From the sequence record MN655998.1: a stretch of 64,000 nucleotides of DNA; one strand, 5' to 3'. Positions within the stretch are counted from its first letter, which is position 1, and each line of letters starts with the position of its first letter. The position numbers and the translations under genes were made by a program. Below, one piece after another: positions 1-64,000 of the stretch. The notes under the pieces were generated by a model, which saw only the letters and a list, made by a program, of their open reading frames with translations, did not search any database and was not told the DNA's origin. This stretch comes from Escherichia phage E26.

Positions 1-10
1 TAATTCCAAA

Positions 11-39
11 GGGAAGACTCGAAAGGGTCTTCCCTTTTT
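11..39 (+). terminator. Rho-independent terminator, probably ending the upstream late gene
   Basis: Hairpin GGGAAGAC-loop-GTCTTCCC followed by TTTTT. Confidence 0.5.
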
Positions 40-55
40 GCGTATTATATCCCGT

Positions 56-63
56 TATAAATA
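56..63 (+). promoter_or_regulatory. T4-type late promoter motif TATAAATA
   Basis: Exact TATAAATA just after the terminator. Confidence 0.4.
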
Positions 64-423
64 AGGTTGCAAGCCTATATTCTATTGTGAGCGAAAATAG
101 ATACACACAACAAAGACAGGAAGATGCAGAACATCGGTGGGTTGCTAGCCTAAATCCGGTGGCTATGATATGTGATTTCTTTTGATGCTGGATTTATTAA
201 AACACAACAAACAATTCCACCAATTTTCGTAGTAACTGCATGGCAAAGGGACCAATGAATGAAATGAGCGTTCATGTTGATATTGGGTCGGATAGATTTG
301 GTAGATATACAGATCTGGTGTATGCCGACCTTGTTATGACATTCCAGTGTGACGCTAGCGGTATTTTTGGTTTTGGTACGCTGTTCCCTGAATTAACCCA
401 AAATTCTCCATAAGGAGGAATGC

Positions 424-576
424 ATGAGTAAGAAAGAAAACAGCTATGTTATGACTCGTAAGGAATACAACAAATTGATGTTAGCATTAGCTTATGCAAT
501 TATTCGTTCTGATCATGCAATTAATCTGGTAAACAAAGTTAACCGTAGCGTTGATAATGTTTCTAGGAAGAAGTAA
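424..576 (+). CDS. small hypothetical protein (50 aa)
   Basis: Manual translation MSKKENSYVMTRKEY...; strong SD AAGGAGGAA 6 nt upstream; not in ORF track (<60 aa); terminator downstream. Confidence 0.4.
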   Translation: MSKKENSYVMTRKEYNKLMLALAYAIIRSDHAINLVNKVNRSVDNVSRKK

Positions 577-585
577 GTTTATTTT

Positions 586-612
586 GGAATCCTTCGGATT
601 CCTTTTTCTTTT
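586..612 (+). terminator. Rho-independent terminator
   Basis: GGAATCC-TTC-GGATTCC hairpin followed by TTTTTCTTTTT. Confidence 0.55.
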
Positions 613-614
613 TG

Positions 615-622
615 TATAAATA
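615..622 (+). promoter_or_regulatory. T4-type late promoter TATAAATA for gene 24
   Basis: Exact TATAAATA about 37 nt upstream of the gp24 ATG. Confidence 0.55.
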
Positions 623-658
623 TGATATATCCATTAAGCAAATACAGGATTCATAAAC

Positions 659-1900
659 ATGACTCATATTTTTACTGAACTGTTGCGGGAATCTACTTCC
701 TCAGTAGCTAACCAGACAGCGCGACCGCAACTATTATCATTAACTCGCGCGGTAAACAACCTGATTTTCTCTGATCTGGTAGCAATCCAGCCAACGGATC
801 AACCAGTATCTGCATTGTACGGCCTACGTTATCTTAATCGTGATGGTCAGATGACTTTCCGAACTGCTACAACCTACGGTGGCGCGGCTGGTGATCGCAC
901 AGAGATTGAAGAGTTTTCAAAAGAAAAATCTTATGACGAAGGCGCACTGTTCAAATCAGACGATGTTGTATACGAAGTTGTGACCGCTGGTACAGTCGGT
1001 GAAGATGCCGAAACTCCAGAAGCTGCAATCTTTAAAGGCGTAATGACAAACAAAATTCGTTTCTATAGCGATTGTGCATCGGTAGAATACTTTGAAGATA
1101 AAAACACCGAAATTTCGTCTACCTCTATGCAGTTTGATAAATGGCAGGTTAATGTAGGTTCTCGTAAACTGAAAACCTCATTCACGACCGAATTGATGCA
1201 GGATCTTGAGGCAAGCCAAATCAACTCTGAAAACTCTGTAATTGATCTTCTGGCTACGATCGCTTCCGAAGAGATCAACAAAGATATTATTCAGAAGTTG
1301 ATCACTGTATCATCTCGCTATAAAATTAAAGGGATCACCCCTGACGGCGTACTTTCTCTCGTTAGCGTTCAGGATGCACCAGCACAAGCGCGTGAACTTT
1401 ACCGCTATGCTTGCGAAATGAGCAATCAAATGTTGCGGACTTCCTCCTTTGCTGGTACATACGTTTTGGCGTCTTCTCGCGTGGTTGGCCTCCTGCAATC
1501 TTCCGGTTGGATGGAAGAAACCGACAATGCTCTAAGCGAAGGTCGTCTACGTTGCGGTCTGGAAGTGTACGCAGACACGACAACACCTTTCGATTATATG
1601 CTCGTTGGTTGTAAGCACATGATCGGTGATATGGAGAGTGTAGGTTCTCTGTTCTACTCCCCATATACAGAAGCCGACGGCGCTGGCGCGTATAAGAGTG
1701 TAATTGACCCTAATAGCTTCCAGCATCATGTAGCTATTATGAATCGTTATTCACTCTCTGTCAACCCATATACATCAAAAGTTGATCAGGAAGAACACCA
1801 GGTCATCAAGGGTGACGATTGGGGTAAAATGGCTGGACGCTCTGAAATGTCCTACATTTTAGGAATCGAACTGCCACCGCTTGAGATTGACAACGCTTAA
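659..1900 (+). CDS. 24: head vertex protein gp24
   Basis: 413 aa; motifs shared with T4 gp24 (ELLRES, LTRA, INKWQ, SRKLKT, EINKDI.QKLITVS, MAGRS) and gp23-like fold. Confidence 0.9.
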   Translation: MTHIFTELLRESTSSVANQTARPQLLSLTRAVNNLIFSDLVAIQPTDQPVSALYGLRYLNRDGQMTFRTATTYGGAAGDRTEIEEFSKEKSYDEGALFKSDDVVYEVVTAGTVGEDAETPEAAIFKGVMTNKIRFYSDCASVEYFEDKNTEISSTSMQFDKWQVNVGSRKLKTSFTTELMQDLEASQINSENSVIDLLATIASEEINKDIIQKLITVSSRYKIKGITPDGVLSLVSVQDAPAQARELYRYACEMSNQMLRTSSFAGTYVLASSRVVGLLQSSGWMEETDNALSEGRLRCGLEVYADTTTPFDYMLVGCKHMIGDMESVGSLFYSPYTEADGAGAYKSVIDPNSFQHHVAIMNRYSLSVNPYTSKVDQEEHQVIKGDDWGKMAGRSEMSYILGIELPPLEIDNA

Positions 1901-2488
1901 CTAAATATCTAACCAAGACAAGTCAGATCCGCCCAAGATTTTTTCGACGGCGGATCTATTTTCTTGATGATATAAGTTAAAACATGGTATCCCATGTCTA
2001 CGGGCAACATAAACAGCAATTCTAGTTCCTCCCGAAACGATTCCATTAACTTCTTTCGCCCAGAATATCACACAATCTACAGGATCATCAAGTGTCTCAC
2101 CTAAGACTTGAGCAACATTTCTAGAAAACAGATTTTGCATGTATAACGGTATAGAACGAGGATTATCATAAACGTGTTCTAATTCATCCATCGCCAGATT
2201 TTTTTGTTCTAAGGTTTGCCATGCAATCACATCATGACCGTTATGCTTGTGGTCATAAAACTTCCAATTTGGAATGAAAATTTTTCTATAATCTGGATCG
2301 TAATACTTCATGAAAGCATTGTCCATACCGTAAGCCCCTCCAGAATGCGCTACAACGCGATTTTCTGACAATACCCTCCCAATGGTACTAGCCATTATCA
2401 AAATGTCGCTAGGCGCTTTTCTAGAGCCTATTAAAGCACATCTACGAAGTGGTTTTACTCCAAATAGATCTTGTAACTGGTCAAACAT
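1901..2488 (-). CDS. SLOG/DprA-like Rossmann-fold protein, function unknown
   Basis: 195 aa; motifs AHSGGAYGMD and SGGTRIAVYVARRHGIP resemble DprA/Smf-LOG nucleotide-binding folds; occupies the T4 rnlB position but is not an RNA ligase. Confidence 0.5.
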   Translation of the reverse strand: MFDQLQDLFGVKPLRRCALIGSRKAPSDILIMASTIGRVLSENRVVAHSGGAYGMDNAFMKYYDPDYRKIFIPNWKFYDHKHNGHDVIAWQTLEQKNLAMDELEHVYDNPRSIPLYMQNLFSRNVAQVLGETLDDPVDCVIFWAKEVNGIVSGGTRIAVYVARRHGIPCFNLYHQENRSAVEKILGGSDLSWLDI

Positions 2489-2640
2489 AATATTTCCTCC
2501 ATAGAAAGCAATATCATACTACAAGTTAATAACAAATACAAGTATCCGCGTAGCGGAAGCGAGCACAGCGAGCAATAAAACACTTCCAGTAATTGATTAA
2601 TAAATGTTCGAAACAAATTTTTATTATTCTATAAGATAAG

Positions 2641-2666
2641 TCTTCGTTTTGATCATAATTTAATCA
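2641..2666. repeat. 26-bp direct repeat copy 1 (TCTTCGTTTTGATCATAATTTAATCA)
   Basis: Identical copy at 2791-2816 inside a 414-bp ORF-free AT-rich gap. Confidence 0.8.
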
Positions 2667-2790
2667 TACATGTAAAAAACTACACAAAAGGATATCGCTT
2701 CGCGAACTCCTACGGAGTATAACATTTGTGTTACAATATGTAGTGATTAATAATTAACCAAAGATACATTTTCTATGTTCTAAAGATCTT

Positions 2791-2816
2791 TCTTCGTTTT
2801 GATCATAATTTAATCA
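2791..2816. repeat. 26-bp direct repeat copy 2
   Basis: Identical to 2641-2666. Confidence 0.8.
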
Positions 2817-2867
2817 AACAGTATTAATATTGTGCACATGTAAACTAAAATTATGTTAATAACATAT

Positions 2868-2894
2868 ACAAAAAAGCCGCCCCGAAGGACGGCT
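2868..2894 (-). terminator. Rho-independent terminator (minus strand)
   Basis: On minus-strand RNA GCCGUCC-UUCG-GGGCGGC followed by UUUUU; downstream of ORF 2903..3340. Confidence 0.6.
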
Positions 2895-2902
2895 AATGTT
2901 AA

Positions 2903-3340
2903 TTATTTGTTGATAACGATCTGATTTCGGCGAATGGTAACATTACTCTTAGAGATGATCAGATCATCCGGCACTACGTTAGTTTTGTATGGCTGGAAGC
3001 GAACAAGCATCTGATTGCGTTTAGACCCTTCCTTAATCTTGATTTCCATCTGGATATTGTTGCCTACGTGAGCAACCGCAATTTCACCTTTATTCTCATA
3101 GACCAACTTGCTGGTAACGTCTCCTGCAAAAGCCTTAATAACTTGCAATGCTTCGTCGTATGCGGTAGAGCTGTGAACTTTCAGAAGGCCAGCCGTAGCA
3201 AGACGGGAGCAAGTGATCGCCGGAGATTGCCAAACATCAACATTAATTTGCTCAATCAGAGTAACACCGCCCTGATCAACTGCTTTGAATGCTTCAAACA
3301 TTGCCTTTTTCATTGCTACGTGGTTTTTACGGAATTTCAT
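2903..3340 (-). CDS. hypothetical protein
   Basis: ORF track 145 aa; no recognisable motif. Confidence 0.5.
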   Translation of the reverse strand: MKFRKNHVAMKKAMFEAFKAVDQGGVTLIEQINVDVWQSPAITCSRLATAGLLKVHSSTAYDEALQVIKAFAGDVTSKLVYENKGEIAVAHVGNNIQMEIKIKEGSKRNQMLVRFQPYKTNVVPDDLIISKSNVTIRRNQIVINK

Positions 3341-3386
3341 AATTAGTCACCTCTATTGATTAGTTATTCAAAATATTAATTACAAA

Positions 3387-3662
3387 TCAGGACATTGCCC
3401 GTTTGAATGCGTCCATTATAACAGTGTTATTTGGCTTGTCAACACGTTTTTGAACTTTATTTTTAAATTTTTTGTTGATGTGGTGTTTACGATAAACAAC
3501 CTTTTCACGGTTGGCGTAAGCCTCGCGTGCGTCTTTTACCATCAACCATGCCTTAGCCGCATCTTGTCCGCTGATCCCGCCAATCTTCTTAGCAATATCA
3601 ACAAAATTAAGACCGTGGTCTTCGCGTAGCATGTAAACCATTAACGCTGTTTTCTTGTCCAT
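3387..3662 (-). CDS. hypothetical protein (start placed at internal Met MDKKTALM)
   Basis: Track ORF 3387..3770 overlaps upstream ORF by 108 nt in another frame; internal ATG gives a 1-nt overlap with the stop of the 3662..3859 ORF. Confidence 0.4.
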   Translation of the reverse strand: MDKKTALMVYMLREDHGLNFVDIAKKIGGISGQDAAKAWLMVKDAREAYANREKVVYRKHHINKKFKNKVQKRVDKPNNTVIMDAFKRAMS

Positions 3663-3859
3663 CACTTCGCCCCATTGACGATTAACAGGATAGTGATCAG
3701 TACCGGAAACTGGATCATGACAGTACCAAAAAACCGGATAAACGCATTTTCCGACTTCCACACATGACATGCGACTAGCTGATAGACCATTGTTGCAACC
3801 AAAGCCAGAAAATACATCTCGATTGGTGCTTCTTTGATCAATCGTACAATCTCATTCAT
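3662..3859 (-). CDS. small membrane protein
   Basis: 65 aa with two hydrophobic helices. Confidence 0.4.
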   Translation of the reverse strand: MNEIVRLIKEAPIEMYFLALVATMVYQLVACHVWKSENAFIRFFGTVMIQFPVLITILLIVNGAK

Positions 3860-4021
3860 ACTTCACCTCATACATTCATAAACACAACAACGAATAATAC
3901 AGTAACAGTTATCAACGCCATTTTCAACCCCATATTCATAATATTTTCTTCGCCTCACGATGACAGTAGCATGTCGATGCGTGCCATTATAGGCATCTAA
4001 ATCGCTCTGTCAAGCACTAAA

Positions 4022-4050
4022 AACAAAAAAGCCACCCCGAAGGATGGCTG
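4022..4050 (-). terminator. Rho-independent terminator (minus strand) after hoc
   Basis: Minus-strand RNA GCCAUCC-UUCG-GGGUGGC followed by UUUUUU. Confidence 0.6.
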
Positions 4051-4060
4051 ATAGATTTCA

Positions 4061-5275
4061 TTAAGCAGGATGCGTTTCACGAATGCATAGAACTCGCTCT
4101 AACGTATCTCGGTCCAGTTTATGTAAATCTTTGGAATGATACATGAAACCATTGCGAGATTCCATGCAAGTGCAATCACTATATTTTTCTTCCGCTGCCG
4201 CGATTGTCTCCAGATCTTTGGCGTACTTGCTGGTAGAATAAACTTCTCGGTCACGCCACTCTAACCCAGCCTCATTGAATTTAACAATCTCGTCAAATAC
4301 CCACCATCCAATGTAGATAAATGAAGTTTTGCGCCACGGGATCGGGTGTACGTAACGAAACATTTTAACAACTTCCATTGAACATTTTCTACTTGTACTT
4401 GTTGCAACTTCTACTGTTTCATTTTCGATCTGTTGATATAGTTTAGCAACACACCAGAATTTGGCTGTGTCATCGTAAGTAGCACTCTCTTTGAACAGAT
4501 GACCGTCTGGAGTGATAGAAAATCCTTCCTGTGCTTCGCCGACCTCATTACCGATCAGAGTCGGTGACAGTTGCCCTTCGCGCTGCAAATACCAGTTATG
4601 TTTGATCGTCAATTCAGGCATACCGCTAGAATCGCCTACAATGTCCTCTGACACAACATAATTAAGTAAGATCTCATTACCTAGTGCCACGGTCTTTGAT
4701 TCCACCACATCCTGTTCTACGTTCATTGTTGCCAGCATGATTTTAGTCGATGCGCTATTGGCTGAATCTTCCGACTCACCCCACACTTTTACAGTATACA
4801 CGCCGTTTTTATCTGCTGTAAATTTTTGGATTGTAATATCCTGTTTTGTGTCTATAACTTCTTCGCCCTTACTCCAACTATAATGTAGTTCATAGTTGTC
4901 TGATGGAGTCTTCCCACCAGAAAAATTTACTGTTGCATGTAATTCTACGTCTGTTTGTGATGATACGTAGAAATGCTGCGGTTCGGTGATATTTACGATT
5001 AATTCCGCTTCTTCCATGAGGAAAACTTCAGATTCTACTGATGTCGTCGTATCGGTATCTTGTACCGTTACTTTATAGCTACCCGCATTTTCACTTGTTG
5101 CGCCTTCTACAGTTAGCGTAGCTGTGTTATTTTCATGCGGTTGGTCGTCTTTTGTCCATGTATATGTCAAATTGCTGGGTAATGGTTCGTCACCCTCTAC
5201 AGTCGCCGTTAAGGTGAAACCATCGCCAGCAAGAAAACATCTTTTGTCAGATTTAATTGATACTGTGAAAGCCAT
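4061..5275 (-). CDS. hoc: highly immunogenic outer capsid protein Hoc
   Basis: 404 aa; Ig-like N-terminal repeats; C-terminal capsid-binding motifs YVHPIPWR, GWWVFDEIV, ESRNGF matching T4 Hoc. Confidence 0.85.
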   Translation of the reverse strand: MAFTVSIKSDKRCFLAGDGFTLTATVEGDEPLPSNLTYTWTKDDQPHENNTATLTVEGATSENAGSYKVTVQDTDTTTSVESEVFLMEEAELIVNITEPQHFYVSSQTDVELHATVNFSGGKTPSDNYELHYSWSKGEEVIDTKQDITIQKFTADKNGVYTVKVWGESEDSANSASTKIMLATMNVEQDVVESKTVALGNEILLNYVVSEDIVGDSSGMPELTIKHNWYLQREGQLSPTLIGNEVGEAQEGFSITPDGHLFKESATYDDTAKFWCVAKLYQQIENETVEVATSTSRKCSMEVVKMFRYVHPIPWRKTSFIYIGWWVFDEIVKFNEAGLEWRDREVYSTSKYAKDLETIAAAEEKYSDCTCMESRNGFMYHSKDLHKLDRDTLERVLCIRETHPA

Positions 5276-5444
5276 ATAAAGCCACTCCCATCGAAAATCC
5301 GAATTTAATTAATTGAAATAGTTGATTGTCATCAACCAGATAACCATTGCGAGATTCCAATACATGAGTATTAGAATAGTGATGCAACGAGGCCGAAATA
5401 GTATCGATCTCGTCTGGGTATTTGTTCTGTTTGATGTAATACAT
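5253..5444 (-). CDS. small ORF carrying a Hoc C-terminal-like motif (ESRNGY)
   Basis: 63 aa; KYPDEID...ESRNGYLV resembles the Hoc C-terminus; overlaps hoc start by 23 nt. Confidence 0.35.
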   Translation of the reverse strand: MYYIKQNKYPDEIDTISASLHHYSNTHVLESRNGYLVDDNQLFQLIKFGFSMGVALYGFHSIN

Positions 5445-5540
5445 TGATTTTGTTAGACATGTAGTATCCTCTTTTTAATTGCATAACGGAACTACAATTA
5501 AAATTATAACAAATATTTCACAACTTTTATCACCCAAAAA

Positions 5541-6266
5541 TTACTTGAGTGTGTGGAATTGGCTATGTTTAGTCTCTCGCACCTTGACAGACCCATCGCG
5601 TTTGATATAATAGATCAGTGACTTGAGGGTGTCGTGTACATACGCGTGCGGGAAACGCTCTGGATACTTCTTCCAATCTGGAGTATTAACGATCCAGTCG
5701 AAAATCCACCACGGGCAGGAGTAGTAACCACGACCGCCACCGATCAAGCAAATGGTCGGACGGAAGCCAGTAAGATCGCAAAATGAATCAGTGTCATGTG
5801 ATGGGGAACGATGTTCTGCTTCGTCAGAGAAAATGTTTGCTACCGGAGATTTCACTTTAACTTCCGGTGCTTCTTCAACATCTGACTTAACTTCTTCGAC
5901 CACTGGTTCAACTGCTGGAGATTCTTCTTTTGTTTCTTCAATGACGATCTCAGTTTCTTTCATTGCTTCAACCAGAGACGGGTCAACTTCGTCGAATACC
6001 ACTTTATCATCTGCGGTGTCTGCTGCCAGAATAAGATCGTTAATACTGGTTCCTTCTGCCGGAGTTTCTTCTTCCATTTCGGAAGCCAGTTTAGTTAATT
6101 CGGTTTCTACGAACTCGATCATGTTCTCTAGTGATAAAGTCTTTTTGACCTTAATATCAAATTGTTTTGCGTAGTCAGCTAATTCTGTTTTAGCTGTTTT
6201 CTGTGCTTCTTTGTCGTCGGACGCCGCAATAGCGCGGAGTTCTTCGAAATATTCTTTATCAAACAT
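5541..6266 (-). CDS. acidic protein with Hoc-like capsid-binding C-terminal motif; possibly Inh-like by position
   Basis: 241 aa; acidic N-terminal half; C-terminal CPWWIFDWIV...YYIK resembles Hoc GWWVFDEIV; located between hoc and uvsW where T4 has inh. Confidence 0.55.
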   Translation of the reverse strand: MFDKEYFEELRAIAASDDKEAQKTAKTELADYAKQFDIKVKKTLSLENMIEFVETELTKLASEMEEETPAEGTSINDLILAADTADDKVVFDEVDPSLVEAMKETEIVIEETKEESPAVEPVVEEVKSDVEEAPEVKVKSPVANIFSDEAEHRSPSHDTDSFCDLTGFRPTICLIGGGRGYYSCPWWIFDWIVNTPDWKKYPERFPHAYVHDTLKSLIYYIKRDGSVKVRETKHSQFHTLK

Positions 6267-6292
6267 GTTATTCTCCTGATTGGGGGTGTTTG

Positions 6293-6300
6293 TATAAATA
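6293..6300 (+). promoter_or_regulatory. T4-type late promoter TATAAATA for uvsW
   Basis: Exact TATAAATA 22 nt upstream of the uvsW ATG. Confidence 0.5.
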
Positions 6301-6321
6301 TTTGTATACTGTATTTATTGA

Positions 6322-7839
6322 GTGAGGCTATTCGCTATGCAAGATATTAAAATTCACTTTCTGAACTACTCCCATGTTCAAATTGAATGTAGCGATTCAA
6401 TTTTATTAGAAATGCGAGATTATTTTAGTTTTGAAGTCGAGGGAGCGCGGTTCCAAAAAAGATTTAAGTATGGTGGATGGGATGGGCGTATTCGTCTTTT
6501 AGATTACAACGGAAAGCTGCCAATCGGCCTAACTAAAACCGTGGGAATCTTCGCTAAAAATATGGGCTATAGCGTATGGGTAGATCCTCGCTTATTCGAA
6601 AAAGAACAAGTTACAGAAGAAGAAATTACAAAATGGTGTAATGACTTAGAATTATATTCCGGTGCTAACAGGATCACCCCGCACTGGTATCAATCAAAGG
6701 CTGTCTTTGAAGGTATTCATCATAAACGCCGTATGTTAGTTTTGCCTACGTCCGCTGGTAAATCTGCGATTGCTTGTATGTTGTCTCGTTGGTACTTAGA
6801 GAACTACGAAGGGAAAGTGCTGATCATCGTTCCTACCACGTCGCTAGTGCTGCAAATGCGTGATGATTTTGTTGATTATCGCCAGTTTCCTTATGAAGCA
6901 ATTCATACTATCATGAGCGGTACTAGTAAACACGTAGGTGATCGCCTGATCGTTGTTAGTACGTGGCAATCAGCATGTAAACAGCCTCGTGAGTGGTTCC
7001 AACAATTCGGGATGGTTATTGTTGACGAATGTCACAAGGCTACTGCTAAAAACCTGCTAAACATCGTTACTGATATGGATCATTGCCAGTTTAAGATCGG
7101 CATGACTGGTTCCCCTCGTGACGGGAAAGCTAACATGATGCAGTATGTCGGGCTTTTCGGTGATATTTCTAAGATCGTGAGTATTGACCGCCTGATGGAA
7201 GAAGGGCAGGTGACAAAACTGAAAATTAACTGTCTTTTCCTTCGTTATACCGATGAGGAATGTAGCGCGGTTAAGGGTAGAGAATATGCGGAAGAGATCA
7301 AGTATATTACGTCTAACCCACGACGAAATAAGTTTGCTTGTAATTTGGCGCTAAAACTCGCTAAGAAGGGCGAAAACGTATTCCTGATGTTCCGCAATAC
7401 TAAGCACGGAAAACTTATGTATGATGCGTTACAGAAGGTACACGACAAGGTTTATTATATTGACGGTGGAGTTAAGACAGAAGAACGTGATGAATTTAAG
7501 AAAATGGCGGAGGGTGACACCGGGATCATTTGTGTTGCGTCTTATGGTGTGTTCTCTACTGGTGTTTCAATTAAGAATTTGCACCATGTTATTTTCGGTC
7601 ATCCAGTGAAGGAATCAACTATCGTTCGTCAGAGTATCGGTCGTGCATTGCGTAAACATGGTTCTAAGGATATTGCAACGGTCTGGGATCTTATCGATCA
7701 TCTGGCGGTGAAGACAAAGAGCAAGAATGCTAAGAAACAGTTTAGTCACCTTAATTATGCTCTTAAACATGCCCTTGAAAGAATAAAAATTTACAACACC
7801 GATCGATTCGAATATGTCACGAAAACCATCGAGATTTAA
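6322..7839 (+). CDS. uvsW: UvsW RNA-DNA and DNA-DNA helicase
   Basis: 505 aa; near-colinear with T4 UvsW (IKIHF, FRYGxWDGRIRLLDYN, PTSAGKS Walker A, DECH, helicase C motifs). Confidence 0.92.
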   Translation: MRLFAMQDIKIHFLNYSHVQIECSDSILLEMRDYFSFEVEGARFQKRFKYGGWDGRIRLLDYNGKLPIGLTKTVGIFAKNMGYSVWVDPRLFEKEQVTEEEITKWCNDLELYSGANRITPHWYQSKAVFEGIHHKRRMLVLPTSAGKSAIACMLSRWYLENYEGKVLIIVPTTSLVLQMRDDFVDYRQFPYEAIHTIMSGTSKHVGDRLIVVSTWQSACKQPREWFQQFGMVIVDECHKATAKNLLNIVTDMDHCQFKIGMTGSPRDGKANMMQYVGLFGDISKIVSIDRLMEEGQVTKLKINCLFLRYTDEECSAVKGREYAEEIKYITSNPRRNKFACNLALKLAKKGENVFLMFRNTKHGKLMYDALQKVHDKVYYIDGGVKTEERDEFKKMAEGDTGIICVASYGVFSTGVSIKNLHHVIFGHPVKESTIVRQSIGRALRKHGSKDIATVWDLIDHLAVKTKSKNAKKQFSHLNYALKHALERIKIYNTDRFEYVTKTIEI

Positions 7840-7882
7840 TAAATAGGGACTTTAATGTCCCTTTATTCTACGGAGATTAAAA

Positions 7883-8119
7883 ATGATTAGCTTTAAACGT
7901 TTTTTGGTTGAGGCCGCTATTGACGGTTTCATGAGTAAGATTTATTCTTGTAATACTATCGAGGGATTAAATGAACTTGAGGCATATTATGAGAAGCGCA
8001 AGAAAGAAACAGAATTGAAACCTGCTGATGATATTTCGATCCGTGATGCCATCGCTGGACGCCGTAAGCAATTGGAAGCGGACAACGAGCCAGAAGAGGA
8101 GCCGGAAGAGGATTTTTAA
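7883..8119 (+). CDS. uvsW.1: UvsW.1-like small protein
   Basis: 78 aa directly downstream of uvsW, matching T4 uvsW.1 position and size; acidic C-terminus. Confidence 0.65.
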   Translation: MISFKRFLVEAAIDGFMSKIYSCNTIEGLNELEAYYEKRKKETELKPADDISIRDAIAGRRKQLEADNEPEEEPEEDF

Positions 8120-8124
8120 GATAT

Positions 8125-8149
8125 AAAAAAGCCCCATCATTGATGGGGC
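8125..8149 (-). terminator. Stem-loop terminator (minus-strand orientation)
   Basis: GCCCCATCA/TGATGGGGC inverted repeat preceded by A6 on plus strand (U-run on minus). Confidence 0.45.
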
Positions 8150-8182
8150 AAAATAAACCAATTAAAATCGGTTATCAACAAA

Positions 8183-8359
8183 TTACATTAACAGCATTGT
8201 TTGCTCTACGAGTTGTTCTTGTTCTTCGCCGTTCGCATCTTCACTAATCGAACGTTCTGTTACTAGCTGTAAGCAGTAGCCAGTGTGAACAACGCCGTTT
8301 TCTGTCTGGACGGCTAACGCATCCTCGACAGGTTGTTTACAACAAATACAGATTTTCAT
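8183..8359 (-). CDS. small Cys-rich hypothetical protein (58 aa, uvsY.-2 position)
   Basis: Manual translation MKICICCKQPVEDALAVQTENGVVHTGYCLQL...; SD AGGAGG; not in ORF track. Confidence 0.45.
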   Translation of the reverse strand: MKICICCKQPVEDALAVQTENGVVHTGYCLQLVTERSISEDANGEEQEQLVEQTMLLM

Positions 8360-8379
8360 AAAATTCCTCCTGTATGTAT

Positions 8380-8787
8380 TTAGCGACCAGATTCCAGCAT
8401 ACGCAATTCTATAGCATTCTTGATCGCAAATCCACGAGATTTAACGATATCAAGTGCGCGACCAGCGAAATCCATTACCATCTGGTAATATGCAATTTTC
8501 GTATCAAGTGGTAAGATCTCGTCGTCTGCTGCCATGACAACTTTCAATTCTGATTTCTCATACTCAGCGCGACACCAGTCATCACTACGATTAGTGTAAA
8601 AGTCAAGACGATTTTTCATAGCCTTTTTCTTTTTAGCCTCAAGAGCAATCGTCTCTCTTTTCGCCTCGCTGTAAATCCTTAACCACTTTGAGTATACTAC
8701 CGGATTATTCAGCGCCTCCCATTGCAACTTAGTCGCATCGATCTTCATGTCAGCTTCTAATTGTTCTTTCAAATCGTTTAGGTCCAT
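8380..8787 (-). CDS. uvsY: UvsY recombination mediator
   Basis: 135 aa; motifs shared with T4 UvsY (LQWEALNN, YSKWL, RLDFY, YEKSE, IKSRGFAIKN). Confidence 0.9.
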   Translation of the reverse strand: MDLNDLKEQLEADMKIDATKLQWEALNNPVVYSKWLRIYSEAKRETIALEAKKKKAMKNRLDFYTNRSDDWCRAEYEKSELKVVMAADDEILPLDTKIAYYQMVMDFAGRALDIVKSRGFAIKNAIELRMLESGR

Positions 8788-8834
8788 AATATCCCCTTAT
8801 TCACACTAAGACCTATATCATATCACACACAAAA

Positions 8835-9233
8835 TCACTTTGCAAGTCTTATGCGTAGTTGTTCAAGATCATCTGGGTTATCTATTACTGAAAAGTAGAT
8901 TGATACTATGATTGAGTTATCGTCGTACTGCGGAGTTACTTCTACTGTCAGGTTTCGGACCCGTGGTTCATAGTTTCGGATCGCCTCATTGATGTTTTTT
9001 GATAAGGTATCCACTGTCAGTGGGTTCATGTTCTCAAACAGTGATTTATTGAGATCGCATCCAAACAGTGGATCAAATGGACGAGATCCCTTGCGAGTAG
9101 TAACGATCAGTAGAATAGAATCCTTAACCGCTTTAATCCCTATGTTCTTTTTAACGTCGTTATTCCACGATCTGGATATATTGAGATCCAAATCAGTATA
9201 CATCTGATTAATAGTTGCCATGTTATACCTCAA
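8835..9233 (-). CDS. 25: baseplate wedge subunit gp25
   Basis: 132 aa; TTRKGSRPFDPLFGCDL, NYEPR, FSVIDNPDD match T4 gp25. Confidence 0.92.
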   Translation of the reverse strand: MRYNMATINQMYTDLDLNISRSWNNDVKKNIGIKAVKDSILLIVTTRKGSRPFDPLFGCDLNKSLFENMNPLTVDTLSKNINEAIRNYEPRVRNLTVEVTPQYDDNSIIVSIYFSVIDNPDDLEQLRIRLAK

Positions 9234-9859
9234 AGAATTTTAAGGAAACTGGATAGACCTGATAATGAATATACACCAGATTCCCCGCATTCGCACTTGA
9301 TCGGTACTGCCAGCGTGATTTGATTTCTTGTTAGCTCGTCGATCACTTCTTCCACTTTATCCGTGGTAAGCATATCCAGCACGCGGTCAAAGTCCTGTGC
9401 GTTCAGGTCGTCTATATTGAATTGCTGATCGCCGATCACGATATATTCGATACATGCAATTACCATCTGCATAATATCAACATCTTCTGTAAACTTAGGT
9501 TGACGAAACTTGATTTTTACTTGTCCTAAGTCCAGAATATACGGTTCAACTTCTGGTATCTGTGTGCGTGAAACATCAAGAGAATATACTTTCTCTTTAT
9601 TGCATACACCGCATACCCAAGTAGCATCAATTTTCATCTTATTGAGGCTGTGACACCATAAGAGAAGAAAAATATATTCTGCTTCGCATTTCTCTAGCTC
9701 TAATGCATTGATCCCCGTACATTCATGTATGATCTCTATAACAACCTCTGACAGCTTGCCAGTCTCTTTTGCTGCTACCAGTTTTTGAAATTCGCCGAAG
9801 GTGAAAGCACGGGCGTGTATCAACTTTTCGCCTAATTGGATCTTGAAAAAGTATTGCAT
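9230..9859 (-). CDS. 26: baseplate hub subunit gp26
   Basis: 209 aa; position between 25 and 51; overlaps 25 by 4 nt; CxxC pairs. Confidence 0.75.
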   Translation of the reverse strand: MQYFFKIQLGEKLIHARAFTFGEFQKLVAAKETGKLSEVVIEIIHECTGINALELEKCEAEYIFLLLWCHSLNKMKIDATWVCGVCNKEKVYSLDVSRTQIPEVEPYILDLGQVKIKFRQPKFTEDVDIMQMVIACIEYIVIGDQQFNIDDLNAQDFDRVLDMLTTDKVEEVIDELTRNQITLAVPIKCECGESGVYSLSGLSSFLKIL

Positions 9860-9901
9860 AATAAAACACCCTTTATAAACACATAGAATTATTTAGTATT
9901 T

Positions 9902-9909
9902 TATAAATA
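9902..9909 (+). promoter_or_regulatory. T4-type late promoter TATAAATA for gene 51
   Basis: Exact TATAAATA about 21 nt upstream of the gp51 ATG. Confidence 0.55.
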
Positions 9910-9929
9910 CCCGAAAGGGGGATTATACC

Positions 9930-10700
9930 ATGAATATTATCCGAATAAAACTACCGGAAGGTGTGCAGAGATTTAAACCATTCACGGTAAAAGATTATAG
10001 AGATTTCCTTCTGGTGTCAACTGAAATTAAGATGAATCCAGAAGAAGAACAAACGATTCTTGATGAGCTATTAGAAGAAATATATCCAGAAGTAGATCCT
10101 GCATTTCGTGAATATATTTTCCTGAATGTCTTTACTAGTTCAATTGGTAAAACTAAGATACCGCTTTGTTTTACTTGCCCGACTTGCAACAAAGAAAGAA
10201 AAATGTTGCTTAACTTACAGATTGAAGCACTAAAACCAATCGTTCTGGAGGCCGCAGGGCTTAAAATAACTTTCCGGTATGTGAAACCATCAACCGACTA
10301 TGCAAAAACGTTTCTAGATGCGATAGAGCGTGTATCTGATGGTATTAATGATTATCTATGGACTGAATTACCGGAAGAAGTTAGAGAACAGGTTATCGAT
10401 TCAATCTCATTTGCTGAATTTGAAGAAGTTGTTAAGCAGATGCACACGATCAAGATCGAACAAAAGATATCTTGTTGTGAAAGTCATGATCTAAAATACA
10501 TAGGTCTTCTTCCATTATTCAAATTGTTGTTGAATCCAGATGAGTTATTCATCTTTTATCGAATAAACCATCTATTGGCAAAATCAAATTATTCTATCAG
10601 TGATCTTATGGATATGTTACCGATTGAGAGAAACATTGCATTGACACTGGTCGAGAAAGACGTAAAAGAGGCAAACAATGCAAAGAACGGGGTTTCCTAA
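9930..10700 (+). CDS. 51: baseplate hub assembly protein gp51
   Basis: 256 aa; position and size as T4 gp51; shares a CxxC-containing segment with gp26. Confidence 0.75.
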   Translation: MNIIRIKLPEGVQRFKPFTVKDYRDFLLVSTEIKMNPEEEQTILDELLEEIYPEVDPAFREYIFLNVFTSSIGKTKIPLCFTCPTCNKERKMLLNLQIEALKPIVLEAAGLKITFRYVKPSTDYAKTFLDAIERVSDGINDYLWTELPEEVREQVIDSISFAEFEEVVKQMHTIKIEQKISCCESHDLKYIGLLPLFKLLLNPDELFIFYRINHLLAKSNYSISDLMDMLPIERNIALTLVEKDVKEANNAKNGVS

Positions 10701-11787
10701 TGTCTCAATAAAACTTTATCAGGATTATGAGGCGTTTCTAAATCATCGCTTTATAGAGTTGGGTGCTACCTTTGTTACAATGACTCTGCGTGATTCGATC
10801 CGTGGGGTCAATGAAGGATTGTTGCAATTCTATGATAATAAAGCGATGCATACAAAATTAAACGGACGAGAGATTATTCAGATTTCGCTATCCACTGCCA
10901 ACACAGATGAAGTGTTCAACCGAATCTATGGGATCTCTCATAGTAATGTAACTATTGACCAAAAATCTGACAACATTTTAACATTCCAGTTAAAGAGCTA
11001 TCACGAAACACTAAACCTTAAATTTTCTCGCGCATTGACAAATAACGCTGTTAATAACGTAACCAGTATGATTGATGCCATCTATAAGGAAGTTCCTTTA
11101 TGGAAACCTACTATAAAGGGCGATAACGTTGTTATTCCTCGTTGCCCGTGGGTTAGTACCATAAATGACTATATGGATTTTGTTAGGGCATACGGGCAAA
11201 GCGTAGAAACCGAGTCTTTCGTGTATTGCTGGGAAGATTTTGATGGTATAACGATCGCTGGACACGATACAATATTAAAAAATGAGCCAATACCAGCTAT
11301 AATCTGTGAGCCTAGACTCATGGGGCAATTTATTGATATGTCGCCTAATCTGATGGTTTTTAATTTCGAGTGGCAGACTAAGAGCAATGCTAAAGTTAAA
11401 AATTCATTTAGCAATGTGACATACACAACTATTGATTTTGTTACTAAGCAGTATAATAAAATTGTTGTTGGTAATGGGGATAATATTGCACACTTTGCTC
11501 ATGGTGGCGCTTATGGTAATTTAACTTATAAGAATGCGTTTTTGGAAGGTTCTAAACTTGCCATAATAGAACAATATGATTCATATGCTACCGCCGTGTG
11601 TCACGGTAATTTTTCGTTGCGCCCCGGTATGGTTATTCGATTCTTTGATGAGAAACAACAAGCACGCAATGATTTTATTGTTGACGAAGTTGTGCATGAA
11701 ATTAGCCGAGAGCAATCATTAACTCACCTGTATATGATCGGTAACAGCGAAGAATTACAGGAAGTAAAATTTGAAGGTAAGATATAA
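10678..11787 (+). CDS. 27: baseplate hub subunit gp27
   Basis: 369 aa; synteny 51-27-28-29; size close to T4 gp27. Confidence 0.8.
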   Translation: MQRTGFPNVSIKLYQDYEAFLNHRFIELGATFVTMTLRDSIRGVNEGLLQFYDNKAMHTKLNGREIIQISLSTANTDEVFNRIYGISHSNVTIDQKSDNILTFQLKSYHETLNLKFSRALTNNAVNNVTSMIDAIYKEVPLWKPTIKGDNVVIPRCPWVSTINDYMDFVRAYGQSVETESFVYCWEDFDGITIAGHDTILKNEPIPAIICEPRLMGQFIDMSPNLMVFNFEWQTKSNAKVKNSFSNVTYTTIDFVTKQYNKIVVGNGDNIAHFAHGGAYGNLTYKNAFLEGSKLAIIEQYDSYATAVCHGNFSLRPGMVIRFFDEKQQARNDFIVDEVVHEISREQSLTHLYMIGNSEELQEVKFEGKI

Positions 11788-12305
11788 TGACAGAAACTAA
11801 ACCTATGTTAAAATTTGTTGTTCCTGTAAAAAAATTAGAGATAAACGGGAAACATATTAAGATCCCAAAAATGGGGATTAAGCAACATCGATTATTAAAA
11901 GATGTTCGTAGCTGTGATGAAACATTAAAGATTCTTCTTGATTCAATCTGTCCTGGGTTAAACGCTGCCGAGTCTGAATTGGTTATGCTTAACCTTTGTG
12001 CGTTTAATGGTAAGTGTCTGGAAGAAAAAGATGGTCTTAAGCTGTCTGATGTGTATATTTGTACAGAGACCGAATTTACTTTAAATGGTAAAGTCTTTAA
12101 ATTTAAAAATCCAATGTATACTTCTGACCCCATTATCGATGACGCTGATTTCTTGAGTCATCATTATCACGATCCTAGCGTAGACTTCCATGATTTCCCA
12201 GCTTTTATTATGGATTGGGCTACAGGATTAAGAAAAACTATTGCACTGGATACACCGGAAGGTACTATCTATGGTGGAATTAACATATTGGATCGCCTAT
12301 CATGA
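11787..12305 (+). CDS. 28: baseplate hub distal subunit gp28
   Basis: 172 aa; synteny and size as T4 gp28. Confidence 0.75.
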   Translation: MTETKPMLKFVVPVKKLEINGKHIKIPKMGIKQHRLLKDVRSCDETLKILLDSICPGLNAAESELVMLNLCAFNGKCLEEKDGLKLSDVYICTETEFTLNGKVFKFKNPMYTSDPIIDDADFLSHHYHDPSVDFHDFPAFIMDWATGLRKTIALDTPEGTIYGGINILDRLS

Positions 12306-14035
12306 ATGACGCATTAACATCATTTCGCGGGATGCGCAAGGAAGCGGAAGAAAACCCGATTGATAAACTTAACAAATTAGATAAACTTGATTCTATTGAT
12401 AATTTGCAAGCCGCTACCGAATTGGTGGCAGAGACAGTAGAACAAAAATCTAATGAAGTTGTTGGTGCGGTAGAGGATAACACCGCAGCCAATGAATTGA
12501 CGGCAGAGAATACCCAATCTACCGCTGGCAATACCCAAAAAACTTATGAAGAATTGCAAAAACTCAATAATTTCTCTTCTCAGATGAATGAGAAATTACG
12601 TGGTTTTGGTGTTATGATGGAACGTAGATTTGGTGTTGTCAGTAAAATGGCTAGCGGTATTGGTGCGATTGAAGAAGCACTGAAAAAACCGGAACAACCG
12701 CAAACAATGCCATCACCTCAGCCAGTTTTGCCTACTGTACCGGAACAGCCTAATAATGACAACTATCAAGGTCTTCCAAAGAAAAAACCAGATGTTGAGG
12801 AACGGAAGAAAAAGAACGCCGCAGATAAGCGTAATGCGGATTCTATGGAAAATCTTCTTAAAGTTGTTCGTGGAGGATTTAAAGAAACCATAGGCATCTC
12901 TAATAAGGTCTTAGGGATGTTATTTAAGATCACCTTGACCGCTATGGCAGAAGCCGCAAAATGGGGCGCTATTTTGATGGGTATTGTTTTTGCCATCGAT
13001 ACCCTTATGATTCATTTCAGATATTGGAGTGATTTATTCGAAACACAATTCGATGAATTTATGGATAAGGCCGGAGAATGGGCTGGACCAATTAGTGATA
13101 TTCTAACAACTATTCGTCAAGTTCGAGATTATTGGTCTAAAGGTGAATATGGAGAATTAATTAAATCGCTGGTTATGGGTATTGGTGATGCATTCTATAA
13201 AACCTTTATCCAACTTGATCGAATTATCACTACTGGTATTGCTAAAATTCTTCGCATGATCCCTGGTATGGGTGATTATGCCGATAAGTTAGAATATGGT
13301 GCTTTAAAATCTGCTGTCGCTCAAGGCTATACGCCAAATGAAAGAGAACTCGAATTAATGGATAAGGTCGAGTCTGAACACGAAGAGGACAAATACGGGG
13401 AGCGCACAGGGTGGACCGGAAAAGCCCGTGATATTGGCGAAGCTATTGGGGATTCTATTAAGGATAAAGTTAACGAAGGTCTTGTTAGTCTGGGTTGGAG
13501 AGATCAAAAGGATGTTGACGCAGAGAAACGACAAGAAGAGTTAAAGCGCGGGGAATACAAGTCTGTTTCTGCTGAACAACGATCTGCTAGTCGTAAACTT
13601 AAAATTAAAAGCGAGGGAGCGATCAATAATATTAATGAAGTTATGGAGAATTTGAGCGGTGACTATGACAAAGAAAGAATGGGAGAGTTGAAAAAGGATA
13701 TTGATGTTTACCGTGAGAAAGTTCAAGATCCTACATTAGTTGAAAGTGATCGTTCTCAGTTAGAGCGTCTTATTGAAAAATTTGATGAGATGTATGCTGA
13801 TAAAACTAAGGGTGTTGTGCAAACACAGCCAGTTCCGGCAACTGAAACGGAAACAGCAAAACAAGCGGAGCGTACTGAACAAATGCAGAAACAAGCTGCA
13901 ATCCAGCAACAAACGACAAATCAGACCTCAAACGTAAATAATACACAAATTGTAACAAACAATAGAACTATTAAACAGGGTGCACCAACAACTAGAATTG
14001 ATGCCCCCGGTACAATTAATATGGGGAACTTTTAA
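12302..14035 (+). CDS. 29: baseplate hub subunit and tail length determinator gp29
   Basis: 577 aa; tape-measure-like low-complexity helical protein in the T4 gp29 position. Confidence 0.8.
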   Translation: MNDALTSFRGMRKEAEENPIDKLNKLDKLDSIDNLQAATELVAETVEQKSNEVVGAVEDNTAANELTAENTQSTAGNTQKTYEELQKLNNFSSQMNEKLRGFGVMMERRFGVVSKMASGIGAIEEALKKPEQPQTMPSPQPVLPTVPEQPNNDNYQGLPKKKPDVEERKKKNAADKRNADSMENLLKVVRGGFKETIGISNKVLGMLFKITLTAMAEAAKWGAILMGIVFAIDTLMIHFRYWSDLFETQFDEFMDKAGEWAGPISDILTTIRQVRDYWSKGEYGELIKSLVMGIGDAFYKTFIQLDRIITTGIAKILRMIPGMGDYADKLEYGALKSAVAQGYTPNERELELMDKVESEHEEDKYGERTGWTGKARDIGEAIGDSIKDKVNEGLVSLGWRDQKDVDAEKRQEELKRGEYKSVSAEQRSASRKLKIKSEGAINNINEVMENLSGDYDKERMGELKKDIDVYREKVQDPTLVESDRSQLERLIEKFDEMYADKTKGVVQTQPVPATETETAKQAERTEQMQKQAAIQQQTTNQTSNVNNTQIVTNNRTIKQGAPTTRIDAPGTINMGNF

Positions 14036-15093
14036 TGAAAATTAGTGTTATCAATGATGCCGTTGATAGCTTTAAAGCGGGGGTTAAAACCTCCGCTGGT
14101 TTTACCTCAAAAAATAAAGGGAAAACATTAACCGCTCAATTCCCCGCTGAACGTGCTAGCGGTAATGATGCTAGCGGTTATTATATCAACGACTTATATA
14201 ATAATGGTCTGTTATTCACTGCATACGATTATACATCTCGTACTACTGGATCGTTGCGTGATTTCAGGAAAAAGAAAAATGTTGCTAGCGGTTTTGGCGG
14301 TAGCGTTAATATCGCTGGTTTTGATTTAAATTTGGGTGGGAGAAATGCTGCATTTGACCGAGAGGCAATTGCTAATATTCTTCTTCCTCGTAGTCAATCT
14401 GACGTTGACGCTGCTAGCCATAAGTTTAATGATGTTGGTGAATCTGTCATTTCTCGCGGCGGTGGTACTTTAGGCGGTGCTCTTTCTAATATGGCATCTA
14501 CTGCCGTTTTTGGTGGTATCGAAAGTATTACTGGTGGATACCTTGCCGATCACGGTGAACAGATTTATAATACTGCGCGAAGCATGTATGCGGGTGCTGA
14601 CGCACGAACTAAAAACTACGTATGGCATCTAACCCCACGTAGTATTGAAGACCTTCGCAATATTCTGATCATATACGAAACGTTTTTAGAATTGTCTTAT
14701 GGTTCTAGTGGTATTTCCAGCACCGCAAAAGAATTAAAAGCGGAAGTTGATGCGTGGTATAAAAATACACTATTGAGAAAATCCACCCCAGAGGAAGCGA
14801 AGAGAAATGATACTCTGTTTGAAGGGATCACCGATTTTCTATCAAACGCAATTACTGTATCTAACCCGACAATATGGATGATCTCTAACTTCGGTAAGCG
14901 TACATCGTTTGAAGGGCGTAGCGATGTATTTGGTCCCGCTCAGATCTCAAGTGTACGTCTGGACAAGTCGCCTGATGGTAAGTTTAATGGCCTTGCTATT
15001 TCTCCTAACTTGCCGAGTACCTTTGTTCTGGAAGTATCATTTAGAGAGATCTTGACACTTTCCCGTGGTACTATATTTGGGAGTGCGGCATAA
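14035..15093 (+). CDS. 48: baseplate tail tube cap gp48
   Basis: 352 aa; synteny and size as T4 gp48. Confidence 0.8.
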   Translation: MKISVINDAVDSFKAGVKTSAGFTSKNKGKTLTAQFPAERASGNDASGYYINDLYNNGLLFTAYDYTSRTTGSLRDFRKKKNVASGFGGSVNIAGFDLNLGGRNAAFDREAIANILLPRSQSDVDAASHKFNDVGESVISRGGGTLGGALSNMASTAVFGGIESITGGYLADHGEQIYNTARSMYAGADARTKNYVWHLTPRSIEDLRNILIIYETFLELSYGSSGISSTAKELKAEVDAWYKNTLLRKSTPEEAKRNDTLFEGITDFLSNAITVSNPTIWMISNFGKRTSFEGRSDVFGPAQISSVRLDKSPDGKFNGLAISPNLPSTFVLEVSFREILTLSRGTIFGSAA

Positions 15094-16025
15094 TGTTTGA
15101 TTTAAATGACTTTAACGAACAAGCCGCTAACCTTGACTTTCAGCGATCTAACTTATTCAGCGTGGCATTTGCCACCACTCCAAGTAATAAGACACAAGCG
15201 ATCCTAGAAAGTATGGGCGGTGCGGTATATGATATTATACCAAATGCATTAAATGACTATTTCGGGATTACTCGTGGTGATTATACTGACGCATTAACAA
15301 ATCTTGCTGTACAGGGTGTTAGGCGTGCTGTTGATTCATCTGGTGTCAAAAAGTATCTTTTAGGTGCAATGTCATCCCGCGTAGTTCAATCTCTTCTGGG
15401 GCAATTTGATGTTGGTACATATGCGCTTGACTGGTTCAATATGGCATATAAGACAAGCGGTCTTCTGGTGTATGCTGTTAAGGTTCCAGAAAACAGATTG
15501 AATTATGAAATGGACCGTAACCACAATGCGCCAAACATTCGAATTACCGGACGTGATTTCGATCCGCTTGTATTGAGCTTTAGAATGGACTCTAGCGCAT
15601 CAAACTATCGAGCAATGCAGGATTGGGTTAACTCAGTAGAAGACCCCGTTACAGGGCTTCGTGCGCTTCCTGTTGACGTTGAAGCAGATATTCAGGTCAA
15701 CTTACATAACCGAATGGGAGTTCCTCACACGATCATGATGTTTAATGGTTGTGTTCCTGTTGGTGTGAGTGCACCGGAATTAAACTATGAAAACAACAAC
15801 GAAATCACAACATTCGATGTTACTTTCGCATATCGTTCTATGCAAACTGGTGCTGTAGGAGAGCAAGCCGCGCGAGAATGGATTGAGGATAAGGCAATAA
15901 ACGCAATAACAAACACGTTCGGCAATAATTTACTTGATAGTGGGTTATCTGCTGCTGGTAATGCTTTATCGCGTCTAAATGGCGTTGGTGGGCGTGTGGT
16001 GAATACTGTCACTAACTGGTTCTGA
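15093..16025 (+). CDS. 54: baseplate tail tube initiator gp54
   Basis: 310 aa; synteny and size as T4 gp54. Confidence 0.8.
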   Translation: MFDLNDFNEQAANLDFQRSNLFSVAFATTPSNKTQAILESMGGAVYDIIPNALNDYFGITRGDYTDALTNLAVQGVRRAVDSSGVKKYLLGAMSSRVVQSLLGQFDVGTYALDWFNMAYKTSGLLVYAVKVPENRLNYEMDRNHNAPNIRITGRDFDPLVLSFRMDSSASNYRAMQDWVNSVEDPVTGLRALPVDVEADIQVNLHNRMGVPHTIMMFNGCVPVGVSAPELNYENNNEITTFDVTFAYRSMQTGAVGEQAAREWIEDKAINAITNTFGNNLLDSGLSAAGNALSRLNGVGGRVVNTVTNWF

Positions 16026-16035
16026 TAAGCGAAAG

Positions 16036-16060
16036 GCGGGGATAATCCCCGCCTTTTTAT
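16036..16060 (+). terminator. Rho-independent terminator after gene 54
   Basis: GGCGGGGA-TAA-TCCCCGCC hairpin followed by TTTTTATTT. Confidence 0.65.
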
Positions 16061-16569
16061 TTGATTAAATCATCACATTGTTTGCGTAGTTTATAGCGAT
16101 ACTGTTTTGATTGTAGCAATTGAAGTTTTTCATAATCCCCTTCCTCATATGCAGCCGAAAGATCATCTTGATATGCTGCTTCCGTCCCGATTACACATAC
16201 TCCAAATTTTCTACGACGGTCGGCATCTTCCATTGCTTTGCGATTCATTTCTTCAATTGAATTTTCATGACCATAATAATATTCGTAAATGCGTTTCTTC
16301 TCTGCTTCTTTATCTGCCTTAATCTTTGCGATCTGTTCTGCTGATTCCGGTTGACGACCTAAACGCTGTAATGAGGCGTCTTTCTTTTCAAGGTAGTCAA
16401 TCACGCAATCTTCAACGCTATTAAATGGAAAACGTGACTCTTTCTGCCATCGTTCACATGACCGTACAAACTCGTGTGTATTCTTAGATGCAAGTGCCAG
16501 ATCATGCACAGCGCACCCATTAAGCATAGCCACTAAAGCCGCAAGACCAATCAGTTTAATCATTTTCAT
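16057..16569 (-). CDS. predicted lipoprotein
   Basis: 170 aa; signal peptide MKMIKLIGLAALVAMLNGC with lipobox-like LNGC; ATGA start-stop overlap with upstream Alt-like gene. Confidence 0.6.
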   Translation of the reverse strand: MKMIKLIGLAALVAMLNGCAVHDLALASKNTHEFVRSCERWQKESRFPFNSVEDCVIDYLEKKDASLQRLGRQPESAEQIAKIKADKEAEKKRIYEYYYGHENSIEEMNRKAMEDADRRRKFGVCVIGTEAAYQDDLSAAYEEGDYEKLQLLQSKQYRYKLRKQCDDLIK

Positions 16570-17390
16570 TTAGTCACCTCACCGAAAATTGTAAATTGTC
16601 TACGATTCTCATCACCGAAAGATTCTACTACGTCGTTTACCTTGACGCAAGTCCCGCGCGGTAAAATTACTTCACATTCGCAAGGATTCCATGCAATTGA
16701 CCCAACAACAAAACCTTTATGATCTTTTACGTCAATTACCCACGATACATTACAAGAATGTTGCATCTTTCCGGTCATGGATTCATATCGATTCTCACAA
16801 TAAAGGCTAGTGCTGTTTGATAGCCAGCCTCCAAAGATGATCGGTGTCATGCTGGTTGACACAAAGTTTTTAAAGGTAAATTCCTTATCTTCAATAATAC
16901 GCTCTATTGTCTGAATGTCAAGATGTTGACCGCGATAAAGAGTACCGTTTAACTTTTCGGTTTTATCCATGACGCAATCCATCAAATCAACAATCTCTGA
17001 TATCTCATCGGTCATGTCTTCTTCCCCTAAGAGAGCACCATTTACCCATTCGTATTGTTCAGACACATAATCACAGATTGCATTATATTCTGCTGGGGTT
17101 ATGTTGTTATGTTTGTAATGTTTGAATACATTATCTCCAAAGTCTTCGGAGTGTACTTCATACATCACATTAATGATTTTCTTGACAAATCCATAATCTT
17201 GTGTCTCACGCTCAAGGAAGCGGATAACCTTCACATAATCATCAAAGTTAATCTGATCGCTGATCATCTCAGTGATCATGTAACCATTAATCCCCTCAAT
17301 GTCATATGTTTCGATGTAATTATCCATACGTTCCATCATTGATTCGCGTGATTCTTCTGAAAGACGAAAATCCTGTAATTTCTTGAACAT
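16566..17390 (-). CDS. Alt-like ADP-ribosyltransferase paralog (catalytic domain only)
   Basis: 274 aa; R-S-E ART motifs LYRGQHLD, FVSTS, ECEVILPRG, parallel to those in the adjacent Alt. Confidence 0.7.
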   Translation of the reverse strand: MFKKLQDFRLSEESRESMMERMDNYIETYDIEGINGYMITEMISDQINFDDYVKVIRFLERETQDYGFVKKIINVMYEVHSEDFGDNVFKHYKHNNITPAEYNAICDYVSEQYEWVNGALLGEEDMTDEISEIVDLMDCVMDKTEKLNGTLYRGQHLDIQTIERIIEDKEFTFKNFVSTSMTPIIFGGWLSNSTSLYCENRYESMTGKMQHSCNVSWVIDVKDHKGFVVGSIAWNPCECEVILPRGTCVKVNDVVESFGDENRRQFTIFGEVTK

Positions 17391-17409
17391 TTTAAGCCTC
17401 CCATATAAC

Positions 17410-17442
17410 AGAAAACGGGGCTAGTATAAAACTAGTCCCCGT
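17410..17442 (-). terminator. Rho-independent terminator (minus strand) after alt
   Basis: ACGGGGCTAGT/ACTAGTCCCCGT inverted repeat; U-run on minus strand. Confidence 0.55.
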
Positions 17443-17468
17443 TTGAGTCAACCATTATTTCTTAAAAA

Positions 17469-19520
17469 TTACATTTTAAATTTATCTGGCATTGCGTCTA
17501 CAGATACCAGATCAGCGATAAGCTGACGTAGAGTTGCCTTATCTGCTTTCTTACGTTCGGTTTTAGCTTCGCTAATGAAGCTGGAGAAAGACAGGTCAGA
17601 AGCAGGTTTAACAACACCTTCACGGATGAATGCATCACCGTCCGCGATCATCTCGCCAGATTCTTGTAATGCTGCCAGTTCATTTTTGTTCATAATATGT
17701 GCCTCAATGTAATAAGTTTCTTGTGAATCCGTCGATGCCGTAGCACGAGTTACCGTATCAAAGGATAACACAACACCGCGAGGAAGTAAAATCTCGCATT
17801 CTTTGTAAGCAAATGCTTTGTTACCTACTGGCAAGACAGGGATGTTTTCCGCGCCAGCAATGGAGAAAGCAACATTAGCGCCACCTTCACCGCGAGAGCC
17901 AGCCATAGAATCAACACCAGCAACGGCACTAGCCACGTTTGCATTCCAGCCGCCAAAAATGTTAGGTGCAAGGGAAGTGCTCACATAGTTTTTAAAGTAA
18001 AACGCTTTTTGCTTACGTGCAGTTTCCCACATTTGCGACCGGAAGTCCATACCACGATACAGAATAGTACCCGGATCAAGTTTAACTCCATAGTTGGAGA
18101 AGGCATTATCCAGTGCATCGCACATCTTGACCAATTCTTCTGGATCTGCGATGCCTTCAAACTCTTCCAGCTTACGATCAGTTAGGAAGTTGTTCATATT
18201 GATGTATGCTGCATCGGCATATTCGCTCAATACAAAACCTTCCGCGCCAGGCAGATCAAGATCAATATCTGCCATCATTTCACCCATGTTGCTAGCAATT
18301 GCTTCAAACATACCGGAAGCAACATTACGTAGGGCATCGGTTTTAATCTGTGTGATGTGACTACGCAGCATTTCAGCTTTTACATCTGCTGGCATAGACT
18401 GGTCTACTCGATCCATTGCCAGGGCGGTGATCTTGTTTTCGAATACTTCCTCGCTCATGATTTCTTTTAAGCGTTTGATTGATGCTGCGATAACTTCCGC
18501 AGACAACGGATCATATTGATCCTGAACTTTTACCAGTTCGCTTACTGCGTATTTTGCATCGGCTTCGCTTTCAAAAATAGTACGCATGAAACCATAGCGA
18601 GTGATAATATCACTTGTCCAGTCATTCAGAGAACGGGCGGTTGAACGTTCTAAGGCTTGACGATCAATCAGAGTATTAAACTGTTTCTTAGGTTCGGCTT
18701 CGGTGATATCTTCTTCTGGTTTAAGATTAATTTTTTCTGGATGATTCACGTAGTCGCTGTTATATGTCGCTTGAGTTTTCAGCATTTCTTCTTTAGTCAA
18801 ACGAGATTTAGCCGCTACGCGTTGTTCTGCTTCCGCGTTTCGTTCTTCTTCTGACACAAGACTAGCCGCATATGCCTCATCTTTAGTCAGAGATTCACCA
18901 GTAGCCTTAGATACCCAGCGATCACCTAAATCACTTTCTACTTTAGTGAACAAGGATTCATCAAGTTTAATCCCTTTAATCTTATCAATCGCCATCCCGC
19001 GACGCTTGACAACAACTAAAGCGATCTTTTTGCTGGTCATTACTTCCTGCTGGAATACTTCAAACTTCGGTGTACGACGCACCAAACGCTCTATAACGCG
19101 CTTAACCAGTTCGGTCTTACCTTTCATGCGGGATACGTTAAAACGGAACATAACAGCGTCTAATTGCGCTTTACGGGCTGTTTCCATAACCACATCAAAA
19201 GCACTTGCCATAACTGCAATCGGGTTATCGCCTAGACCATTTTTAAGCTGTACAATACGACCGCTTTTGTTCATTTCGCACAGTACAACATGTGCGGTTT
19301 TGTCACCCATACGAATGATTTTAGGTGTTTTGTTGGTGAAGTTACAAAGACGGACAATCACATCTTTATCGCGTGTCTGTACTGCAAAAAGCTGTTTAGG
19401 ATTCTGCTTAGGCTTTAAGCACTGTACCGGAGCAATACTGCCAAAGTTTTCTTCCTCTTCCGTCAACAGCCATTTCTCGAAAGATTCAATCATTAGATCG
19501 TCGATTTCTAAGTTAAACAT
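17469..19520 (-). CDS. alt: Alt ADP-ribosyltransferase
   Basis: 683 aa; ART motifs LYRGMDF, YVSTSL, ECEILLPRG; size and position as T4 Alt. Confidence 0.85.
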   Translation of the reverse strand: MFNLEIDDLMIESFEKWLLTEEEENFGSIAPVQCLKPKQNPKQLFAVQTRDKDVIVRLCNFTNKTPKIIRMGDKTAHVVLCEMNKSGRIVQLKNGLGDNPIAVMASAFDVVMETARKAQLDAVMFRFNVSRMKGKTELVKRVIERLVRRTPKFEVFQQEVMTSKKIALVVVKRRGMAIDKIKGIKLDESLFTKVESDLGDRWVSKATGESLTKDEAYAASLVSEEERNAEAEQRVAAKSRLTKEEMLKTQATYNSDYVNHPEKINLKPEEDITEAEPKKQFNTLIDRQALERSTARSLNDWTSDIITRYGFMRTIFESEADAKYAVSELVKVQDQYDPLSAEVIAASIKRLKEIMSEEVFENKITALAMDRVDQSMPADVKAEMLRSHITQIKTDALRNVASGMFEAIASNMGEMMADIDLDLPGAEGFVLSEYADAAYINMNNFLTDRKLEEFEGIADPEELVKMCDALDNAFSNYGVKLDPGTILYRGMDFRSQMWETARKQKAFYFKNYVSTSLAPNIFGGWNANVASAVAGVDSMAGSRGEGGANVAFSIAGAENIPVLPVGNKAFAYKECEILLPRGVVLSFDTVTRATASTDSQETYYIEAHIMNKNELAALQESGEMIADGDAFIREGVVKPASDLSFSSFISEAKTERKKADKATLRQLIADLVSVDAMPDKFKM

Positions 19521-19560
19521 TTTATATCCTCTAGTTGATAACCTATAAACCTATATTTAT

Positions 19561-19582
19561 GAAAAGGGGGCTTAACGCCCCC
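19561..19582 (-). terminator. Rho-independent terminator (minus strand)
   Basis: GGGGGC-TTAAC-GCCCCC hairpin with U-run on minus strand. Confidence 0.55.
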
Positions 19583-19587
19583 ATTTA

Positions 19588-19800
19588 TTATAATGCACCA
19601 TCGAGCAATTGCTCTAATGTGTATCCTGAATAGTCTTTTTCAATCAGGATATATTTTCCTACTCGTTTAATACAACCGCGCATTTCAACGTATTCTGCGT
19701 AGTTGATGGTGCGAGTTGTTCCATCTTCTAGCAAAGCAGTACCGATTTCGTTAATGCGGTCATAAGTTACGTCGGTAATGATGATTTCGATGTTAGCCAT
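19588..19800 (-). CDS. small hypothetical protein
   Basis: 70 aa; preceded by promoter cassette and SD; N-terminus MANIE shared with ORF 21684..21935. Confidence 0.55.
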   Translation of the reverse strand: MANIEIIITDVTYDRINEIGTALLEDGTTRTINYAEYVEMRGCIKRVGKYILIEKDYSGYTLEQLLDGAL

Positions 19801-19836
19801 TTGATACTCCTTAGTAGTTCGTTTCGGTATGGGTGT

Positions 19837-19865
19837 ATTATGATATACACCCTCTGTTATGTCAA
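19837..19865 (-). promoter_or_regulatory. PeSL-like early promoter cassette 1
   Basis: Minus strand TTGACA-N17-CATAAT; palindrome GGGTGTAT..ATACACCC across the -10. Confidence 0.55.
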
Positions 19866-19871
19866 CAACTT

Positions 19872-20051
19872 TTAGAACATTTTTGAAATTAATTCTGCTT
19901 TGATTTCGCAGAGAACATCTAAAGATTTCTCGTCACCCGCTTTTGCTGCTTCTGATTGCATTTTTGAAATGGCTTCAACGTAAGTGCAATTATAAGCCGC
20001 TTGAACTTTAGCGATTGCGATGATTGCCGATTCGATGGTTAAGTGTTTCAT
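19872..20051 (-). CDS. small hypothetical protein (59 aa)
   Basis: Manual translation MKHLTIESAIIAIAKVQAAY...; SD GGAGAATCAA; not in ORF track. Confidence 0.4.
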   Translation of the reverse strand: MKHLTIESAIIAIAKVQAAYNCTYVEAISKMQSEAAKAGDEKSLDVLCEIKAELISKMF

Positions 20052-20083
20052 GTTTGATTCTCCTTTCGTTTCGGTATGTGTGC

Positions 20084-20112
20084 ATTATAGGGGATCACCG
20101 ATCCCCTGTCAA
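20084..20112 (-). promoter_or_regulatory. PeSL-like early promoter cassette 2
   Basis: TTGACA-GGGGATCGGTGATCCCC-TATAAT; perfect palindromic spacer with two GATC sites. Confidence 0.6.
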
Positions 20113-20676
20113 CAACTTTTTTGAATTATTTTTTAATTGCTCATCTTGTAATAGAGCAATAACATGCTGGCGATGTTCTTCCGATTGAGGCACACCGAAA
20201 AAGTTTGTTTTGTAGAAATATTCTAATCGATCTTCTCGTGTGCTCTCTTCCATCATGATCGCGGGTAGTCCGAGATTTCGGAAACGTCGCTTTTCTGCTG
20301 GCGTAAAATCACTGTAATACAACATAGAATCATCATTACCAGCAATGCTAAACTCATCTTTCATAAAGGAGAATATTGCGTTTAAACGCTGTTTACCGTC
20401 CACGATTTCGATCTCATAGCGAGAGCCATCATCAATCTTAGCCATTGCGATAGCACCAACCGGAAAATCATTAATCAGGTTTTCGATAAACATACGTTTG
20501 TTTTCGGTGTCCCATACCAAAGGACGCTGATAATCTGGGTTCATGTTGATATAGCCATCTTCTAACCACGCCTCATAAACAGAGATGACAAAGTTTTTAG
20601 TATTGGTATAGTAACGGCGTTTAGGCGTTAAACGGTTCATGTTATAGTCTCCTGAATGGATCATCACGTAAATCAA
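20095..20676 (-). CDS. DUF262 (ParB-like / GmrSD N-terminal domain) protein
   Basis: 193 aa; signature motifs PDYQRPLVW and VDGKQRLNAI. Confidence 0.7.
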   Translation of the reverse strand: MIYVMIHSGDYNMNRLTPKRRYYTNTKNFVISVYEAWLEDGYINMNPDYQRPLVWDTENKRMFIENLINDFPVGAIAMAKIDDGSRYEIEIVDGKQRLNAIFSFMKDEFSIAGNDDSMLYYSDFTPAEKRRFRNLGLPAIMMEESTREDRLEYFYKTNFFGVPQSEEHRQHVIALLQDEQLKNNSKKLLTGDR

Positions 20677-20971
20677 TATCTTTTAAGAACTCATCCCATG
20701 AATGGCGGATATTGTTCTTAATTCTCCAGATAAGCGCAGGGATTGAACGCTCTCCCATCTGGAAGTAAGGATCATATGATCCATATGCCCAATATGCTAC
20801 TACAATTCCACAATCAGCGCAATAATATTCTATTTCACTTGCTGGCGACCAAAGTCCATCAATATGATCGGTGATCCTGCTTTCGATGTTATGGCTATGG
20901 CAATCAGGGCAACGGATGCAATGACCTTGTTTATCGTAATTTGACGTTAGCGAATACTTAAACAATCTCAT
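20642..20971 (-). CDS. zinc-ribbon protein
   Basis: 109 aa; CIRCPDCHSH and CADCG Cys pairs; overlaps both neighbours. Confidence 0.5.
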   Translation of the reverse strand: MRLFKYSLTSNYDKQGHCIRCPDCHSHNIESRITDHIDGLWSPASEIEYYCADCGIVVAYWAYGSYDPYFQMGERSIPALIWRIKNNIRHSWDEFLKDIDLRDDPFRRL

Positions 20972-21687
20972 TATAGATCCTTATTTGCTTCAAATACTGC
21001 CTTTGCGAATCCTCGCGGGGTAAGTGACCTTATAGTCTTTGTTTTCGTTCCTTTCCCGCCTAGCTTAGAATGCTGTTTACTGTACCCTTTATTAATCTGC
21101 AACGGTTTCTTTTCTGGCATTATAAAGCCTTGTCCGGTCCATAAGCAAGTCCTTTTCGGGTACATATCACGGGCGGCAATATACTCAGGAAAAGTAGGAT
21201 GTTTATCATCTTCCGGCAAATAACCGCCATATTCCCACGGATGGAACATATAATCAGGCTTACGCCACATGCTAGAGATAACGCTTACAGGATTCTCTAT
21301 CATGTAGGGAACTCCTAGCCATTCACCCAAATAAGCGGTTATTTTAGCTGCCCGTACATCATGAACTTGAATCAATGGTCCTTGCTCTCGTTTCTTTCGT
21401 TCAAAGTGTGCAGCGCCACTAACAGCTAAATTGGTGCACGGTGGGAATGCAAATATAATATCCGGTTTCCCCCATTCAAGGTCCATTGCTCTTTCTAGCC
21501 AGTTCAAATCAATCCATGTGTTTACATATGTAATGTTTGGATGTTCAAATCGGGTATTATATTTTTTGTATGTACCGTGGTCGCCATCGTCAGCATTAAA
21601 GCAGATCACCTTATGACCTGCTTTAGCCCATTCTAACCCCATTATCCCCGATCCGTCAAAGTTGCAGAATATTAATTTTTGTTTCAC
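20971..21687 (-). CDS. minimal C5-cytosine methyltransferase-like protein
   Basis: 238 aa; motif I-like FDGSGIMGLE, motif IV-like FAFPPCTNLAVSGA, motif VI-like MIENPV, motif IX-like RSLTPRGFAKAV in correct order and spacing. Confidence 0.6.
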   Translation of the reverse strand: MKQKLIFCNFDGSGIMGLEWAKAGHKVICFNADDGDHGTYKKYNTRFEHPNITYVNTWIDLNWLERAMDLEWGKPDIIFAFPPCTNLAVSGAAHFERKKREQGPLIQVHDVRAAKITAYLGEWLGVPYMIENPVSVISSMWRKPDYMFHPWEYGGYLPEDDKHPTFPEYIAARDMYPKRTCLWTGQGFIMPEKKPLQINKGYSKQHSKLGGKGTKTKTIRSLTPRGFAKAVFEANKDL

Positions 21688-21935
21688 GCTGCCCCCATTG
21701 GTTTGATAGTAACAGAATCTAAAAGACCTTTGTTAGCCAGTTCGCGGCAAGTTTTCAGATCCGCAACTTCCCAGCCAGCCGCAATCAGGTTATCAATCAG
21801 GCTGTTAGCAATTTCTTCGCTCATGAAAGAGCACTGTTTGCCGATGGTGTAGCGTACACGCTGTAATTTCAGTTTACGGAAGCCTTTAACGTTCAGGTCT
21901 TTAGCGATTTTCTTTGCGGTTTCGATGTTAGCCAT
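21684..21935 (-). CDS. small hypothetical protein
   Basis: 83 aa; preceded by promoter cassette and SD. Confidence 0.55.
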   Translation of the reverse strand: MANIETAKKIAKDLNVKGFRKLKLQRVRYTIGKQCSFMSEEIANSLIDNLIAAGWEVADLKTCRELANKGLLDSVTIKPMGAA

Positions 21936-21975
21936 TGTTTGATTCTCCTAAGTGGTATCTCGTCTTGATGGTTGT

Positions 21976-22004
21976 ATTGTAGGGGAGTTATCCTCCCCTG
22001 TCAA
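21976..22004 (-). promoter_or_regulatory. PeSL-like early promoter cassette 3
   Basis: TTGACA-GGGGAGGATAACTCCCC-TACAAT; palindromic spacer. Confidence 0.55.
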
Positions 22005-22018
22005 CACTTTTTATAAAA

Positions 22019-22186
22019 TTATTTGTTAATTTCCGGTGCGTTGCTTGGATAGTAACCTTCTTTAACTCCGAGGTATTTCGCAACCATCCCTACAATCTTC
22101 TGTGCTACTACAATGTCAAATTTCAGATAATCTTCACCGTAGGTTTCAATGATATATGCTTCACATGCTGCTTTAGTCTCGAACAT
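22019..22186 (-). CDS. small hypothetical protein (55 aa), paralog of 25287..25454
   Basis: Manual translation MFETKAACEAYIIETYGEDYLKFDIVVAQKIVGMVAKYLGVKEGYYPSNAPEINK; not in ORF track. Confidence 0.5.
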   Translation of the reverse strand: MFETKAACEAYIIETYGEDYLKFDIVVAQKIVGMVAKYLGVKEGYYPSNAPEINK

Positions 22187-22219
22187 TTTGATTCTCCTAT
22201 TTCGTTTCGGTATGTGTGT

Positions 22220-22248
22220 ATTATAGGGGATCTCCCGATCCCCGTCAA
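22220..22248 (-). promoter_or_regulatory. PeSL-like early promoter cassette 4
   Basis: TTGACG-GGGATCGGGAGATCCCC-TATAAT; palindrome with GATC sites. Confidence 0.6.
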
Positions 22249-22263
22249 CAACTTTTTTTAAAA

Positions 22264-22545
22264 TTATTCGTGATTAGTTTCGATGTTGTGCATTTTGCAC
22301 CAGTTCAGCCAATCGCCCAGTTCTTGATAGTTGATGCTTTTATCTGCTGCCATCGTTTTTGTCTTGATACCCATATGTGCGTTATGAGTAAGCATTTTTA
22401 CAGTGAACTCGATTTTATCGCCTTTAGCTTTAACATCAACCAGTTTGGTCCACTGGCTACCAGCACCGCGAATGTTCATGCCAACGATGTTTCCGATGTA
22501 TGCTTCTTTGTTTTTCAGGATTTCGGTTGCTTTGATGAATTTCAT
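22264..22545 (-). CDS. small hypothetical protein
   Basis: 93 aa; promoter cassette and SD upstream. Confidence 0.55.
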   Translation of the reverse strand: MKFIKATEILKNKEAYIGNIVGMNIRGAGSQWTKLVDVKAKGDKIEFTVKMLTHNAHMGIKTKTMAADKSINYQELGDWLNWCKMHNIETNHE

Positions 22546-22578
22546 TTTTGATTCTCCAGTTCGTTTCGGTATGGGTGT

Positions 22579-22607
22579 ATTATGCTATGTTCTTACTTTG
22601 GTGTCAA
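22579..22607 (-). promoter_or_regulatory. PeSL-like early promoter cassette 5
   Basis: TTGACA-N17-CATAAT. Confidence 0.5.
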
Positions 22608-22615
22608 CAACTTTT

Positions 22616-22885
22616 TTAGATATTTTCAGAAATAAATTTTAAAACTTGACGTAAATGTTTCTCATCTTTGATAGTCGCCGGAAGTTCTTCTTTTACTTCC
22701 TGTGCAAGATAGATATTTCCGTTCCAAGTGAAAGATCCGTCTTCGTTTACGCGATAGCTGAACATCCACTCGCAATCATTTTCGATTTCATATACACACA
22801 GAAGAGTGTAATCTTCAAAGCTATTGAGTTCAAGGTCGAAGCCGTGACGTTTTGCAAAGTTGGTAGTGGTTTTAGTCAGTGCCAT
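22616..22885 (-). CDS. small hypothetical protein
   Basis: 89 aa; promoter cassette and SD upstream. Confidence 0.55.
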   Translation of the reverse strand: MALTKTTTNFAKRHGFDLELNSFEDYTLLCVYEIENDCEWMFSYRVNEDGSFTWNGNIYLAQEVKEELPATIKDEKHLRQVLKFISENI

Positions 22886-22925
22886 TGTTTGATTCTCCTA
22901 AGTGGTATCTCGTTTCGATGTGTGT

Positions 22926-22954
22926 ATTATGCTATAGGCGTGTTCTGGTGTCAA
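22926..22954 (-). promoter_or_regulatory. PeSL-like early promoter cassette 6
   Basis: TTGACA-N17-CATAAT. Confidence 0.5.
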
Positions 22955-22978
22955 TTCTTTTTTTAAAATTTTATGCAA

Positions 22979-23004
22979 TAAAAAAGCCGACGCTAAGGTC
23001 GGCT
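22979..23004 (-). terminator. Rho-independent terminator (minus strand)
   Basis: AGCCGAC-GCTAAG-GTCGGCT hairpin; U-run on minus strand. Confidence 0.55.
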
Positions 23005-23011
23005 AATAAAA

Positions 23012-23320
23012 TCATTTAGACAAATAATCATTCTGTGCAATCCGGTCAGCATGTTCCGGCGTTACGTCAATTGCAATCACTTTAACGCGTGCTTTCTTGC
23101 GACCTGGGTTTTCTCGTAGCCAGTGCGTGTGACCGTACAAATTTTTATACTTTGATGCTTCTTCGAAGGTACGGATCGGACCTGGGTAATCAGCGTAAAG
23201 GATCTCTAGATCTTCGGTGATGTAAAAATATACATCGTAATTGCTGTTCTCTAGCTTAAGCAGAGACTTTCGGAACATTGGGAGATTTTCGCGGGTAAAT
23301 TCAAAGATATTATCTTTCAT
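23012..23320 (-). CDS. HxHW-AVDV family protein, copy A
   Basis: 102 aa from internal Met MKDNIFEF; motifs VYFYITEDL, HTHW, IAIDV; track N-terminus reads through the terminator hairpin. Confidence 0.55.
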   Translation of the reverse strand: MKDNIFEFTRENLPMFRKSLLKLENSNYDVYFYITEDLEILYADYPGPIRTFEEASKYKNLYGHTHWLRENPGRKKARVKVIAIDVTPEHADRIAQNDYLSK

Positions 23321-23343
23321 AGTATTATCCTCAATAGTTGGAT

Positions 23344-23366
23344 GAAAAGGGGGGCTTAACGCCCCC
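23344..23366 (-). terminator. Rho-independent terminator (minus strand)
   Basis: GGGGGGC-TTAAC-GCCCCC hairpin. Confidence 0.5.
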
Positions 23367-23371
23367 ATATA

Positions 23372-23659
23372 TTAAAACAGTCCTTCCTGTACACCGTAAT
23401 AGAGTTCGTCGCTGATAATTTCATTAATGCGACGGTGTGCATATTCCTGATTTGCGAAGTTGTCAGCAAGTTCTACTTTAGTTTCTCCGTCATGAGTCCA
23501 TTTAGTGATAACTTTACCATCTGCAAATTTGAAGTTGAACTCTTTAGCTACCGCATCGCGTACCAGACGTGCAAACTTATTGTTGCGGATTGCATTGTCG
23601 GTTTCGTGTGCAGCGTGAGCGAATTTGTTAACTTTCAGAGTGATAGTAATGTATGCCAT
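23372..23659 (-). CDS. small hypothetical protein (AKEFN motif)
   Basis: 95 aa; shares AKEFN-containing segment with ORF 26672..26983. Confidence 0.55.
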   Translation of the reverse strand: MAYITITLKVNKFAHAAHETDNAIRNNKFARLVRDAVAKEFNFKFADGKVITKWTHDGETKVELADNFANQEYAHRRINEIISDELYYGVQEGLF

Positions 23660-23705
23660 AATTTGATTCTCCTAGTTAGAAAGTGTATCTCGTTTCGATG
23701 GGTGT

Positions 23706-23734
23706 ATTATGCTATACACCCGACCTTATGTCAA
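23706..23734 (-). promoter_or_regulatory. PeSL-like early promoter cassette 7
   Basis: TTGACA-N17-CATAAT; palindrome GGGTGTAT..ATACACCC across -10. Confidence 0.55.
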
Positions 23735-23740
23735 CACTTT

Positions 23741-24019
23741 TTATAAAATAATTTTTTGATATTTTTCTATGATGTTCGTGTAAGTCACATCAACCGCTAG
23801 CACCGTTGCTTCGAATCCACCGTTTAGCCAATGGCTATGGTCATGATCGTGAAAGAAACCAAGACCAGTACGAAGACCTTCTTTATATTCTGCGCGTACA
23901 TTTAGATCATCATCGATAAACAGATAAAACCATGAATTTTTACTAGGATTGATGATACAACCTTTCAGATTAGGGAGAATATCACGACTAAGAATAAACT
24001 TATCACCTACTTTGAACAT
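23741..24019 (-). CDS. HxHW-AVDV family protein, copy B
   Basis: 92 aa from internal Met MFKVGDKF (SD GAGGA); motifs WFYLFIDDDL, HDHDHSHW, LAVDV. Confidence 0.55.
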   Translation of the reverse strand: MFKVGDKFILSRDILPNLKGCIINPSKNSWFYLFIDDDLNVRAEYKEGLRTGLGFFHDHDHSHWLNGGFEATVLAVDVTYTNIIEKYQKIIL

Positions 24020-24033
24020 AATATTTTCCTCAC

Positions 24034-24342
24034 TTATAAAGTTTGACCGTTGTTTTTCGCGTAATGCTGAATGCGTGCTTGATCTGCTTCCGCTGGTGAT
24101 AGATTCCATGCAACCACTACAACTTCTGACGCATCGTCATCCGTTTTTGATACCCAATGATTATGATTCATACAATTGTTTGCTATCGCGTGAGCAAATG
24201 ATTTCATCACTGGAGATGTATAATCATAGTAACGGATTTTCAGATTTTCATCAACATACAAGTAGATCGTATAAGGTTTATATTCAGTAACCAGTAACAG
24301 ACAGTTACGCAATTCTGGGAAAATCTTTTTAGTTAATTTCAT
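24034..24342 (-). CDS. HxHW-AVDV family protein, copy C (divergent)
   Basis: 102 aa from internal Met MKLTKKIF (SD GAGGA); motifs YLYVDENL, NHNHW. Confidence 0.5.
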   Translation of the reverse strand: MKLTKKIFPELRNCLLLVTEYKPYTIYLYVDENLKIRYYDYTSPVMKSFAHAIANNCMNHNHWVSKTDDDASEVVVVAWNLSPAEADQARIQHYAKNNGQTL

Positions 24343-24343
24343 T

Positions 24344-24565
24344 TTATAATCCTCGGTCGCGGCTATAGTACACGGTACGCCATACAATTTCATGTTTCGT
24401 GTCGCTCCAGCACACGATCTCATTTACTCTTAAATCTTTGTTATCAACAAAAGATGAACATTGTGACGTTTCTTTCATCATTTTATCTGCTGTTTTCTCA
24501 TCAAATACAGCACAGATTTCTTTATACACTCGATAATCTTTAAACTTGCTCATAATTAACACCAA
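24344..24565 (-). CDS. small hypothetical protein (MSKFKDY family)
   Basis: 73 aa; tandem paralog of 24556..24765; start may be the internal MSKFKDY Met. Confidence 0.5.
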   Translation of the reverse strand: MVLIMSKFKDYRVYKEICAVFDEKTADKMMKETSQCSSFVDNKDLRVNEIVCWSDTKHEIVWRTVYYSRDRGL

Positions 24566-24765
24566 TCAAGAGTTTTTGAAAACACATCTATCCATTGTTG
24601 AGTATATGCGGTTTCTTTCCATGATACAATACCGGTAGAATAATGGTTTTTGTTTCCAGAAAAGGACGGGCATTTTGATGCATCTTCCATCATCTTTTCG
24701 GCGAACTCTGGTTCGTATACTCGCAAGATCTGTTGATATGCTTTGTAGTCTTTAAATTTGCTCAT
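24556..24765 (-). CDS. small hypothetical protein (MSKFKDY family)
   Basis: 69 aa; MSKFKDYKAY...MMEDASKCPSF parallel to neighbour. Confidence 0.5.
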   Translation of the reverse strand: MSKFKDYKAYQQILRVYEPEFAEKMMEDASKCPSFSGNKNHYSTGIVSWKETAYTQQWIDVFSKTLDWC

Positions 24766-25030
24766 AATCGTTAACTACCTTATCAGCTTCTTTTATTGTT
24801 TTTACATCAACTGCGATAACCCGTAAAGGTTCGTCGTGGTTCCACCAATGATCGTGAATATCAGCTTGTGATTTATCACCAAAGGAATCACGAATATCAT
24901 TTTTACATTTATAGCTAATGTGACCGTCATAGTCAACATAAAGGTAATTATCGAAAATCGGCGTTTTTAAGATCATACCGAAAAATCTTTCTTTGTGTGT
25001 CTTATCCAGCGTTGCAGTAATTCGCATCAT
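24752..25030 (-). CDS. HxHW-AVDV family protein, copy D
   Basis: 92 aa; motifs YLYVDYDG, HDHWW, IAVDV. Confidence 0.55.
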   Translation of the reverse strand: MMRITATLDKTHKERFFGMILKTPIFDNYLYVDYDGHISYKCKNDIRDSFGDKSQADIHDHWWNHDEPLRVIAVDVKTIKEADKVVNDYEQI

Positions 25031-25042
25031 AATATATTCCTC

Positions 25043-25222
25043 TTAGAAAGGGATGGTCATTTCTTGAGCTTGTACATTCTCGTTAGGATTAAACTTCATC
25101 CAACCGATATTGTCTACCAGCATATGTACATTTTTATCATACCCTACGTGAGTAGTCAACACTAAATGTGCTTTACCTTCAACGATGATTTCCATGTACT
25201 TCTGAACTTCGATAGCTTTCAT
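25043..25222 (-). CDS. small hypothetical protein (59 aa)
   Basis: Manual translation MKAIEVQKYMEIIVEGKAHLV...; SD GGAGAATCAA; not in ORF track. Confidence 0.4.
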   Translation of the reverse strand: MKAIEVQKYMEIIVEGKAHLVLTTHVGYDKNVHMLVDNIGWMKFNPNENVQAQEMTIPF

Positions 25223-25254
25223 TTTGATTCTCCGTTTGTTGTCTTGATGGGAGT

Positions 25255-25283
25255 ATCTTACTACTCCCTTTAATCATTGTCAA
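25255..25283 (-). promoter_or_regulatory. PeSL-like early promoter cassette 8
   Basis: TTGACA-N17-TAAGAT; palindrome GGGAGTA..TACTCCC across -10. Confidence 0.5.
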
Positions 25284-25286
25284 CTA

Positions 25287-25454
25287 TTATTTGTTAATTT
25301 CCGGTGCGTTGCTTGGATAGTAACCTTCTTTAACACCCAGATATTTTGCAACCATTCCGGTGATCTTCTGTGCTACTACGATATCGAATTTCAGGTAGTC
25401 TTCACCGTGGGTTGCTACAATGTATGCTTCGCATTCTGCTTTAGTCTGGAACAT
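25287..25454 (-). CDS. small hypothetical protein (55 aa), paralog of 22019..22186
   Basis: Manual translation MFQTKAECEAYIVATHGEDYLKFDIVVAQKITGMVAKYLGVKEGYYPSNAPEINK; not in ORF track. Confidence 0.5.
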   Translation of the reverse strand: MFQTKAECEAYIVATHGEDYLKFDIVVAQKITGMVAKYLGVKEGYYPSNAPEINK

Positions 25455-25488
25455 TTTTGATTCTCCTATATCTCGTTGGTATGTGTGT

Positions 25489-25518
25489 ATTATAGGGGAT
25501 CTCCCGATCCCCTGTCAA
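25489..25518 (-). promoter_or_regulatory. PeSL-like early promoter cassette 9
   Basis: TTGACA-GGGGATCGGGAGATCCCC-TATAAT (18-nt palindromic spacer with GATC sites). Confidence 0.6.
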
Positions 25519-25526
25519 CAACTTTT

Positions 25527-25835
25527 TTATTCTTCATCTTCATTTTTATCTTTATATGCGTACTTCATAAATTTGTCTGCTACTTTGTCCGCGTTTTCAG
25601 GTTCTACGTCTGACGCTAGGACAACAGCTAGTTCGGTTTTGTCGTTTCCATCATACCAATGATTATGAGTGTCGTTTTCTTTGATATAAAACGAATCATT
25701 TGGAGTTGTGCGACAATATACGTCTAAATTCCCATCGATATAAAAGATCCAATCCGAATACAAAATGATTGTTTTAGCCAGATTTTTATTGTCTCTTACA
25801 AAAGGTTCCGCGACAAATAGCTTAGTTTGTTCCAT
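25527..25835 (-). CDS. HxHW-AVDV family protein, copy E
   Basis: 102 aa from internal Met MEQTKLFV (SD GAGGAAA); motifs IFYIDGNL, THNHW, LAVVLASDV. Confidence 0.55.
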   Translation of the reverse strand: MEQTKLFVAEPFVRDNKNLAKTIILYSDWIFYIDGNLDVYCRTTPNDSFYIKENDTHNHWYDGNDKTELAVVLASDVEPENADKVADKFMKYAYKDKNEDEE

Positions 25836-25851
25836 AGTAATTTCCTCAAAA

Positions 25852-26043
25852 TTATACAGCTTCGTAAACTTCCCAATGTCCAACACCAGCACGCTTAACG
25901 AAAAGGTTTTCTTTGATGTTATTCATAAACGTCTGGATGGATTTAATGCGGTTGGAAGGTTTCCAGTCTTCGTTAGCATTGCGGCGATACATTATAACAT
26001 TACCAGATCGCTTATATTCAGCAACCATTTTAAGACCACACAT
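25852..26043 (-). CDS. small hypothetical protein
   Basis: 63 aa; SD GAGGA upstream. Confidence 0.45.
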   Translation of the reverse strand: MCGLKMVAEYKRSGNVIMYRRNANEDWKPSNRIKSIQTFMNNIKENLFVKRAGVGHWEVYEAV

Positions 26044-26099
26044 AATAATATCCTCAATTTGTGGGAGAGTATTACCCTCCCAATTATTGTTATACTACA

Positions 26100-26402
26100 T
26101 TACGCAAAATGGCGTGTCAATGCTTCTTTTGCTGTTCCGCTAAGATTCTCGATCTCTCCTGGCATAACATCAACCGCCAGAACTTCTACAACATCCTCTG
26201 ATCCTAACCAGTGAGTATGACCTTTGTAGAACTTGATATCCCATTTAACGCTATCGCTAGCCCACCACACATCACCGTCGATAAAGTTGATGTAAAGCAC
26301 ACTACGACACATTGAATTAATTACTTTCAATACTGCGCCTTTCATCTCTTCCACGGTATGGTCTTCCATTTTGAAGACCTCACCTACCTGAACTTTTGCC
26401 AT
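26100..26402 (-). CDS. HxHW-AVDV family protein, copy F
   Basis: 100 aa; motifs LYINFIDGDV, HTHW, LAVDV; SD AGAGGTG. Confidence 0.55.
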   Translation of the reverse strand: MAKVQVGEVFKMEDHTVEEMKGAVLKVINSMCRSVLYINFIDGDVWWASDSVKWDIKFYKGHTHWLGSEDVVEVLAVDVMPGEIENLSGTAKEALTRHFA

Positions 26403-26419
26403 TTAGTCACCTCTCTTTA

Positions 26420-26599
26420 TTACATAACAATCACGCCAGCCGTTGAAAGTTGATGTTTCAACTGAGCATTTTCTGCTACCGTCAAATCAATGATTTCTTG
26501 TGACGCTGCAATCATATAGCCATTGGTGATATTGTTTTGCATCAGTTCAATGGTTTCTTCGTTGTAGCGGATTTTAGCGATGATTTCGTTGAAGTTCAT
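26420..26599 (-). CDS. small hypothetical protein (59 aa)
   Basis: Manual translation MNFNEIIAKIRYNEETIELMQNN...; not in ORF track. Confidence 0.4.
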   Translation of the reverse strand: MNFNEIIAKIRYNEETIELMQNNITNGYMIAASQEIIDLTVAENAQLKHQLSTAGVIVM

Positions 26600-26633
26600 A
26601 ATTGATTCTCCTAGTTCGTTTCGGTATGTGTGT

Positions 26634-26663
26634 ATTATAGGGGAGTTTAGCCTCCCCTGTCAA
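26634..26663 (-). promoter_or_regulatory. PeSL-like early promoter cassette 10
   Basis: TTGACA-GGGGAGGCTAAACTCCCC-TATAAT; palindromic spacer. Confidence 0.55.
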
Positions 26664-26671
26664 CAACTTTT

Positions 26672-26983
26672 TTAAAGTTTTTCCATGATAACGGTCATAA
26701 TTACATCTTCTGCGCGAGCGGTCAGATTATCAGCGTCAGCATGTGGGCGGTTGGTTGTTACAGAGATAACACCGTTGCGCACTGGTTTGATATTGATATC
26801 AAGATGATCCGCGAAACGTTCGCCAGTTACAGAATGAATTTTGGTGTTAAATTCTTTTGCCAGTGCCTTGCGAACTTCACGAATCAGGATAGCGTTTTTC
26901 AGTTGGTTCTCCGCGCTCATGGTCTTCTGGGTGTTCATGGTTCCGTCGAAGTCAATCATTGGCAGCGTTACGATGTATTTCAT
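26672..26983 (-). CDS. small hypothetical protein (AKEFN motif)
   Basis: 103 aa; paralogous segment with 23372..23659. Confidence 0.55.
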   Translation of the reverse strand: MKYIVTLPMIDFDGTMNTQKTMSAENQLKNAILIREVRKALAKEFNTKIHSVTGERFADHLDINIKPVRNGVISVTTNRPHADADNLTARAEDVIMTVIMEKL

Positions 26984-27028
26984 TTTTGATTCTCCGTTTA
27001 AGAAAGTGTGTTTCGTTTTGATGTGTGT

Positions 27029-27057
27029 AGTATAGGGGATCGGTGATCCCCTGTCAA
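27029..27057 (-). promoter_or_regulatory. PeSL-like early promoter cassette 11
   Basis: TTGACA-GGGGATCACCGATCCCC-TATACT. Confidence 0.55.
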
Positions 27058-27070
27058 CAACTTTTTTGAA

Positions 27071-27415
27071 TTATTTTTTCATGAGCTTAATTGCTTCTTC
27101 CATAGCCAACACATTTCGATAGTTAGGGTATCGTGTTAGATCGTCATACATTCGCTTAAGGGTGGAAACTTCCTCAAACTCTGGGTTTTCTAGATACAGT
27201 TGAACAAATTGTTTCTCTATCATCTCTGCTTTTAGCTTGTCTGCTTGTTCCTGTTCATATGATTTAGTTGGACCCAACACCAACAAAATGATAAAGGTGA
27301 TCAACGGGCTAATGATCAACGATAGGATAACATAACCGATAACGCTACGGTTTAAACGGCTTGCATACATGCCTACCAGGAAAACAAAAAGGATATAGAT
27401 AAACAGAAAGAACAT
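27071..27415 (-). CDS. membrane protein
   Basis: 114 aa; two N-terminal transmembrane helices. Confidence 0.5.
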   Translation of the reverse strand: MFFLFIYILFVFLVGMYASRLNRSVIGYVILSLIISPLITFIILLVLGPTKSYEQEQADKLKAEMIEKQFVQLYLENPEFEEVSTLKRMYDDLTRYPNYRNVLAMEEAIKLMKK

Positions 27416-27422
27416 ATAATGG

Positions 27423-27896
27423 TTACTCCTTATTTTCGCGCTCGTACTTTTCGAAATAAAATTCTACTGGCTGGTCATTAATTGACAGCAAGCCAAAGCG
27501 TTTAGCCGCTCGCAATCCCATATTGCGCTGAATGTACTTCTGGAAGTTCTCGCGTATACACTTACGCCAGTATTCTAAGCCCATACAGCTTTTATAAAGA
27601 TTGCATTGCACACACGCCGGATTCATGTTATCAAGTATATCATGTTCCGGTTTATGCATTCCTACAACCTTATACTTCCACGATCCATCATCATTACGGG
27701 CAATTCGTCCATTTTCATCATAGACTACCTTTGAGCGTCGCAATACTGGTTTGATGTGGTCTGCGTGCCAGCGATCCCCTAGTTCCTCGCCACAATAGGC
27801 ACAACGTCCACCATATTTCATTTTCAGGATCTGGCGTTGCTCTTTCTTTGACAATTTTTTAGGTTTAGGGGCTTTTGCCCCTTCATTATCACACAT
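27423..27896 (-). CDS. HNH endonuclease (freestanding, homing-endonuclease-like)
   Basis: 157 aa; CAYCGEEL...WHADHIKP HNH core and second Cys pair CVQCN; start overlaps end of ligase gene. Confidence 0.75.
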   Translation of the reverse strand: MCDNEGAKAPKPKKLSKKEQRQILKMKYGGRCAYCGEELGDRWHADHIKPVLRRSKVVYDENGRIARNDDGSWKYKVVGMHKPEHDILDNMNPACVQCNLYKSCMGLEYWRKCIRENFQKYIQRNMGLRAAKRFGLLSINDQPVEFYFEKYERENKE

Positions 27897-29391
27897 CGAA
27901 TACCTCTTTTACTGTATTTGCAGTGGTCTTGTCGTAGCGAATACGTTTGATGATTGGGAGAAATAAAGAGAACTCCGGTTCATCTTCTTTACGTGATTTG
28001 CTGCGGATATACCCGTTGCATGTCATCTCAATGACTTTTCCAATCAGGTTATGACGATCAGCCCATAACATTTCTCGGTCGAGTTCATTTCTACGATCGA
28101 ACGGAATTACACGTTCAATACCATCATCACCTTTTTCGGTTGTAGTGTCGGTTAATCCAGATCCGGTGTTAGTCATCATTCGTCCGCACGCACTACGGAC
28201 AGTAAAACCGCCTACCTTATTGGGGTCTTTACTATGCGGATATACATCAACAATTTCCGCGTCGAAGTCAATCACTTCTTTAAATTTAACCTGATCTTTA
28301 CTACGGCGATCTTCAAATACACCATGTAAATTTTTAAGGATAATACCTTCTAAGCCCATGTTTACATAGCGATGATATACTTCGCGAGCTTCGTCTATAT
28401 TGTTAACTACAGTGTTTTCGATTATCTGAACACGAGGATCGTTAAGTTCTTCAACAATCTGTTTTAGTTCTTCGAATCGATCTTTATATTGCTTCGTTGC
28501 TTTCTCGTTTCCGTAATACACATCACGGTCGATAACATCCCAGACAGTGTAAACAATACATTGGGCTTCTTCTTTTGGAATAGTTCCTTTCAGTGATTTG
28601 TTGAGGATACCATTTCCGGTCTGACGATCTGCAACAACGGATTCTTTTACTGCTTCCGCTACTGGAGTTAATGGCATTTCCTCTTCTTCAAATATCCATG
28701 ACAGAGTACCATCATAAACGCTCTCAACGAAGTTCTGCGCTGGTGTTTGTGAAAGGGTAGGCATATATACCAATTCGCCATCTAGAACAATTCCACGGCC
28801 TCGTAGACGCTCTAAAACCGCAAACAAATCATCAAGCCCTTGATAGGTATTACCTGAGCGGGTATAGATTGCTAATGTTTCCCCGTCAATATCAGCCATA
28901 CCACGAGCGCCATCGCTTTTAAGTTGTGCATACGCCGGATATTTGATATTGGCAATAGTCTTATCAGAACATGACGATGCAAGGTGGCACGGTTGCTGAG
29001 GAATCAGTTTCTTCCATACCTTGTTTGCAGTGGTAGCGGAACAGCCGCATTCCAGATCACGATTCAGGACCATCATCGCAACTTTAGCATCATCCTCTGA
29101 CAAGCAAGTCAGAGTATCGGTAACTAGCTGTAATGCTGCATTACCAGTTACTTGACGCGTGGCAAGTTTATTTTTAAAGACCTGTAATGCACCGGATAAA
29201 GACAATACAGACGAATAGCGAGATGGTTTATCGTATTTCTTTACGCCAAACGTAACCTGTTTGCAATATGCCAGATAAAAGCATTCTTTCAGCGTTTCAT
29301 TGCTCGCGGATTCTTTCAGGATCTTTTCTTTCAGCGATGTTTTGTCGGTTGCTGCAAGCTGATTAATGATATTAAGAATTGACATTTTCAC
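27889..29391 (-). CDS. 30: ATP-dependent DNA ligase gp30
   Basis: 500 aa; KADGAR adenylation motif, DGELV, EGIILK, near-colinear with T4 DNA ligase. Confidence 0.92.
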   Translation of the reverse strand: MKMSILNIINQLAATDKTSLKEKILKESASNETLKECFYLAYCKQVTFGVKKYDKPSRYSSVLSLSGALQVFKNKLATRQVTGNAALQLVTDTLTCLSEDDAKVAMMVLNRDLECGCSATTANKVWKKLIPQQPCHLASSCSDKTIANIKYPAYAQLKSDGARGMADIDGETLAIYTRSGNTYQGLDDLFAVLERLRGRGIVLDGELVYMPTLSQTPAQNFVESVYDGTLSWIFEEEEMPLTPVAEAVKESVVADRQTGNGILNKSLKGTIPKEEAQCIVYTVWDVIDRDVYYGNEKATKQYKDRFEELKQIVEELNDPRVQIIENTVVNNIDEAREVYHRYVNMGLEGIILKNLHGVFEDRRSKDQVKFKEVIDFDAEIVDVYPHSKDPNKVGGFTVRSACGRMMTNTGSGLTDTTTEKGDDGIERVIPFDRRNELDREMLWADRHNLIGKVIEMTCNGYIRSKSRKEDEPEFSLFLPIIKRIRYDKTTANTVKEVFDV

Positions 29392-29851
29392 CTCGTTTTG
29401 TTAAACGTTCACGAATATCATTGAGGATACTACAAAATTCCGATTCAGTCAATATAGTCTTTAACGGATCAGTTCCACCTATACTATGACGTAATTTCTT
29501 ATTTCCGGTCGAGAGTAATGCTTTACAAAATTCTGGGTTATTCCGTGCCATCGTAACAAATGCCAGATGTACCAGTCTGTAATAATGCTCACTCATTCGA
29601 TGAATCGGGCGACCCTGAAAATATAACATGTGATTCTCAATCTTTTCAGTTCTTCCGGTTCTTTTTGCTTTGCCACCATGCATCAAAAAGATTTCTCTTT
29701 GTCTCTGAGGGTTCTTAAATCTTAGCCCCTGTAAAAATCCTTCTGTGCTGTTAATATCGCAACCAAATAGACGGAATGGTCTTTTATTGAAATTACTCAA
29801 TTCACCAGATGGATAAGGTCCACCCGCATAGATATCAATTTCAGAAGTCAT
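29372..29851 (-). CDS. NADAR / YbiA-like (DUF1768) protein
   Basis: 159 aa; N-terminal GELSNF...PF...EGFLQGLRF pattern typical of YbiA/NADAR. Confidence 0.55.
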   Translation of the reverse strand: MTSEIDIYAGGPYPSGELSNFNKRPFRLFGCDINSTEGFLQGLRFKNPQRQREIFLMHGGKAKRTGRTEKIENHMLYFQGRPIHRMSEHYYRLVHLAFVTMARNNPEFCKALLSTGNKKLRHSIGGTDPLKTILTESEFCSILNDIRERLTKRGENVNS

Positions 29852-30005
29852 TGAAACTAATCTCGCTAATCAGAGAGAACGGATCATAATCGTCATGAGG
29901 AATATCGACAGTAATCGAATGAGGATTTACCCATACACCAAACTGGTCTTCTTCGGTGAATACTTCGGTATGGATTTCGTGGATGTTTACATTCATAGTT
30001 TTCAT
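29841..30005 (-). CDS. small hypothetical protein (54 aa)
   Basis: Manual translation MKTMNVNIHEIHTEVFTEEDQFGVWVNPHS...; SD AAGGAA; overlaps next gene by 11 nt. Confidence 0.4.
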   Translation of the reverse strand: MKTMNVNIHEIHTEVFTEEDQFGVWVNPHSITVDIPHDDYDPFSLISEISFNDF

Positions 30006-30087
30006 AATAAAATTCCTTAATAATCAATAACTTACAAAATCATATAGCCAAAATATAGGCGGGATTATTTCCCGCCGTTTAAAATCA

Positions 30088-30411
30088 TTAACCGTAAACT
30101 ACCACAATATTCTGTTTGTGCGTTACAGTCCATTTCAGGTCGATCTCTTCTTCCTTCTTAACGCCGTTAATAACGTCTGGATGAGGAACTTTATTAAGTT
30201 TCCCATGAGGAAGCAATACAGTCTTGCCCAGCAATTCTTTATCAACGTTATCACCGATATCAATAATCTTACCGACTAAAGGAATCTCTCCCATAGTTCG
30301 TTTTTGCTCGATGATAATACCAAAATCGCTCTTTACTTCGGTCCCTGCGCTTTCCGCTTTAGCTTCAATGATCACATAGTCACCAAGTGCTTTAGGAGTT
30401 TTAACGGTCAT
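30088..30411 (-). CDS. 31: co-chaperonin GroES homolog gp31
   Basis: 107 aa; position after gene 30 region; GroES-like pattern GDYVIIEAKAESAG...G.IIE...GEIPLVGKIIDIG. Confidence 0.75.
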   Translation of the reverse strand: MTVKTPKALGDYVIIEAKAESAGTEVKSDFGIIIEQKRTMGEIPLVGKIIDIGDNVDKELLGKTVLLPHGKLNKVPHPDVINGVKKEEEIDLKWTVTHKQNIVVVYG

Positions 30412-30447
30412 AATTTTCTTACCTCTTCAATTCATCTCAATAGTAAA

Positions 30448-31065
30448 TTATTTATATTTCGCGACCTTTGGATTTCTCCGCAGACCGGAATGTATTTGCG
30501 CTATACAACAATAAGAAACATTAAACATATCAGCTATAATTTGCTTCTTAACTTTTCCTTTAAGCCGCATTATTTCTTCGACTTGCGCATTTGTCAGTTT
30601 TGCCCGTGAGTGGTTTTCACCGACATTGTTATTGAGTCCAGTTCTAAATGAATGTCTCATATTTTCTAGTAAGGTTACTATTTCTAGATTCCACACATAA
30701 TTGCAGGTTTTTACACCATTGATGTGATTAACCTCAAGTCCGGTAACGTCTCCTAGAAATGCATTTGCTACAAGTCGATGTATCTTTTCGGCTTTAACTG
30801 AGATTTTACCATTGTCTTTTTGTTTTGACAATGTTGAATAATAATATCCATATCGGTCTAAAATTGGTTTTATTATTTTACCAGCACGTTTTTGTTTTAC
30901 GAGCTTAATATTACCGGGAGAAACTTCTCTATAAAATTCGATACTTCGGTCAATAGATCTCAATCTACCATAATTAGAGATTTCATACCACGGATAACCT
31001 ACAGCTTGTCTCCATTCTTCCGGCGCTGGTAATACGATATTATCATCTTTTGTTTCCATTGTCAA
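30448..31065 (-). CDS. HNH homing endonuclease with NUMOD4-like N-terminus
   Basis: 205 aa; WYEISNYGRLRS (NUMOD4-like) and HRLVANAF...EVNHINGVKTCNYVWNLE (HNH_3). Confidence 0.75.
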   Translation of the reverse strand: MTMETKDDNIVLPAPEEWRQAVGYPWYEISNYGRLRSIDRSIEFYREVSPGNIKLVKQKRAGKIIKPILDRYGYYYSTLSKQKDNGKISVKAEKIHRLVANAFLGDVTGLEVNHINGVKTCNYVWNLEIVTLLENMRHSFRTGLNNNVGENHSRAKLTNAQVEEIMRLKGKVKKQIIADMFNVSYCCIAQIHSGLRRNPKVAKYK

Positions 31066-31388
31066 CTGCCACCGTAAATTTCGACGATCTGCGCTGGAGT
31101 CAGCCCGTCTACATTAATCAGACTATCAAGCCCAAAACTACGGAAACCTTCAACTGCAATTTCATATACTGGCAAAGATGTTTCTGAGTCTTTACGCGGT
31201 TTTTCAACATTCGGAACTAACCACTTTTCGTATGTTTCGAAAGGCATCAGTGCCGGATCTCGCGTGGCGATCATCTCACGGACAGTACCATCTTTCTTAG
31301 TAAACTGCAAAGAGTGAGTACCGACCGAAAACATTTTCTTTAGTGCTTCACGAAGTGCGATATTATCAACTTGTTCAGTCATTATCAA
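31062..31388 (-). CDS. hypothetical protein
   Basis: ORF track 108 aa. Confidence 0.5.
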   Translation of the reverse strand: MIMTEQVDNIALREALKKMFSVGTHSLQFTKKDGTVREMIATRDPALMPFETYEKWLVPNVEKPRKDSETSLPVYEIAVEGFRSFGLDSLINVDGLTPAQIVEIYGGS

Positions 31389-31881
31389 TACCCTTCAAAT
31401 CAGTCAATAATGCTTTTGGAATACGCGTGATCGTAATATCTGCATTATTCAGAATATCAGCCCAATCACGCCCACCATTTCGATCATATGTGTCGCAATA
31501 GTATAGATGTTTAATTCCACTGTTTGCAATTGCTTTAGCGCAATCTGGACACGGTGAAGCAGTACACCACATACTAGCGCCTTCAATCGATACACCGCTA
31601 CGGGCAGCAAACAAAATAGCATTTAATTCAGCGTGGATCTCGTTTTTCTGTGACCATGCACTATGCTCTGGTCGTTTTTCTGGGATCATTTTGCCGTCAT
31701 CATCCAGCCAACCGTTTTTATGTGCATGACAGCTACAATTTACTTGCCCTGCTGGAGTTCCGTTAAATCCAGTAGAAATGATTCGCCCGTCTTTTTCGAT
31801 CAGTGCGCCTACCTTCCACGAAACACATTTAGAGTTCTTTGCGATCAGATAGGCGATCTGCATGTAAGTTTGTGACAACAT
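31375..31881 (-). CDS. cd: dCMP deaminase
   Basis: 168 aa; zinc-binding deaminase motifs HAELNAI and PCPDCA. Confidence 0.88.
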   Translation of the reverse strand: MLSQTYMQIAYLIAKNSKCVSWKVGALIEKDGRIISTGFNGTPAGQVNCSCHAHKNGWLDDDGKMIPEKRPEHSAWSQKNEIHAELNAILFAARSGVSIEGASMWCTASPCPDCAKAIANSGIKHLYYCDTYDRNGGRDWADILNNADITITRIPKALLTDLKGIDND

Positions 31882-31902
31882 AATATAATCCTCACATATT
31901 AA

Positions 31903-32106
31903 TTAACCGTATACGCGAAAGTATTCTACTGACCCGTCGCTATACTGTTTTACATTGAATGTATTCACACCATGATTATTTCTCATGATGACATATACAC
32001 TACGACGTTCATCGCTAAACGGCATAACTGGTGCGGGTTCAATATCAACATTAAAACCACGTTTAGCAAGTGCTTCGCCCAATTTCTTGATTTTATCGGT
32101 AAACAT
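31903..32106 (-). CDS. small hypothetical protein
   Basis: ORF track 67 aa. Confidence 0.45.
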   Translation of the reverse strand: MFTDKIKKLGEALAKRGFNVDIEPAPVMPFSDERRSVYVIMRNNHGVNTFNVKQYSDGSVEYFRVYG

Positions 32107-33005
32107 TAAAAGTCTCCGTAGTTAACCTGAAAACATTCTACACCAATTGAGCGGTACATGTCAACCACTTGATCACGATCATCTACTGCCAACACAACAT
32201 GATAACGTGGTGCAATTTCAGAGAAGAAAATCTCTTTCTTCACTTCATGATCAGGACGACGATCATTAGTTTCACGTTGAAAGTGATCACTCGGTTCAAT
32301 ACCCTGTTCACGCAACCATTGCAGAGTATCTTCTTCGCAAACATCCTCACGCCCTGAGCATGTAATGATACGATAACCATTATCACGATACAGTTTAAGC
32401 ATTTCGATAACTTGCGGACGCGGTTTATCTTCTTTGACCTTTGTCCAGTCAAACGGATGACGACCGCCCTTATCCGCTAATGTTCCATCAATATCAAAGA
32501 TCACTGCCTTCGGCAGCATGGTATTCGGTTTGTATACTTCTTGACCCATATATTCCTGCATCAGATAAAATTGGTTACGCAAATGAGAAAGTGGAATTGC
32601 TTTCTCGCCTCGATAGAAATTACGTTTCTTTAGTGTCTCAAATGATTCATTGAACACTTGTTCAGTATACACCGCGTTAAATTCTTTTGCAAGTTCTTTG
32701 TAGAATACACGATGTTTTTCTTTCAGGTTGGTATCGGAGATAATGATACTCAATCCGCGTGATAGAGTCTCGCGAGCAATCATTCTCTGAATAGACTCTA
32801 CCAGCTTTTCCTTTTCCTTAGTATATTTGTATTTCAAAGGTGAGTCAACACCAAACAACATAAGACGAAGATCATCACGATTCACATTACGATAATTACT
32901 AAACCGTTTACATGTTTCCATAGCCCATGTAGTTTTACCGGACCCAGAACAACCAACGGTTAAAATCACTTCACATTTCGGCATTATTTCTCCTTCGGTT
33001 TGCAC
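32106..33005 (-). CDS. pseT: polynucleotide 5'-kinase / 3'-phosphatase
   Basis: 299 aa; Walker A GCSGSGKTTWA, HAD motif VIFDIDGTLA, LAVDDRDQVV; colinear with T4 Pnk. Confidence 0.92.
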   Translation of the reverse strand: MQTEGEIMPKCEVILTVGCSGSGKTTWAMETCKRFSNYRNVNRDDLRLMLFGVDSPLKYKYTKEKEKLVESIQRMIARETLSRGLSIIISDTNLKEKHRVFYKELAKEFNAVYTEQVFNESFETLKKRNFYRGEKAIPLSHLRNQFYLMQEYMGQEVYKPNTMLPKAVIFDIDGTLADKGGRHPFDWTKVKEDKPRPQVIEMLKLYRDNGYRIITCSGREDVCEEDTLQWLREQGIEPSDHFQRETNDRRPDHEVKKEIFFSEIAPRYHVVLAVDDRDQVVDMYRSIGVECFQVNYGDF

Positions 33006-33436
33006 CGTTCCTCATTAAGTTCTTTGCGATAATAACACAGGATCAACTTACTTTCAAGTGTATATCTCTTAATATCAGCCAACCAGACTCTAAATTTTTG
33101 GGAGTCCTCCCACGACATAGAAACTCTAGGTTTACCGTCTATTGTATCCACTTTCAGGTCAATGTCAACTTTTTCTATTGGTGCTGGTAGTGGAGGATGT
33201 AATTTCGGTTCCTGTGAATAATGGTCCATTGTACACGAAGAAAGAGCAAATACAATAGGCACAGCGAAGACATGGATTATGGCGGTCTGAAAATTCTTAT
33301 GTGCTTTCTTAAACATCCAGTGTATCACGAAAATTGAAAACACCATCAGGATAATAATGCTTGCACCTATCCACAGATAATCAACCAGATTAAAATTGCT
33401 TATCTGCTCTTGTGTAGGCAATATTTCTATGCTCAT
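32984..33436 (-). CDS. membrane protein
   Basis: 150 aa; N-terminal transmembrane helices. Confidence 0.5.
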   Translation of the reverse strand: MSIEILPTQEQISNFNLVDYLWIGASIIILMVFSIFVIHWMFKKAHKNFQTAIIHVFAVPIVFALSSCTMDHYSQEPKLHPPLPAPIEKVDIDLKVDTIDGKPRVSMSWEDSQKFRVWLADIKRYTLESKLILCYYRKELNEERCKPKEK

Positions 33437-33756
33437 TTAGTAGCCTCCTTTAATTCTTCGGTAAACTCCTTAAATGAGTCATTAAGCTGTTTCTCTACCA
33501 ACCTGGGTTTTTGTGCTACTACATAGCCTCGTGTAGCGTCTTTCATTGCTTTGTTTTGTTCTTCTGCAAACTTAGTTCTTATTCCGTACATCTCTTTTTG
33601 CAGCGAGTCTACGACCTTCATCTTTTCATCTGTCTTTTTCTTATACTCTGTAAATTCCTGATTCAGTCGATCTACCTCCTTTTTATTTTCCCACCACATA
33701 TTGCCACCGACCCCCAGCAATACAGAGATGATAACAATGTATATCAGCTTTGACAT
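33433..33756 (-). CDS. membrane-anchored coiled-coil protein (start at internal Met MSKLIYIV)
   Basis: Track ORF start 33807 lies upstream of the terminator hairpin; internal start is after the terminator. Confidence 0.45.
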   Translation of the reverse strand: MSKLIYIVIISVLLGVGGNMWWENKKEVDRLNQEFTEYKKKTDEKMKVVDSLQKEMYGIRTKFAEEQNKAMKDATRGYVVAQKPRLVEKQLNDSFKEFTEELKEATK

Positions 33757-33769
33757 ATTACCCCCAACG

Positions 33770-33794
33770 ACAAAAGGCGGGGAACTAGCCCCGC
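33770..33794 (-). terminator. Rho-independent terminator (minus strand) after rnlA
   Basis: GCGGGG-AACTA-GCCCCGC hairpin; U-run on minus strand. Confidence 0.55.
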
Positions 33795-33800
33795 TTATTA

Positions 33801-34970
33801 TTACCAATCAATCTTATCAGCCGGAATCAGTTTCTTATAATTCCGTAGATAGTAAGTTTTCATTGAATCCAGAATACGGTCATAATCAAGACCATCAAAT
33901 GCAATCATCAGACACATGAAAATATATGCTTGTGCATCACCATGTTTACGCGATTCGATAGTCGCATTGGATGCATATGTCTTTCTATCTTCTCCCGCGT
34001 GTGCGTTATAAAACTCTGTTGCTGTCGTAAAGGCATTGCGAAGAATAGACCTGAATGCTTCCTCGAATAGCTCGATTCGTTCCAGTGCTTCCGGTTCGCC
34101 TTCATATGCAGCACGCAAATCATCGGTTTCGCTTTCTACGACATAGTAGATCAGGTTATTAGGAAACATCGATGTGTTTTTAATGTTATGCACACCAATA
34201 TACCATTCACTCTTCACTTTGAACATTTGACCGTCTTTAGTGCGTGCAACAATTCCTTCGATGCCTTCTGCGATCCGAACTTCATCAAGAATATTGCTAA
34301 AACGCGCTGAATCAACCTGTAACGCATTTACCAGATGAGGACGTAGGATTGCGTCCGCAAATAGCATTTGATGCGGTACGTACTCTCCTGTGACGTTATG
34401 GCGTACATTCAGAAGTGTTAGCGACGGTTCAGAATATTCTACAACAATTCGGTTGCTGGGCGCTGTATATTCAAAGTTGAAAGTATAATCAGACCCAATA
34501 TCAGCAATCTTAGCGCGTAGATCCGCATACTTCTCTGAATACAGAAGACCGTTTGCTCTCTCTGCCTGGCTTGAGTACAAGGCCGCTTTAGACTTCAACT
34601 GAACATAGCCGTTATCAATGTATGTGCTTACTAGACTACCGTCCATTTTGTCCATGACCATTTCCACATCTTCCGGCTTAAAGCGAGCGCGATCATTCTC
34701 ACCCAAATTAAAAAACTTCTCCATAGGACGAGATGCGATGCGGACCGGACGACCTTTATCGTCAATTTCAAACATGATCCCGCGACACTCTAACGCATCT
34801 GGTTTATTCCACATTTCAGGTTTGCTCAAGTACATATAGCTAAAAATGCGCATACGGGTTTGCATCGCCGTAATTTCATCTTTGTAATAGAACGTATCAG
34901 ATCCGTCACACAGTGCCATAAGATTTTTGAACAATGCTAAAACTTTTTTGTTGTTTTCTTTTGTTGACAT
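33801..34970 (-). CDS. rnlA: RNA ligase 1
   Basis: 389 aa; ALECRGIMFE, RIASRPMEKFFNL, KMDGSLVS (lysine-adenylate motif), KDGQMFKVKSEWY; colinear with T4 RnlA. Confidence 0.92.
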   Translation of the reverse strand: MSTKENNKKVLALFKNLMALCDGSDTFYYKDEITAMQTRMRIFSYMYLSKPEMWNKPDALECRGIMFEIDDKGRPVRIASRPMEKFFNLGENDRARFKPEDVEMVMDKMDGSLVSTYIDNGYVQLKSKAALYSSQAERANGLLYSEKYADLRAKIADIGSDYTFNFEYTAPSNRIVVEYSEPSLTLLNVRHNVTGEYVPHQMLFADAILRPHLVNALQVDSARFSNILDEVRIAEGIEGIVARTKDGQMFKVKSEWYIGVHNIKNTSMFPNNLIYYVVESETDDLRAAYEGEPEALERIELFEEAFRSILRNAFTTATEFYNAHAGEDRKTYASNATIESRKHGDAQAYIFMCLMIAFDGLDYDRILDSMKTYYLRNYKKLIPADKIDW

Positions 34971-35367
34971 AATTTGTGTTCCATTCTGGTTTAAATTTGG
35001 TGATCAAAACAGGTTCTTCGATATCGGCAGTGCTTATAATATCCTTACCCGTTGGATTCTCGATGTACAACTCAAAGCACTGGCGGTAATAGAATGTTAC
35101 TGTCTTACCTTCCTCTAGCGCCTTATGAATATTCTTACTCTTGCGAGTATCCGCTGTTGGTGTTTGTCTGTTAATGCTAGTCCGGTAATAATTGATCCGC
35201 TTTCTGAGATTGACAGTCTGACCAATATATACCAGTTCATCATCAACCGCAATAGCGTAAAGAACATTTAAACGGTTCTTCTGAGGCGGCAGAATCACAT
35301 CACCATCTTTACACTCTAAACATGAATATTTAACGAATCCATAGTTTTCTATTAGCTCATTAATCAT
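34906..35367 (-). CDS. denA: endonuclease II (GIY-YIG family)
   Basis: 153 aa; VLYAIAVDDELVYIGQTVNLRKRINYYRT closely matches T4 DenA. Confidence 0.88.
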   Translation of the reverse strand: MINELIENYGFVKYSCLECKDGDVILPPQKNRLNVLYAIAVDDELVYIGQTVNLRKRINYYRTSINRQTPTADTRKSKNIHKALEEGKTVTFYYRQCFELYIENPTGKDIISTADIEEPVLITKFKPEWNTNYVNKRKQQKSFSIVQKSYGTV

Positions 35368-35384
35368 TATCCTTTCCTCACGTC

Positions 35385-35410
35385 ACAACAAAGGCGGGAT
35401 TTCTCCCGCC
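35385..35410 (-). terminator. Rho-independent terminator (minus strand)
   Basis: GGCGGGA-TTTC-TCCCGCC hairpin; U-run on minus strand. Confidence 0.55.
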
Positions 35411-35417
35411 CACCTTA

Positions 35418-35816
35418 TTAACTTTCCAGAATATCGCGAGCTTCGTTACGCTCCTTGATGATTTTCAGGACAAATTCCAGTTTTTCTTTGTTCAGCGTTC
35501 CATTTTCCATTGCTTCTTTGACGGTAAACACTCCGCCACCTTGCCCGTATACAGTGACAGTGATTTCACCTAACATCGTGGTATGAAAACCGCCAATTTT
35601 CGGTGATTCGAAAGAAACAATTACCTCGCGGACAGTATTACCGTCGTTGATTTCTGAGAGGGTAATGTCGTTTTTGTAGGCGGTTGCTTTAACCATACGG
35701 ATCAGCATAGTCTGATCTGGGGAGATGGTCATTTTGTCCATTGCATGTTGCAATGCAGCGTAACCGAAAACTTTAACGAAGTCCAGAACGTCTTTGCGAG
35801 TTTGAAATTTAATCAT
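35418..35816 (-). CDS. hypothetical protein
   Basis: ORF track 132 aa; promoter cassette upstream. Confidence 0.5.
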   Translation of the reverse strand: MIKFQTRKDVLDFVKVFGYAALQHAMDKMTISPDQTMLIRMVKATAYKNDITLSEINDGNTVREVIVSFESPKIGGFHTTMLGEITVTVYGQGGGVFTVKEAMENGTLNKEKLEFVLKIIKERNEARDILES

Positions 35817-35849
35817 CTTGATACTCCTTAGTTGTTTTGGTATGGGAGT

Positions 35850-35878
35850 ATCTTACTACTCCCGTGATATGCTGTCAA
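35850..35878 (-). promoter_or_regulatory. PeSL-like early promoter cassette 12
   Basis: TTGACA-N17-TAAGAT; palindrome GGGAGTA..TACTCCC. Confidence 0.5.
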
Positions 35879-35886
35879 CTGCTTTT

Positions 35887-36036
35887 TTATGCAACCGCAA
35901 ACATCAACATTTGAACATTCTTGGCTGTCTGGCTTTCAAAGTTCTGACATTCTTTGATAATGTCCTCTACTTTCTCGCCGGAGATCTCCGCGTAAGTTTC
36001 GATTGCCATTTTCAGTACCGCGTCAAAGTTGTTCAT
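35887..36036 (-). CDS. small hypothetical protein (49 aa)
   Basis: Manual translation MNNFDAVLKMAIETYAEISGEKVEDIIKECQNF...; not in ORF track. Confidence 0.4.
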   Translation of the reverse strand: MNNFDAVLKMAIETYAEISGEKVEDIIKECQNFESQTAKNVQMLMFAVA

Positions 36037-36074
36037 TTGATTCTCCTTAAAGTGTATTTCGTTTCGATGGGGGT

Positions 36075-36103
36075 ATATTACTACCCCCGTTATTCAGTGT
36101 CAA
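36075..36103 (-). promoter_or_regulatory. PeSL-like early promoter cassette 13
   Basis: TTGACA-N17-TAATAT; palindrome GGGGGTA..TACCCCC. Confidence 0.5.
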
Positions 36104-36322
36104 CTACTTTTTAATGACAAGTTCGAATTTTGCTACCTTGCGTCCTCGTTTATTGAAAGCAACCCACGGACGGTTTTCAATGTAGAACAATTCTTCGCCA
36201 ATAATGAATACTGGCTGATTGTAAAGGCGACCCATCAGGTCACGCTGGCGAATGGTAGTAGATTCGTATACTTCTCCTACTACAAAGTGCTTGCTGATAG
36301 AGTCGGTGCAAGTAAATTTCAT
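36104..36322 (-). CDS. small hypothetical protein (72 aa from internal Met MKFTCTD)
   Basis: Track N-terminal extension is read-through of the promoter cassette leader. Confidence 0.45.
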   Translation of the reverse strand: MKFTCTDSISKHFVVGEVYESTTIRQRDLMGRLYNQPVFIIGEELFYIENRPWVAFNKRGRKVAKFELVIKK

Positions 36323-36353
36323 TTTGATTCTCCTTTGTTTTCTTGATGGGAGT

Positions 36354-36382
36354 ATTATGCAATACCCCCTAATGTGTGTCAA
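36354..36382 (-). promoter_or_regulatory. PeSL-like early promoter cassette 14
   Basis: TTGACA-N17-CATAAT. Confidence 0.5.
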
Positions 36383-36546
36383 CTGCCTTTTTGAAAGTTT
36401 TCTGCTTTTCTTAGGTGAAATTTCGAGGAATAAAATTTAAAGTCTTCCTCTTTCACGATACTAATTGACGTTGCAAGGTTTTCGTCCCAATGGTTGATGA
36501 TATAGAGATTTCCTTCCGCTCTAAAATACCAACGTTGTGCTTTCAT
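36379..36546 (-). CDS. small hypothetical protein (about 55 aa)
   Basis: Manual translation MKAQRWYFRAEGNLYIINHWDENL...; SD AAGAGGTG; 3' end overlaps promoter cassette; low confidence. Confidence 0.3.
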   Translation of the reverse strand: MKAQRWYFRAEGNLYIINHWDENLATSISIVKEEDFKFYSSKFHLRKAENFQKGS

Positions 36547-36555
36547 GTTCACCTC

Positions 36556-36723
36556 TTAGCTAAACCAGATTTTACCATCGTTAGATACTTCGCAGATCAG
36601 GCGATTGCGCCATGTGCAGAAGTAAACACGTCCGAATTTACCTTCACCTGCATCGTGCTCGAAAGTAACGCCTTTGTTTTTCTTAGCCATGTTGCAAGCC
36701 TGACGATAAGTTAAAGTTTTCAT
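36556..36723 (-). CDS. small hypothetical protein (55 aa)
   Basis: Manual translation MKTLTYRQACNMAKKNKGVTFEHDAGEGKFGRVYFCTWRN...; not in ORF track. Confidence 0.4.
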   Translation of the reverse strand: MKTLTYRQACNMAKKNKGVTFEHDAGEGKFGRVYFCTWRNRLICEVSNDGKIWFS

Positions 36724-36756
36724 TTGATTCTCCTTAAAGTGTGTTTCGATGGGTGC

Positions 36757-36785
36757 ATTATGCTATACCCCGATCCGATTGTCAA
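36757..36785 (-). promoter_or_regulatory. PeSL-like early promoter cassette 15
   Basis: TTGACA-N17-CATAAT; GATC in spacer. Confidence 0.5.
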
Positions 36786-36832
36786 CACCCAATAACAAAA
36801 AAGTCGCCACTATGGGCGACTTTGAACAAACA

Positions 36833-37309
36833 TTAATCATGACCGTGATTTGCAATATCCGCGCGTGTCTTATCTTTGTGGTTCCCTACATCAAAGACAC
36901 GATAGCCGTTTTCTCTGAGAACTTTAATCACTTCTGGGTTATCCTCAAAGACTCCCACTACTTCATCTTTATCAAAGGATTTAATTACCTCTAATTTGAT
37001 GTGATAGTCTTTACGGGAATCGGTACGGCCTCTCATAAAGATTTTATCAAAACACACCCCGTTAGAAATTAACCAATCAATTGTTTCCATGTAAGCATGT
37101 GAACTTCGTCCGGTGAGGATGTAAATCAAATGCCCGTTGTCGGAAAGAGCATTAATAACACGAATTACATCGTAAATGGGGGAATCTCCCCCACATGCCT
37201 TGTTATATTCGATCCATGACTCTACTTTATCAAGATTTTCGGTTGGCATCTTTGCTAGTCGATGTGTTGGATCTGTGATCGTAAAATCTAAATCAACAAA
37301 ATATATCAT
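36833..37309 (-). CDS. HAD-superfamily phosphatase-like protein
   Basis: 158 aa; N-terminal DLDFTITD (DxD motif I), later ILTGRS and FEDNPE motifs. Confidence 0.55.
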   Translation of the reverse strand: MIYFVDLDFTITDPTHRLAKMPTENLDKVESWIEYNKACGGDSPIYDVIRVINALSDNGHLIYILTGRSSHAYMETIDWLISNGVCFDKIFMRGRTDSRKDYHIKLEVIKSFDKDEVVGVFEDNPEVIKVLRENGYRVFDVGNHKDKTRADIANHGHD

Positions 37310-38466
37310 AGATATTTCCCGAATCGGTTGTAGTCATCGTCTGTTAAATCGGTATTAACCTGAGATACCAGATACATGATCTCTACTTCTTGCGCCGCGT
37401 TTTGAACTTCGTCAGAGTTCAACCATTTACGCATCCACGGTAAAGGATGACGACGAACACTAAACGGGCTTTTCAGTCCGGCAGCACGCATACGGGAATC
37501 TGCCAGGTATTCTACATAGGTTTTCAGAATTTCCGGTGACAGGTTAGGAATTGCCCCCATTGCGAATAGGTGGTCTACCCATTCTTTTTCTTGCTCGACA
37601 ACATCCAGAAAGATTTTCGTTGCTTCGCCTTCAAGTTCTTCCGCAATCTGTTTCCACTCATCACCATCAACCCCCGTTTGCCATTGACGAATAATGTATT
37701 GTGTGCCTTTTAAGTGAAGTTGTTCATCACGCGCAATAAATTTCATGATCTTCGCGTTACCTTCCAGTAAACCACGTTCGGCAAAGCTGAAAGTACATGC
37801 AAAGGACACATAAAAACGAATTGCTTCCAAAGCATTAACGCAGTGTGCACACAGATAAATCGAAGCCATCAGATCTCGTTTTGTATCTTCAAAAAATCTT
37901 CTTGCATCATCTAATGCTGCCTGGTCGTCTCGTTCTTCCCAATAGCGGAGATCTTCTTTTGCATTCTCATACTTACGAATCCAATAAAGAACATCATCAT
38001 AATATTTCCCGATAGATTCCGCTCGCTTCATGATAGCAGGGTTATCGATGATCTGGTCGAACTCACTAGCCGGATCAATAAAACAGTTACGCATAATGTG
38101 AGTATAACTGCGGCTATGAATCGTTTCGCTGAATGTCCATGTTTGTAACCATGTATCGAGAGTTGGATCAGATACAATTGGACCAAATGCTGCGGACGGT
38201 GCGCGACCTTGAATAGAATCAAGTAATGTCTGATACTTCAAGTTTTCGGTAAAGAAACGCTTTTCAACGTCACCCATATTAAGATATTGAATGCGGTCGG
38301 TTGCAAGTGAAATCTCTTCTGGACGCCAGAAAAATGACAATTGCTTTTCGATTAGTTCTTCAAATACTTGATGACGCTGAATATCATAGCGAGCGATACC
38401 CAACCCACTACCCAGAAACATCGGTTCGTTCATAATATCAACATGTTCGCGGTTAAATACGCTCAT
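37306..38466 (-). CDS. nrdB: ribonucleotide reductase small subunit
   Basis: 386 aa; di-iron R2 motifs (EAIRFYVSFA, ERGLLEGN); no intron interruption. Confidence 0.9.
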   Translation of the reverse strand: MSVFNREHVDIMNEPMFLGSGLGIARYDIQRHQVFEELIEKQLSFFWRPEEISLATDRIQYLNMGDVEKRFFTENLKYQTLLDSIQGRAPSAAFGPIVSDPTLDTWLQTWTFSETIHSRSYTHIMRNCFIDPASEFDQIIDNPAIMKRAESIGKYYDDVLYWIRKYENAKEDLRYWEERDDQAALDDARRFFEDTKRDLMASIYLCAHCVNALEAIRFYVSFACTFSFAERGLLEGNAKIMKFIARDEQLHLKGTQYIIRQWQTGVDGDEWKQIAEELEGEATKIFLDVVEQEKEWVDHLFAMGAIPNLSPEILKTYVEYLADSRMRAAGLKSPFSVRRHPLPWMRKWLNSDEVQNAAQEVEIMYLVSQVNTDLTDDDYNRFGKYL

Positions 38467-38481
38467 TAATTCACCTCACTA

Positions 38482-38649
38482 TCACTTTTTAACACAAAAG
38501 AACTTAGTATTTCTGTTTATTTCGCTATCCTGTTGTAGTTCCCGCAAAGCCTCAAAACAACTTTGATGAGATGTAAACTCTACACCAGTGACCGTGCCTT
38601 TATTATACACACCAACACTAACGGAAAGCAATAACCATATTGTAGCCAT
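38482..38649 (-). CDS. small signal-peptide/membrane protein (55 aa), tandem paralog
   Basis: Manual translation MATIWLLLSVSVGVYNKGT...; TAATG stop-start overlap. Confidence 0.4.
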   Translation of the reverse strand: MATIWLLLSVSVGVYNKGTVTGVEFTSHQSCFEALRELQQDSEINRNTKFFCVKK

Positions 38650-38822
38650 TAGTTCACCTTCTGCTTTTCAACACAGTACAGATTCATAAAGCGTTTATTG
38701 TCTTCGCGGATAATCTCGCGAGCTTTAACGCAATCCTGCTTTGTGGAAAATTCAATGCTTGACATATTTCCGTAATTATACATTGAATTGCTTATTGCAA
38801 TCAATAACCATACAGTAGCCAT
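38649..38822 (-). CDS. small signal-peptide/membrane protein (57 aa), tandem paralog
   Basis: Manual translation MATVWLLIAISNSMYNYGN...; TAATG overlap with upstream ORF. Confidence 0.4.
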   Translation of the reverse strand: MATVWLLIAISNSMYNYGNMSSIEFSTKQDCVKAREIIREDNKRFMNLYCVEKQKVN

Positions 38823-38989
38823 TATCCGACAACCTCAAAACATTTATCATCAGGAAGAATAGCCCATTCTACGCCGTATTCATCCTTAACGTAGTAGCAA
38901 GTCCCATCATGTCGAGCATCATATTCATCACCGACAACAAAGCTATCAGCTAGCTCAAAATCTACCGCAACACATTTTAATTTTGCCAT
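38822..38989 (-). CDS. small hypothetical protein (55 aa from internal Met MAKLKCVAVDF)
   Basis: Track start 39052 lies inside the promoter cassette; internal ATG has SD GAGGA. Confidence 0.45.
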   Translation of the reverse strand: MAKLKCVAVDFELADSFVVGDEYDARHDGTCYYVKDEYGVEWAILPDDKCFEVVG

Positions 38990-39020
38990 AATAAAATCCT
39001 CATTTGTTTTTGATGGTTGA

Positions 39021-39049
39021 ATTATAGCGGGGATTTCTCCCCGCGTCAA
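39021..39049 (-). promoter_or_regulatory. PeSL-like early promoter cassette 16
   Basis: TTGACG-CGGGGAGAAATCCCCGC-TATAAT; palindromic spacer. Confidence 0.6.
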
Positions 39050-39057
39050 CACTTATT

Positions 39058-41301
39058 TTACAGCTTGCAAGATGAGCACTCGCTAGCGTCTTCCGTACCA
39101 TCTGCACCATCACGCACGTTAGCGTAATACAGTGTCTTGAGGCCGTAATATTGAGCAAACAACATATCATCTAATACATCAGCAATATCGACTTTACCAG
39201 TCTTATAAGTGCTTGGATCGTAGGATGTGTTGGAACTAATCGCCTGATCTACAAACTTCTGCATGATCGCTGCCAGTGTCAGATAAGGCTTGTTACCTTT
39301 CTTGATCAGTGTCCAAAGCAGGTCAATAACATCAGCATTATTCTCTACGTTCGGAATAACCTGATTAAATTGCCCTTCTTTCGATCCTTTAACCGATACA
39401 ATCCCGCGAGGCGGTTCAATACCGTTTGTGCTGTTAGACACCTGAGAAGACGACTCACAAGGCATCAGAGCCGAAAGCGTACTGTTACGAATGCCATATT
39501 TTTTCAGGTCTTCGCGCAGTTCTTCCCAATCCATCTCATACACCGGATCAACCAGTTCATCTACTGTCTTTTTGTACCAGTCAATAGGAAGTTCACCGCG
39601 ACCATAACGTGTTTCGTGCATCAGTTCGCAAGCGCCCTTCTCTTTAGCCAGTTGCACACTAGCTTTAATCAGAGCATATTGCAAGCGTTCAAACGTTTTA
39701 TGCGTAAACTCGTTAGCGTCTTCATATGTGAAGAAATTATCCGCAAGATATGATGCAAAGTTAGTCACGCCAACACCCAGAGAGCGACGTTTTTTGGCTG
39801 TCAGAGCTTGTTCTACTGGATAATCCTGGTAATCTAACAAGTTGTCAAGCGCACGCACCATAACCATAGCAATGCGTTCTACTTCTTCCATGTTTTCGAT
39901 ATCGAAATTACCTAAAACATATGCTGCCAAAGTGCATAGACTGATCTCTGAATCATCACGACCCATCGGTTTTGTCGGCAGAGCAATTTCACAACACAGG
40001 TTAGATTGTTTAATCGGTGCTACATTACGAATAAACGCCCCGTGATTGTTCATGTTGTCTGTGAACGCTGGATAGATTCGACCAGTGTTAAAACGTTCAA
40101 TTGCCACCGCTAAAAACAGGTCTTCGGCTTTAACACGAGTTTTACGAACACTCGGATCTTTTTCCAGTTTTTCGTAAAGCTGACGGAATCCTTCCTCATC
40201 TCGGAAGTACAGATCCCACAACAAGCCACCCGCAACATCTGGACTAAACAGAGTAATGTAATCCCGTTTAAGGAATCGCTCTACCATCAGGTTATTAATC
40301 TGTACGCCGTAATCAAGATGACGAATGCGGTTATCTTCTACCCCTTTGTTGTTCTTCAACACAATAAGACTTTCAAACTCTAAATGCCACATTGGGTAAT
40401 AGAGAGTCGCCGCTCCGCCACGAATACCGCCTTGCGAGCATGACTTAACAGCAGTCTGAAAATGTTTCCAGAATGGGATAACGCCAGTATGACGAACTTC
40501 ACCATGTCCGATCTTAGATCCTTCCGCGCGAATCATACCAGCATTGATACCGATACCAGCACGCTTACTAATATACTTGATGATTGCATTTGCTGTTTCA
40601 TTGATGCCCTGCAATGAGTCATCACTTTCAATCACCACACACGAACTAAATTGTCGTGTTGGAGTACGCACACCCGCCATAATCGGAGTAGGCAGAGAAA
40701 TTTGCTTATTCGCAACAGCATTATAAAAATCAATCACATGTTCAAGTCGATTTTCTGTCTCTTCTTGATGTAAGCACATACCGATCAGCATATAAGCAAA
40801 TTGCGGTGTTTCAATGATTTTCTTAGTGCTGCGATCCTGAACAAGATATTTCTCTTTTAACTGCATCGCACCAGCGTAGGTCATTTTAAAATCAAGTTTA
40901 TGATCGATGAATTTCTCCAGATATTCCACTTCTTCACGGGAATACTTTTGCAGAATTTCGCGATCATATTTTCCGGTTGCAATATTACGCTCAATATGGC
41001 TATAAAAATCAATCGGTTGGAATTGACCGTATACTGATTTACGAAGCGCGAACATTGCAAGGTTACTTGCTACATATTGATAATCAGGTGTTTCTACAGT
41101 AATGTTATCTGCGGCGACCTTAATCAATACTTTCTGGATATCATTGGTAGACATACCTTCTGTCAGAAGTGGTTCAACCATATCAAACAATTCATATGGA
41201 TCAACGTTATGACCTTCGGCTGCCGCTTCCAGAATTTTCATTACTTTTTCTTTTTCAAACGGAACAGTCAGACCGGAAGACTTAACAACATTTTTAATCA
41301 T
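39058..41301 (-). CDS. nrdA: ribonucleotide reductase large subunit
   Basis: 747 aa; ATP-cone N-terminus, class Ia R1 catalytic motifs, C-terminal CSSCKL. Confidence 0.92.
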   Translation of the reverse strand: MIKNVVKSSGLTVPFEKEKVMKILEAAAEGHNVDPYELFDMVEPLLTEGMSTNDIQKVLIKVAADNITVETPDYQYVASNLAMFALRKSVYGQFQPIDFYSHIERNIATGKYDREILQKYSREEVEYLEKFIDHKLDFKMTYAGAMQLKEKYLVQDRSTKKIIETPQFAYMLIGMCLHQEETENRLEHVIDFYNAVANKQISLPTPIMAGVRTPTRQFSSCVVIESDDSLQGINETANAIIKYISKRAGIGINAGMIRAEGSKIGHGEVRHTGVIPFWKHFQTAVKSCSQGGIRGGAATLYYPMWHLEFESLIVLKNNKGVEDNRIRHLDYGVQINNLMVERFLKRDYITLFSPDVAGGLLWDLYFRDEEGFRQLYEKLEKDPSVRKTRVKAEDLFLAVAIERFNTGRIYPAFTDNMNNHGAFIRNVAPIKQSNLCCEIALPTKPMGRDDSEISLCTLAAYVLGNFDIENMEEVERIAMVMVRALDNLLDYQDYPVEQALTAKKRRSLGVGVTNFASYLADNFFTYEDANEFTHKTFERLQYALIKASVQLAKEKGACELMHETRYGRGELPIDWYKKTVDELVDPVYEMDWEELREDLKKYGIRNSTLSALMPCESSSQVSNSTNGIEPPRGIVSVKGSKEGQFNQVIPNVENNADVIDLLWTLIKKGNKPYLTLAAIMQKFVDQAISSNTSYDPSTYKTGKVDIADVLDDMLFAQYYGLKTLYYANVRDGADGTEDASECSSCKL

Positions 41302-41312
41302 ATTACCTCACT

Positions 41313-41615
41313 TCATATATCAAGCGTATTTTCTGGAGTATCGCCGAAAACTCTATTAACGAGATCCGCCAATACTTCACCGTGGCATTTCTTAGGGTAG
41401 CAAGTACAACCTAAGCGCATATGTCTTAATACTTCTAAATGCGCTCGTGTTATCTCACCATTTCGAATCTTATTATACAACCACTCTTTGTATAATGCAA
41501 TAGCTTTCTCGCGTCCGTATTCTTTGGCGGTGTATGGATTTCCCCACATAGTACCACGCTGAATATTAACATCAAAATCGCTATTGTACTTGTTTACAAC
41601 GCGGCATATTTTCAT
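41313..41615 (-). CDS. DUF4326-like protein
   Basis: 100 aa; N-terminal pattern KIxxVVNK...FDVNIQRGTMWGNPY. Confidence 0.45.
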   Translation of the reverse strand: MKICRVVNKYNSDFDVNIQRGTMWGNPYTAKEYGREKAIALYKEWLYNKIRNGEITRAHLEVLRHMRLGCTCYPKKCHGEVLADLVNRVFGDTPENTLDI

Positions 41616-41650
41616 TTGATACTCCTGGCGGGGATTTCTCCCCGCCTTTG

Positions 41651-42871
41651 TTAGACTGCCATTTGAGCGGTGATCGCTGGATGGCTTTGATAGTTGTGAA
41701 TTTTAAAGTCTTTCGGAGTTTTTGTCAATACCTCCTCTAAAGATTTAAATTCCGGCAACTCAATTGTTGGTTTATCAAACGGAACACGGTTTAATTGCTC
41801 CATAACTTGATCAAAATGGTTTTTGTAAATGTGAGTATCTCCACCAGAGAAAATCAGTTCTCCTACCTCAAGATCACACATTTTCGCTATGATGTGAGTT
41901 AACAGCGCATAGCTGGCGACGTTAAAGGGCAAGCCCAAAAAGCTGTCTACGCTTCGCTGAAACCACATACAAGACAGTTTACCTTCATTGACGTAGAATT
42001 GCACGAAAGGATGACATACACCTAATACAGCATTATGTGTTCCTTGTACGTTCCATGAGTCAATAATGATCCGGCGATCCGTTGGATTGTTTTTAATTTG
42101 TTCAATCACGTTTTGTAACTGGTCTTCCCAAATCTTCGGGCGATAGACATATTCTTCATCGTCTTTAGTGCTTGATGTGTCTACGTCCATACTAACAAAC
42201 ATCGTGGTATCCGGTGCTAAAATGTCGCCACCCAGATAATCACTATCAAGCAGATAATCGAAATAACCACTATCTACCCATTCCTGGAATCCCCACAAGC
42301 AATATGCATCATTAACAAAATTAGATTGAGTCTTCCAGTGGTCTGCTACCAGAATACAATCAAACTCTTCATAAATCATACCACGCCAGATAGCACATAA
42401 ACGGTCTTCTGTTTCATTGGTTGGCGTAAAGTCTTCTACCCACGGGTGTTTAAATGTATGTGTATATTTGCTCTTAACACGCTTAATTTTGATCTCACCG
42501 TGTGGATGAATCGGTTTGCGTCGCCATGCCATGCCATACATATTCCCAACATTATAACCATTGAATCGCAAAGGATTCTTTTCTTTCATATCAAGACAGT
42601 TGCCGCGCCAAATGTCGAAGGCTTCTTCGTCAAACTTACCGCGTGTAATTTCCTGTAAGCGACGGCGGTCAAGTGATCCCTCCATAAACCATAGCAATTC
42701 GCCAATTACAGAGGCTGTAGCCATCTTTTTAGTGGTAAGTAAGGGGAAACCCTTGCTTAAGTCAATTCGCATTTCTGTACCGAATTTAGAGAGCGTACCT
42801 ACCCCAGTTCGGTCGTCACGAGGCCAACCATTATCAAGAACATCACGCAATAGTTTCAAATATTCTTTCAT
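41651..42871 (-). CDS. td: thymidylate synthase with large in-frame insertion
   Basis: 406 aa versus about 286 in T4 Td; conserved ThyA blocks flank an extra segment of about 115 aa. Confidence 0.85.
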   Translation of the reverse strand: MKEYLKLLRDVLDNGWPRDDRTGVGTLSKFGTEMRIDLSKGFPLLTTKKMATASVIGELLWFMEGSLDRRRLQEITRGKFDEEAFDIWRGNCLDMKEKNPLRFNGYNVGNMYGMAWRRKPIHPHGEIKIKRVKSKYTHTFKHPWVEDFTPTNETEDRLCAIWRGMIYEEFDCILVADHWKTQSNFVNDAYCLWGFQEWVDSGYFDYLLDSDYLGGDILAPDTTMFVSMDVDTSSTKDDEEYVYRPKIWEDQLQNVIEQIKNNPTDRRIIIDSWNVQGTHNAVLGVCHPFVQFYVNEGKLSCMWFQRSVDSFLGLPFNVASYALLTHIIAKMCDLEVGELIFSGGDTHIYKNHFDQVMEQLNRVPFDKPTIELPEFKSLEEVLTKTPKDFKIHNYQSHPAITAQMAV

Positions 42872-43205
42872 CCCACATCACCTTTTTCTTGTTGATTGCT
42901 TTCTTACGCAGTTTTGCTACTGTCTCGTCAATATCGATAAAGACAACGCCACGGTCGAATACAGTTGCAGGTCTTGAGATATCGCTATTTTCTTGCACAG
43001 GAAGCCATGATGCGCTCGCTTCATCATAGAGATATTGTAAACCGTAATAATCTACGGCTACTGCGTAGTTTTCACTGGTAGCTGACCATAATTGAATAAT
43101 ACCGACTTTCATTATTGTTCCCGTCCGCAATGTAAGCACCGGACTACCAGCAAACATCAAAGATTCACCACAATGTTTGCACTCATAATCTGTCAGAATT
43201 TTCAT
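42843..43205 (-). CDS. hypothetical protein
   Basis: ORF track 120 aa; N-terminal CKHCG. Confidence 0.5.
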   Translation of the reverse strand: MKILTDYECKHCGESLMFAGSPVLTLRTGTIMKVGIIQLWSATSENYAVAVDYYGLQYLYDEASASWLPVQENSDISRPATVFDRGVVFIDIDETVAKLRKKAINKKKVMWDERIFETIA

Positions 43206-43206
43206 G

Positions 43207-43806
43207 TTACGCCTTCTTACGTTCTAAAATTTGTTCGCTGATCAGGTAATCATCAAGGAAGTAATTATGTTCTTCTTTTGTTGCAAAGTCAAAATATAAT
43301 TCCTGAATCATTTCCTTAGAGATACCAACATCATATTCAAATGGATCGTTGATCCCTGAACGTTGAACATACGTTAACACAATACGGTCCGCAAAGTCAA
43401 CTGCTTTTTCAATCAGGGAAGGTCCACCGATAACGCTTACCATACCTTGCAATTTCTCTATGACTTCCAATAAATCCTTCAAACCACCATCATTAGTAAT
43501 CGCGGTATACACATCAGGATGTTCGCCGTTTTTTGCTTTCGGTGCTGGCTTACTGGTATCGGTGCTAACAACCACATTCACACGACCTTCCAGTGCTTTA
43601 GGGAGACTTTCAAAGGTATTACGTCCCATTACAACCGCCGCAAGATCAACATCTCCCATAGTGCGCATTTTAAAGTTTTCCATGTCCTTTTTGATTGGAC
43701 GTCCCCACGGTAAGCCGCCTTTAAAACCAAACGCCCAATTTTCATCCGACATTTTAGTGTCACCAATCGCAAATACACATTGAATCATAATATAATCTCC
43801 TGTCAA
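43207..43806 (-). CDS. frd: dihydrofolate reductase
   Basis: 199 aa; DHFR motifs FAIGD, GLPWGRP, VIGGPSL; start may be the internal Met at 43788. Confidence 0.82.
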   Translation of the reverse strand: MTGDYIMIQCVFAIGDTKMSDENWAFGFKGGLPWGRPIKKDMENFKMRTMGDVDLAAVVMGRNTFESLPKALEGRVNVVVSTDTSKPAPKAKNGEHPDVYTAITNDGGLKDLLEVIEKLQGMVSVIGGPSLIEKAVDFADRIVLTYVQRSGINDPFEYDVGISKEMIQELYFDFATKEEHNYFLDDYLISEQILERKKA

Positions 43807-44132
43807 ATCAGTTTAAAGAAGTTTTCGTTTACATTTTCTTCGGTGATTGCTGTCTTAAATTCTTGACCGTTATCCGGTGTGATGAAATAACGGTCAGAAT
43901 AATCACGAAAACGTTTTAAGTGAGATAACCCAACATTAACACCATTTTCCCAAAAACGAAAGGTAATCATTTTTGGTTCATATCGATAGTCGCTGGTTAA
44001 CACAGTACCATCACCGCGACGGGCTTCATAAACCGTAATACATTCACGATTAGCGGCTTTAAGGCATTCTTCAATAGTGCCACACGAGATAATACTTACT
44101 TTTTCATCTACGATTTGCTCTACAGTCCACAT
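43803..44132 (-). CDS. hypothetical protein
   Basis: ORF track 109 aa. Confidence 0.5.
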   Translation of the reverse strand: MWTVEQIVDEKVSIISCGTIEECLKAANRECITVYEARRGDGTVLTSDYRYEPKMITFRFWENGVNVGLSHLKRFRDYSDRYFITPDNGQEFKTAITEENVNENFFKLI

Positions 44133-44162
44133 AATATAATCCTCTCTTCGTTTCGATGTTTG

Positions 44163-44191
44163 TATTATACATCATCTGTGTTCGGCGTCAA
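44163..44191 (-). promoter_or_regulatory. PeSL-like early promoter cassette 17
   Basis: TTGACG-N16/17-TATAAT. Confidence 0.5.
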
Positions 44192-44517
44192 CCTTTTTGT
44201 TCCATGAAAAGCGGTGCTGTTTCTTCTTTCAGTTTAATAACTAGCGCGGAAACTTCATCAAGAAAATCTTTTTCCATATGAGCAAGCATTGATTTAGAAT
44301 CTTTGATGACTTTCAAAGAATATTCACTTAGATTTCCGTTTCCTAACAATAATGCAGGATACACACTATGTGGGATCTCGATTTCATGATATTCGCTCAT
44401 AGTATAATATTTGTGAATTTTTAAATCTATATTTCTTCGTTGTACGTCCACATCAGCAATGACATACAGAAGTTCGATTTTATCGCTTTTCTGGGAAAGG
44501 GTAGCATTCAAAAACAT
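44188..44517 (-). CDS. hypothetical protein
   Basis: ORF track 109 aa. Confidence 0.5.
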   Translation of the reverse strand: MFLNATLSQKSDKIELLYVIADVDVQRRNIDLKIHKYYTMSEYHEIEIPHSVYPALLLGNGNLSEYSLKVIKDSKSMLAHMEKDFLDEVSALVIKLKEETAPLFMEQKG

Positions 44518-44546
44518 TGTTAATCCTCCATTGTTTCGATGTGTGC

Positions 44547-44574
44547 ATTATACATTACCACATAAGCATGTCAA
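44547..44574 (-). promoter_or_regulatory. PeSL-like early promoter cassette 18
   Basis: TTGACA-N16-TATAAT. Confidence 0.5.
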
Positions 44575-44599
44575 CATCTTTTCATAAATTTTTAGGCAA

Positions 44600-44626
44600 T
44601 AAAAAAGCCTCCCCGAAGGAAGGCTT
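44600..44626 (-). terminator. Rho-independent terminator (minus strand) after gene 32
   Basis: Minus-strand RNA GCCUUCC-UUCG-GGGAGGC followed by UUUUUU. Confidence 0.6.
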
Positions 44627-44635
44627 TAAAATTCA

Positions 44636-45610
44636 TTACATCCCTAACAGAGCGTCAAGATCATCCAGATCAGAAGCGGAGGAAGTACCGCCACCCAGGT
44701 CCAGAGATGCCATCAGGTCATCAGCGGAAGAATCTAACGCCGTGCTAGCTGCGTTAATACCAACTACAGTGCTAGCTGCGGTCATACCAGAATCGAATGC
44801 ATTCATCTGTGCGTCAAAATCGTCAAGCTGGCTGTTAATCGCTGCCGCAGCACTGGAAGCCGCAGCACCAGCTACCATAGAAACGCCCATAGTTTTCTTA
44901 AATTTGGTTTCCAGTTCATCGAACGGTTTAAACTGGCTAGGCGCTACAATCTCACTCAGATCAACCATGTTTTCCATCAGATATTTCTGATATGCTTCGT
45001 CTTCAATTTTCGGAAGCTGTGATTGCTGCATGAAACGAGAATCATCATAGTTCTGGTGTTTATCAACCTTCTTAGCTTTCAGGAGGAAGTTAGCACCGGA
45101 GAACACACAAGTTACATCTACCGGAACTTCGCCCATATCGGTATTCACGTTCACCATCGCAACGATCTTATCATAAATTTTCTGACCGAAGCGGAATTTG
45201 AATACCTTACCTTCGTTTTCTGGTGCTTGAGGATCTTTCAGTACCAGAATATTTGCGTAGTAAGACGCTTTACGTTTAATCAGTTGCCATTCGGTTTTAT
45301 CGGTATTGTACAGATCTTTTTCGTTAATATATTTGCACACCGGGCAAGAATCAAAATCACCGTGGGTGCTGGAGCAGTTTTCCCAATACCATTTTCCATT
45401 AACTTTGAAGGAATGGTTTACCAGTTTCACAATCGGCAGACCGTCTTCTGTCTTAGACGGCAGGAAGCGAATCAGGGCTTCACCGTTACCCGCTGCATCA
45501 GTCTTAATCTTCCACTCTTTCGGATCTTCTTTGGAGAAACCGTTGCCACCTTTCAGTGCGGCCAGTTGAGCTTGCAGTTTGGAGCTATCTTGACGTTTAA
45601 ACATATTCAC
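44636..45610 (-). CDS. 32: single-stranded DNA-binding protein gp32
   Basis: 324 aa; [20 protein letters not shown] zinc site, [12 protein letters not shown]; colinear with T4 gp32. Confidence 0.92.
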
Positions 45611-45657
45611 TATTCCTTCTTTTGATTAATTTACTAGACTATTATACAGATTTAAAT

Positions 45658-46251
45658 TTACTTGTCAAATACTTTATTAATTATATCTAACAACTTTGGT
45701 TTTCTATTTTCAAATTCTAACATTTCTTCGGGAGAAATGTCAACTACTTCTGTTTTATGAAAGAAATCAGGATCTATTGCATCGGCAACAAAGTTTCTAG
45801 CTAACGCAGCGGCCTTTTCGTAATCATAAAGACCTAGATACAAAAGTTTCCCTCTATCAACCTGAATACATGCTTTATATTTACCATCTCGTTTATAAAA
45901 ACTTACTCCGATATACTCAGACGTCTTACCTTTTTGCTTTCCAACATTTCTTGAGTTTTGTTGGTCGGTCGCATCTCTCAAGTTTTCAATCCGATTATCG
46001 GTTATAACTCTGTTTACATGGTCAACACATTTTGGCATATATCCATGATGCATGAAGAAAATTATTCTATGCTCTTTGTGCAATCGACCATCAAACTTAA
46101 CTACTCTATATCCAGTTCTTGGATTTACATAGCCCGCTCTAGATCCGACTTTATGCTTTCGGTTTGTCGATATCTTGCGAATCAGCTTACCGTTATCATA
46201 TTTAAAGAGTTCATGACAACGAGCATACAATTCAGGGTCATATGTTTTCAC
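45658..46251 (-). CDS. HNH endonuclease with AP2-like DNA-binding domain (freestanding)
   Basis: 197 aa; HVNRVITDNRIENLRDATDQQNSRN (HNH_3) plus SEYIGVSFYKRDGKYKACIQ (AP2-like). Confidence 0.7.
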   Translation of the reverse strand: MKTYDPELYARCHELFKYDNGKLIRKISTNRKHKVGSRAGYVNPRTGYRVVKFDGRLHKEHRIIFFMHHGYMPKCVDHVNRVITDNRIENLRDATDQQNSRNVGKQKGKTSEYIGVSFYKRDGKYKACIQVDRGKLLYLGLYDYEKAAALARNFVADAIDPDFFHKTEVVDISPEEMLEFENRKPKLLDIINKVFDK

Positions 46252-46915
46252 CTTTTAACCTCGATATTTCTTTACACTCTTTAACTACTTTAACAAATAA
46301 TGCTCTTGCTTTTGCGGCGTCAATAACAAGTAGTTTCTTGTACGCCTTCATTTTAACACTATAAGTTTGCCAAATCAAGTCTTTGGCTACCTTGTCGTGT
46401 TCGTCGATTATATTTAGAAAGCTATCTAACAACATAAACGACTCAAACGATATAATCCGATTTTGCAGTAGTTTAAAGATACCGCTTGTTTCGGTTGCGG
46501 GATTGTATGTAATTAGCTCTTTAAGAGTAACCCCGCGTTTCTCGGAGAAGTATACCAGACTTTTAATGTCATCGTCAAATCGTGTTGCTGCATCGGTTAT
46601 CTTTCCTATGTATTCCATATAAAAGCCGTATGCGTCAACATCAGTGATTTCACCTACCCATGCATCGGTATTGGCTACCAGATTGCTTAGGAATAGGAAG
46701 TATAATTCTCTTAGATTGTACTTTTCCGCTAATTTTGCGAAATAATACTTATCTCTGCGTTTATTGAATGCGGCATCAGACAACCGCATCCTCCAATTGT
46801 ATTTTACGCAATCATAACGCCCGTTCATATGAGCTTTCATCATGCAATATAACATATACACAGATTTAGCATTAATTCGCATATCTGGATCTGGAGGAAG
46901 ACGGTTTCTGATCAT
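46238..46915 (-). CDS. 59: gp59 helicase loader
   Basis: 225 aa; NGRYDCVKYNWRMRLSDAAFNKRRDKY, LVANTDAW, FKLLQNRIISFESFMLLDSFLNIID match T4 gp59. Confidence 0.9.
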   Translation of the reverse strand: MIRNRLPPDPDMRINAKSVYMLYCMMKAHMNGRYDCVKYNWRMRLSDAAFNKRRDKYYFAKLAEKYNLRELYFLFLSNLVANTDAWVGEITDVDAYGFYMEYIGKITDAATRFDDDIKSLVYFSEKRGVTLKELITYNPATETSGIFKLLQNRIISFESFMLLDSFLNIIDEHDKVAKDLIWQTYSVKMKAYKKLLVIDAAKARALFVKVVKECKEISRLKGENI

Positions 46916-46924
46916 ACATACCCC

Positions 46925-47194
46925 TTAAATATCGAGAGTGTTGGTCGGTTCGTCGATCACTCCCTTCCTGAGCGTTCTATTTACTATACATTCTTGTGTG
47001 ATCTTGTCAATAATGGACACCGGAATATACTTCTGATAGTGACCATATTCTATAGAGTTTTCCTCTACAAACTGAGTGGTCGCTTCAAGATAAGTCAATC
47101 CCTCTTCAACAACCAGTTTTTCGATTGCAAGACCGTTTGCTGTTTTGTTCGCGGCTTTTACCGCATGTTCATTAAGCATTGAACACCCGATCAT
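46925..47194 (-). CDS. 33: late transcription co-activator gp33
   Basis: 89 aa; segment TYLEATTQFVEENSI resembles T4 gp33; synteny 59-33-dsbA. Confidence 0.65.
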   Translation of the reverse strand: MIGCSMLNEHAVKAANKTANGLAIEKLVVEEGLTYLEATTQFVEENSIEYGHYQKYIPVSIIDKITQECIVNRTLRKGVIDEPTNTLDI

Positions 47195-47447
47195 AGAGTT
47201 CTACTGCTTCATCGCGTTCTGCTTCGAAGGTTTCGCGCTGTTGCTGGTGATACAGTTTAAACAGAATGCCCCACATTTTACCATCTACGCCTAATTCTTC
47301 TTTAGCACGCTGTTTGATCTCTTTGATCTTATCGCCATATGCTTCTTGAATGGTTTTCTGATCGCTGGCTTCTTTAATCAGTTGTGCCAGGGTATTTCCG
47401 TGCACTGCTTCGTCAAATACTACTTTTTCTTTTTTCTGTTCAGTCAT
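47172..47447 (-). CDS. dsbA: dsDNA-binding late transcription protein DsbA
   Basis: 91 aa; LFKLYHQQQRETFEAE resembles T4 DsbA; synteny. Confidence 0.65.
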   Translation of the reverse strand: MTEQKKEKVVFDEAVHGNTLAQLIKEASDQKTIQEAYGDKIKEIKQRAKEELGVDGKMWGILFKLYHQQQRETFEAERDEAVELYDRVFNA

Positions 47448-47451
47448 AATA

Positions 47452-48048
47452 TTAACCCTCTTTAGTCATTAATTGAAAACCACGTTCAGCTTTTGAAATT
47501 TCGCTAGGACTTAAATCGTCACCAACATATTCTAGCATCATTTCTCGGATAATGTCAAGTGCTTTTTCATCACCTGATTTTAACTCGAACTCAAGTTCAT
47601 AGTGAGCCTCTCCCATTCTTTCGCCGACTTTACAATAATAGAAAGTGTCTTTGCACATTTCCACTATAGCACACTCAAAGTCAAGTGTCAATGACTTGCG
47701 GTATGTCATTACTTGCAATAAAGGAACGATAAGGTCGGAGTTTACGCCTAGACTATCAACATAGTGATAGAAATCATCCGTTGTTGAAAAAGTAATTTCT
47801 TCTCGGTTGAATAGTCCAGATTCACTATCACCTATTTTGACCATGATCAATGATCTGTTAACGTCAAGTCGAGCATAAATTCCTTTTCGACGCAGTGCAT
47901 GATCTTCGGTATCATAATAAAATTCGTGTTTTAATATGTTATATCGATCGACGAGATTGTACCCGTCATACATTGCTACCCACAAATCACAGATGGTTTC
48001 GACGCCAATTGGTGATTGTGCATAGTATTTTAATTCAAGTTCTTTCAT
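47452..48048 (-). CDS. CYTH-like (triphosphate tunnel metalloenzyme) protein
   Basis: 198 aa; N-terminal ELELKY (ExExK) and C-terminal HYELEFELK acidic motifs typical of CYTH domains. Confidence 0.5.
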   Translation of the reverse strand: MKELELKYYAQSPIGVETICDLWVAMYDGYNLVDRYNILKHEFYYDTEDHALRRKGIYARLDVNRSLIMVKIGDSESGLFNREEITFSTTDDFYHYVDSLGVNSDLIVPLLQVMTYRKSLTLDFECAIVEMCKDTFYYCKVGERMGEAHYELEFELKSGDEKALDIIREMMLEYVGDDLSPSEISKAERGFQLMTKEG

Positions 48049-48058
48049 ATGTCAACCC

Positions 48059-49006
48059 TTAGAACTCACCAATTTTCTGCAACATTTTAACTAACGCATT
48101 TGTTACAAAATAGTTATAAATTTTACCGCGTGGTGCTGGTTTAGATTTTTCCCATGCTAACAAAATTTCATATTCGATGTTATCAGGAATAAATTCAAAA
48201 TCAATAAGTTCGCGGTTTTCGTCAAAGCGTCGTGCTTCTTCCTCTGTCATCAAAGACTTTGGATCTTCGGCATCGAAAATTTGCTCTAACCATTTGGTTG
48301 CAATTGGTTTAGCTCGTTCACCTTCCAGCCGTGAGATAATGAAATCACTACGGCACTTGATAGAAGCTACACCGTCTTTTGCGTCACCCTTAACACATTT
48401 TACCATAAGGTCTTTGTAAGGACTACCATATTTGCATTTCTTCCATGCTTTCTGTACTGGTGCCCACTGTTTCACATTTTTGTATTTGTGCAACTGTGTG
48501 TAGTCACCATCGCCGGAGTTGATTAGCACCTGGCGACCTTCTACAGAAAACTTTTTAGTTAATACAGCGATTATATCATCTGCTTCAACTTTGTCAACCT
48601 TAATAACGTGATAAGGCATGTTCTCTTTAAACTCTTCGGTGATCTTATTGATCGCAGCAAAGATCATCTCCCAATCACGCGGATCTGCGTCTCGTTTTTC
48701 CTTACGGTTGCGTTTATAGTAAGATGCGATATCACGTCGCCAGTAACCTTTGCTTGAATCAAAGGCAAGTACCGTAATTGGGTATTGCTCTTTGAATTTT
48801 GTCATATTATAACGCATGGTGTCAAGGATAAGATGACGGATCATGCCTTCATTAATAGGATCTTCCGGTTTAAAGGTATGCGAGATAGTAGCAATCATAA
48901 GCTGCGACATATCAATCAAATGCACACCGTCCGGTAGTTTATCTTCTGGATCATCGAAGAAATCATTAAGTGTAGCGGTAGTTTTTGTAAACGGGTTATA
49001 AGTCAT
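48059..49006 (-). CDS. rnh: RNase H (5'-3' exonuclease)
   Basis: 315 aa; GYWRRD, KVDKVEADDIIAVL, SGDGDYTQLHKY, PRGKIYNYF; colinear with T4 Rnh. Confidence 0.92.
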   Translation of the reverse strand: MTYNPFTKTTATLNDFFDDPEDKLPDGVHLIDMSQLMIATISHTFKPEDPINEGMIRHLILDTMRYNMTKFKEQYPITVLAFDSSKGYWRRDIASYYKRNRKEKRDADPRDWEMIFAAINKITEEFKENMPYHVIKVDKVEADDIIAVLTKKFSVEGRQVLINSGDGDYTQLHKYKNVKQWAPVQKAWKKCKYGSPYKDLMVKCVKGDAKDGVASIKCRSDFIISRLEGERAKPIATKWLEQIFDAEDPKSLMTEEEARRFDENRELIDFEFIPDNIEYEILLAWEKSKPAPRGKIYNYFVTNALVKMLQKIGEF

Positions 49007-49008
49007 AA

Positions 49009-49194
49009 TTAAGTTCTCTCCACTCTCACAACAACATATTCACCAAACGAGTTAGATACTTCACGGTCATACCCGTACTTCTCCATAACTCGCAGAATTG
49101 CATTGTTTAATTCGGCACGGAAATAATTATAATCCTTATCAGGGATTCTGTCAACTACCCATTTTGCACCGTCTGACAAATCAAATTTAACCAT
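49009..49194 (-). CDS. small hypothetical protein
   Basis: ORF track 61 aa. Confidence 0.45.
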   Translation of the reverse strand: MVKFDLSDGAKWVVDRIPDKDYNYFRAELNNAILRVMEKYGYDREVSNSFGEYVVVRVERT

Positions 49195-49232
49195 AATATA
49201 TCATCCTCTTTTGTTTCTATCAAGCCTTATTT

Positions 49233-49240
49233 TATAAATA
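49233..49240 (+). promoter_or_regulatory. T4-type late promoter TATAAATA for gene 34
   Basis: Exact TATAAATA 29 nt upstream of the gp34 ATG. Confidence 0.55.
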
Positions 49241-49268
49241 TGAACATACTATAAAAGGAGACCCAATA

Positions 49269-52200
49269 ATGGCAGATTTTTCTCAACATTTCAAGGCCAC
49301 GTTTGGCTTTGACGCTGGTAATGAAAAGGTCGTCAATGTAGCATTGGCTGATAAGAATGTCAACACCGATGCGGTCAACGTTGAATTTTTCAATTACCAT
49401 AATGGTATTACTCAGTATGACACAACTCGCGGTTATGATCAATACGGAACTACAATCTATCAAAACCGTCCGTATTATGCAAAAGAAGATATCACAAAAC
49501 CGGCAGGTGATTTTGACCCGACTAAATGGCAAGCACTGCGCACGGACCCACGTTGGGATTATATTGCAGCAACTTCCGGTGATACTCCTTTAAAGTCTGG
49601 TGATTATATCGCAGCAGATGGTCAATTTGCAAACTTGACTTTCTCTATGCCAACTAAACCAGCAGAGGGAGACACTATAACAGTAAAAGATATCGGTGGC
49701 AAGTGTGGTGTTAACGAATTATCGTTCTTGAGTTCAGGACATGAGTTTTACCATAACGGTAATGTGTATAACCGAAAATGGTATTGCACTACCCCGTATG
49801 CAATGAACTATTTCATCTTTGTTCGTAATCGTTGGCATGTTTATCAGACAGGAACAGAGCCACGCGGTGTGTACGCACAGCCAGCGATTGATGCTATTCA
49901 AATGCAGAATGGTGACCAGGTATTTCGTCGTAGTTCGTTGGGTAATATTACCTTAGTGCTTCCTAAGTTTGCCAACAATGGCGACATGATCCAGACTACA
50001 GACCTTGACGGATTAACCGCAACCAACCACGTTACGGTTAAAGTTCATGAGCACGCAGAAGAACAATCAATTGGCACGTCCGGTCTAAAAGAGATTATCG
50101 GTAAGCGTAGCGGTCATGGTGTATTCATCTTTGACAAGACGGAAAACTTATGGCGTTTGTGGGATGGTGATCAGTCTGTTCGTCTTAAACCGATCATCGA
50201 TGACACTCGCTTGCAACCTAATAGCTATGTTGCTGTATTTGGTGATCGTGATGTTACTCTGACGCTGCCGACCAATGTCGAGCCGGGTGATCGTATTCAA
50301 GTTTCTATGCAGTATATGCACGGAAACCAGAATTGCCGTATTATCACCGCCACAGAGGATACAAAAATCCTTATGTCGAAAAACATGGTTCAGTTTCCGA
50401 AGCGTAGCGAGTACCCATTCAACGGGACCGACACATGGAAGGAAGTGTCTGAATTGTCGTTCAATGCGGCTAGTGATTATGTACCTTATCTGGAGTTCTC
50501 TTATTCAGAAGGTGATGATGGTAAGAAACATTGGCTGGTAGCACACTCTCATCCGATCGTCGAACGAGTAGACCCTACTCGTAAAGAGCGTGTTGGTGTA
50601 ATTGCACTGGCTACCCAAACTGAAACGAATAAAAACCATGAAGAGAATCCTAGCGACGAAGTTGCAGTAACACCAAAAATGCTGGCTAATAAAACCGCCA
50701 ACGAAACTCGACGCGGTATTGCTCGCATTGCGACTCAAGCGGAAACGCATCAAGATACTGGTTCTAACTTCCTGGATGATGTTATCGTTACGCCTAAAAA
50801 GTTAAATGACTGTGTTGCTACCGAAGCCCGTCGTGGTGTGATGGAAATTGCAACTCAACATGAAACCAATGAAGGTTTAGACGATACCCGCGCTATTACT
50901 CCTAAGAAATTAGAAGAACGTCGCGCTTCCGAAGATCTCGCTGGCATTGCTGAAATTGTTCAGGCTGGCGGTAGTGCTGCCGCTCGACGTGGCGAAGCTG
51001 GTACAGGGATCTATAACATCAACGACCATGCTAAAATTGTTACGCCACAAAACATCAACGAAGTCAAGGCGACCGAAACTTCCCGTGGTGTTGGCTATCT
51101 GGCAACTGACGCGGAAGTGCAAGGGGCTACAGAATCAACCCCGCAAGATGCTTTACTAATCACGACTCGCACGCTAACGAAACGTACTGCTACCGAATCG
51201 CGCACTGGTATCGCTGAAATTGCAACTCAGGAAGAAACAAACTTAGGTCAAAGTGATAACCATATCATCACGCCTAAAAAGCTGCATGGCAAAAAAGCCA
51301 CCGAAGGTAAAGAAGGTATTATCCGAGTTGGTACTCAAGCCGAAACCGTGGCTGGTACACTGGCTAATGTAGCAATTTCTCCGAAGAACTTCAAATATGT
51401 TGTTCAGACAGAGGATACATGGAAAGCAACAGAAGCGCGTCGTGGATTCTTGAAAGTTGCTACTCAGGAAAACTGTTTTGTTGGTGATAATCTGCAAGGT
51501 TCTACTCAAGAACTAGGAAACTACCAGCATGACGGAATTGCTGTTACCCCTAAAGGATTAAACTACGCACTTGCTAATTTCTTACCTAAGATGGCAACCG
51601 CTCAGAATAGTTTGAAATTGGGTAACGTAGAGGCCGCTAAATGGGCGCGTAGAGACATTGACCAGACCATAGAGAGCAATTACACGTTTAATAAAAAAGT
51701 TAACGTGAAGGGCGATTTAGAGTGCTTAAAATCAGGTTCCTTTGAAACTCTGTATGTGACTAAGAACTCTACTGATGATCCGAGTAATGGTCATCTGGTG
51801 TTGGGTGAGCGTGGAGTTGACGGTCACACCGGAATTACTCTGCATGGCACAACCGCATCGGAAGGCATGAAAAACTCCTGGTCTATTATCGTTGGTGGTA
51901 CTGGAACGGCGCAAGCAGTTAATAGTGGCGCTATCGCTTTCGGTCAAATCAATGATGGTGGAGTCGTCGAGCATTACGCCTTTGCTATGGAACACACTGG
52001 CGACGCGACAGCATATAGAAACTTAATGGCAGGTCGTAACCTGTATGCAAAACAAGGCGGTTTATACATTGTTGACCTGTCTAATCCGGCAATGACTCGT
52101 TCCTCAGATGGTATGCTGAATATCGGTCACGGTGGAAGTGTTAACATCAAGGCAGGTTATCAGAATCTGACTACAGAGATCGCCGGACAGAAATATCAGA

Positions 52201-52703
52201 TCGTACACACAGGAAACGCTGACGAAGTTCTTAACCGTCAGTTTGTTAAGAATGCTGGCGATACAATGGTCGGTAAGCTGACTATGGATAATGCGCCTAT
52301 TGTTTCTGTTAAGCATGAAGCTAGCGCGGCAACCGCCCCAGCAATCGGTAACATCGGTTTCTGGAATATGCGAGTTACTACCCAGAACATCAAAGAAACT
52401 TATCCAGAGAAGAAAAACGGTACTCTGATGCAATGGGGTACTGACGCGGACGGGCTTACCCAGCTTTGGTCCCCTGATGGTACTCATAAACATTATATCC
52501 GTTCCGGTACTGGTGGTCAATGGACCGCATGGGGTGAAATTTACACCAAACAGAATAAGCCTACCGCTCAGGAAATCGGGGCAGTAGTTGCAGAAGGTGG
52601 TTTAATGAACTCTATGACGGTTCGTGATTGGATCAAAGTTGGTAATGTTAAAATCATCGCCAATAATCTGACTCGTACCGTAGACTTTATCTGGGAAGAC
52701 TAA
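49269..52703 (+). CDS. 34: long tail fibre proximal subunit gp34
   Basis: 1144 aa; MADFSQHFKA N-terminus and repeated GIAEIATQ.ET.. motifs as in T4 gp34. Confidence 0.88.
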   Translation: MADFSQHFKATFGFDAGNEKVVNVALADKNVNTDAVNVEFFNYHNGITQYDTTRGYDQYGTTIYQNRPYYAKEDITKPAGDFDPTKWQALRTDPRWDYIAATSGDTPLKSGDYIAADGQFANLTFSMPTKPAEGDTITVKDIGGKCGVNELSFLSSGHEFYHNGNVYNRKWYCTTPYAMNYFIFVRNRWHVYQTGTEPRGVYAQPAIDAIQMQNGDQVFRRSSLGNITLVLPKFANNGDMIQTTDLDGLTATNHVTVKVHEHAEEQSIGTSGLKEIIGKRSGHGVFIFDKTENLWRLWDGDQSVRLKPIIDDTRLQPNSYVAVFGDRDVTLTLPTNVEPGDRIQVSMQYMHGNQNCRIITATEDTKILMSKNMVQFPKRSEYPFNGTDTWKEVSELSFNAASDYVPYLEFSYSEGDDGKKHWLVAHSHPIVERVDPTRKERVGVIALATQTETNKNHEENPSDEVAVTPKMLANKTANETRRGIARIATQAETHQDTGSNFLDDVIVTPKKLNDCVATEARRGVMEIATQHETNEGLDDTRAITPKKLEERRASEDLAGIAEIVQAGGSAAARRGEAGTGIYNINDHAKIVTPQNINEVKATETSRGVGYLATDAEVQGATESTPQDALLITTRTLTKRTATESRTGIAEIATQEETNLGQSDNHIITPKKLHGKKATEGKEGIIRVGTQAETVAGTLANVAISPKNFKYVVQTEDTWKATEARRGFLKVATQENCFVGDNLQGSTQELGNYQHDGIAVTPKGLNYALANFLPKMATAQNSLKLGNVEAAKWARRDIDQTIESNYTFNKKVNVKGDLECLKSGSFETLYVTKNSTDDPSNGHLVLGERGVDGHTGITLHGTTASEGMKNSWSIIVGGTGTAQAVNSGAIAFGQINDGGVVEHYAFAMEHTGDATAYRNLMAGRNLYAKQGGLYIVDLSNPAMTRSSDGMLNIGHGGSVNIKAGYQNLTTEIAGQKYQIVHTGNADEVLNRQFVKNAGDTMVGKLTMDNAPIVSVKHEASAATAPAIGNIGFWNMRVTTQNIKETYPEKKNGTLMQWGTDADGLTQLWSPDGTHKHYIRSGTGGQWTAWGEIYTKQNKPTAQEIGAVVAEGGLMNSMTVRDWIKVGNVKIIANNLTRTVDFIWED

Positions 52704-52736
52704 TTAAAGGGGGCGAAAGCCCCCTATGGGGTTATT

Positions 52737-53876
52737 ATGACACAAGAGATAGAATTACGCAACACTGGAATTAGGTTTGCGCATTTCGACGAAGACTCTG
52801 CGACATTTACCAGCATTTCAGAAAATAACTCTGTGATGTATAAGCTGGAAGTGCGCGGATCTAATGCGGATTCTACCAAACCAGCAAGGATTAGATTTAA
52901 TGGAGTGGAGATCGTTGGCACTGGCTATGAAAATGGCCTAAATTTTAAAGTTCTTACTCCAACTGGACAATTACACGAAGAAAAGGTATTCTATGGTCGC
53001 GGTGCTGTTTTGGCAATGCGTGATTATCTTTCTTTGCTGAAAGGTGACTATATCATTGCGATGGCAACGCATGGAGAATTGTTTGCAGATCCGGTAAGTG
53101 ATGTTGTATTTTCTAAGCTGGGATCTGTATCATTCCCGAATCACATTTTGTTACAGCAAATGCCTCGTGTATCATATGCAGCAATTTATTCTACTAAAAT
53201 GGGTAAAATTGTGTGCGAAGGGATGCAAGCAACTCACGGGGAAGGACAAGATTCATCTATACAAATTGAGAAAGTCTATGATACTATAGATGATCTTGCT
53301 ATAACAGGAACACCACAACGATTTTTAGATTATCCGGTTGAGTATGTTAGCGAAGATGCCGAACATTTCGAGCTAATACAATGGCCTCACGATGAGATCA
53401 GCGCCCCACTTGAGGATTTTAACATAAAGGCAGGTGACAAACTATCAATATCCTTTGAATTGTTCCGTGATAGTGCCGCAGCCGCAGCCAACGTAACCGC
53501 GCGTTTCTATCACAACTACTTCACCGATGGACAATATCAAACTGGTGTTCGATACAATGCCAGCAAAAAAGATCAATGGGAAAAGTTTGAAGCAGTCTAT
53601 ACCGTACCGGAAGGTGTCGATAGTGTAGTAACTGGTTGTATCAGATATCCAACCAACTCAAATGAAGGTATTGTTAAAATTAGAAACATACTAATAACGC
53701 CGATCAGTGGAGTCGTCAAAACTACTGGTCCTACTTCATTTGGTGTTAATGGTGTTAGAACAACTCATATTCAGGATAACGGTGATTTTACTAACCCTGT
53801 AATGAGTCTTCTTAAACTGCCTAGAGATAATAAACACATCACATCCAACAACTTTAAAGAGTTCGATGTTGATTAA
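52737..53876 (+). CDS. 35: long tail fibre hinge gp35
   Basis: 379 aa; synteny between 34 and 36. Confidence 0.75.
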   Translation: MTQEIELRNTGIRFAHFDEDSATFTSISENNSVMYKLEVRGSNADSTKPARIRFNGVEIVGTGYENGLNFKVLTPTGQLHEEKVFYGRGAVLAMRDYLSLLKGDYIIAMATHGELFADPVSDVVFSKLGSVSFPNHILLQQMPRVSYAAIYSTKMGKIVCEGMQATHGEGQDSSIQIEKVYDTIDDLAITGTPQRFLDYPVEYVSEDAEHFELIQWPHDEISAPLEDFNIKAGDKLSISFELFRDSAAAAANVTARFYHNYFTDGQYQTGVRYNASKKDQWEKFEAVYTVPEGVDSVVTGCIRYPTNSNEGIVKIRNILITPISGVVKTTGPTSFGVNGVRTTHIQDNGDFTNPVMSLLKLPRDNKHITSNNFKEFDVD

Positions 53877-53887
53877 CATTTTTAACA

Positions 53888-53917
53888 AGCCGATCCATGT
53901 GGTCGGCTTTATTTTTA
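53888..53917 (+). terminator. Rho-independent terminator after gene 35
   Basis: GCCGATC-CATGT-GGTCGGC hairpin followed by TTTATTTTTAT. Confidence 0.6.
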
Positions 53918-54037
53918 TACAGTTGGTTAAATTGTAACCAAAACGAAGAAAGATCTTTAGAATAATAGAAAATTTGTTTCGGTTAAAAATTAGTCAGTGC
54001 CTACGGCACGTCGCGAAGCGATATTTTGTTAACATTC

Positions 54038-54045
54038 TATAAATA
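54038..54045 (+). promoter_or_regulatory. T4-type late promoter TATAAATA for gene 36
   Basis: Exact TATAAATA 34 nt upstream of the gp36 ATG. Confidence 0.55.
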
Positions 54046-54078
54046 CTCGGAACTATAACTAATTTTTGAGGTTACTTT

Positions 54079-55569
54079 ATGGCAGATTTGAAATATGGAT
54101 CTACTGTAGGCGGATCTCCCATTTGGACGCAAGGAAACTTGACGATCCAGCCAGCGGGGGATCAGCTTTTCTACAAAGGTCATAAAATCTATACCGCTTT
54201 TGATAGACCTTCGGCTACCGATTTTGATGCTGTTAGTGCATCCGAAGGTGGCACATTTCAAAAGCAAGTTCATTTCGAGGAAGGTTTAAGCGTAGGTAGC
54301 GCATCGGCTGGAGAAACCAAAAAGAATGGTATCTTTAAAGGCCAGAGTGATGCCGCTAATTTTGACGGCGTAAGCTGGGGTTTGCATTCATGGAAGTCAA
54401 TCGGCTTTGTTAATGCCCGTGATGGCGTTATTATGGCGTATATTGACACCACAACGGGCGAATTTAAGTCTAAAGGGACTATCGAAGGGACAACCATTAA
54501 AGACACAGGTCAACGCGTCTATAGCCCTGTTAATAAACCAACGAATAATGATTTAGATTTGGTATCTCGTCGCGGTGATACTCTCACAGGAACATATAAT
54601 TTAAACACTGTCACTGTTAAACTATCGGTTGATTCGAAATTAATTGCAAGGGAACGTGATTTAATTAATTTTGATGCGACTAAGATCTATTATGGTAACG
54701 TTCTTGATACGTTGGTATTCCGAAGTAAAGATGAGCCTACCATTTTTGTTAATGGCAGAGAAGGTCGTTTTTATCACACCAACAATAAACCAACTAAAGC
54801 CGATGTTGGGCTAGGCAATGTCACCAATGATGCACAGGTTAAACGTGCTGGTGATATTATGGAAGGTAACTTGCAAGCGCCTAGAATGTTGGCGACAAAC
54901 GATCCTGCTGGTCCTAATGAATTGGTTCGTTTGAGCTACTTTGAGAGAAAATCAATGGTAGCAAATCCAACCATCATTGGAAACGTTGATTGGAACACTC
55001 TTATTAATCGCGGTATCTATCGTGTGGAAAATGCTGGGTCGGGTACTAATAAACCGTCTGATAGTTATTATAACGGCGTTTTAATGGTATATCGCCCAGA
55101 AGATGCGGTCGGTACTCGTCGAATTGTTCAGGTGTATTATCCTGAATCTATTGACCATCCGATGTGCTGGCGTTCGTGTTCTAATGAATCATGGACTGCA
55201 TGGAACTATGTAGATCACCGTAAATTGGCTGATATTCGCTATGTTAACGTCACCGGCGATACCATGACAGGACCGTTAACTGTTCCGGCTGCAAACGGTG
55301 TTAGAACGGCTAGAGGTGCATATAATGGTGATAACTACTATGCCGGGTTAAATAGTGCTGATGGTACTGCTATGATTCACCGCATTAGTGATATTAAAGG
55401 GACCGAAAAGCTGGGGATCACCCACGACTCAAAGGTCGTGTTTTTCCGTTCTAGAAACAATACTCAAACCCTGGACCGCTATCAGCTTTATCATGAAGGT
55501 AATAAACCTACTCCGGCTGATGTTGGAGCGGTTCCACTTAATGCGGTGATTGATTTTGGTACTTTCTAA
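54079..55569 (+). CDS. 36: long tail fibre distal subunit gp36 (enlarged)
   Basis: 496 aa; N-terminus MADLKYGSTVGGSPIWTQGNL...PAGD matches T4 gp36, which is about 221 aa. Confidence 0.8.
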   Translation: MADLKYGSTVGGSPIWTQGNLTIQPAGDQLFYKGHKIYTAFDRPSATDFDAVSASEGGTFQKQVHFEEGLSVGSASAGETKKNGIFKGQSDAANFDGVSWGLHSWKSIGFVNARDGVIMAYIDTTTGEFKSKGTIEGTTIKDTGQRVYSPVNKPTNNDLDLVSRRGDTLTGTYNLNTVTVKLSVDSKLIARERDLINFDATKIYYGNVLDTLVFRSKDEPTIFVNGREGRFYHTNNKPTKADVGLGNVTNDAQVKRAGDIMEGNLQAPRMLATNDPAGPNELVRLSYFERKSMVANPTIIGNVDWNTLINRGIYRVENAGSGTNKPSDSYYNGVLMVYRPEDAVGTRRIVQVYYPESIDHPMCWRSCSNESWTAWNYVDHRKLADIRYVNVTGDTMTGPLTVPAANGVRTARGAYNGDNYYAGLNSADGTAMIHRISDIKGTEKLGITHDSKVVFFRSRNNTQTLDRYQLYHEGNKPTPADVGAVPLNAVIDFGTF

Positions 55570-55575
55570 TTTTAG

Positions 55576-55599
55576 CGGGGAGACAATCCCCGCTTTTCT
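55576..55599 (+). terminator. Rho-independent terminator after gene 36
   Basis: GCGGGGA-GACAA-TCCCCGC hairpin followed by TTTTCT. Confidence 0.5.
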
Positions 55600-55639
55600 A
55601 AATAATGTTATTCTAATAACCGTTTAAGGATTTTATAAA

Positions 55640-58585
55640 ATGGCAGATTTAAGCAGAATCCAATTTAAACGCACTAGCACTAAAGGTCGTCGACCGGATG
55701 CTAGTACGATGAATCCGGGGGAATTGGCAATCAACCTTGCGGATCAATATCTTCTTACTAAAAATGATTCCGGTGCTATTATCAATTTAAGTTGTCCTCC
55801 GGTTTATGACCGTGACGTTACAATGGCGGGTAAAGTTAAAGGTAATAATTATATCTTAAGTAAAACCGCTAACTATCTGGAAGATCAGACAGCGCGAGAT
55901 CTTAACTACTTTGGCGCTTTCCGTACCAATGGTCTTGATGGTTTTCTAGAACTAACGCTAAACGTTCCTCATCCTACTGGTGTTCAGCATGGTCGAGGAT
56001 TTACTTTCCAGTATGGACACACTGGATCGCGTGTAGAAACTTATGGCTATAATAAAGAAGGTCAAAAAGCATTTAGCTATAAAATGTATCATGAAGGTGA
56101 TAAACCAACTCCAGGAGAATTGAACGTTTATAGCAAACAAGAAGTAGATAGAATGTTTGTTAAGAACGTTAAACTTGCTACATCTCCTAGTGATATCGTT
56201 GAAGGCTATTTTAAATTAGCAACTGCAATGATTCCACAAAACGGTCTTAGCGTATTTTTCCGTATTCATGGTGGTAACGGATATAACGTTACTGCATACG
56301 ATCAAGTTGATATTGTAGAAATTGTTATTCGCAGTGGAAATGGTCGCCCTAAAGGTGTTAACGTTATTGCATATCGCCGAAATACAAACAAATCATTTGA
56401 TGTTTTGGCTGTTAATACTTCTGGTGATAACTATGATATCTATGTGAAATATCAGCGTTACACTGATAACGTTATTGTTGAATTTGGTAAAAGTGTTGGT
56501 GTTAATCTGGTAGTTCATGACGTTCCAGACTTTGTTGTTGATCGTCCTGTTGGTGATAATGTTATTGGCGGTCGCGCGGTAACTCTTTTTAACACCGAAA
56601 ACAAACGAGGTGTGTTGAGTTTTGACGATAACACACAAAATAGTTATGATATTGTTCACTTGAGTAATGATAAAGGTACTGGAAGGAAATATATTCGTAA
56701 ATTCCGTAGTAACTATAATGAAATGATCTGGCATGAGACTGTTCAAGGTTCTACTTATCGACTCGCCACGGGTAGTACAGATGCTCAGGAGATTCTATCC
56801 GTTGAATCTAGTAGCTCTATTGCTGGGACTCATAAAGGTAATATTCTTTCTGGTCGAATGATGTTAGGTGGCGGTAGTAATGTTATTACCTTGCGGCGTC
56901 CTGCTGGTCAATCCAACCATATTGCGTTTCAAGATAATCGGACTGGAGCTATTACCCGTCAAGGGTGGATCGGTTATGGTAATGCTGATACTAACGTTTT
57001 TGAATGGTATAGTGATGTAGGTGGTAGTTCTATTCGTCACCACATCGACGGACAGATCGAACTTGCAACCGGTAACACAAAACGCGTTTATACTAACGCT
57101 CAATTCATCTCAATGAATAGCGACGCCTACCGCATGCTCTACGGTAATTATGGTGCATTCTGGCGTAATGACGGCGTTAAAGTTTATCTTCTTTCTACTG
57201 CCGAAAATGATACAATGGGCGGATGGAATGCCTATCGTCCATTCATTTATGATTTAACTTCCGGTAACGTTCAATTAGGCGGTGATGGTAACGAAGAAGC
57301 ATTAACGTTAGAACGTGCTTCTCGTGCCGCTCGCTTTAGTAATGACGTTTACATTAAGAAAGGGCTTTTGACTTTCGACGCTGGTCGCTCTGGATCTCGC
57401 GATTATATTCGATTTAATCATTGGGGTGATAGTAATAATGCCCGTGATAACGTTTTGTACATAGAAGATAGTCAAGGCCGACATTTTAGCACAGAACGTG
57501 CGATGGGTACTGGTGCTCTTAAAGCATACTTCTTAGGCGATCTTGAAGTCGGTGGTAAGTTTACTTGGGGTAAAAATACAGCTACATCTAGCTTTAATAT
57601 TCGTGCATGGGGTAATGATTCCCGTAAACAAGTATTAGAATGCGCGGATGAAAGTGGTTGGCATTGGTATACCCAACGTCCAGGCGGTCCGGGAACAAAT
57701 GAGATTATATTCAATGTTAACGGGAAAGTTCAATCTCAGGGTTTTGAGACTTCTGGTAATATTAAGATAACTGGACCAGACATTGAGTTTCGTCGCACTG
57801 GCAATAAGCACATCTGGTTTAGAGATCCTGACGGCTTAGAATTGGGTTTGATTTATTGTGACGACAACGGCGTTATTCGTTTCCGTGGTCAAAAACAAAC
57901 TCAAGATTGGATATTTGGCAATAAGACGATCCAATTAGGAACTAGTGCTACTGTTAGTGGATCTGGTAACGGTTTGATTCGCGGACAAGTTCAAGGTGGT
58001 GCTTGGACACAATGGAGAGATCGTGCTGCTGGCTTATTGGTTGATTGTCAGAATACCGAAAACTCTGCACATAACGTGTGGAAAGCGACACATTGGGGCA
58101 AATTCCACATTGCAGCTATGGGTATTCACGTTTCAGGTGGAAATATAGCAAACGCATTGGCGCGTCTACATGTTAATGATGCAACTTTTGACCATAGTGC
58201 GAGCGGTGACTTCCAGGCAAGCCGTAATGGTAGCTTTAACGATGTTTATATTCGTTCTGATGCTCGCCTTAAAATCAATAAGGAAGAGTATAAAGAGAAT
58301 GCCACAGATAAAGTTAATCGCTTGACGGTATACACCTATGACAAGGTTAAATCTTTAACCGACCGTACTGTCATTGCTCATGAAGTTGGTATTATTGCAC
58401 AGGATCTTGAAAAAGAATTGCCGGAAGCAGTAACAACTTCTAAGGTCGGCGATCCTGATAAGCCAGAAGAGATCTTAACAATTTCTAACTCTGCTGTCAA
58501 CGCTCTTTTAATTAAGGCGTTTCAGGAAATGAGCGAAGAATTGAAAGCCGTTAAAGCTGAACTAGCGGAACTTAAAAAGAATTAA
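55640..58585 (+). CDS. 37: long tail fibre distal subunit gp37 with C-terminal intramolecular-chaperone-like domain
   Basis: 981 aa; N-terminus MADLSRIQFKRTS...PGELAINL as T4 gp37; C-terminus SDARLKINKEEY...IAHEVGIIAQDLEKELPEAV resembles peptidase S74 chaperone domains. Confidence 0.85.
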   Translation: MADLSRIQFKRTSTKGRRPDASTMNPGELAINLADQYLLTKNDSGAIINLSCPPVYDRDVTMAGKVKGNNYILSKTANYLEDQTARDLNYFGAFRTNGLDGFLELTLNVPHPTGVQHGRGFTFQYGHTGSRVETYGYNKEGQKAFSYKMYHEGDKPTPGELNVYSKQEVDRMFVKNVKLATSPSDIVEGYFKLATAMIPQNGLSVFFRIHGGNGYNVTAYDQVDIVEIVIRSGNGRPKGVNVIAYRRNTNKSFDVLAVNTSGDNYDIYVKYQRYTDNVIVEFGKSVGVNLVVHDVPDFVVDRPVGDNVIGGRAVTLFNTENKRGVLSFDDNTQNSYDIVHLSNDKGTGRKYIRKFRSNYNEMIWHETVQGSTYRLATGSTDAQEILSVESSSSIAGTHKGNILSGRMMLGGGSNVITLRRPAGQSNHIAFQDNRTGAITRQGWIGYGNADTNVFEWYSDVGGSSIRHHIDGQIELATGNTKRVYTNAQFISMNSDAYRMLYGNYGAFWRNDGVKVYLLSTAENDTMGGWNAYRPFIYDLTSGNVQLGGDGNEEALTLERASRAARFSNDVYIKKGLLTFDAGRSGSRDYIRFNHWGDSNNARDNVLYIEDSQGRHFSTERAMGTGALKAYFLGDLEVGGKFTWGKNTATSSFNIRAWGNDSRKQVLECADESGWHWYTQRPGGPGTNEIIFNVNGKVQSQGFETSGNIKITGPDIEFRRTGNKHIWFRDPDGLELGLIYCDDNGVIRFRGQKQTQDWIFGNKTIQLGTSATVSGSGNGLIRGQVQGGAWTQWRDRAAGLLVDCQNTENSAHNVWKATHWGKFHIAAMGIHVSGGNIANALARLHVNDATFDHSASGDFQASRNGSFNDVYIRSDARLKINKEEYKENATDKVNRLTVYTYDKVKSLTDRTVIAHEVGIIAQDLEKELPEAVTTSKVGDPDKPEEILTISNSAVNALLIKAFQEMSEELKAVKAELAELKKN

Positions 58586-58625
58586 GGAAACTCCCAGGGA
58601 AGGGAACTACTAAGGAGAAACGGCT

Positions 58626-58865
58626 ATGGTCTATAATATCGTCATTGGTGCTTTGTCTAATTTCGGAATGAAATTATTGTCAAAGTTAATTAGTGAAAAG
58701 ATGCTCACTAAAATTTTCTTCTATTGCGCTCGTCGTCTTGCGGCTTATACCAATACGCCAATTGATGACCGTTTCGTGGAAGAACTTTATAAGGAGTTTA
58801 ATAAAGATCAGTCAGAAGATAGTAACGAGCAAGATAAACCTAGTGATAGTCAACTACCTAAATAA
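58626..58865 (+). CDS. small membrane protein
   Basis: 79 aa; N-terminal hydrophobic helix, acidic C-terminus; occupies the gene 38 position without resembling gp38. Confidence 0.4.
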   Translation: MVYNIVIGALSNFGMKLLSKLISEKMLTKIFFYCARRLAAYTNTPIDDRFVEELYKEFNKDQSEDSNEQDKPSDSQLPK

Positions 58866-58898
58866 GAGTACACTGTCATAGTTATCTTAGGGCATTAT

Positions 58899-59555
58899 AT
58901 GCAAGTTTCTGAAAAAGGGAAAGACTTTGCTATCTCAAATGTCCTGCGCGCTATTTTCACAACTAAAAGCACGGAGTTGCTCGTACTTCGTGTTTTTGCT
59001 GCCGTCGTGTTGTCCATATTGGCATTTGTCGTTTATAGTAAAAACGAGTTATTTGCGCTTTATAAAGAGACTCGTTATGAGACTTATGCTCACATTCTCC
59101 AGGTAGAGAAAGACCGCAATTTTGATAATGCAGCACAGGAGCAGTTACAGATAGTTCATGTGTCGGCTGATGCCGATTTTTCTGCTGTTTTTAGTTTTCG
59201 TCCGAAAAACCTAAACTATTTTGTTGATTTGGTGGCATATGAAGGAAAGCTACCGCACACAATCGATGAAAAAAATTTAGGCGGATTCCCTATCAATAAA
59301 ACGAGTGAAGAATATCGTAGGCATCTTTTAGGTAAATCATATTTTACCGATAAAGATTTCCAGTATATTCCATCAAGAGAAAAGAAATTAGAGAATATCG
59401 ATATAGGTTTCATGTATTCTTGTCCTATATTCAATCTCGATAATGTCTATTCTGGTAGTATCGCCATTTCATGGAAGAATAAACCGGATATTGACATTGA
59501 GAATTTAGATACTCTTTGCAATCAATCTGCCAGAATCCTCGGAAGGATTAGATAA
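58899..59555 (+). CDS. t: holin T
   Basis: 218 aa; QLQIVHVSADADFSAVFSFRPKNLNYFVDLVAYEGKLP, MYSCPIFNLDN, ARILGR match T4 holin. Confidence 0.9.
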   Translation: MQVSEKGKDFAISNVLRAIFTTKSTELLVLRVFAAVVLSILAFVVYSKNELFALYKETRYETYAHILQVEKDRNFDNAAQEQLQIVHVSADADFSAVFSFRPKNLNYFVDLVAYEGKLPHTIDEKNLGGFPINKTSEEYRRHLLGKSYFTDKDFQYIPSREKKLENIDIGFMYSCPIFNLDNVYSGSIAISWKNKPDIDIENLDTLCNQSARILGRIR

Positions 59556-59561
59556 CTTAAA

Positions 59562-59596
59562 GGGGAAGCCTTTCGGCCTCCCCTTCTTTTTATTGA
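59562..59596 (+). terminator. Probable terminator after t
   Basis: GGGGAAGCC-TTTC-GGCCTCCCC imperfect hairpin followed by TTCTTTTTATT. Confidence 0.45.
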
Positions 59597-59838
59597 CGCA
59601 TAGACGCGCCTGAATCACATTTTGACGCTGTATGATGAAAACATGTAGCGTACCAGTCATCGGCTTGTTTGTCTTCGTCAGAAAACGCGTAATTTCGTTG
59701 TATGCCGTTTTCTACTTTGACCAGTGCAATAGCTGTTTCTGGAAGATCAATCAATCGGACAAAATCACCATCTTCCCACTCTACACGAGCAATATCATAG
59801 CCCATCTCAAAGTATACAATCGCTTGTTCTAATTTCAT
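59590..59838 (-). CDS. hypothetical protein
   Basis: ORF track 82 aa. Confidence 0.45.
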   Translation of the reverse strand: MKLEQAIVYFEMGYDIARVEWEDGDFVRLIDLPETAIALVKVENGIQRNYAFSDEDKQADDWYATCFHHTASKCDSGASMRQ

Positions 59839-60164
59839 TCTGGAAACTTCCCGTAAACATTCTCTGCCAGCTTACGTGCATCTTTTACAATATCTTTCAT
59901 GTAATGACTATAATTTTTAGCTAGATCAATGATGCAATCAACAAAGAAGTAATAGCGTCGCAGTGCTACCAGCTCAACATCTTCAAGATGACCATTTTCT
60001 CCAATCGCTGAAATATGTTTAAATTCCTTTCGGATCGCGTCCATCGCTACATTAACTTCTTTTATAATATCTTTCGTATTATATGCACCTCGACTAATCA
60101 AAATTTTGGTTAGGTCTTCTGCTTTTTCGTGAAAGTTGTCAATTTCAAACTCGATCATAATCAC
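59835..60164 (-). CDS. hypothetical protein (tandem paralog pair with 60273..60605)
   Basis: 109 aa; C-terminus AENVYGKFPE parallels ENIFGKF of neighbour. Confidence 0.5.
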   Translation of the reverse strand: MIMIEFEIDNFHEKAEDLTKILISRGAYNTKDIIKEVNVAMDAIRKEFKHISAIGENGHLEDVELVALRRYYFFVDCIIDLAKNYSHYMKDIVKDARKLAENVYGKFPE

Positions 60165-60272
60165 CTCTCATAATTTCACGCTGTTGTTTCAACATTTTTT
60201 CGTGGTTTGCTAATTCTATACCTTGTAATAGCATAACCAGTGCAATTTTCAATGATTCATCATCTTTCATAA

Positions 60273-60605
60273 TCAAAATTTACCGAAAATATTCTCTGTC
60301 ATAATTCTTGCTTCGTCGATTATTTTCGTCATGTTCATGGTGTAGTTATGATCATTTAGTGCTTTAATGACAACGAGCAAGGAATCTAAAAACACTCGAT
60401 AACGGGTATATTCTACACTATTTGTGAATACCGATGTTTTCTCTACTTTATCGATCAGATAGCCTAAAACCGATAGCGCCTCGTTTACTTCCCTTGTTAC
60501 TTTATCGGCGCTAAACAGTACCGGATAAAGACGCGGTGTGATTAACCGCGCTGCCTCTTTCAATTCTGTCGCTTTCCATGATTCATATTTGTCATAGTTA
60601 AACAT
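60273..60605 (-). CDS. hypothetical protein (tandem paralog)
   Basis: 110 aa. Confidence 0.5.
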   Translation of the reverse strand: MFNYDKYESWKATELKEAARLITPRLYPVLFSADKVTREVNEALSVLGYLIDKVEKTSVFTNSVEYTRYRVFLDSLLVVIKALNDHNYTMNMTKIIDEARIMTENIFGKF

Positions 60606-60617
60606 TGTATAATCACC

Positions 60618-60962
60618 TTACAGATGAAAACCTGTTACGATCACCGCATCGATCATACCGCTAGGAATAAACGGTTCGCCCTCTTTTATTTCAACTTTGA
60701 ATTGATGCCATTTCGCTAATACTTCTTCCGGTACACCCAGCGATTCGGCGTCTGCTTTAGTTTCATCCATAATCCAACTAGGCTGCATGAGAGCATAGTT
60801 TACATAGTCCATTTCTGGGGTCATGTCATCAATGTTAATATATTTGCAGTTGACACGTTTCAGAATTTCAAATTCTTTATCGTCAACTTGTACCATATAC
60901 AATTCGGTAGTTTCTGGTATCAGTTCCCACACAATCAGTACATTTTTCATAGTTAACCTCAC
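60618..60962 (-). CDS. hypothetical protein
   Basis: ORF track 114 aa. Confidence 0.5.
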   Translation of the reverse strand: MRLTMKNVLIVWELIPETTELYMVQVDDKEFEILKRVNCKYINIDDMTPEMDYVNYALMQPSWIMDETKADAESLGVPEEVLAKWHQFKVEIKEGEPFIPSGMIDAVIVTGFHL

Positions 60963-61327
60963 TTAACAAAGATTTTCTTTAATGCTTTCAGGATCGTTGC
61001 TTCCGGCGCTTCTTCCGGTGGAGGAAGCAATTCTACAACTTCCTCTTCCAACTCGATATAGTCTACCAGATATTCTACATAGAATGCAAGTGCTTCCATG
61101 AAATTAGATGCTACATCCGATTCGCCACACGCGCCCACATGCATTGTATAAACATCACTGCGATCAAGTTTGTGGATGCTTCCCAGATAGTTTCGGTTAT
61201 ACCAAACTTCCCACACTTTCAGTTTTCCGGTTTTGGTTGCGGTTTTATAGTCTGTTTCGTAGTGATGCAATTGACGTTGCAAATCATTGATAATAACACA
61301 TTTTTCGTAATTGTTTTGAATTTCCAT
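60959..61327 (-). CDS. hypothetical protein
   Basis: ORF track 122 aa; 4-nt overlap with downstream gene. Confidence 0.5.
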   Translation of the reverse strand: MEIQNNYEKCVIINDLQRQLHHYETDYKTATKTGKLKVWEVWYNRNYLGSIHKLDRSDVYTMHVGACGESDVASNFMEALAFYVEYLVDYIELEEEVVELLPPPEEAPEATILKALKKIFVK

Positions 61328-61337
61328 GATTTAATCC

Positions 61338-61529
61338 TCACTTATCGTTAAGAAGTTCTAAAACTTTCTGTCGTACTTTGTCAATATCGGTTGATTCAAA
61401 AACTGTACGGTATCCCCAGCTTTGACCGTATGAGCGGTTGCAATCTCCATATCCCCATTGTTCAACCTGGTAGTATTCAAGGAATTGGTGCTGCCGAACT
61501 ATGATACCATCGCGATTAAAAATTACCAT
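61338..61529 (-). CDS. small hypothetical protein
   Basis: ORF track 63 aa. Confidence 0.45.
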   Translation of the reverse strand: MVIFNRDGIIVRQHQFLEYYQVEQWGYGDCNRSYGQSWGYRTVFESTDIDKVRQKVLELLNDK

Positions 61530-61551
61530 GATATAATCCTCACGTCAAAAC

Positions 61552-61830
61552 TTATCTTCGGTTGTACTTCTGCCACTTTCGGTAATACTGCTTGTAATGT
61601 TGTTTAATGTTTGTTGGTTCGTCACTATACATGTTATCAACCATCATGTCAATAAGACCTTCCGGTGTTTGATAGTTACCCGCTCGAATGAGTTCCTTAA
61701 TCAAAAGATCTTGTGTCGCTTTATACTTGACAATAACAATTGTCTTTTCTGCCTTTCCAATTCCGATCCGGTCGTTAGCTCTCATAGCATCCCACCAATC
61801 TTTTTTAAACTTCATGTTGTTAAATTTCAT
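61552..61830 (-). CDS. hypothetical protein
   Basis: ORF track 92 aa. Confidence 0.45.
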   Translation of the reverse strand: MKFNNMKFKKDWWDAMRANDRIGIGKAEKTIVIVKYKATQDLLIKELIRAGNYQTPEGLIDMMVDNMYSDEPTNIKQHYKQYYRKWQKYNRR

Positions 61831-61833
61831 AAT

Positions 61834-62634
61834 TTAACCCTTCTTATATTCGCAAACATATTGAGTACCATAATCATAGCTAATGCGACCTTTCTCGATG
61901 ACTTCAAAGCGGATTTCATCGTTTTCCCCTACCCACATTTTGTACTCGTTGAAGTATCCTGCTACATCCGGTTTGCTCATACCAACAACCATATTTTTAT
62001 ATTGTTTGCTGCGTGTCAGATTTGATTTAAACACTTCGCGCTCATCAACATATACGAAAGAAGACAATTCACCTTCGGTCATGGTCATTTTCAGCTTGCC
62101 GCCCTTGTTGCCATAAGTAGAGTTGCCATACAATGGATCTTTGCGGCTGTCTGTTTCAATACCATCAATGATTTTCCATGTAAATTTTGCAATGCACTGA
62201 TAAGTGATAGATCCAGAGATTTTCTCTTCTTTCTTCTGTTCTTCCACCACTTTTTCTTCCTGTTTCGGTTGTTCTTCGTCAACCTTCACAGAAGTCTCTG
62301 AATCGCTTTCTGATGCGGTTTCTTCTTTAGGTAATACATTCATCAAGTTTTGGATTTGAGCGTTATATACAGCCTCCAGTGGCTGGATCTGCCCGATATT
62401 GATCATTGTATCACGAACAGTTTTATTCCAGTTGCGTTGCTCTTGTTTAAGAGACGGATCAATCTTAACAGCCTTAACATACACTTCATGAAGTTTAGAA
62501 TCCAGTGCGGAGATTGACTCATTAGCACAAATAAACTTCTCTGATTTGGTAGTAGCTTTAGCGCAATCGAAGGAAGCAGCATTAGCACCGAAAGCAGTAG
62601 CAGAAAGAACGATAGCAGCGATAATGTTTTTCAT
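61834..62634 (-). CDS. secreted DUF1311/LprI-like protein
   Basis: 266 aa; signal peptide MKNIIAAIVLSATAFGANA; FDCAKATTKSEKFICANESISALDSKLHEVY...QRNW pattern typical of DUF1311. Confidence 0.55.
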   Translation of the reverse strand: MKNIIAAIVLSATAFGANAASFDCAKATTKSEKFICANESISALDSKLHEVYVKAVKIDPSLKQEQRNWNKTVRDTMINIGQIQPLEAVYNAQIQNLMNVLPKEETASESDSETSVKVDEEQPKQEEKVVEEQKKEEKISGSITYQCIAKFTWKIIDGIETDSRKDPLYGNSTYGNKGGKLKMTMTEGELSSFVYVDEREVFKSNLTRSKQYKNMVVGMSKPDVAGYFNEYKMWVGENDEIRFEVIEKGRISYDYGTQYVCEYKKG

Positions 62635-62667
62635 AATATATTCCTCAATGTTTTTCTTGATGGGAGT

Positions 62668-62696
62668 ATCTTACTACTCCCTTAATCCGGTGTCAA
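62668..62696 (-). promoter_or_regulatory. PeSL-like early promoter cassette 19
   Basis: TTGACA-N17-TAAGAT; palindrome GGGAGTA..TACTCCC. Confidence 0.5.
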
Positions 62697-62703
62697 CTAC
62701 TTT

Positions 62704-62859
62704 TTAAATTTCTTCTACAGTAAAGTCTTCAATGTTGTTGTGCTCGGAGAACGTTGCTAGACCAGCATCCCATGCATCATCCTCAGAGAAGAATACACCG
62801 TAACGTTCATATCCTTTAGCGCCTTCAAATTTAACCATTAATTTGTGAGTATGTTTCAT
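62704..62859 (-). CDS. small hypothetical protein (51 aa from internal Met MKHTHKLM)
   Basis: Track N-terminus is read-through of the promoter cassette leader. Confidence 0.4.
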   Translation of the reverse strand: MKHTHKLMVKFEGAKGYERYGVFFSEDDAWDAGLATFSEHNNIEDFTVEEI

Positions 62860-62890
62860 TTTGATTCTCCTTCGTTGTCTTGATGAGTTT

Positions 62891-62919
62891 AGTATAGGGG
62901 ATCGCCGATCCCCTGTCAA
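62891..62919 (-). promoter_or_regulatory. PeSL-like early promoter cassette 20
   Basis: TTGACA-GGGGATCGGCGATCCCC-TATACT. Confidence 0.55.
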
Positions 62920-62931
62920 CTATTTTTTAAA

Positions 62932-63192
62932 TTATTTTCGCCATTCACCGGAAACAATGAAGTTTGTAAAGTGATTGTGGTCCGTGATAATGTCATTAAG
63001 TACCATATGCGGATATGCTTTAGTGTAATCACGTTTACGATCAGTCATCCAGCCAACGAAAGTCGGTGCAAAGTACGGCACACCGTCAGACGATGCCATA
63101 TTAAACCCTTTATCAACCATAAATGCAGCCGCCCGAAGATTTTTAATTGAAGTAGTGCGACTAATTTCAAAAACTTTATCGGTAAAATTCAT
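62932..63192 (-). CDS. hypothetical protein
   Basis: ORF track 86 aa. Confidence 0.45.
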   Translation of the reverse strand: MNFTDKVFEISRTTSIKNLRAAAFMVDKGFNMASSDGVPYFAPTFVGWMTDRKRDYTKAYPHMVLNDIITDHNHFTNFIVSGEWRK

Positions 63193-63404
63193 TTTAAGCC
63201 CCCCGCTCGTGCATTAATACGCATTTTCTGCATAGCCATAATCTGGCGTACTGCTTCTTCTTTGCGTTCTTGTGTGATAACGTGACCAGATTCCGCAAAC
63301 TCTCCAGCGACCTCTTCCACGATCTCGCGAACTTGAGAACGTCCAAAGATGCGGTTTCCTTCGTAGCTCATAAATTCAGTCACTACTTGCTCAATAGATT
63401 TCAT
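63189..63404 (-). CDS. hypothetical protein
   Basis: ORF track 71 aa; SD GGAGAATCAC. Confidence 0.5.
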   Translation of the reverse strand: MKSIEQVVTEFMSYEGNRIFGRSQVREIVEEVAGEFAESGHVITQERKEEAVRQIMAMQKMRINARAGGLK

Positions 63405-63433
63405 GTGATTCTCCTTTCGTCTGGTATGGGAGT

Positions 63434-63462
63434 ATATTACTACTCCCGTTTCTTTACGTCAA
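63434..63462 (-). promoter_or_regulatory. PeSL-like early promoter cassette 21
   Basis: TTGACG-N17-TAATAT; palindrome GGGAGTA..TACTCCC. Confidence 0.5.
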
Positions 63463-63469
63463 CTGGTTT

Positions 63470-63712
63470 TTAGAAATTTTTCGCTTCTTCTTCGGTCATC
63501 ATAACCGCGCATTCGTGCATAACTTTGAAAACCGGATCAATCATGTCGAATGCTTCGCGAGACAGTTTACGAGAAGCGATTTTGATTGCTTCAACGTCTT
63601 CTACTACAGGAACAAAAACAGTTTTCAGTTCATCGAGCACGGCAGCTTCTTTTTCATTCAGGAAGATTCCAGCGTCGTACAGTGCAACTTCGATAACATT
63701 AACTTTAACCAT
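63470..63712 (-). CDS. hypothetical protein (start at internal Met MVKVNVIEV)
   Basis: Track N-terminal extension overlaps the promoter cassette. Confidence 0.45.
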   Translation of the reverse strand: MVKVNVIEVALYDAGIFLNEKEAAVLDELKTVFVPVVEDVEAIKIASRKLSREAFDMIDPVFKVMHECAVMMTEEEAKNF

Positions 63713-63746
63713 TTTTATTTCCTCCAGTTCGCTTCGGTATGTTAGT

Positions 63747-63775
63747 ATAATACTACCGATGACCTTTGGTGTCAA
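63747..63775 (-). promoter_or_regulatory. PeSL-like early promoter cassette 22
   Basis: TTGACA-N17-TATTAT. Confidence 0.45.
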
Positions 63776-63985
63776 CTAGTTTTTGTTATTTTCGTGAAAA
63801 TTTTTCGTCTCCTCTAGGTTCTTTTCGACCTTCATCCATTCCGCGTATTCTTGCGCGGCTACTTTCGGATTTAGTCCGTCTTCGTACATTGCTTCAAGTA
63901 ATTCTTCGTCGGTGGGCTTATACCCTAGATAAGCCTCCACCTGATTTTTCCAAATTTTATACCAGTTCATATTATCACCAATCAA
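63776..63985 (-). CDS. small hypothetical protein
   Basis: ORF track 69 aa; its upstream region runs off the window. Confidence 0.4.
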   Translation of the reverse strand: MIGDNMNWYKIWKNQVEAYLGYKPTDEELLEAMYEDGLNPKVAAQEYAEWMKVEKNLEETKNFHENNKN

Positions 63986-64000
63986 GAGCGCGTGTCTCTG

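Follow-up and report, generated by a model that had tools for sequence, protein, structure and literature searches.

Repeated promoter-hairpin cassettes in Escherichia phage E26 and their relation to the PeSL elements of RB49-group phages

PeSL elements of RB49-like phages and the E26 locus

Promoter-early stem-loop (PeSL) elements were originally defined in the hyperplastic region of phage RB49 that comprises ORF185-211 (Arbiol et al. 2010, PMC2839356). In RB49 and phi1 they consist of an AT-rich tract, TTGACA-N17-TATAAT, a Gn-loop-Cn stem at several promoter-relative positions, a Shine-Dalgarno sequence and an ATG; they occupy hyperplastic regions, stand upstream of ORFans and are associated with indels (PMC2839356; PMC4122927). 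PeSL206/205 tested as a strong promoter (∼13,000 Miller units), and the stem-loop of PeSL211/210 lowered lacZ expression to roughly the same extent as rrnB T1 (PMC2839356).

The architecture, the placement and the association with indels recur in the repeated cassettes of Escherichia phage E26. The window, that is, the whole 64,000-nt stretch of MN655998.1 that was analysed, comes from a Krischvirus, an RB49-like coliphage, with RB49, phi1 and Delraymugoa at about 96-97% identity. Genome comparison showed that the block at 19.8-27.1 kb is collinear with ORF185-211 of RB49 and phi1. The cassette with its −35 hexamer at 27057 is 96% identical to PeSL211/210 and the one at 25518 is 94% identical to PeSL206/205, and both are orthologues. 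Promoter activity, terminator activity and mini-circles have all been demonstrated by others for orthologous copies. Because the locus is the ORF185-211 region and two window copies are orthologous to tested PeSLs, we take the cassettes to be PeSL elements of RB49-group T4-like phages. An earlier note on this DNA had proposed the same match, and the Krischvirus genome, the collinear locus and the breakpoint association described below bear it out. Within the phage collection, the PeSL-type family was found in Krischvirus-type records only (59/61 records). The PeSL nature of such cassettes has been published before, and E26 is one more isolate at the locus of the first description; the identification is correct, not new.

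Sequence and hairpins of the 22 cassettes

The pattern TTGACR-N15-19-YAWRAT had 29 matches in the window, where shuffles gave an expectation of 2.0, and 27 of these matches were on the minus strand. The window was also searched with a profile HMM made from 16 copies. The search recovered exactly 22 copies (E ≤ 1.2e-8), all on the minus strand between 19780 and 63795, and the best non-cassette hit had E = 0.8. The cassettes are ∼100 nt long and co-oriented with their genes. Eleven lie at 19.8-27.1 kb, four at 35.8-36.8 kb, one at 39.0 kb, two at 44.2-44.6 kb and four at 62.7-63.8 kb. The earlier note, which had proposed aligning and modelling the copies, counted at least 22 and listed these same clusters. 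Its statement that almost all small ORFs at 19.8-27.1 kb are bracketed by them was, however, too strong, since 11 cassettes stand there for about 24 ORFs and the remaining ORFs lie in short operons.

Each cassette runs from an A-rich upstream tract through TTGAC(A/G), a 16-18 nt spacer, a −10 hexamer and an A/C-rich leader to the Shine-Dalgarno sequence and ATG. The −35 hexamer is TTGACA in 18 copies and TTGACG in 4, and a 17 nt spacer prevails (18 copies), with 18 nt and 16 nt in two copies each. The −10 hexamers are TATAAT (7), CATAAT (6), TAAGAT (3), TATACT (2), TAATAT (2), TACAAT (1) and TATTAT (1). Three copies have the exact leader ACACATACCGAAACGAA, and 9 minus-strand copies match it with no more than 3 mismatches; the consensus across the family is ACaCcCAT(ac)CgAAAC. 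The Shine-Dalgarno sequence GGAGAATCAAA occurs exactly in 13 cassettes and nowhere else in the window, where 0.67 occurrences were expected.

A perfect 7-9 bp G/C-rich stem was found in 16/22 copies, lying in the spacer in eight (class A) and across the −10 and discriminator in the other eight (class B). In what follows, the coordinates of each cassette are followed in brackets by the position of its −35 hexamer and the ORF that it is predicted to drive; all are on the minus strand. The class A cassettes are 20038..20133 (20112; GGGGATC-GGT-GATCCCC with TATAAT; ORF 19872-20051), 21917..22024 (22004; GGGGAG-GATAA-CTCCCC with TACAAT, MFE −15.7, z −3.4; ORF 21684-21935), 22168..22270 (22248; GGGATC-GGGA-GATCCC; the ORF191-like ORF 22019-22186), 25437..25531 (25518; GGGGATC-GGGA-GATCCCC; ORF 25287-25454), 26578..26690 (26663; GGGGAG-GCTAAA-CTCCCC; ORF 26420-26599), 26968..27076 (27057; GGGGATC-ACC-GATCCCC with TATACT; ORF 26672-26983), 38970..39072 (39049; CGGGGA-GAAA-TCCCCG, z −4.3; ORF 38822-38989) and 62846..62943 (62919; GGGGATC-GGC-GATCCCC; ORF 62704-62859).

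The class B cassettes are 19780..19888 (19865; stem GGGTGTAT/ATACACCC with a CATAAT −10 in the loop, MFE −12.7, z −3.0; ORF 19588-19800), 23647..23752 (23734; GGGTGTAT/ATACACCC, MFE −13.9, z −3.3; ORF 23372-23659), 25205..25303 (25283; GGGAGTA-GTAAGA-TACTCCC; ORF 25043-25222), 35798..35900 (35878; GGGAGTA/TACTCCC; ORF 35418-35816), 36019..36127 (36103; GGGGGTA/TACCCCC; a small ORF ending near 35890), 36302..36405 (36382; a 9-bp stem with a G.U pair; ORF 36104-36322), 62615..62719 (62696; GGGAGTA/TACTCCC; ORF 61834-62634) and 63390..63483 (63462; GGGAGTA/TACTCCC; ORF 63189-63404).

The embedded stem is absent from 6/22 copies. In three of these, a canonical terminator precedes the −35 hexamer by 20-25 nt: 22869..23004 (22954; AGCCGACCTTAGCGTCGGCT plus T6 at 23004-22985; ORF 22616-22885), 36709..36832 (36785; GTCGCCCATAGTGGCGAC plus T6, and a weak embedded stem; an ORF between 36391 and 36743) and 44513..44635 (44574; AAGCCTTCCTTCGGGGAGGCTT plus T6; ORF 44188-44517). 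The other three, PeSL-family cassettes without a hairpin, are 22525..22635 (22607; CATAAT, MFE −0.5; ORF 22264-22545), 44120..44210 (44191; 16 nt spacer, no strong hairpin; ORF 43803-44132) and 63692..63795 (63775; the weakest match, E 1.2e-8, with no real hairpin; ORF 63470-63712). Orthologues of the 36785 copy also lack the embedded stem; individual sites can thus do without one.

The embedded hairpin is under selection. RNA folding gave MFE values of −11.9 to −16.3 kcal/mol (z −1.8 to −4.3) for 15/20 folded copies, and among eight genomes 65/74 distinct stem-bearing cores have perfect stems. Pairing in the class B alignment amounts to 95.7%, and three pairs are altered on both sides; the pairing and covariation scores were reached by 0/500 shuffles, and each slid register scored worse. 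Arm sequences vary yet pair (GGGGATC, GGGGAG, CGGGGA, GGGTGTAT, GGGAGTA, GGGGGTA and GGGGATAT). Transition-type stem mismatches on the sense strand were G.T seven times and A.C never, a pattern expected for an RNA helix. A consensus terminator scan of the sense strand called 0 of the 16 embedded hairpins. They have no U-tract; class A stems are followed by UAUAAU and class B stems by AUACC or AUCAAG.

Judged from its sequence, each cassette would be a compact intergenic unit in which a strong host sigma-70 early promoter (A-rich UP-like tract, consensus −35, 17-nt spacer, −10) is fused to a short, apparently unstructured A/C-rich leader and a strong ribosome-binding site, serving a small, usually orphan, early gene. 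In most copies a G/C-rich hairpin lies within the promoter or just upstream. Since it is upstream of the cassette's own presumed start site, only transcripts running on from the preceding gene would contain and fold it; there it may attenuate or terminate the read-through and so insulate each small gene. Terminator activity has been measured for one class A stem-loop only, in a plasmid reporter, and the class B hairpins presumably act at the RNA level too.

Genome breakpoints and alternative readings

Comparison of the window with seven relatives yielded 30 non-redundant indel or replacement events, and ends no more than 25 nt away from a cassette were scored as cassette ends. At least one end lay at a cassette in 20/30 events against 17% expected (binomial p = 2e-9; p = 5e-7 after alleles were collapsed). 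The earlier note had staked its proposal on such a gene-content comparison, and cassettes are indeed strongly associated with breakpoints. Part of this association is expected of any intergenic site: 16/21 cassette-bearing and 4/14 cassette-free intergenic regions contained a breakpoint, giving only p = 0.013 (Fisher) with crude gene calls. The 10/30 events without a cassette comprised homing endonucleases, intragenic changes and indels internal to operons.

Individual sites are as follows. At the 22248 copy, ORF192 is inserted in RB49 and a 367-bp ORF in JSE. In RB49 and JK32, ORF195/196 is flanked by a duplication of the 97-bp core of the 22954 copy. A 746-bp deletion in JK32 has its left end at the 26663 copy, and the 36103 copy has a 94-bp shared overlap at a JSE/JK32 deletion. 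The ORF driven by the 36785 copy is replaced in six relatives. At the 39049 copy, Delraymugoa carries an inserted 853-bp C5-methyltransferase gene, with 42 bp of the cassette duplicated on its flanks. ORF 44188-44517 is deleted in JSE, with a 0.8-1.6 kb replacement in five other relatives, and the 62919 copy is the left end of a 268-bp segment found in the window only.

Seven junctions have a shared overlap of 36-97 bp. Hybrid cassettes occur in JK32 and JSE, and their crossovers lie in the −10/leader; the JK32 hybrid is a mix of the 20112 and 19865 copies. These overlaps and hybrids point to homologous recombination. A complete cassette-plus-ORF module also occurs twice in the window (22018-22275 and 25286-25544); the duplication starts and stops a short way upstream of −35 hexamers. 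As the cassettes are near-identical, same-orientation repeats of ∼100 nt between genes, phage homologous recombination would be expected to cross over between copies; such crossovers may delete, duplicate, insert or swap promoter-plus-ORF modules while expression is undisturbed. The recombination pathway itself is put forward as a probable one. Sequence anatomy, stem covariation, breakpoint association, hybrid junctions and the duplicated module form the basis from our own analysis. We regard the whole explanation, PeSL promoter, read-through hairpin and homology-driven module exchange, as very probable.

It is unlikely that the cassettes are ordinary early promoters, alike by descent and sigma-70 consensus selection, with incidental palindromes and indel ends that are merely intergenic. 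The stems missing from six copies and lost in some orthologues, the events that used no cassette and the modest enrichment under the intergenic-only null would suit that view, but the stems fold much more stably than shuffled sequences do (z as low as −4.3) and are mostly perfect, with compensatory changes, and shared cassette sequence and hybrids at junctions are a signature of repeat recombination, not of random breaks.

The palindromes could also be DNA sites of a dimeric phage protein, either an early-promoter repressor or a recombination or structure-specific protein that mobilises cassettes in an integron-like manner. A protein site for the GGGG...CCCC motif was a speculation in the discussion of Arbiol et al. 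(PMC2839356). The conserved G4/C4 ends of class A stems, the operator-like position over the spacer or −10, and the reverse-complementary loops GGT/ACC that swap between orthologous copies, as would fit a DNA hairpin or cruciform, are in keeping with it. A sequence-specific protein would fix the sequence, whereas at least seven arm sequences are tolerated if they pair; the G.T bias points to RNA, crossovers are scattered over the AT-rich tract, −10 and leader rather than at one stem point, as fits homology-driven exchange, and no recombinase is evident in the window. We consider such a site very unlikely.

The earlier note's suggestion that paired GATC sites make initiation Dam-methylation-sensitive is scarcely credible: the phage encodes a putative DNA methyltransferase (PHROG 757) and 5/22 copies have GGGGATC-N3-4-GATCCCC between −35 and −10, but GATC density stays at background both across the window (361 sites, 339 expected) and in the cassettes (11 in 2263 bp, about the 5.6 per kb of the background), pairing is automatic because GATC is self-complementary and one palindrome arm implies the other, GATC is missing from the stems of every class B copy and of the remaining class A copies, relatives' orthologues drop one GATC and keep the stem (GGGGGTC...GATCCCC or GGGGAT-CACGT-ATCCCC), and a Pfam search of ORF189 gave no Dam-type (D12) match.

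Comparison with known systems

The PeSL elements of RB49 and phi1 show no essential difference from the E26 cassettes, except that the window has its own set of cassette-flanked ORFs and other loop sequences. Its topology is phi1-like, without ORF192/195/196; it also has an ORF211 homologue, and extra ORFs at 36.4-36.7, 44.2-44.5, 62.9-63.2 and 63.5-63.8 kb. The PeSL-like/PmSL elements of T4/PST and KVP40/nt-1 (Comeau et al. 2014, PMC4122927) are likewise composite promoter-terminator repeats that lie in hyperplastic regions and mark where genes are exchanged. Their promoter consensuses (TTTACW..TAYWAT; TTGYVH..TAWWAT) are different, however, and their stems are richer in AT, so that they count as analogues, not homologues, of the E26 cassettes.

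The G/C-rich 7-9 bp stem, the 3-6 nt loop and the position at the end of the preceding gene are shared with intrinsic (Rho-independent) terminators. Three cassettes carry a genuine one with a T6 tract, while the 16 embedded hairpins differ in having no U-tract and in being passed over by the consensus scan. Like integron cassettes and phage 'morons', the modules are small orphan genes with their own expression signals, gathered in arrays. Unlike integrons, they have no integrase or attC-type site, and exchange is apparently homology-driven within the repeated promoter; unlike in morons, the regulatory sequence is the exchange vehicle.

The T4 RegB/S1 cleavage site is GGAGRAYARAA (Durand et al. 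2006, PMC1702504). GGAGAATCAAA resembles it at 10/11 positions and sits in the single-stranded A-rich translation-initiation region of early mRNAs, but has C at position 8, where the consensus strongly prefers A. RB49 RegB is active, and GGAGAATCAAA is a candidate RegB/S1-like site. This likeness and the one complete cassette-plus-ORF duplication are minor additions to the known PeSLs.

Promoter anatomy and distribution of the cassettes

Megablast searches with 19000-28000 and 29501-54500 of the window matched about 60 Krischvirus genomes (RB49, phi1, JSE, Delraymugoa and others) at 93-97% identity, and the window is therefore from another RB49-group T4-type coliphage. According to the gene order in Delraymugoa, RB49 and phi1, 19.6-27.4 kb corresponds to RB49 ORF185-211, a block flanked by alt and by HNH endonuclease/DNA ligase genes. 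The cassettes are minus-strand units of about 100 nt, named here by the position of their -35. A profile HMM trained on 16 copies and run on both strands returned exactly 22 matches (E 1e-21 to 1.2e-8), all 22 on the minus strand, the next match having E = 0.8; count, strand and positions agreed with the earlier note. The pattern TTGACR-N15-19-YAWRAT occurred 29 times in the window, 27 of them on the minus strand, against 2.0 expected.

Besides the copies at 19.6-27.4 kb, minus-strand clusters were located at 35.8-36.8 kb (corresponding to ORF225-229), 39.0 kb (ORF233/nrdA), 44.2-44.6 kb (ORF239/240/gene 32) and 62.7-63.8 kb (ORF262-266). All cassettes lay within early-gene blocks, co-oriented with the early genes, and the profile HMM found none on either strand of the late tail or tail-fibre blocks of the window. 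The ORFs downstream were mostly hypothetical. The earlier note overstated the density in saying that cassettes bracket nearly every small ORF: there were 11 cassettes for about 24 ORFs at 19.6-27.4 kb, where many ORFs belong to operons of two to five genes.

When the copies were aligned on the -35, the hexamer was TTGACA in 18 of the 22 and TTGACG in four, and the spacer measured 17 nt in 18 copies, 18 nt in two and 16 nt in two. The -10 was TATAAT (7 copies), CATAAT (6), TAAGAT (3), TATACT (2), TAATAT (2), TACAAT (1) or TATTAT (1), and every copy kept at least four of six consensus matches including A2 and T6, which is the near-consensus sigma-70 promoter of promoter-early stem-loop elements (PeSLs) of RB49-group phages. 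The 30 nt 5′ of the -35 were 74% A+T and 47% A with the consensus aaaaatTttaAAAAAgttG, corresponding to the AT-rich upstream region of PeSLs, and the A-tract (AAAAAgttG) directly adjoined the -35. Stop codons were visible in the cassette alignments. The leader had the consensus ACaCcCAT(ac)CgAAAC; the 17-mer leader of the earlier note was exact in three copies and recognizable with at most three mismatches in nine minus-strand copies. GGAG, GAGG or GGA stood 5-11 nt 5′ of the ATG in all 22 cassettes, as do the Shine-Dalgarno (SD) sequence and start codon of PeSLs. No Rfam family was found in the whole window at gathering thresholds.

The 11-mer GGAGAATCAAA was present as an exact match at 13 minus-strand sites (for example 20053-20063, 22187-22197, 36323-36333 and 62860-62870), all in cassettes and none elsewhere in the 64 kb, with 0.67 expected. 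Compared with the consensus of T4 RegB/S1 targets, GGAGRAYARAA (PMC1702504), it matches 10 of 11 positions, the exception being C at position 8. RB49 has an active, divergent RegB (PMC3014915); RegB is not mentioned in the paper that described PeSLs (PMC2839356). From the likeness to the consensus and the presence of RegB in RB49, the cassette may also program the inactivation of its own early mRNA via this candidate RegB site. An equally simple reading is that GGAGAATCAAA is an optimal A-rich ribosome-binding region.

Three consensus sigma-70 promoters lay outside the 22-copy family on the minus strand, at 4013-3986, 3442-3415 and 45668-45641, and were devoid of the conserved leader. One of the three has a terminator-like GGGGTGGCTTTTTT upstream, and the promoter at 45668 is the counterpart of the 'early RB49 promoter' annotated 5′ of RB49 gene 32.

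Hairpin classes and GATC sites

The stem-loop took one of several positions. Class A (8 of 22 copies) has a 7-8 bp stem filling the spacer, as in GGGGATC-N3-4-GATCCCC, GGGGAG-N5-6-CTCCCC and CGGGGA-GAAA-TCCCCG. In class B, also eight copies, a 7-9 bp stem encloses the -10 in its loop, the last part of the spacer forming the 5′ arm and the discriminator the 3′ arm (GGGTGTAT/ATACACCC, GGGAGTA/TACTCCC, GGGGGTA/TACCCCC). Copies 22954, 36785 and 44574 lacked a good embedded stem; their -35 was preceded at a distance of 20-25 nt by a canonical terminator ending in a T6 tract, at 23004-22985, about 36832-36810 and about 44635-44610. In the remaining three (22607, 44191, 63775) a hairpin was absent. 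Of the positions known for PeSL stem-loops, those represented were the spacer (8), the -10/discriminator (8) and the region upstream of the -35 (3), with three copies having none.

RNA folding of 20 copies gave 15 with a minimum free energy of -11.9 to -16.3 kcal/mol (z -1.8 to -4.3), and the stem-less copies folded no differently from shuffles. The 16 embedded hairpins had no U-tract, and the consensus scan of the sense strand called none of them an intrinsic terminator. The three upstream hairpins do have the G/C-rich stem and immediate U-tract of an intrinsic terminator. Antisense terminators as a general cassette property were rejected, as the plus-strand scan called only a single hairpin, at 19831-19852. 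A terminator-like hairpin, GGGGGCGTTAAGCCCCC followed by Ts, was found outside the cassettes in identical form at 19566-19582 and 23350-23366 of the minus strand.

Conservation of the stems was analyzed in 170 cassette matches from the window and seven relatives, which reduced to 109 distinct cores, a core running from the -35 through 12 nt beyond the -10. Perfect stems were found in 65 of the 74 cores having at least 6 Watson-Crick pairs. In the subgroup with TAAGAT or TAATAT as -10, 95.7% of cells were paired and changes on both sides occurred at three of seven pairs, one position being A-U, G-C or G-U, for example; neither the pairing nor the covariation score observed was reached in any of 500 shuffles, and all slid registers were much worse. 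The CATAAT subgroup was heterogeneous and only 63% paired in one common register, because about half of its members lack a stem, so cassettes commonly have a stem but can do without one. Transition-type stem mismatches on the sense strand were seven G.T and no A.C. Such an asymmetry would be predicted for a helix with a role in the minus-strand RNA, and the sense-strand G.U bias argues for a role of the stem at the RNA level, but the seven represent perhaps four independent events and are only suggestive.

Transcription would start 6-8 nt past the -10, which would leave the two arms of a class A or class B stem entirely 5′ of +1. Such a hairpin would then form only in read-through RNA from the preceding gene, which fits a putative attenuator or insulator role. 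The sole experimental test of an embedded stem used a lacZ reporter and concerned PeSL211/210, whose stem-loop is of class A (PMC2839356).

The earlier note had also proposed that paired GATC (Dam) sites make initiation methylation-sensitive, and this was rejected on window counts, cassettes and orthologues alike. GATC occurred 361 times in the window against 339 expected from a Markov model (ratio 1.06), and the 11 sites in 2263 bp of cassettes are the background density. Pairs of GATC were restricted to 5 of 22 copies, located in the spacer and not in a hexamer, and a palindrome arm containing the self-complementary GATC necessarily yields two. Orthologous sites in relatives read GGGGGTC...GATCCCC or GGGGAT-CACGT-ATCCCC, so that one GATC was lost where the helix was kept. 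Dam-regulated promoters of the IS10 pIN and pap type, in contrast, have a conserved, non-randomly placed GATC in a critical promoter element. ORF189 of the window (20971-21687) is a putative methyltransferase whose only match was PHROG 757 'DNA methyltransferase', with no Pfam match and no relative of solved structure in the PDB. GGCC, with 23 occurrences against 69 predicted from trinucleotide counts (ratio 0.33), is strongly under-represented in the window.

Breakpoints between related genomes

The window was aligned with about 50 kb of seven relatives (Delraymugoa, RB49, phi1, ELT4, G2248, JSE and JK32), and the HSPs were chained with a 160-bp overlap tolerance, since at junctions the cassettes, being repeats, can overlap by as much as 97 bp. 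The early-gene blocks showed 30 non-redundant indel or replacement events. The earlier note had expected cassettes to coincide with gene-content breakpoints, and they did: 20 of the 30 events ended within 25 nt of a cassette on one side or both, 15 of them on both, although cassettes with a 25-nt margin make up only 8.9% of the sequence and chance would bring about 17% of events into contact with one (p = 2e-9, or 5e-7 with the five alleles at 44.2-44.5 kb collapsed). Among intergenic regions of at least 40 bp, a breakpoint was found in 16 of 21 having a cassette versus 4 of 14 without (Fisher p = 0.013). The association of PeSLs with indels and replacements between close relatives therefore also holds for these cassettes. 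The ten cassette-free events were homing-endonuclease gain or loss, within-gene divergence and within-operon indels.

At seven junctions, 36-97 bp of sequence was common to both flanks. Read from the alignments, this shared overlap is the footprint of direct-repeat exchange. JK32 is without the ORF186 homologue and JSE without the ORF at 44188-44517, and both deletions left a hybrid cassette, with A-tract, -35 and spacer from the upstream copy, leader, SD and ORF from the downstream copy, and the crossover point within the shared -10/leader. Insertions at cassettes in relatives comprised RB49 ORF192 and ORF195/196 and one JSE ORF. In Delraymugoa the orthologue of the 39049 cassette is the exact insertion site of a C5 cytosine methyltransferase gene (PF00145; 38653-39492), which is flanked by 42 bp of duplicated cassette; the gene is absent in the window, RB49 and phi1. 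A whole module, from the promoter with its hairpin through the leader and a 55-codon ORF to the stop, is duplicated in the window at 22018-22275 and 25286-25544. The two are ORF191-like and ORF205-like paralogues of PHROG 8009, 87% identical over 172 nt in the ORF part, and their homology starts just 5′ of their own -35 and stops just 5′ of the -35 of the next cassette.

Several other differences from the relatives were observed. A 100-aa DUF4326 ORF at 41313-41650, between td and nrdA, is missing in 7/7 relatives compared; 5′ of this ORF lie the hairpin GGCGGGGAGAAATCCCCGCC, whose stem is identical to that of cassette 39049, and an SD of the cassette type (AGGAGTATCAAATG), and the ORF has no promoter. 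Two window segments, 30434-31075 (640 bp) and 45674-46246 (571 bp), are each missing in six of seven relatives with no cassette involved, and their counterparts in ELT4 carry HNH and homing endonuclease annotations. A stretch of 264-282 bp present in 6/6 relatives covering the gp34 tail-fibre gene (49269-52703) is missing from the window at 51246-51287; the 24-42 bp of overlap shared at the junction suggest that the proximal tail-fibre subunit underwent a repeat-mediated deletion that kept the reading frame. The distal tail-fibre region at 55767-58572 is replaced or divergent relative to G2248, ELT4, JK32 and JSE, which is the usual host-range variability.

Arbiol et al. proposed that recombination between PeSLs shuffles ORFan modules and yields mini-circles (PMC2839356). 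A more active process can be imagined, in which extruded DNA hairpins or cruciforms are bound by a structure-specific phage protein that mobilises mini-circles in the manner of an integron, with GGAGAATCAAA acting as a RegB/S1 off-switch after the early phase. If true, this would amount to integron-like gene capture in a lytic phage, but we consider it improbable. Integron cassettes depend on a tyrosine-recombinase integrase and on folded attC sites with conserved extrahelical bases. No integrase is annotated across the region in Delraymugoa, RB49 and phi1, and, unlike recombination at integron attC sites, the crossovers at cassettes are scattered along the homology. Passive homologous recombination is favoured over active, protein-driven mobilisation.

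Comparison with published PeSLs

About 52 PeSLs per genome were described in phi1 and RB49 (Arbiol et al. 2010, PMC2839356). The published element combines a sigma-70 consensus promoter and the AT-rich sequence upstream of it with a polyG/polyC stem-loop and an SD with ATG, the stem-loop having five alternative positions (5′ of the -35, across the -35, within the spacer, across the -10, or 3′ of the -10); PeSLs are concentrated in hyperplastic regions 5′ of ORFans (PMC2839356). Promoter and terminator activity and mini-circle formation have been published for the orthologous PeSL206/205, 193/192 and 211/210 (PMC2839356), and the idea was later extended to T4/PST and KVP40/nt-1 (Comeau et al. 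2014, PMC4122927).

Window cassette 27057 is 96% identical to RB49 PeSL211/210 and cassette 25518 is 94% identical to PeSL206/205, making them orthologues of two of the three experimentally tested PeSLs. The differences are mainly in the hairpin loops (27038-27048 and 25498-25509), where GGT alternates with its reverse complement ACC, a pattern consistent with inversion of the loop within the palindrome or with conversion between copies. In the GEC-3S RefSeq record the orthologue of the 20112 copy already bears a promoter annotation that includes -35 and -10 signals, and in the RB49 record an early promoter is marked upstream of gene 32. In the phage collection, 59 of the 61 records containing the cassette sequence were Krischvirus-type genomes, with 6-11 blastn places of this subtype per genome. 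A weak match to the 96-nt cassette query (77% over 88 nt, E = 3e-7) at 10283-10370 of Pseudoalteromonas phage PH357, an unrelated marine phage, may be a chance promoter similarity.

Given the orthology to tested PeSLs, the existing promoter annotations and the confinement to Krischvirus, naming these elements PeSLs, as the earlier note did, was the correct recognition of a known element whose orthologous copies have been experimentally characterised. The window thus adds no new kind of element; it adds an independent replication in the form of seven more genome comparisons, hybrid junctions and a duplicated module. In annotation the sites are best labelled as early promoter/attenuator cassettes and not as novel repeats. 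Few concrete sequence mechanisms have been put forward for the Botstein-type modular evolution of large lytic phages, and PeSLs are one of them, accounting for gain, loss and swap of small orphan genes with expression signals kept. Like the PeSLs of RB49 and phi1, the window cassettes are intergenic, lie in hyperplastic regions 5′ of ORFans and are co-oriented with early genes, and they share every sequence-level feature by which those elements are defined.

Follow-up and report, generated by a model that had tools for sequence, protein, structure and literature searches.

Do the small genes that lie side by side on the minus strand of this phage genome form one modification, anti-restriction or exclusion system, or do they work independently of each other? 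The stretch of DNA analysed here (the window, 64 kb in full) is part of the genome of an RB49-like (Krischvirus) T4-type phage, since Krischvirus phages of the RB49/GEC-3S type match it at 97-98% identity and already have these genes annotated. A sequence-only reading had found three minus-strand ORFs at 20971-21687, 20642-20971 and 20095-20676, encoding 238, 109 and 193 aa, and had proposed that they form a translationally coupled operon outside the T4 core, behind a promoter cassette. The three ORFs are present at these positions and do lie outside the T4 core. The genes are also tightly packed and stand behind a promoter cassette, but the operon had been drawn too small, and its first gene, an 83-aa ORF, had been missed. 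The elements of the unit, in the order of transcription, are as follows.

21956-22017, minus strand: upstream PeSL cassette with TTGACA, a 17-nt spacer and TACAAT (promoter scan 11/12 at 22004-21976)
21684-21935, minus strand: 83-aa ORF, the first gene of the unit (PHROG 14908)
20971-21687, minus strand: gene for a compact C5-cytosine methyltransferase-like protein, 238 aa
20642-20971, minus strand: zinc-ribbon gene, 109 aa (PHROG 2993)
20095-20640, minus strand: DUF262 gene, 181 aa, with an ATG start as in the relatives
20064-20125, minus strand: downstream PeSL cassette with TTGACA, a 17-nt spacer and TATAAT (promoter scan 12/12 at 20112-20084)

It is the 83-aa ORF, also found in Krischvirus relatives, and not the methylase gene, that directly follows the promoter cassette. 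Read in the sequence, the gene junctions are GTGA, ATAATG and TAAcATG with AGGAG. At the first of them the TGA of the 83-aa ORF overlaps the GTG start of the methylase gene, and at the second the methylase TAA and the zinc-ribbon ATG share base 20971 (CTATAATG). At the third, the DUF262 gene starts 1 nt past the zinc-ribbon TAA, at an ATG at 20640 that has an AGGAG Shine-Dalgarno sequence 8 nt upstream and is the annotated start in the relatives. Thus, of the two overlaps proposed earlier, the single base at 20971 is real, whereas the 35 nt at 20642-20676 are an artefact of the ORF caller, because they depend on taking the TTG farthest upstream as the start. On the plus strand the region has short ORFs, antisense to conserved genes, and a search of positions 18000-24000 for Rfam structured RNAs gave no match on either strand.

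The unit, four small accessory genes bounded by PeSLs on both sides, sits in a hyperplastic region, immediately upstream of an alt-like ADP-ribosyltransferase gene. The upstream cassette belongs to repeat family D1/D2; its strong sigma70-like early promoter has a G/C stem-loop between the hexamers and is followed by the Shine-Dalgarno sequence of the 83-aa ORF. The downstream cassette carries the GGGGATCGGTGATCCCC stem-loop and is the reference copy of repeat family D1. Judged by their sequence, both appear to be genuine PeSLs, in that a consensus sigma70 promoter, an internal G/C stem-loop and a Shine-Dalgarno sequence are repeated between small ORFs, with at least seven copies between 19817 and 23749. 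Promoter scores of 11-12 out of 12 were obtained at 22248, 22004, 20112 and 19865, so that strong promoters flank the unit at 22004 and 20112 and none comparable lies between them. PeSLs have been described in RB49 and phi1, where they were shown to work as promoter and terminator (PMC2839356). The flanking cassettes resemble them in the consensus sigma70 promoter, the A/T-rich upstream tract, the G/C stem-loop and the Shine-Dalgarno sequence (PMC2839356; PMC4122927). By this likeness the downstream copy would end the four-gene unit and drive the downstream 59-aa gene. Nearby PeSL intervals mostly hold one small ORF, whereas this interval holds four genes in E26 and five in GEC-3S and TB34.

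The 238-aa protein had been read as a C5-cytosine methyltransferase with motifs I, IV, VI and IX-like and almost no target-recognition region, and its homologues bear this out. Motif I, the FxGxG SAM loop (F10-D-G12-S13-G14), motif IV (P82-P83-C84) and motif VI (E131-N132-P133) are invariant among 26 diverse homologues, and the IX-like motif (I219-R-S-L-T-P-R-G226) is likewise invariant in the family; D60 is among the key residues, and there is a basic pair, K178-R179. Motif VIII in its QxRxR form is absent, and the segment in its place reads Y-P-K-[KR]-T-C-L-W. Between this segment and the IX-like motif there are only about 35 well-conserved residues, with no variable target-recognition domain (TRD). 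Compared with canonical C5 enzymes (PF00145: M.HhaI, E. coli Dcm, DNMT3A/B), the protein is about 90-150 residues shorter, lacks the variable TRD and a clear motif X, and has PK[KR]T as its motif VIII. The stretch that stands where a variable TRD would be is thus very short and strongly conserved, which implies one specificity, fixed across the family.

Family searches and structure prediction also bear on this assignment. Of the two Pfam matches expected from the sequence-only reading, that of the DUF262 protein to PF03235 is above threshold, but that of the 238-aa protein to PF00145 (DNA_methylase) is below it, at 14.3 bits against a cutoff of 22 (E=0.028), and covers residues 10-100 only. 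NCBIfam gave no match for the methylase, and no C5 methylase was found among PDB sequences with either the single sequence or the family profile, so that beyond the phage family the sequence evidence for a C5 methylase is weak. In PHROG, however, the protein matches family 757 with E=7.2e-90 over residues 1-237, and this full-length match, together with a length within about 225-250 aa, places it in the compact phage Dcm family, which has 7,155 homologues of about 230 aa and 1,515 phage records. Its predicted structure is confident and has a class I methylase fold nearest to C5 enzymes, with DNMT3A/B closest and a prophage C5 methylase, HhaI, HaeIII and MpeI among the nearest structures. Taken together, motifs, DNMT3-like fold and membership of a family with an experimentally active enzyme support the reading of the protein as a minimal C5-cytosine methyltransferase-like enzyme.

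The locus is less novel than it had seemed. Its genes have long been annotated in RB49-type genomes, and one enzyme of the methylase family has been characterised: K42 Dcm of a KarlJaspers/Bas06-like Hanrivervirus, the trigger of retron Ec86/Eco1 (bioRxiv 10.1101/2023.08.16.553469). Expressed alone from a plasmid, K42 Dcm raised 5mC in msDNA, as measured by LC-MS, and triggered the retron; phage that had lost it escaped retron Ec86, and a mutant enzyme altered at four active-site residues (C82, E128, K175, K176) gave no rise in 5mC (bioRxiv 10.1101/2023.08.16.553469). An orthologue in Hanrivervirus herni, encoded by a 711-bp gene, is 56% identical to the 238-aa protein, and its numbering of C82, E128, K175 and K176 is the same as that of K42 Dcm. 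These residues align with C84, E131, K178 and R179, so that the K-K pair of the K42 type is K178-R179 in the Krischvirus protein. Both K42 Dcm and the E26 protein are compact (about 236 aa in K42), belong to PHROG 757, have a DNMT3A-like predicted fold and are orphans with no cognate nuclease. They differ in that K42 Dcm comes from Drexlerviridae and the E26 protein from Straboviridae, in their gene neighbourhoods, and in the GTG start of the E26 gene, which arose by deletion.

Which DNA the enzyme would act on is constrained by data from other Krischvirus phages. TB34 has the same genes, and no modified nucleosides were detectable in its virion DNA by HPLC/MS; its DNA is also left uncut by BrxU, which recognises 5mC. 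Any methylation of the genome must hence be infrequent, unless the enzyme mainly targets something other than the packaged genome. CCWGG specificity was assumed for K42 Dcm from E. coli Dcm and was not mapped (bioRxiv 10.1101/2023.08.16.553469). In the window, CCWGG is strongly avoided (O/E 0.42; 29 sites in 64 kb), which counts against protection by methylation at this sequence, as avoidance would be needless if the sites were fully protected. Methylation at the frequency of CCWGG would affect an estimated 0.2% or so of cytosines, and such a level could go unnoticed in an HPLC screen designed for hypermodified bases. This bears on the idea that in this phage the 238-aa protein does not methylate cytosine in DNA at all, but acts on RNA or a nucleotide, transfers another group or is inactive. 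A member of the same family raised 5mC in DNA in vivo whereas its mutant did not, with the mutated residues conserved in the 238-aa protein, so that we regard it as very unlikely. According to a 2026 paper, the DNA of Krischvirus SAP contains hmC and glucosyl-hmC, but that of TB34, which is 99.96% identical, is unmodified. The locus was considered as the cause of this difference and rejected: SAP and TB34 differ here only by a 79-bp PeSL duplication downstream of the DUF262 gene and two single-T indels, and the coding sequences of the methylase, the zinc ribbon and the DUF262 protein are unchanged between them.

The last gene had been called DUF262 (ParB-like), and this assignment is firm. The protein matches PF03235 (DUF262/GmrSD_N) with E=3.4e-20 and 73.4 bits against a cutoff of 33.2, although NCBIfam gave no match. 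The YQRPLVW and DGKQRL signatures are present and invariant across homologues, and the invariant residues as a whole are Y37-Q-R39, E78, D81-G-K-Q-R85 and N146-F-x-G-V-P-Q-S153. An AF2 model with a pLDDT of 93.8 shows a ParB/Srx fold, with Foldseek matches to ParB, PadC, Noc, KorB, BrxU, SspE and sulfiredoxin, and terminates in one long helix at 172-181 aa. The protein is 181 aa long in E26 and 172 aa in most relatives, in a family of mostly 160-190 aa; in E26, the usual TAA is lost through a 2-nt insertion, and 9 further residues run into the next PeSL. PADLOC and PHROG profiles align to it by their N-terminal halves only, and the PADLOC matches NsnA and PD-T4-2_A cover the N-terminal domain only. 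Neither a nuclease nor an HTH domain is present in the protein. It is thus a genuine stand-alone ParB/Srx-fold domain without a nuclease.

Comparison with known DUF262 and ParB proteins shows what it lacks. GmrSD type IV enzymes (Eco94GmrSD, BrxU) and SspE have a similar N-terminal domain, in which E26 has DGKQR for the DGQQR-type motif. GmrSD enzymes of about 560-600 aa continue into a linking helical domain and a C-terminal DUF1524/HNH half, both of which are missing from the 172-181-aa protein. Because the DUF1524/HNH half is missing, it cannot act alone as a restriction enzyme. The N-terminal domains of the CTPases ParB, Noc and KorB are the top fold matches, with Foldseek E-values of only about 1e-3; ParB partition proteins differ in having an HTH and a C-terminal dimerisation domain, and a GERRxR CTP motif in place of DGKQR. 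Small DUF262 proteins occur in 301 phage records, and more than 2,000 homologues were detected, nearly all encoded by phages or prophages; a single-sequence word-indexed search had given only 7 matches, and profile and exhaustive searches were needed. Longer relatives have N-terminal extensions of 120-190 aa, in which no Pfam domain was found.

The 109-aa protein between the two is a zinc ribbon with four cysteines (C21, C24, C51, C54) and a conserved V-x-YWAYG motif. Its family has 90 phage records, with homologues in Queuovirinae replication modules that have neither a methylase nor a DUF262 gene nearby. The CxxC...DH...CxxC arrangement, common to the E26 protein and gp22 of phage 9g, recalls HNH nucleases, and the DUF262 protein is a GmrS-type domain, so that the two could in principle be the halves of a split type IV nuclease of the GmrS/GmrD kind, with which this phage, its own cytosine unmodified, would exclude hmC-containing T-even competitors. 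We consider this extremely improbable. No Pfam HNH or DUF1524 match was found, and the two genes occur together only in Krischvirus. The D35-H36 pair is also not conserved, other homologues in the family alignment having Q, T, N or K instead of H. The zinc ribbon thus lacks a conserved His-Me motif and was rejected as an HNH nuclease on this ground.

Whether the methylase, zinc ribbon and DUF262 protein form one system, in which the latter two could supply DNA recognition, can be judged from their distribution. Three observations favour it: the genes are coupled or nearly so within one PeSL-bounded unit, the methylase is almost devoid of a target-recognition region, and all 56 full-length Krischvirus records carry all three genes at 95-100% identity. 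Co-presence in a single genus, however, can be accounted for by common descent, at 97-99% nucleotide identity. Among the 1,515 methylase, 301 small-DUF262 and 90 zinc-ribbon phage records, these 56 are the only ones with all three, and about 1,460 phage records have the methylase without zinc-ribbon or DUF262 partners. Outside Krischvirus, 68 DUF262 loci and 16 zinc-ribbon loci were compared, and not one has the other two genes within 5-6 kb. All-against-all clustering of the neighbours in 74 loci (31 groups) gave no conserved neighbour family of small DUF262 genes, and in phage DP no Dcm-like homologue was found in 50 kb around the DUF262 gene. These counts do not support a conserved three-gene system, and the co-occurrence analysis suggested earlier found no conserved linkage beyond Krischvirus. 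The methylase family also works without partners, as K42 Dcm on its own raised 5mC and triggered the retron. One joint system is thus quite unlikely.

A broader tie between DUF262 proteins and DNA methylation was also considered. A methyltransferase lies on the same strand within about 2.3 kb in 9 of the 31 small-DUF262 groups, and within 1.2 kb in 6 of them. The adjacent classes are varied (PHROG 757 C5, PF00145 C5, D12 Dam-like, N6_N4, N6_Mtase, and PHROGs 799, 56, 6263 and 498) and include one ParB-methylase fusion, in DUF262 locus L073. The placement of DUF262 next to a methylase in E26 echoes the architecture of ParB-methyltransferase fusions, but here the two are separate polypeptides. 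As controls, no motif-positive methylase ORF was found in about 145 kb of zinc-ribbon loci, and apart from the methylases adjacent to DUF262, neither the 64-kb window nor the 50 kb of phage DP contained any. A rough binomial test, with controls not matched by phage type, gave p = 6e-4 against background and 0.006-0.02 for clustering toward the DUF262 gene within loci. Since one syntenic methylase is common to groups 2, 4 and 5, these groups are not independent.

DUF262 defence proteins are known to sense modified DNA; for one of them, Dazbog, the trigger is a phage C5 methylase. Together with the methylases of varied classes and the invariant NTP-site motif DGKQR, this fits a role of DUF262 in DNA methylation at large rather than with this methylase family, either as a ParB-like NTP-dependent DNA-binding helper of orphan methylases, which would be the known ParB-methylase fusions in trans, or as a decoy or shield against the methylation-sensing defences GmrSD/BrxU and Dazbog. 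Such a role is doubtful, for about three quarters of the lineages have no methylase nearby (for example RB43, ST64B, phiM12, DAC23 and Morganella Mm5, in the flanks examined), and accessory genes cluster in islands anyway. The extensions of the longer relatives, devoid of Pfam domains, do not help either, and neither fusion nor interaction evidence joins the small DUF262 protein to a methylase. The proposal that small stand-alone DUF262 proteins are dedicated companions of orphan phage methyltransferases, either as an NTP-gated DNA clamp helping TRD-poor methylases or as a mimic that blunts methylation-sensing DUF262 defences (GmrSD/BrxU, Dazbog), is unlikely. If it were true, the Dcm-DUF262 pair of Krischvirus would exemplify a wider strategy with two components. 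The adjacency of DUF262 genes to orphan methylases, being greater than expected, gives a testable handle on what the large stand-alone DUF262 family does.

We therefore favour, with moderate confidence, the account of a PeSL-bounded early unit with a compact phage Dcm and independent zinc-ribbon and DUF262 genes. What is established here is the structure of the genes, the domains, folds and families of their products and the lack of conserved linkage; the 56 fixed Krischvirus operons and the DUF262-methylase enrichment leave room for a functional link, which is rated as secondary. In the favoured account, the methylase would be expressed early from the sigma70 promoter and would most likely methylate a limited set of DNA sites. 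By analogy with canonical C5 enzymes and K42 Dcm, SAM would be held by the FxGSG loop, Cys84 would attack C6 of a flipped cytosine, and Glu131 of ENP with Lys178/Arg179 would help to hold the base. Anti-restriction may be the benefit of this methylation, which would at the same time let defences that sense methylation, such as retron Ec86/Eco1, detect the phage. As for the zinc-ribbon and DUF262 genes, they would be independent accessory genes that have become fixed in the Krischvirus operon, the DUF262 protein being a putative nucleotide-binding ParB/Srx-type domain without a nuclease.

The locus is thus mostly an ordinary one: the genus is well sequenced, and this accessory operon is already annotated in it. 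Phage-therapy collections make use of Krischvirus phages, whose cytosine is usually described as unmodified. As these phages carry an orthologue of the retron-triggering Dcm, their host range may be shaped by methylation-sensing defences. The TRD-less Dcm family to which this orthologue belongs is present in about 3% of sequenced phages.

This accessory operon is already annotated, and its key enzyme comes from a known, experimentally supported family of phage C5-cytosine methylases, the Dcm family. The 2.8 kb around it share 97-98% identity with 56 complete Krischvirus genomes (RB49, Phi1, JSE, GEC-3S, TB34, Ec_Makalu and others). Three ORFs, proposed in a sequence-only reading as one methylase/zinc-ribbon/DUF262 module, are present as described there. 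They are already annotated in Krischvirus records, where the zinc ribbon is labelled "hypothetical protein" and the DUF262 gene "hypothetical protein" or "DUF262 domain protein". The features are as follows.

21956-22017, upstream promoter-early stem-loop (PeSL) cassette
21684-21935, minus strand, 83-aa ORF
20971-21687, minus strand, Dcm-family methylase, 238 aa
20642-20971, minus strand, zinc-ribbon protein, 109 aa
20095-20640, minus strand, DUF262 gene
20064-20125, downstream PeSL cassette
17469-19520, Alt-like RNA polymerase ADP-ribosyltransferase, 683 aa, directly downstream of the accessory-gene array (PHROG 802 at 7e-180; Pfam ADPrib_exo_Tox)

Base 20971 is indeed common to the 238-aa and 109-aa genes (CTATAATG). 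The 35-nt overlap claimed for the 109-aa and 193-aa ORFs is not real, because the last ORF had been extended to the farthest TTG. From annotated relatives and the sequence, its true start is ATG 20640, 1 nt past the zinc-ribbon TAA and with AGGAG 8 nt upstream, and the product is 181 aa in the window. The suggested operon behind a promoter cassette holds as a single PeSL-bounded unit, but with four genes: the gene directly after the cassette is the 83-aa ORF, not the methylase gene, and its TGA overlaps the GTG start of the latter. Near-consensus minus-strand sigma70 promoters lie at 22248, 22004, 20112 and 19865, and a promoter scan found none of comparable quality between 22004 and 20112. 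These sites are members of a repeat family, present at least seven times across 19817-23749, that fits the description of PeSLs. In RB49 and phi1, PeSLs were shown to be strong promoters and terminators and to bring about the shuffling of accessory ORFs within hyperplastic regions (PMC2839356). Thus, from promoter positions and PeSL repeats, the three ORFs are part of one four-gene PeSL-bounded unit. The corresponding unit in GEC-3S and TB34 has five genes.

The description of the 238-aa protein as a minimal C5 methylase almost without a target-recognition region (TRD) is correct, given its motifs, DNMT3-like model and Dcm-family membership. An HMM check against Pfam DNA_methylase (PF00145) did match residues 10-100, but below threshold (14.3 bits against a cutoff of 22, E=0.028). 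An NCBIfam search gave no match, and neither the sequence nor the family profile matched solved C5 methylases by sequence. PHROG 757 ("DNA methyltransferase") matches the protein end to end at 7e-90. Its homologues number 7,155, almost all of 225-250 aa, and by tblastn 1,515 of 50,697 phage records carry a family member, the carriers ranging over Drexlerviridae, Webervirus, Vequintavirinae, N15-like phages, Vibrio phages and Krischvirus. FxGSG, DHG, PPCT, ENP, WR, K178, T180, KLGGK and IRSLTPRG are invariant in 26 diverse members. The AlphaFold model is confident (pLDDT 88.7), and its best seven Foldseek matches in the PDB are all DNMT3A/B.

This Dcm-type family is already known and has an experimentally active member, K42 Dcm; the published work on it is the decisive link. 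The trigger of retron Ec86 was found to be the 711-bp dcm gene of K42, a KarlJaspers/Bas06-like phage. Its expression led to higher 5mC in msDNA by LC-MS, the C82A/E128A/K175A/K176A mutant was inactive, the protein works alone from a plasmid, and its AlphaFold model was likewise superposed on DNMT3A (bioRxiv 10.1101/2023.08.16.553469). In that study, the CCWGG site was assumed from E. coli Dcm, not mapped, and the host was dcm-plus MG1655 (bioRxiv 10.1101/2023.08.16.553469). The Hanrivervirus herni orthologue (711 bp, 56% identity to the window protein) has Cys, Glu and Lys-Lys exactly at 82, 128, 175 and 176. Since this numbering matches K42 Dcm, the window protein is a member of the characterised family; its C84, E131 and K178-R179 take the equivalent positions.

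Two points are of interest here, the specificity of this TRD-less family and a possible connection of stand-alone DUF262 proteins with methylases. As to the first, a short, highly conserved segment stands in place of the TRD, and this favours a single fixed specificity throughout the family. Krischvirus TB34 shares the genes of this locus; no modified nucleosides were detectable in it by HPLC/MS, and its DNA is uncut by BrxU (PMC13390438). This speaks against methylation of the packaged genome at low specificity (such as all cytosines or CpG) and is compatible with methylation at rare sites. CCWGG has 29 sites in 64 kb, and an estimated ~0.2% of cytosines would be modified if all were methylated. 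Evidently the phage depends on site avoidance as well: observed/expected ratios in the 64-kb window against Markov expectation are 0.42 for CCWGG, 0.33 for GGCC, 0.32 for CCSGG and 0.66 for AGCT, GAATTC is absent where 16.7 sites are expected, and GATC shows no avoidance. Phage SAP was reported with hmC and glucosyl-hmC DNA and TB34 as unmodified, though they are 99.96% identical (PMC13390438). Over the 4-kb region compared, there is no coding change in methylase, zinc ribbon or DUF262 protein, and our guess is that a mixed lysate would be a simpler explanation of the SAP finding. The two differ there only by two single-T indels and a 79-bp tandem PeSL duplication in SAP (L077, 1054-1132), located in the gap that separates the DUF262 gene from the one after it.

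The DUF262 assignment stands, with a Pfam GmrSD_N match at 3.4e-20. Matches to PADLOC NsnA, PADLOC PD-T4-2_A and PHROG 1583 are confined to their N-terminal halves. The model (pLDDT 93.8) shows a ParB/Srx fold followed by a single long helix at the C-terminus, and its PDB neighbours, at modest E-values, are the ParB, PadC, Noc and KorB CTPase domains, BrxU, SspE and sulfiredoxin. Neither domain searches nor the model revealed a nuclease or HTH domain; the protein is therefore neither a GmrSD enzyme, for lack of the former, nor a ParB, for lack of the latter. YQR, E78, DGKQR and NFxGVPQS are invariant in homologues. The stand-alone family is large and mostly of 160-190 aa (2,135 matches by profile search; 6,117 cluster representatives at E<=1e-3 in an exhaustive search), with a subgroup of 260-290 aa carrying an uncharacterised N-terminal extension. 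Its phage records number 301, among them RB43-like, KP27-like and Mydovirus phages as well as ST64B-like prophages. The window differs from GEC-3S and TB34 at 20095-20125 by a 2-nt insertion, which abolishes the usual TAA stop and so adds nine codons, running through the stem-loop and -35 box of the PeSL that follows.

Comparison speaks against a conserved three-gene system, as co-localisation is confined to Krischvirus. The closest homologue of the DUF262 protein in other phages (41% identity) is in Morganella phage vB_Mm5 (L079, 3992-4507), where the gene is inserted alone between nrdD and nrdG, a classic mobile-gene insertion hotspot in T4-like phages. A Dcm-family or zinc-ribbon gene lies within 6 kb of a small DUF262 gene in two of 70 IMG/VR loci, both Krischvirus contigs, and when DUF262 neighbours were clustered over 31 sequence groups, no partner family proved common to them. 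The zinc ribbon (PHROG 2993, without assigned function) conserves four cysteines and a V-x-YWAYG motif and occurs in 90 phage records, 56 of Krischvirus and others of Queuovirinae such as 9g, in which its neighbours are replication genes. Among 17 IMG/VR loci and 9g, the other two genes are near it only in the two Krischvirus loci. By these comparisons, the three genes form no module beyond the genus; that every Krischvirus genome has all of them, at 95-100% identity, reflects common descent. An HNH reading of the zinc ribbon was rejected; a D-H pair is common to the window protein and 9g, but not conserved in other homologues.

Methylases of other classes, detected by motif and confirmed by Pfam or PHROG, lie on the same strand within ~2.3 kb of the DUF262 gene in nine of the 31 groups, and within 1.2 kb in six. 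These neighbouring orphan methylases (loci L003-L075 from IMG/VR) are of several unrelated classes: D12 Dam-like, PF00145, N6_N4, N6_Mtase and PHROGs 799, 56, 6263 and 498, with a ParB-methylase fusion among those of PHROG 498. Examples are given below.

L013, 4911-8248, Dam-like gene 206 nt upstream of the DUF262 gene and PF00145 C5 methylase 776 nt downstream
L073, 6380-8847, N6_N4 methylase 40 nt from the DUF262 gene, and ParB-methylase fusion
L060, 8129-9529, DUF262 gene near an orphan methylase

Control sequence was taken from zinc-ribbon loci (~145 kb), from phage DP (50 kb) and from the remainder of the 64-kb window; no methylase-motif ORFs were found there besides DUF262-adjacent methylases. 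With controls unmatched by phage type, a rough binomial p is 6e-4 when tested against background, and it is 0.006-0.02 for clustering near the DUF262 gene; three of the nine positive groups share one syntenic methylase. Seven further GenBank examples have no methylase within 3-4 kb. A link is possible, a lead rather than a result, and fits general knowledge that fusions of ParB-like domains with phage methylases are frequent and that DUF262 defence proteins sense modified DNA.

Compared with GEC-3S (L001, 3640-3985), the window at 21640-21740 lacks a 246-nt gene (81 aa) that in GEC-3S, TB34 and most relatives follows the 83-aa ORF and precedes the methylase gene. The 81-aa and methylase genes have near-identical beginnings of ~25 nt (GTGAAAAGAAAATTAAT... 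and ATGAAACAAAAATTAAT...), and the methylase starts with GTG, not ATG, in the window because the deletion fused them. Phage G2248 has the same short arrangement. In the dense PeSL array (19817-23749), most cassettes flank single 55-95-aa ORFs without known function (PHROGs 8009, 10521, 20811 and 10679). A bidirectional terminator-like hairpin (GGGGGCTTAACGCCCCC, with A/T runs on either side) occurs in two 91%-identical copies, at 19562-19593 and 23346-23377, one of them directly after a 70-aa ORF upstream of alt.

Follow-up and report, generated by a model that had tools for sequence, protein, structure and literature searches.

The closest described counterparts of the locus analysed here are the PeSL plus ORFan cassettes of the phages RB49 and phi1 (Arbiol, Comeau, Kutateladze, Adamia and Krisch 2010, Genome Biol Evol 2:140, PMC2839356), a line of work extended in Comeau et al. 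2014 (PMC4122927). A PeSL (promoter-early stem-loop) combines a sigma70 early promoter with a GC stem-loop and drives gene shuffling. Its anatomy comprises an AT-rich tract with the upstream stop codon, the sigma70 boxes, a G(n)-loop-C(n) hairpin, a ribosome-binding site and the ATG; PeSL x PeSL deletions and chimeric PeSLs, with crossovers between the -10 box and the ATG, have been described. Once cloned, RB49 PeSL206/205 acted as a strong promoter (~13,000 Miller units), and the stem-loop of RB49 PeSL211/210, the only one whose terminator activity was measured and one that differs in sequence (GGGGATCACGTATCCCC) from those treated below, terminates about as well as rrnB T1 (PMC2839356). PeSL mini-circles were proposed as vectors of horizontal transfer, excision being the one step of the mini-circle cycle demonstrated so far, and a sequenced mini-circle carries ORFs 191-194 (PMC2839356).

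Lambdoid-phage morons (Hendrix et al. 2000), a comparison already made in PMC2839356, resemble the present cassettes in being single accessory genes with their own promoter and terminator placed between other genes, but they lack conserved flanking linkers and are thought to move via illegitimate recombination, whereas here the regulatory cassette supplies the homology. Integron gene cassettes, an analogy drawn by Arbiol et al. (PMC2839356), likewise are promoter-linked rows of small ORFs that can be exchanged and that pass through circular intermediates. They use an integrase and attC/attI sites, whereas here every ORF has its own promoter and exchange apparently proceeds by general homologous recombination. 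Dispersed paralogs whose concerted evolution is driven by gene conversion, such as bacterial tuf and rrn, share with our case the combination of old duplicates, short identical tracts, shared polymorphisms and loss of the interval when the repeats recombine; the present case is much smaller (a 240-bp module), its conversion is patchy, and it is found in a lytic phage that recombines very actively.

The window, a stretch of 64,000 nucleotides of Escherichia phage E26 (MN655998.1), belongs to a Krischvirus (RB49-like, T4-type coliphage) genome, and Krischvirus genomes share 94-97% identity with it across the region. The part considered here lies in hyperplastic region 3 (HPR3) of the phage, which corresponds to RB49 ORF185-212 and is also where the RB49/phi1 PeSLs are found. 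It holds two copies of a 55-residue gene, A and B, whose RB49 orthologs are ORF191 (RB49p191; also phi1 ORF191) and ORF205 (RB49p205), respectively. The loci are thus those already described, with phi1 PeSL193/191 the ortholog of cassette A and PeSL206/205 that of cassette B, and since the mini-circle carries ORFs 191-194, copy A lies inside a demonstrated circle. The genome comparison was based on GenBank phage records, because IMG/VR yielded only two related loci. The features are as follows.

21976 to 22004, minus strand: PeSL191/190, the next PeSL 3' of copy A and the 3' limit of module A; stem-loop GGGGAG-GATAA-CTCCCC
22018 to 22258, minus strand: module A, PeSL cassette plus 55-aa ORF, ortholog of RB49 ORF191 and phi1 ORF191; limits from the global alignment with module B
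22019 to 22186, minus strand: coding sequence of copy A, 55 aa, beginning MFETKAACEAYIIETYG; PHROG 8009 match (E 1.7e-37), no Pfam match
22194 to 22198, minus strand: Shine-Dalgarno AGGAG of copy A, 7 nt 5' of the ATG, read from the sequence
22220 to 22248, minus strand: sigma70-type early promoter A; -35 TTGACG, 17-nt spacer, -10 TATAAT, 11/12 consensus; PeSL193/191 in phi1 nomenclature
22226 to 22243, minus strand: stem-loop in the promoter A spacer, GGGGATC-GGGA-GATCCCC, 7-bp stem, 4-nt loop; RNA fold -14.9 kcal/mol, z -2.3
22259 to 25285, minus strand: interval between the direct repeats, ten small early ORFs homologous to RB49 ORF193-204; absent from phage Cognac (B x A recombination)
25255 to 25283, minus strand: PeSL205/204, the next PeSL 3' of copy B and the 3' limit of module B; its stem-loop overlaps the -10
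25286 to 25528, minus strand: module B, PeSL cassette plus 55-aa ORF, ortholog of RB49 ORF205; limits from the global alignment with module A
25287 to 25454, minus strand: coding sequence of copy B, 55 aa, beginning MFQTKAECEAYIVATHG; PHROG 8009 match (E 1.1e-38)
25463 to 25467, minus strand: Shine-Dalgarno AGGAG of copy B, read from the sequence
25489 to 25518, minus strand: sigma70-type early promoter B; -35 TTGACA, 18-nt spacer, -10 TATAAT, 12/12 consensus; ortholog of RB49 PeSL206/205
25495 to 25512, minus strand: stem-loop in the promoter B spacer, the same sequence as in A, in this phage only; RNA fold -16.0 kcal/mol, z -3.5

The original prediction of a duplicated 55-aa gene, about 85-90% identical at both nucleotide and protein level, is borne out by alignment, and both ORFs lie at the positions given, on the minus strand. 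The two proteins share 49 of 55 residues (89%; BLASTP E 3e-37), and the coding sequences differ at 23 of 168 nucleotides (86.3% identity). All differences fall within nt 7-120, the last 48 nt of the gene being identical in the window phage, as is the promoter core. Over the modules 22018-22258 and 25286-25528, 216 of 245 columns of a global alignment are identical (88.2%), and just outside both modules identity drops to 29-35%. Because the coding region itself is duplicated, identity is not confined to the promoter cassette; the repeat unit runs from the A-tract 5' of the -35 box through one base beyond the stop codon, so that its boundaries coincide with one promoter-plus-gene cassette, as had been proposed.

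The upstream cassettes singled out earlier correspond exactly to two near-consensus sigma70 promoters of the minus strand, each from its -35 to its -10 box, with hexamers about 17 nt apart, and the A and B upstream regions can be aligned position by position with the RB49/phi1 elements 5' of ORF191 and ORF205. In each, an AT-rich tract 5' of the -35 box holds or abuts the upstream stop codon (A ...CACGAATAATTTTAAAAAAAGTTGTTGAC, B ...GAAGAATAAAAAAGTTGTTGAC). A stable polyG...polyC stem-loop follows, of the subclass placed between -35 and -10, and on the 3' side AGGAG stands 7-8 nt before the ATG of an ORFan in the hyperplastic region. Insertion, deletion or replacement of flanking ORFs at these elements is seen in Brandy, JK32, PTE-Eco09, RB49/MIZ6 and JSE; the PeSL 5' of A, for example, is accompanied by different genes in RB49/MIZ6 and JSE and by none in the window and phi1, while in PTE-Eco09 the ORF210 stop codon is joined directly to the B PeSL. 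The hairpin is stable, but it is followed by UAUAAU and not by a U-run, and a terminator scan does not flag it. An Rfam scan of 19500-27500 at gathering thresholds gave no match.

The 18-mer GGGGATCTCCCGATCCCC is present in both cassettes, as had been noted, although the term palindrome holds only imperfectly for a 7-bp inverted repeat with a 4-nt loop. It occurs only at 22226-22243 and 25495-25512, also when three mismatches are allowed, and 100 shuffles contained no match. Most of the 16 relatives compared have the loop GGGA at A and GGT or ACC at B; the identity of the two stem-loops is peculiar to the window phage. Moreover, cassette A is 90% identical to cassette B, 90% to the PeSL at 20084-20112 and 86% to that at 26634-26663, both of which drive genes unrelated to the 55-aa pair. 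Promoter similarity is therefore not specific to the pair, the PeSL sequence being conserved family-wide, and the promoter need not have been duplicated together with the gene, because the A PeSL is no closer to the B PeSL than to unrelated ones.

The prediction had also called the duplication recent, and here the comparison of genomes contradicts it. Between A and B, codons 1-40 show a dS of 1.38, near saturation, with a dN/dS of 0.056. Across 17 genomes the copies diverge by 18.9% in nt 1-99 compared with 1.2-2.5% within A or within B; eight sites have no allele common to the two lineages, and codons 11-14 and 31-32 persist as lineage-specific islands. Two copies are present in about 51 of 58 Krischvirus records and at least one copy in every record, and both copies are syntenic in about 50 independently assembled genomes. 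These comparisons show an old, genus-wide paralog pair, duplicated before the sampled genus diverged, with both copies under strong purifying selection; one copy is always kept and the second is dispensable. Since the flanks have turned over and no junction scar of the original duplication is left, its direction and mechanism are unrecoverable.

How, then, can an old pair retain identical stretches? Mosaic alleles suggest an answer. Copy A of PTE-Eco09 has the B-type -10 flank, 5'UTR and nt 1-24, copy A of Skers carries a B-type PeSL, and copy B of both Brandy and PTE-Eco09 is A-type in nt 51-75. In the window phage itself, the loop and -10 flank of copy B are A-type, and nt 141 and 153 of copy A are B-type. 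The 3' third of the gene contains polymorphisms common to the A and B lineages, synonymous ones included; the last 15 codons show zero synonymous differences between A and B (P about 0.004), and the C-terminal 15 residues are invariant in 29/29 sequences. The copies, and PeSLs generally, exchange short patches via recombination or gene conversion, which accounts for the identity of the promoter core and of the final 48 nt of the gene in the window phage. The identical parts thus have two explanations, family-wide PeSL conservation and patchy conversion tracts.

Exchange on a larger scale is visible in relatives. Cognac (a single assembly) has one B/A hybrid, in which B-type upstream sequence and 5'UTR are fused to an A-type coding sequence, and it is without ORF193 and the rest of the interval between the copies. 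Modules A and B accordingly behave as direct repeats, recombination between which deletes the 3.3-kb interval. Brandy and JK32 are without copy A and retain a chimeric PeSL, the 5'UTR half of PeSL191/190 being fused to the A promoter. This suggests that copy A is lost when the PeSLs on either side of it recombine, leaving one chimeric PeSL. The chimeric junction is compatible with either direction, ancestral or derived, and the A-less genomes could represent the empty ancestral site instead of a deletion. PeSL x PeSL deletions and chimeric PeSLs of the same kind have been described for RB49 and phi1.

We therefore consider it probable, at about 85%, that the pair consists of the ancient paralogs ORF191 and ORF205, each an autonomous early PeSL unit, which exchange sequence in patches and whose modules are recombining direct repeats. 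Each gene would be transcribed early and autonomously from its own cassette, in the order A-rich upstream tract, sigma70 -35/-10 boxes with the GC-rich spacer stem-loop, short 5'UTR and AGGAG, and the stem-loop would presumably attenuate transcription reading through from the cassette before it. The original duplication may have taken the PeSL route, by excision of a PeSL plus ORF mini-circle or by unequal PeSL exchange, followed by insertion at another PeSL. A more specific version is doubtful, though conceivable: a PeSL plus ORF circle went back into the genome it came from, at a second PeSL, after which selection would hold two functionally distinct alleles apart at codons 11-14 and 31-32 and conversion would homogenise the remainder. 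The GGT/ACC loop flips would then hint at hairpin or cruciform events or at a dedicated protein targeting PeSL palindromes, as Arbiol et al. speculated (PMC2839356).

A recent duplication or transposition of the gene-plus-promoter module in this particular phage would agree with the 88% identity of the modules and with their identical promoter core and 3' end. It is nevertheless very improbable given the dS in codons 1-40, the synteny in about 50 genomes and the lineage-specific differences fixed genus-wide; genus-wide orthology refutes it. Transposition in particular finds no transposase, terminal inverted repeat or target-site duplication in the flanks, homologous recombination of one PeSL cassette with another being the route already known (PMC2839356). 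A transposable element or IS was likewise rejected, as the unit holds just the promoter and the 55-aa ORF and no repeat is common to the flanks; so was an integron cassette, with no integrase or attI/attC site among the region's ORFs and annotations. Least credible of all is an assembly artefact, that is, a falsely duplicated or mis-joined repeat. Apart from the general risk that repeats pose to assemblers, nothing speaks for it, whereas the copies differ at 23 coding sites, their flanks are different, and dozens of assemblies made independently, among them RB49, phi1 and JSE, contain both. Assembly collapse is excluded by the same synteny.

If the copies never recombined, purifying selection on the function of promoter and protein could by itself explain the family-wide conservation of PeSL promoters and the invariant C-terminal residues. 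We find this reading hardly tenable, however, because linked lineage-diagnostic sites, synonymous ones included, switch type together (copy A of PTE-Eco09; nt 51-75 of Brandy B; loop and -10 flank of window B), synonymous polymorphisms are common to A and B, and the Cognac hybrid proves physical exchange. It is also unlikely that, in place of a duplication within the lineage, homologous genes were acquired twice, independently and from different donor phages, with each insertion at a PeSL. Homologs at 72-74% amino-acid identity exist in unrelated siphoviruses (Swiduovirus swi2 and the Salmonella phages SeSz-2, D10 and Pu29), mini-circles have been proposed as transfer vectors, and the high dS is compatible with separate histories. 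The swi2 homolog has an ordinary promoter with no GC hairpin; gene and cassette are therefore not inseparable. Against this reading, A and B share 89% of their residues, a similarity that conversion between them could inflate, while neither exceeds 74% to any outside homolog, and an exhaustive profile search of 1.84 billion representative proteins found six clusters only, none grouping with one copy alone.

The duplication is thus real but largely explained by the described PeSL system, and it is not a new kind of element. The PeSL model predicts both the copying of cassettes to other PeSLs and instability of the interval between repeated cassettes, and the pair displays both outcomes, as genus-wide paralogs and as natural deletion and hybrid derivatives. 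PMC2839356 and PMC4122927 do not mention ORF191/ORF205 paralogy, cassette duplication or gene conversion. New here are the paralog pair itself, the exchange of patches from copy to copy and from one PeSL core to another, and, in Cognac, a natural deletion mediated by the coding repeat and not by the PeSL alone. Its significance lies mainly in being a clean worked example of these predictions; it also displays gene conversion, in patches, in a lytic phage, a subject that the original papers leave undiscussed. For annotation, identical promoter hairpins in RB49-like genomes should be read as PeSLs and not as evidence of recent transposition.

The 55-aa protein belongs to a tiny, unannotated family. 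A Pfam search gave no match, the sole match in PHROGs was phrog_8009, of the function-unknown class, and a word-indexed search of 5.8 billion proteins returned 5 clusters. No PDB structure matched below E = 4 in a Foldseek search; a helical hairpin of 55 residues is uninformative for fold searches. AlphaFold2, with an alignment of seven sequences, predicts such a small two-helix hairpin at a pLDDT of 73.6. Most likely, the protein is non-structural and serves as an early accessory factor directed at a host target.

Direct reading of positions 21800-25700 of the window and alignment of the two loci confirmed that the predicted duplication of a 55-aa gene is real. The copies and the repeat unit that contains them are as follows:

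22019..22186, minus strand: copy A, 55-codon ORF
25287..25454, minus strand: copy B, 55-codon ORF
22018-22258 and 25286-25528, minus strand: repeat unit (modules A and B, each gene with its promoter cassette), from a global alignment

The proteins share 49 of 55 residues (BLASTP E 3e-37), and the 23 of 168 nucleotides that differ between the coding sequences all lie within nt 7 to nt 120. The repeat unit runs from an A-tract 5' of the -35 element to one base past the stop codon; in the global alignment it is 88.2% identical over 245 columns, and just beyond it the identity of the flanks drops to 29-35%.

The region is 94-97% identical to the genomes of Krischvirus, RB49-like T4-type coliphages, and the RB49 counterparts of copies A and B are RB49p191 (ORF191) and RB49p205 (ORF205), respectively. 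Both are located in a block of small ORFs with the alt genes on one side and DNA ligase on the other, called hyperplastic region 3 by Arbiol et al. 2010 (PMC2839356). In that work the promoter-early stem-loop (PeSL), present in about 52 examples per genome, was defined as an AT-rich tract that includes the stop codon of the upstream gene, followed by a promoter matching the sigma70 consensus, a stem-loop of the form G(n)-loop-C(n), and an ORFan's ribosome-binding site and ATG. The stem-loop can take five positions, the -35/-10 spacer being among the commonest (PMC2839356). The elements at both loci are already known as such PeSL cassettes at annotated genes.

In gene orientation, each cassette has an A-tract, then TTGAC(G/A), the stem-loop and TATAAT; the two are near-consensus sigma70 promoters with a hairpin within the spacer. 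The 18-mer GGGGATCTCCCGATCCCC has exactly two sites in the 64-kb window (22226 and 25495), with no further one at up to 3 mismatches and zero matches in shuffled sequences. The palindrome said to be shared is thus the same at both loci, but it is a 7-bp inverted repeat with a 4-nt loop and not a perfect palindrome. The A cassette is 90% identical to the B cassette, and also 90% to PeSL 20084-20112 and 86% to PeSL 26634-26663, which drive unrelated genes; the likeness of the A and B promoters is a trait of the entire PeSL family. No U-run follows the hairpin of either cassette, and a terminator scan did not flag it as an intrinsic terminator. The cloned RB49 PeSL206/205, ortholog of the copy B cassette, gave about 13,000 Miller units, and the stem-loop of PeSL211/210 terminated about as well as rrnB T1 (PMC2839356). 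A putative attenuator role of the A/B stem-loop rests on the assay of a related, non-identical RB49 stem-loop.

The duplication had been thought recent. For codons 1-40 of the window copies, however, dS is 1.38, dN 0.078 and dN/dS 0.056 (Nei-Gojobori), and both copies are under purifying selection. Sequences of A and B were also taken from another 16 genomes (RB49, phi1, JSE, pEJ01, LF73P4, FL20, FL37, MIZ4, MIZ6, Skers, PTE-Eco09, Brandy, JK32, Cognac and two IMG/VR contigs), and together with the window they form two separate lineages:

nt 1-99: A-B divergence 18.9%; within A or within B 1.2-2.5%
nt 100-168: A-B divergence 6.7%; within A or within B 3-4%

At eight sites (nt 33, 36, 39, 41 and 93-96) no allele is common to A and B, and the replacements E3Q, A7E, I13V, E14A, T15N and V32T are typical of the lineages. 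According to tblastn, nearly all of about 58 Krischvirus records hold two copies and every record at least one; therefore, the duplication is older than the sampled genus. What stands of the predicted gene-plus-promoter module is a cassette-sized gene duplication that is neither recent nor a transposition.

Could A and B instead have been acquired independently? Homologs with 72-74% amino acid identity (69% at the nucleotide level) are found in the unrelated 45-47 kb siphoviruses swi2, SeSz-2, D10, Pu29 and Bas81, and others with 42% in Sasha-like phages, but A and B are nearer each other than any outside homolog, which favors duplication. The siphovirus homologs indicate horizontal transfer between phage families. 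The phage swi2 is a Swiduovirus (homolog at L014 3003-3158), SeSz-2, D10 and Pu29 are Salmonella phages, and Bas81 is an Escherichia phage; the promoter of the swi2 homolog is ordinary and lacks a GC hairpin of the PeSL type.

In the relatives, lineage-diagnostic sites of A and B change type in linked runs:

PTE-Eco09 copy A: B-type -10 flank, 5'UTR and nt 1-24
Skers copy A: B-type PeSL
Brandy and PTE-Eco09 copy B: A-type nt 51-75
LF73P4 copy B: A-type nt 69-75
MIZ6 PeSL191/190, the next PeSL downstream of copy A: A's stem-loop acquired

In the 3' third of the gene, synonymous polymorphisms are common to both lineages. At nt 141 and 153 the alleles of window copy A are B-type, so that the last 48 nt are the same in A and B (P ~0.004 given the 5' synonymous rate). 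In window copy B, both the loop (GGGA) and the -10 flank (TATAATAC) are A-type. Among 17 B cassette loops, including the Cognac hybrid, nine are GGT and seven ACC, and GGGA is seen in the window alone; the identical A/B palindrome is therefore specific to phage E26. The identical parts of A and B have two sources, the family-wide likeness of PeSL promoters and patchy exchange between the copies.

At the B stem-loop (25495-25512 and its orthologs among the relatives' loci L001-L017), the relatives split about evenly between GGT and ACC loops, two sequences that are exact reverse complements of each other, and which of the two is present does not depend on the -10 flank variant. The GGT and ACC cores are exactly those of the window PeSLs 27029-27057 and 20084-20112. 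This suggests either loop inversion via the palindromic stem or a swap with other PeSL cores.

Recombination between PeSLs yields mini-circles, which have been sequenced, and one of them carries ORFs 191-194 and hence copy A (PMC2839356). Cognac has a single copy, in which the upstream ORF206 homolog, PeSL and 5'UTR are B-type, and the coding sequence and downstream ORF190 homolog are A-type. The interval between the copies, ORF193 homolog included, is missing, and the crossover maps to a stretch of about 20 nt at the ribosome-binding site and start codon. Copy A is absent from Brandy and JK32, which have a chimeric PeSL composed of A's -35, stem-loop and -10 with the 5'UTR of PeSL191/190, its junction being the mini-circle crossover zone of PMC2839356. 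A bigger deletion with the same starting point is found in MIZ4 (L015 9746-10051), where copy A is missing together with the genes downstream of it as far as the ORF185 homolog, DNA methyltransferase included; the junction gene begins with the same ATGGCTAACATCG as ORF190, which suggests recombination between alike 5' gene ends. In PTE-Eco09, the ORF210 stop codon is fused straight to B's PeSL. In FL20, codon 45 of copy A (L010 6073-6240) has mutated from TAC to the premature stop TAA and copy B is intact, so the second copy is dispensable. No junction scar of the original duplication survives, and the chimeric PeSL of Brandy and JK32 fits an event of either polarity.

From the gene contents compared, the PeSL upstream of copy A (window 22220-22258; L001 2848-3466; L012 5632-6071) is also an insertion hotspot. 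At this position RB49 and MIZ6 have the 477-nt ORF192, and JSE has an unrelated gene of 312 nt, EpJSE_00199. In RB49, ORF192 lies between ORF193 and ORF191, and it is missing from phi1 (PMC2839356); it is missing from the window too, where the ORF193 homolog (22264..22545) adjoins A's PeSL. No added gene is present at this PeSL in the window and phi1.

The two PeSL papers (PMC2839356; Comeau et al. 2014, PMC4122927) make no mention of paralogs or conversion. Three findings go beyond them, all refinements inside a known mechanism: the paralogy of ORF191 and ORF205, the mosaics produced by conversion, and the type of deletion seen in Cognac.

The 55-aa protein has no match in Pfam, its sole PHROG match is phrog_8009 (function unknown), and its family comprises 5-6 clusters in large protein collections. 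Its AlphaFold2 model (pLDDT 73.6) is a hairpin of two helices, residues 5-16 and 18-39, for which Foldseek returned no match in the PDB. From the strong early promoter, the hyperplastic region and the retention of at least one copy, we infer a putative early accessory protein acting on a host component.

A family of six paralogs, 92-102 aa long, takes up a large share of the sequence that separates copies A and B or lies directly upstream of them (23012-23320, 23741-24019, 24034-24342, 24752-25030, 25527-25835 and 26100-26402, all minus strand). Its members share an invariant H-x-H-W ... V-x-A motif and 23-31% mutual identity, with no significant Pfam match; within this hyperplastic region the family represents a far older expansion. 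The array of early genes on the minus strand is punctuated by classical rho-independent terminators that recur in two pairs, one at 19566-19582 and 23350-23366 (GGGGGCGTTAAGCCCCC plus T-run) and the other at 22985-23004 and ~44600 (AGCCGACC...GGTCGGCT plus T-run). The adjoining minus-strand ORFs 16566-17390 and 17469-19520 are paralogs with 37% identity and match genes annotated in relatives as Alt-like RNA polymerase ADP-ribosyltransferases. Finally, a 44-nt direct repeat occurs four times at 50783-51306 (61-70% identical, irregular spacing of 108-228 nt) and is probably a repeated protein motif within a gene.
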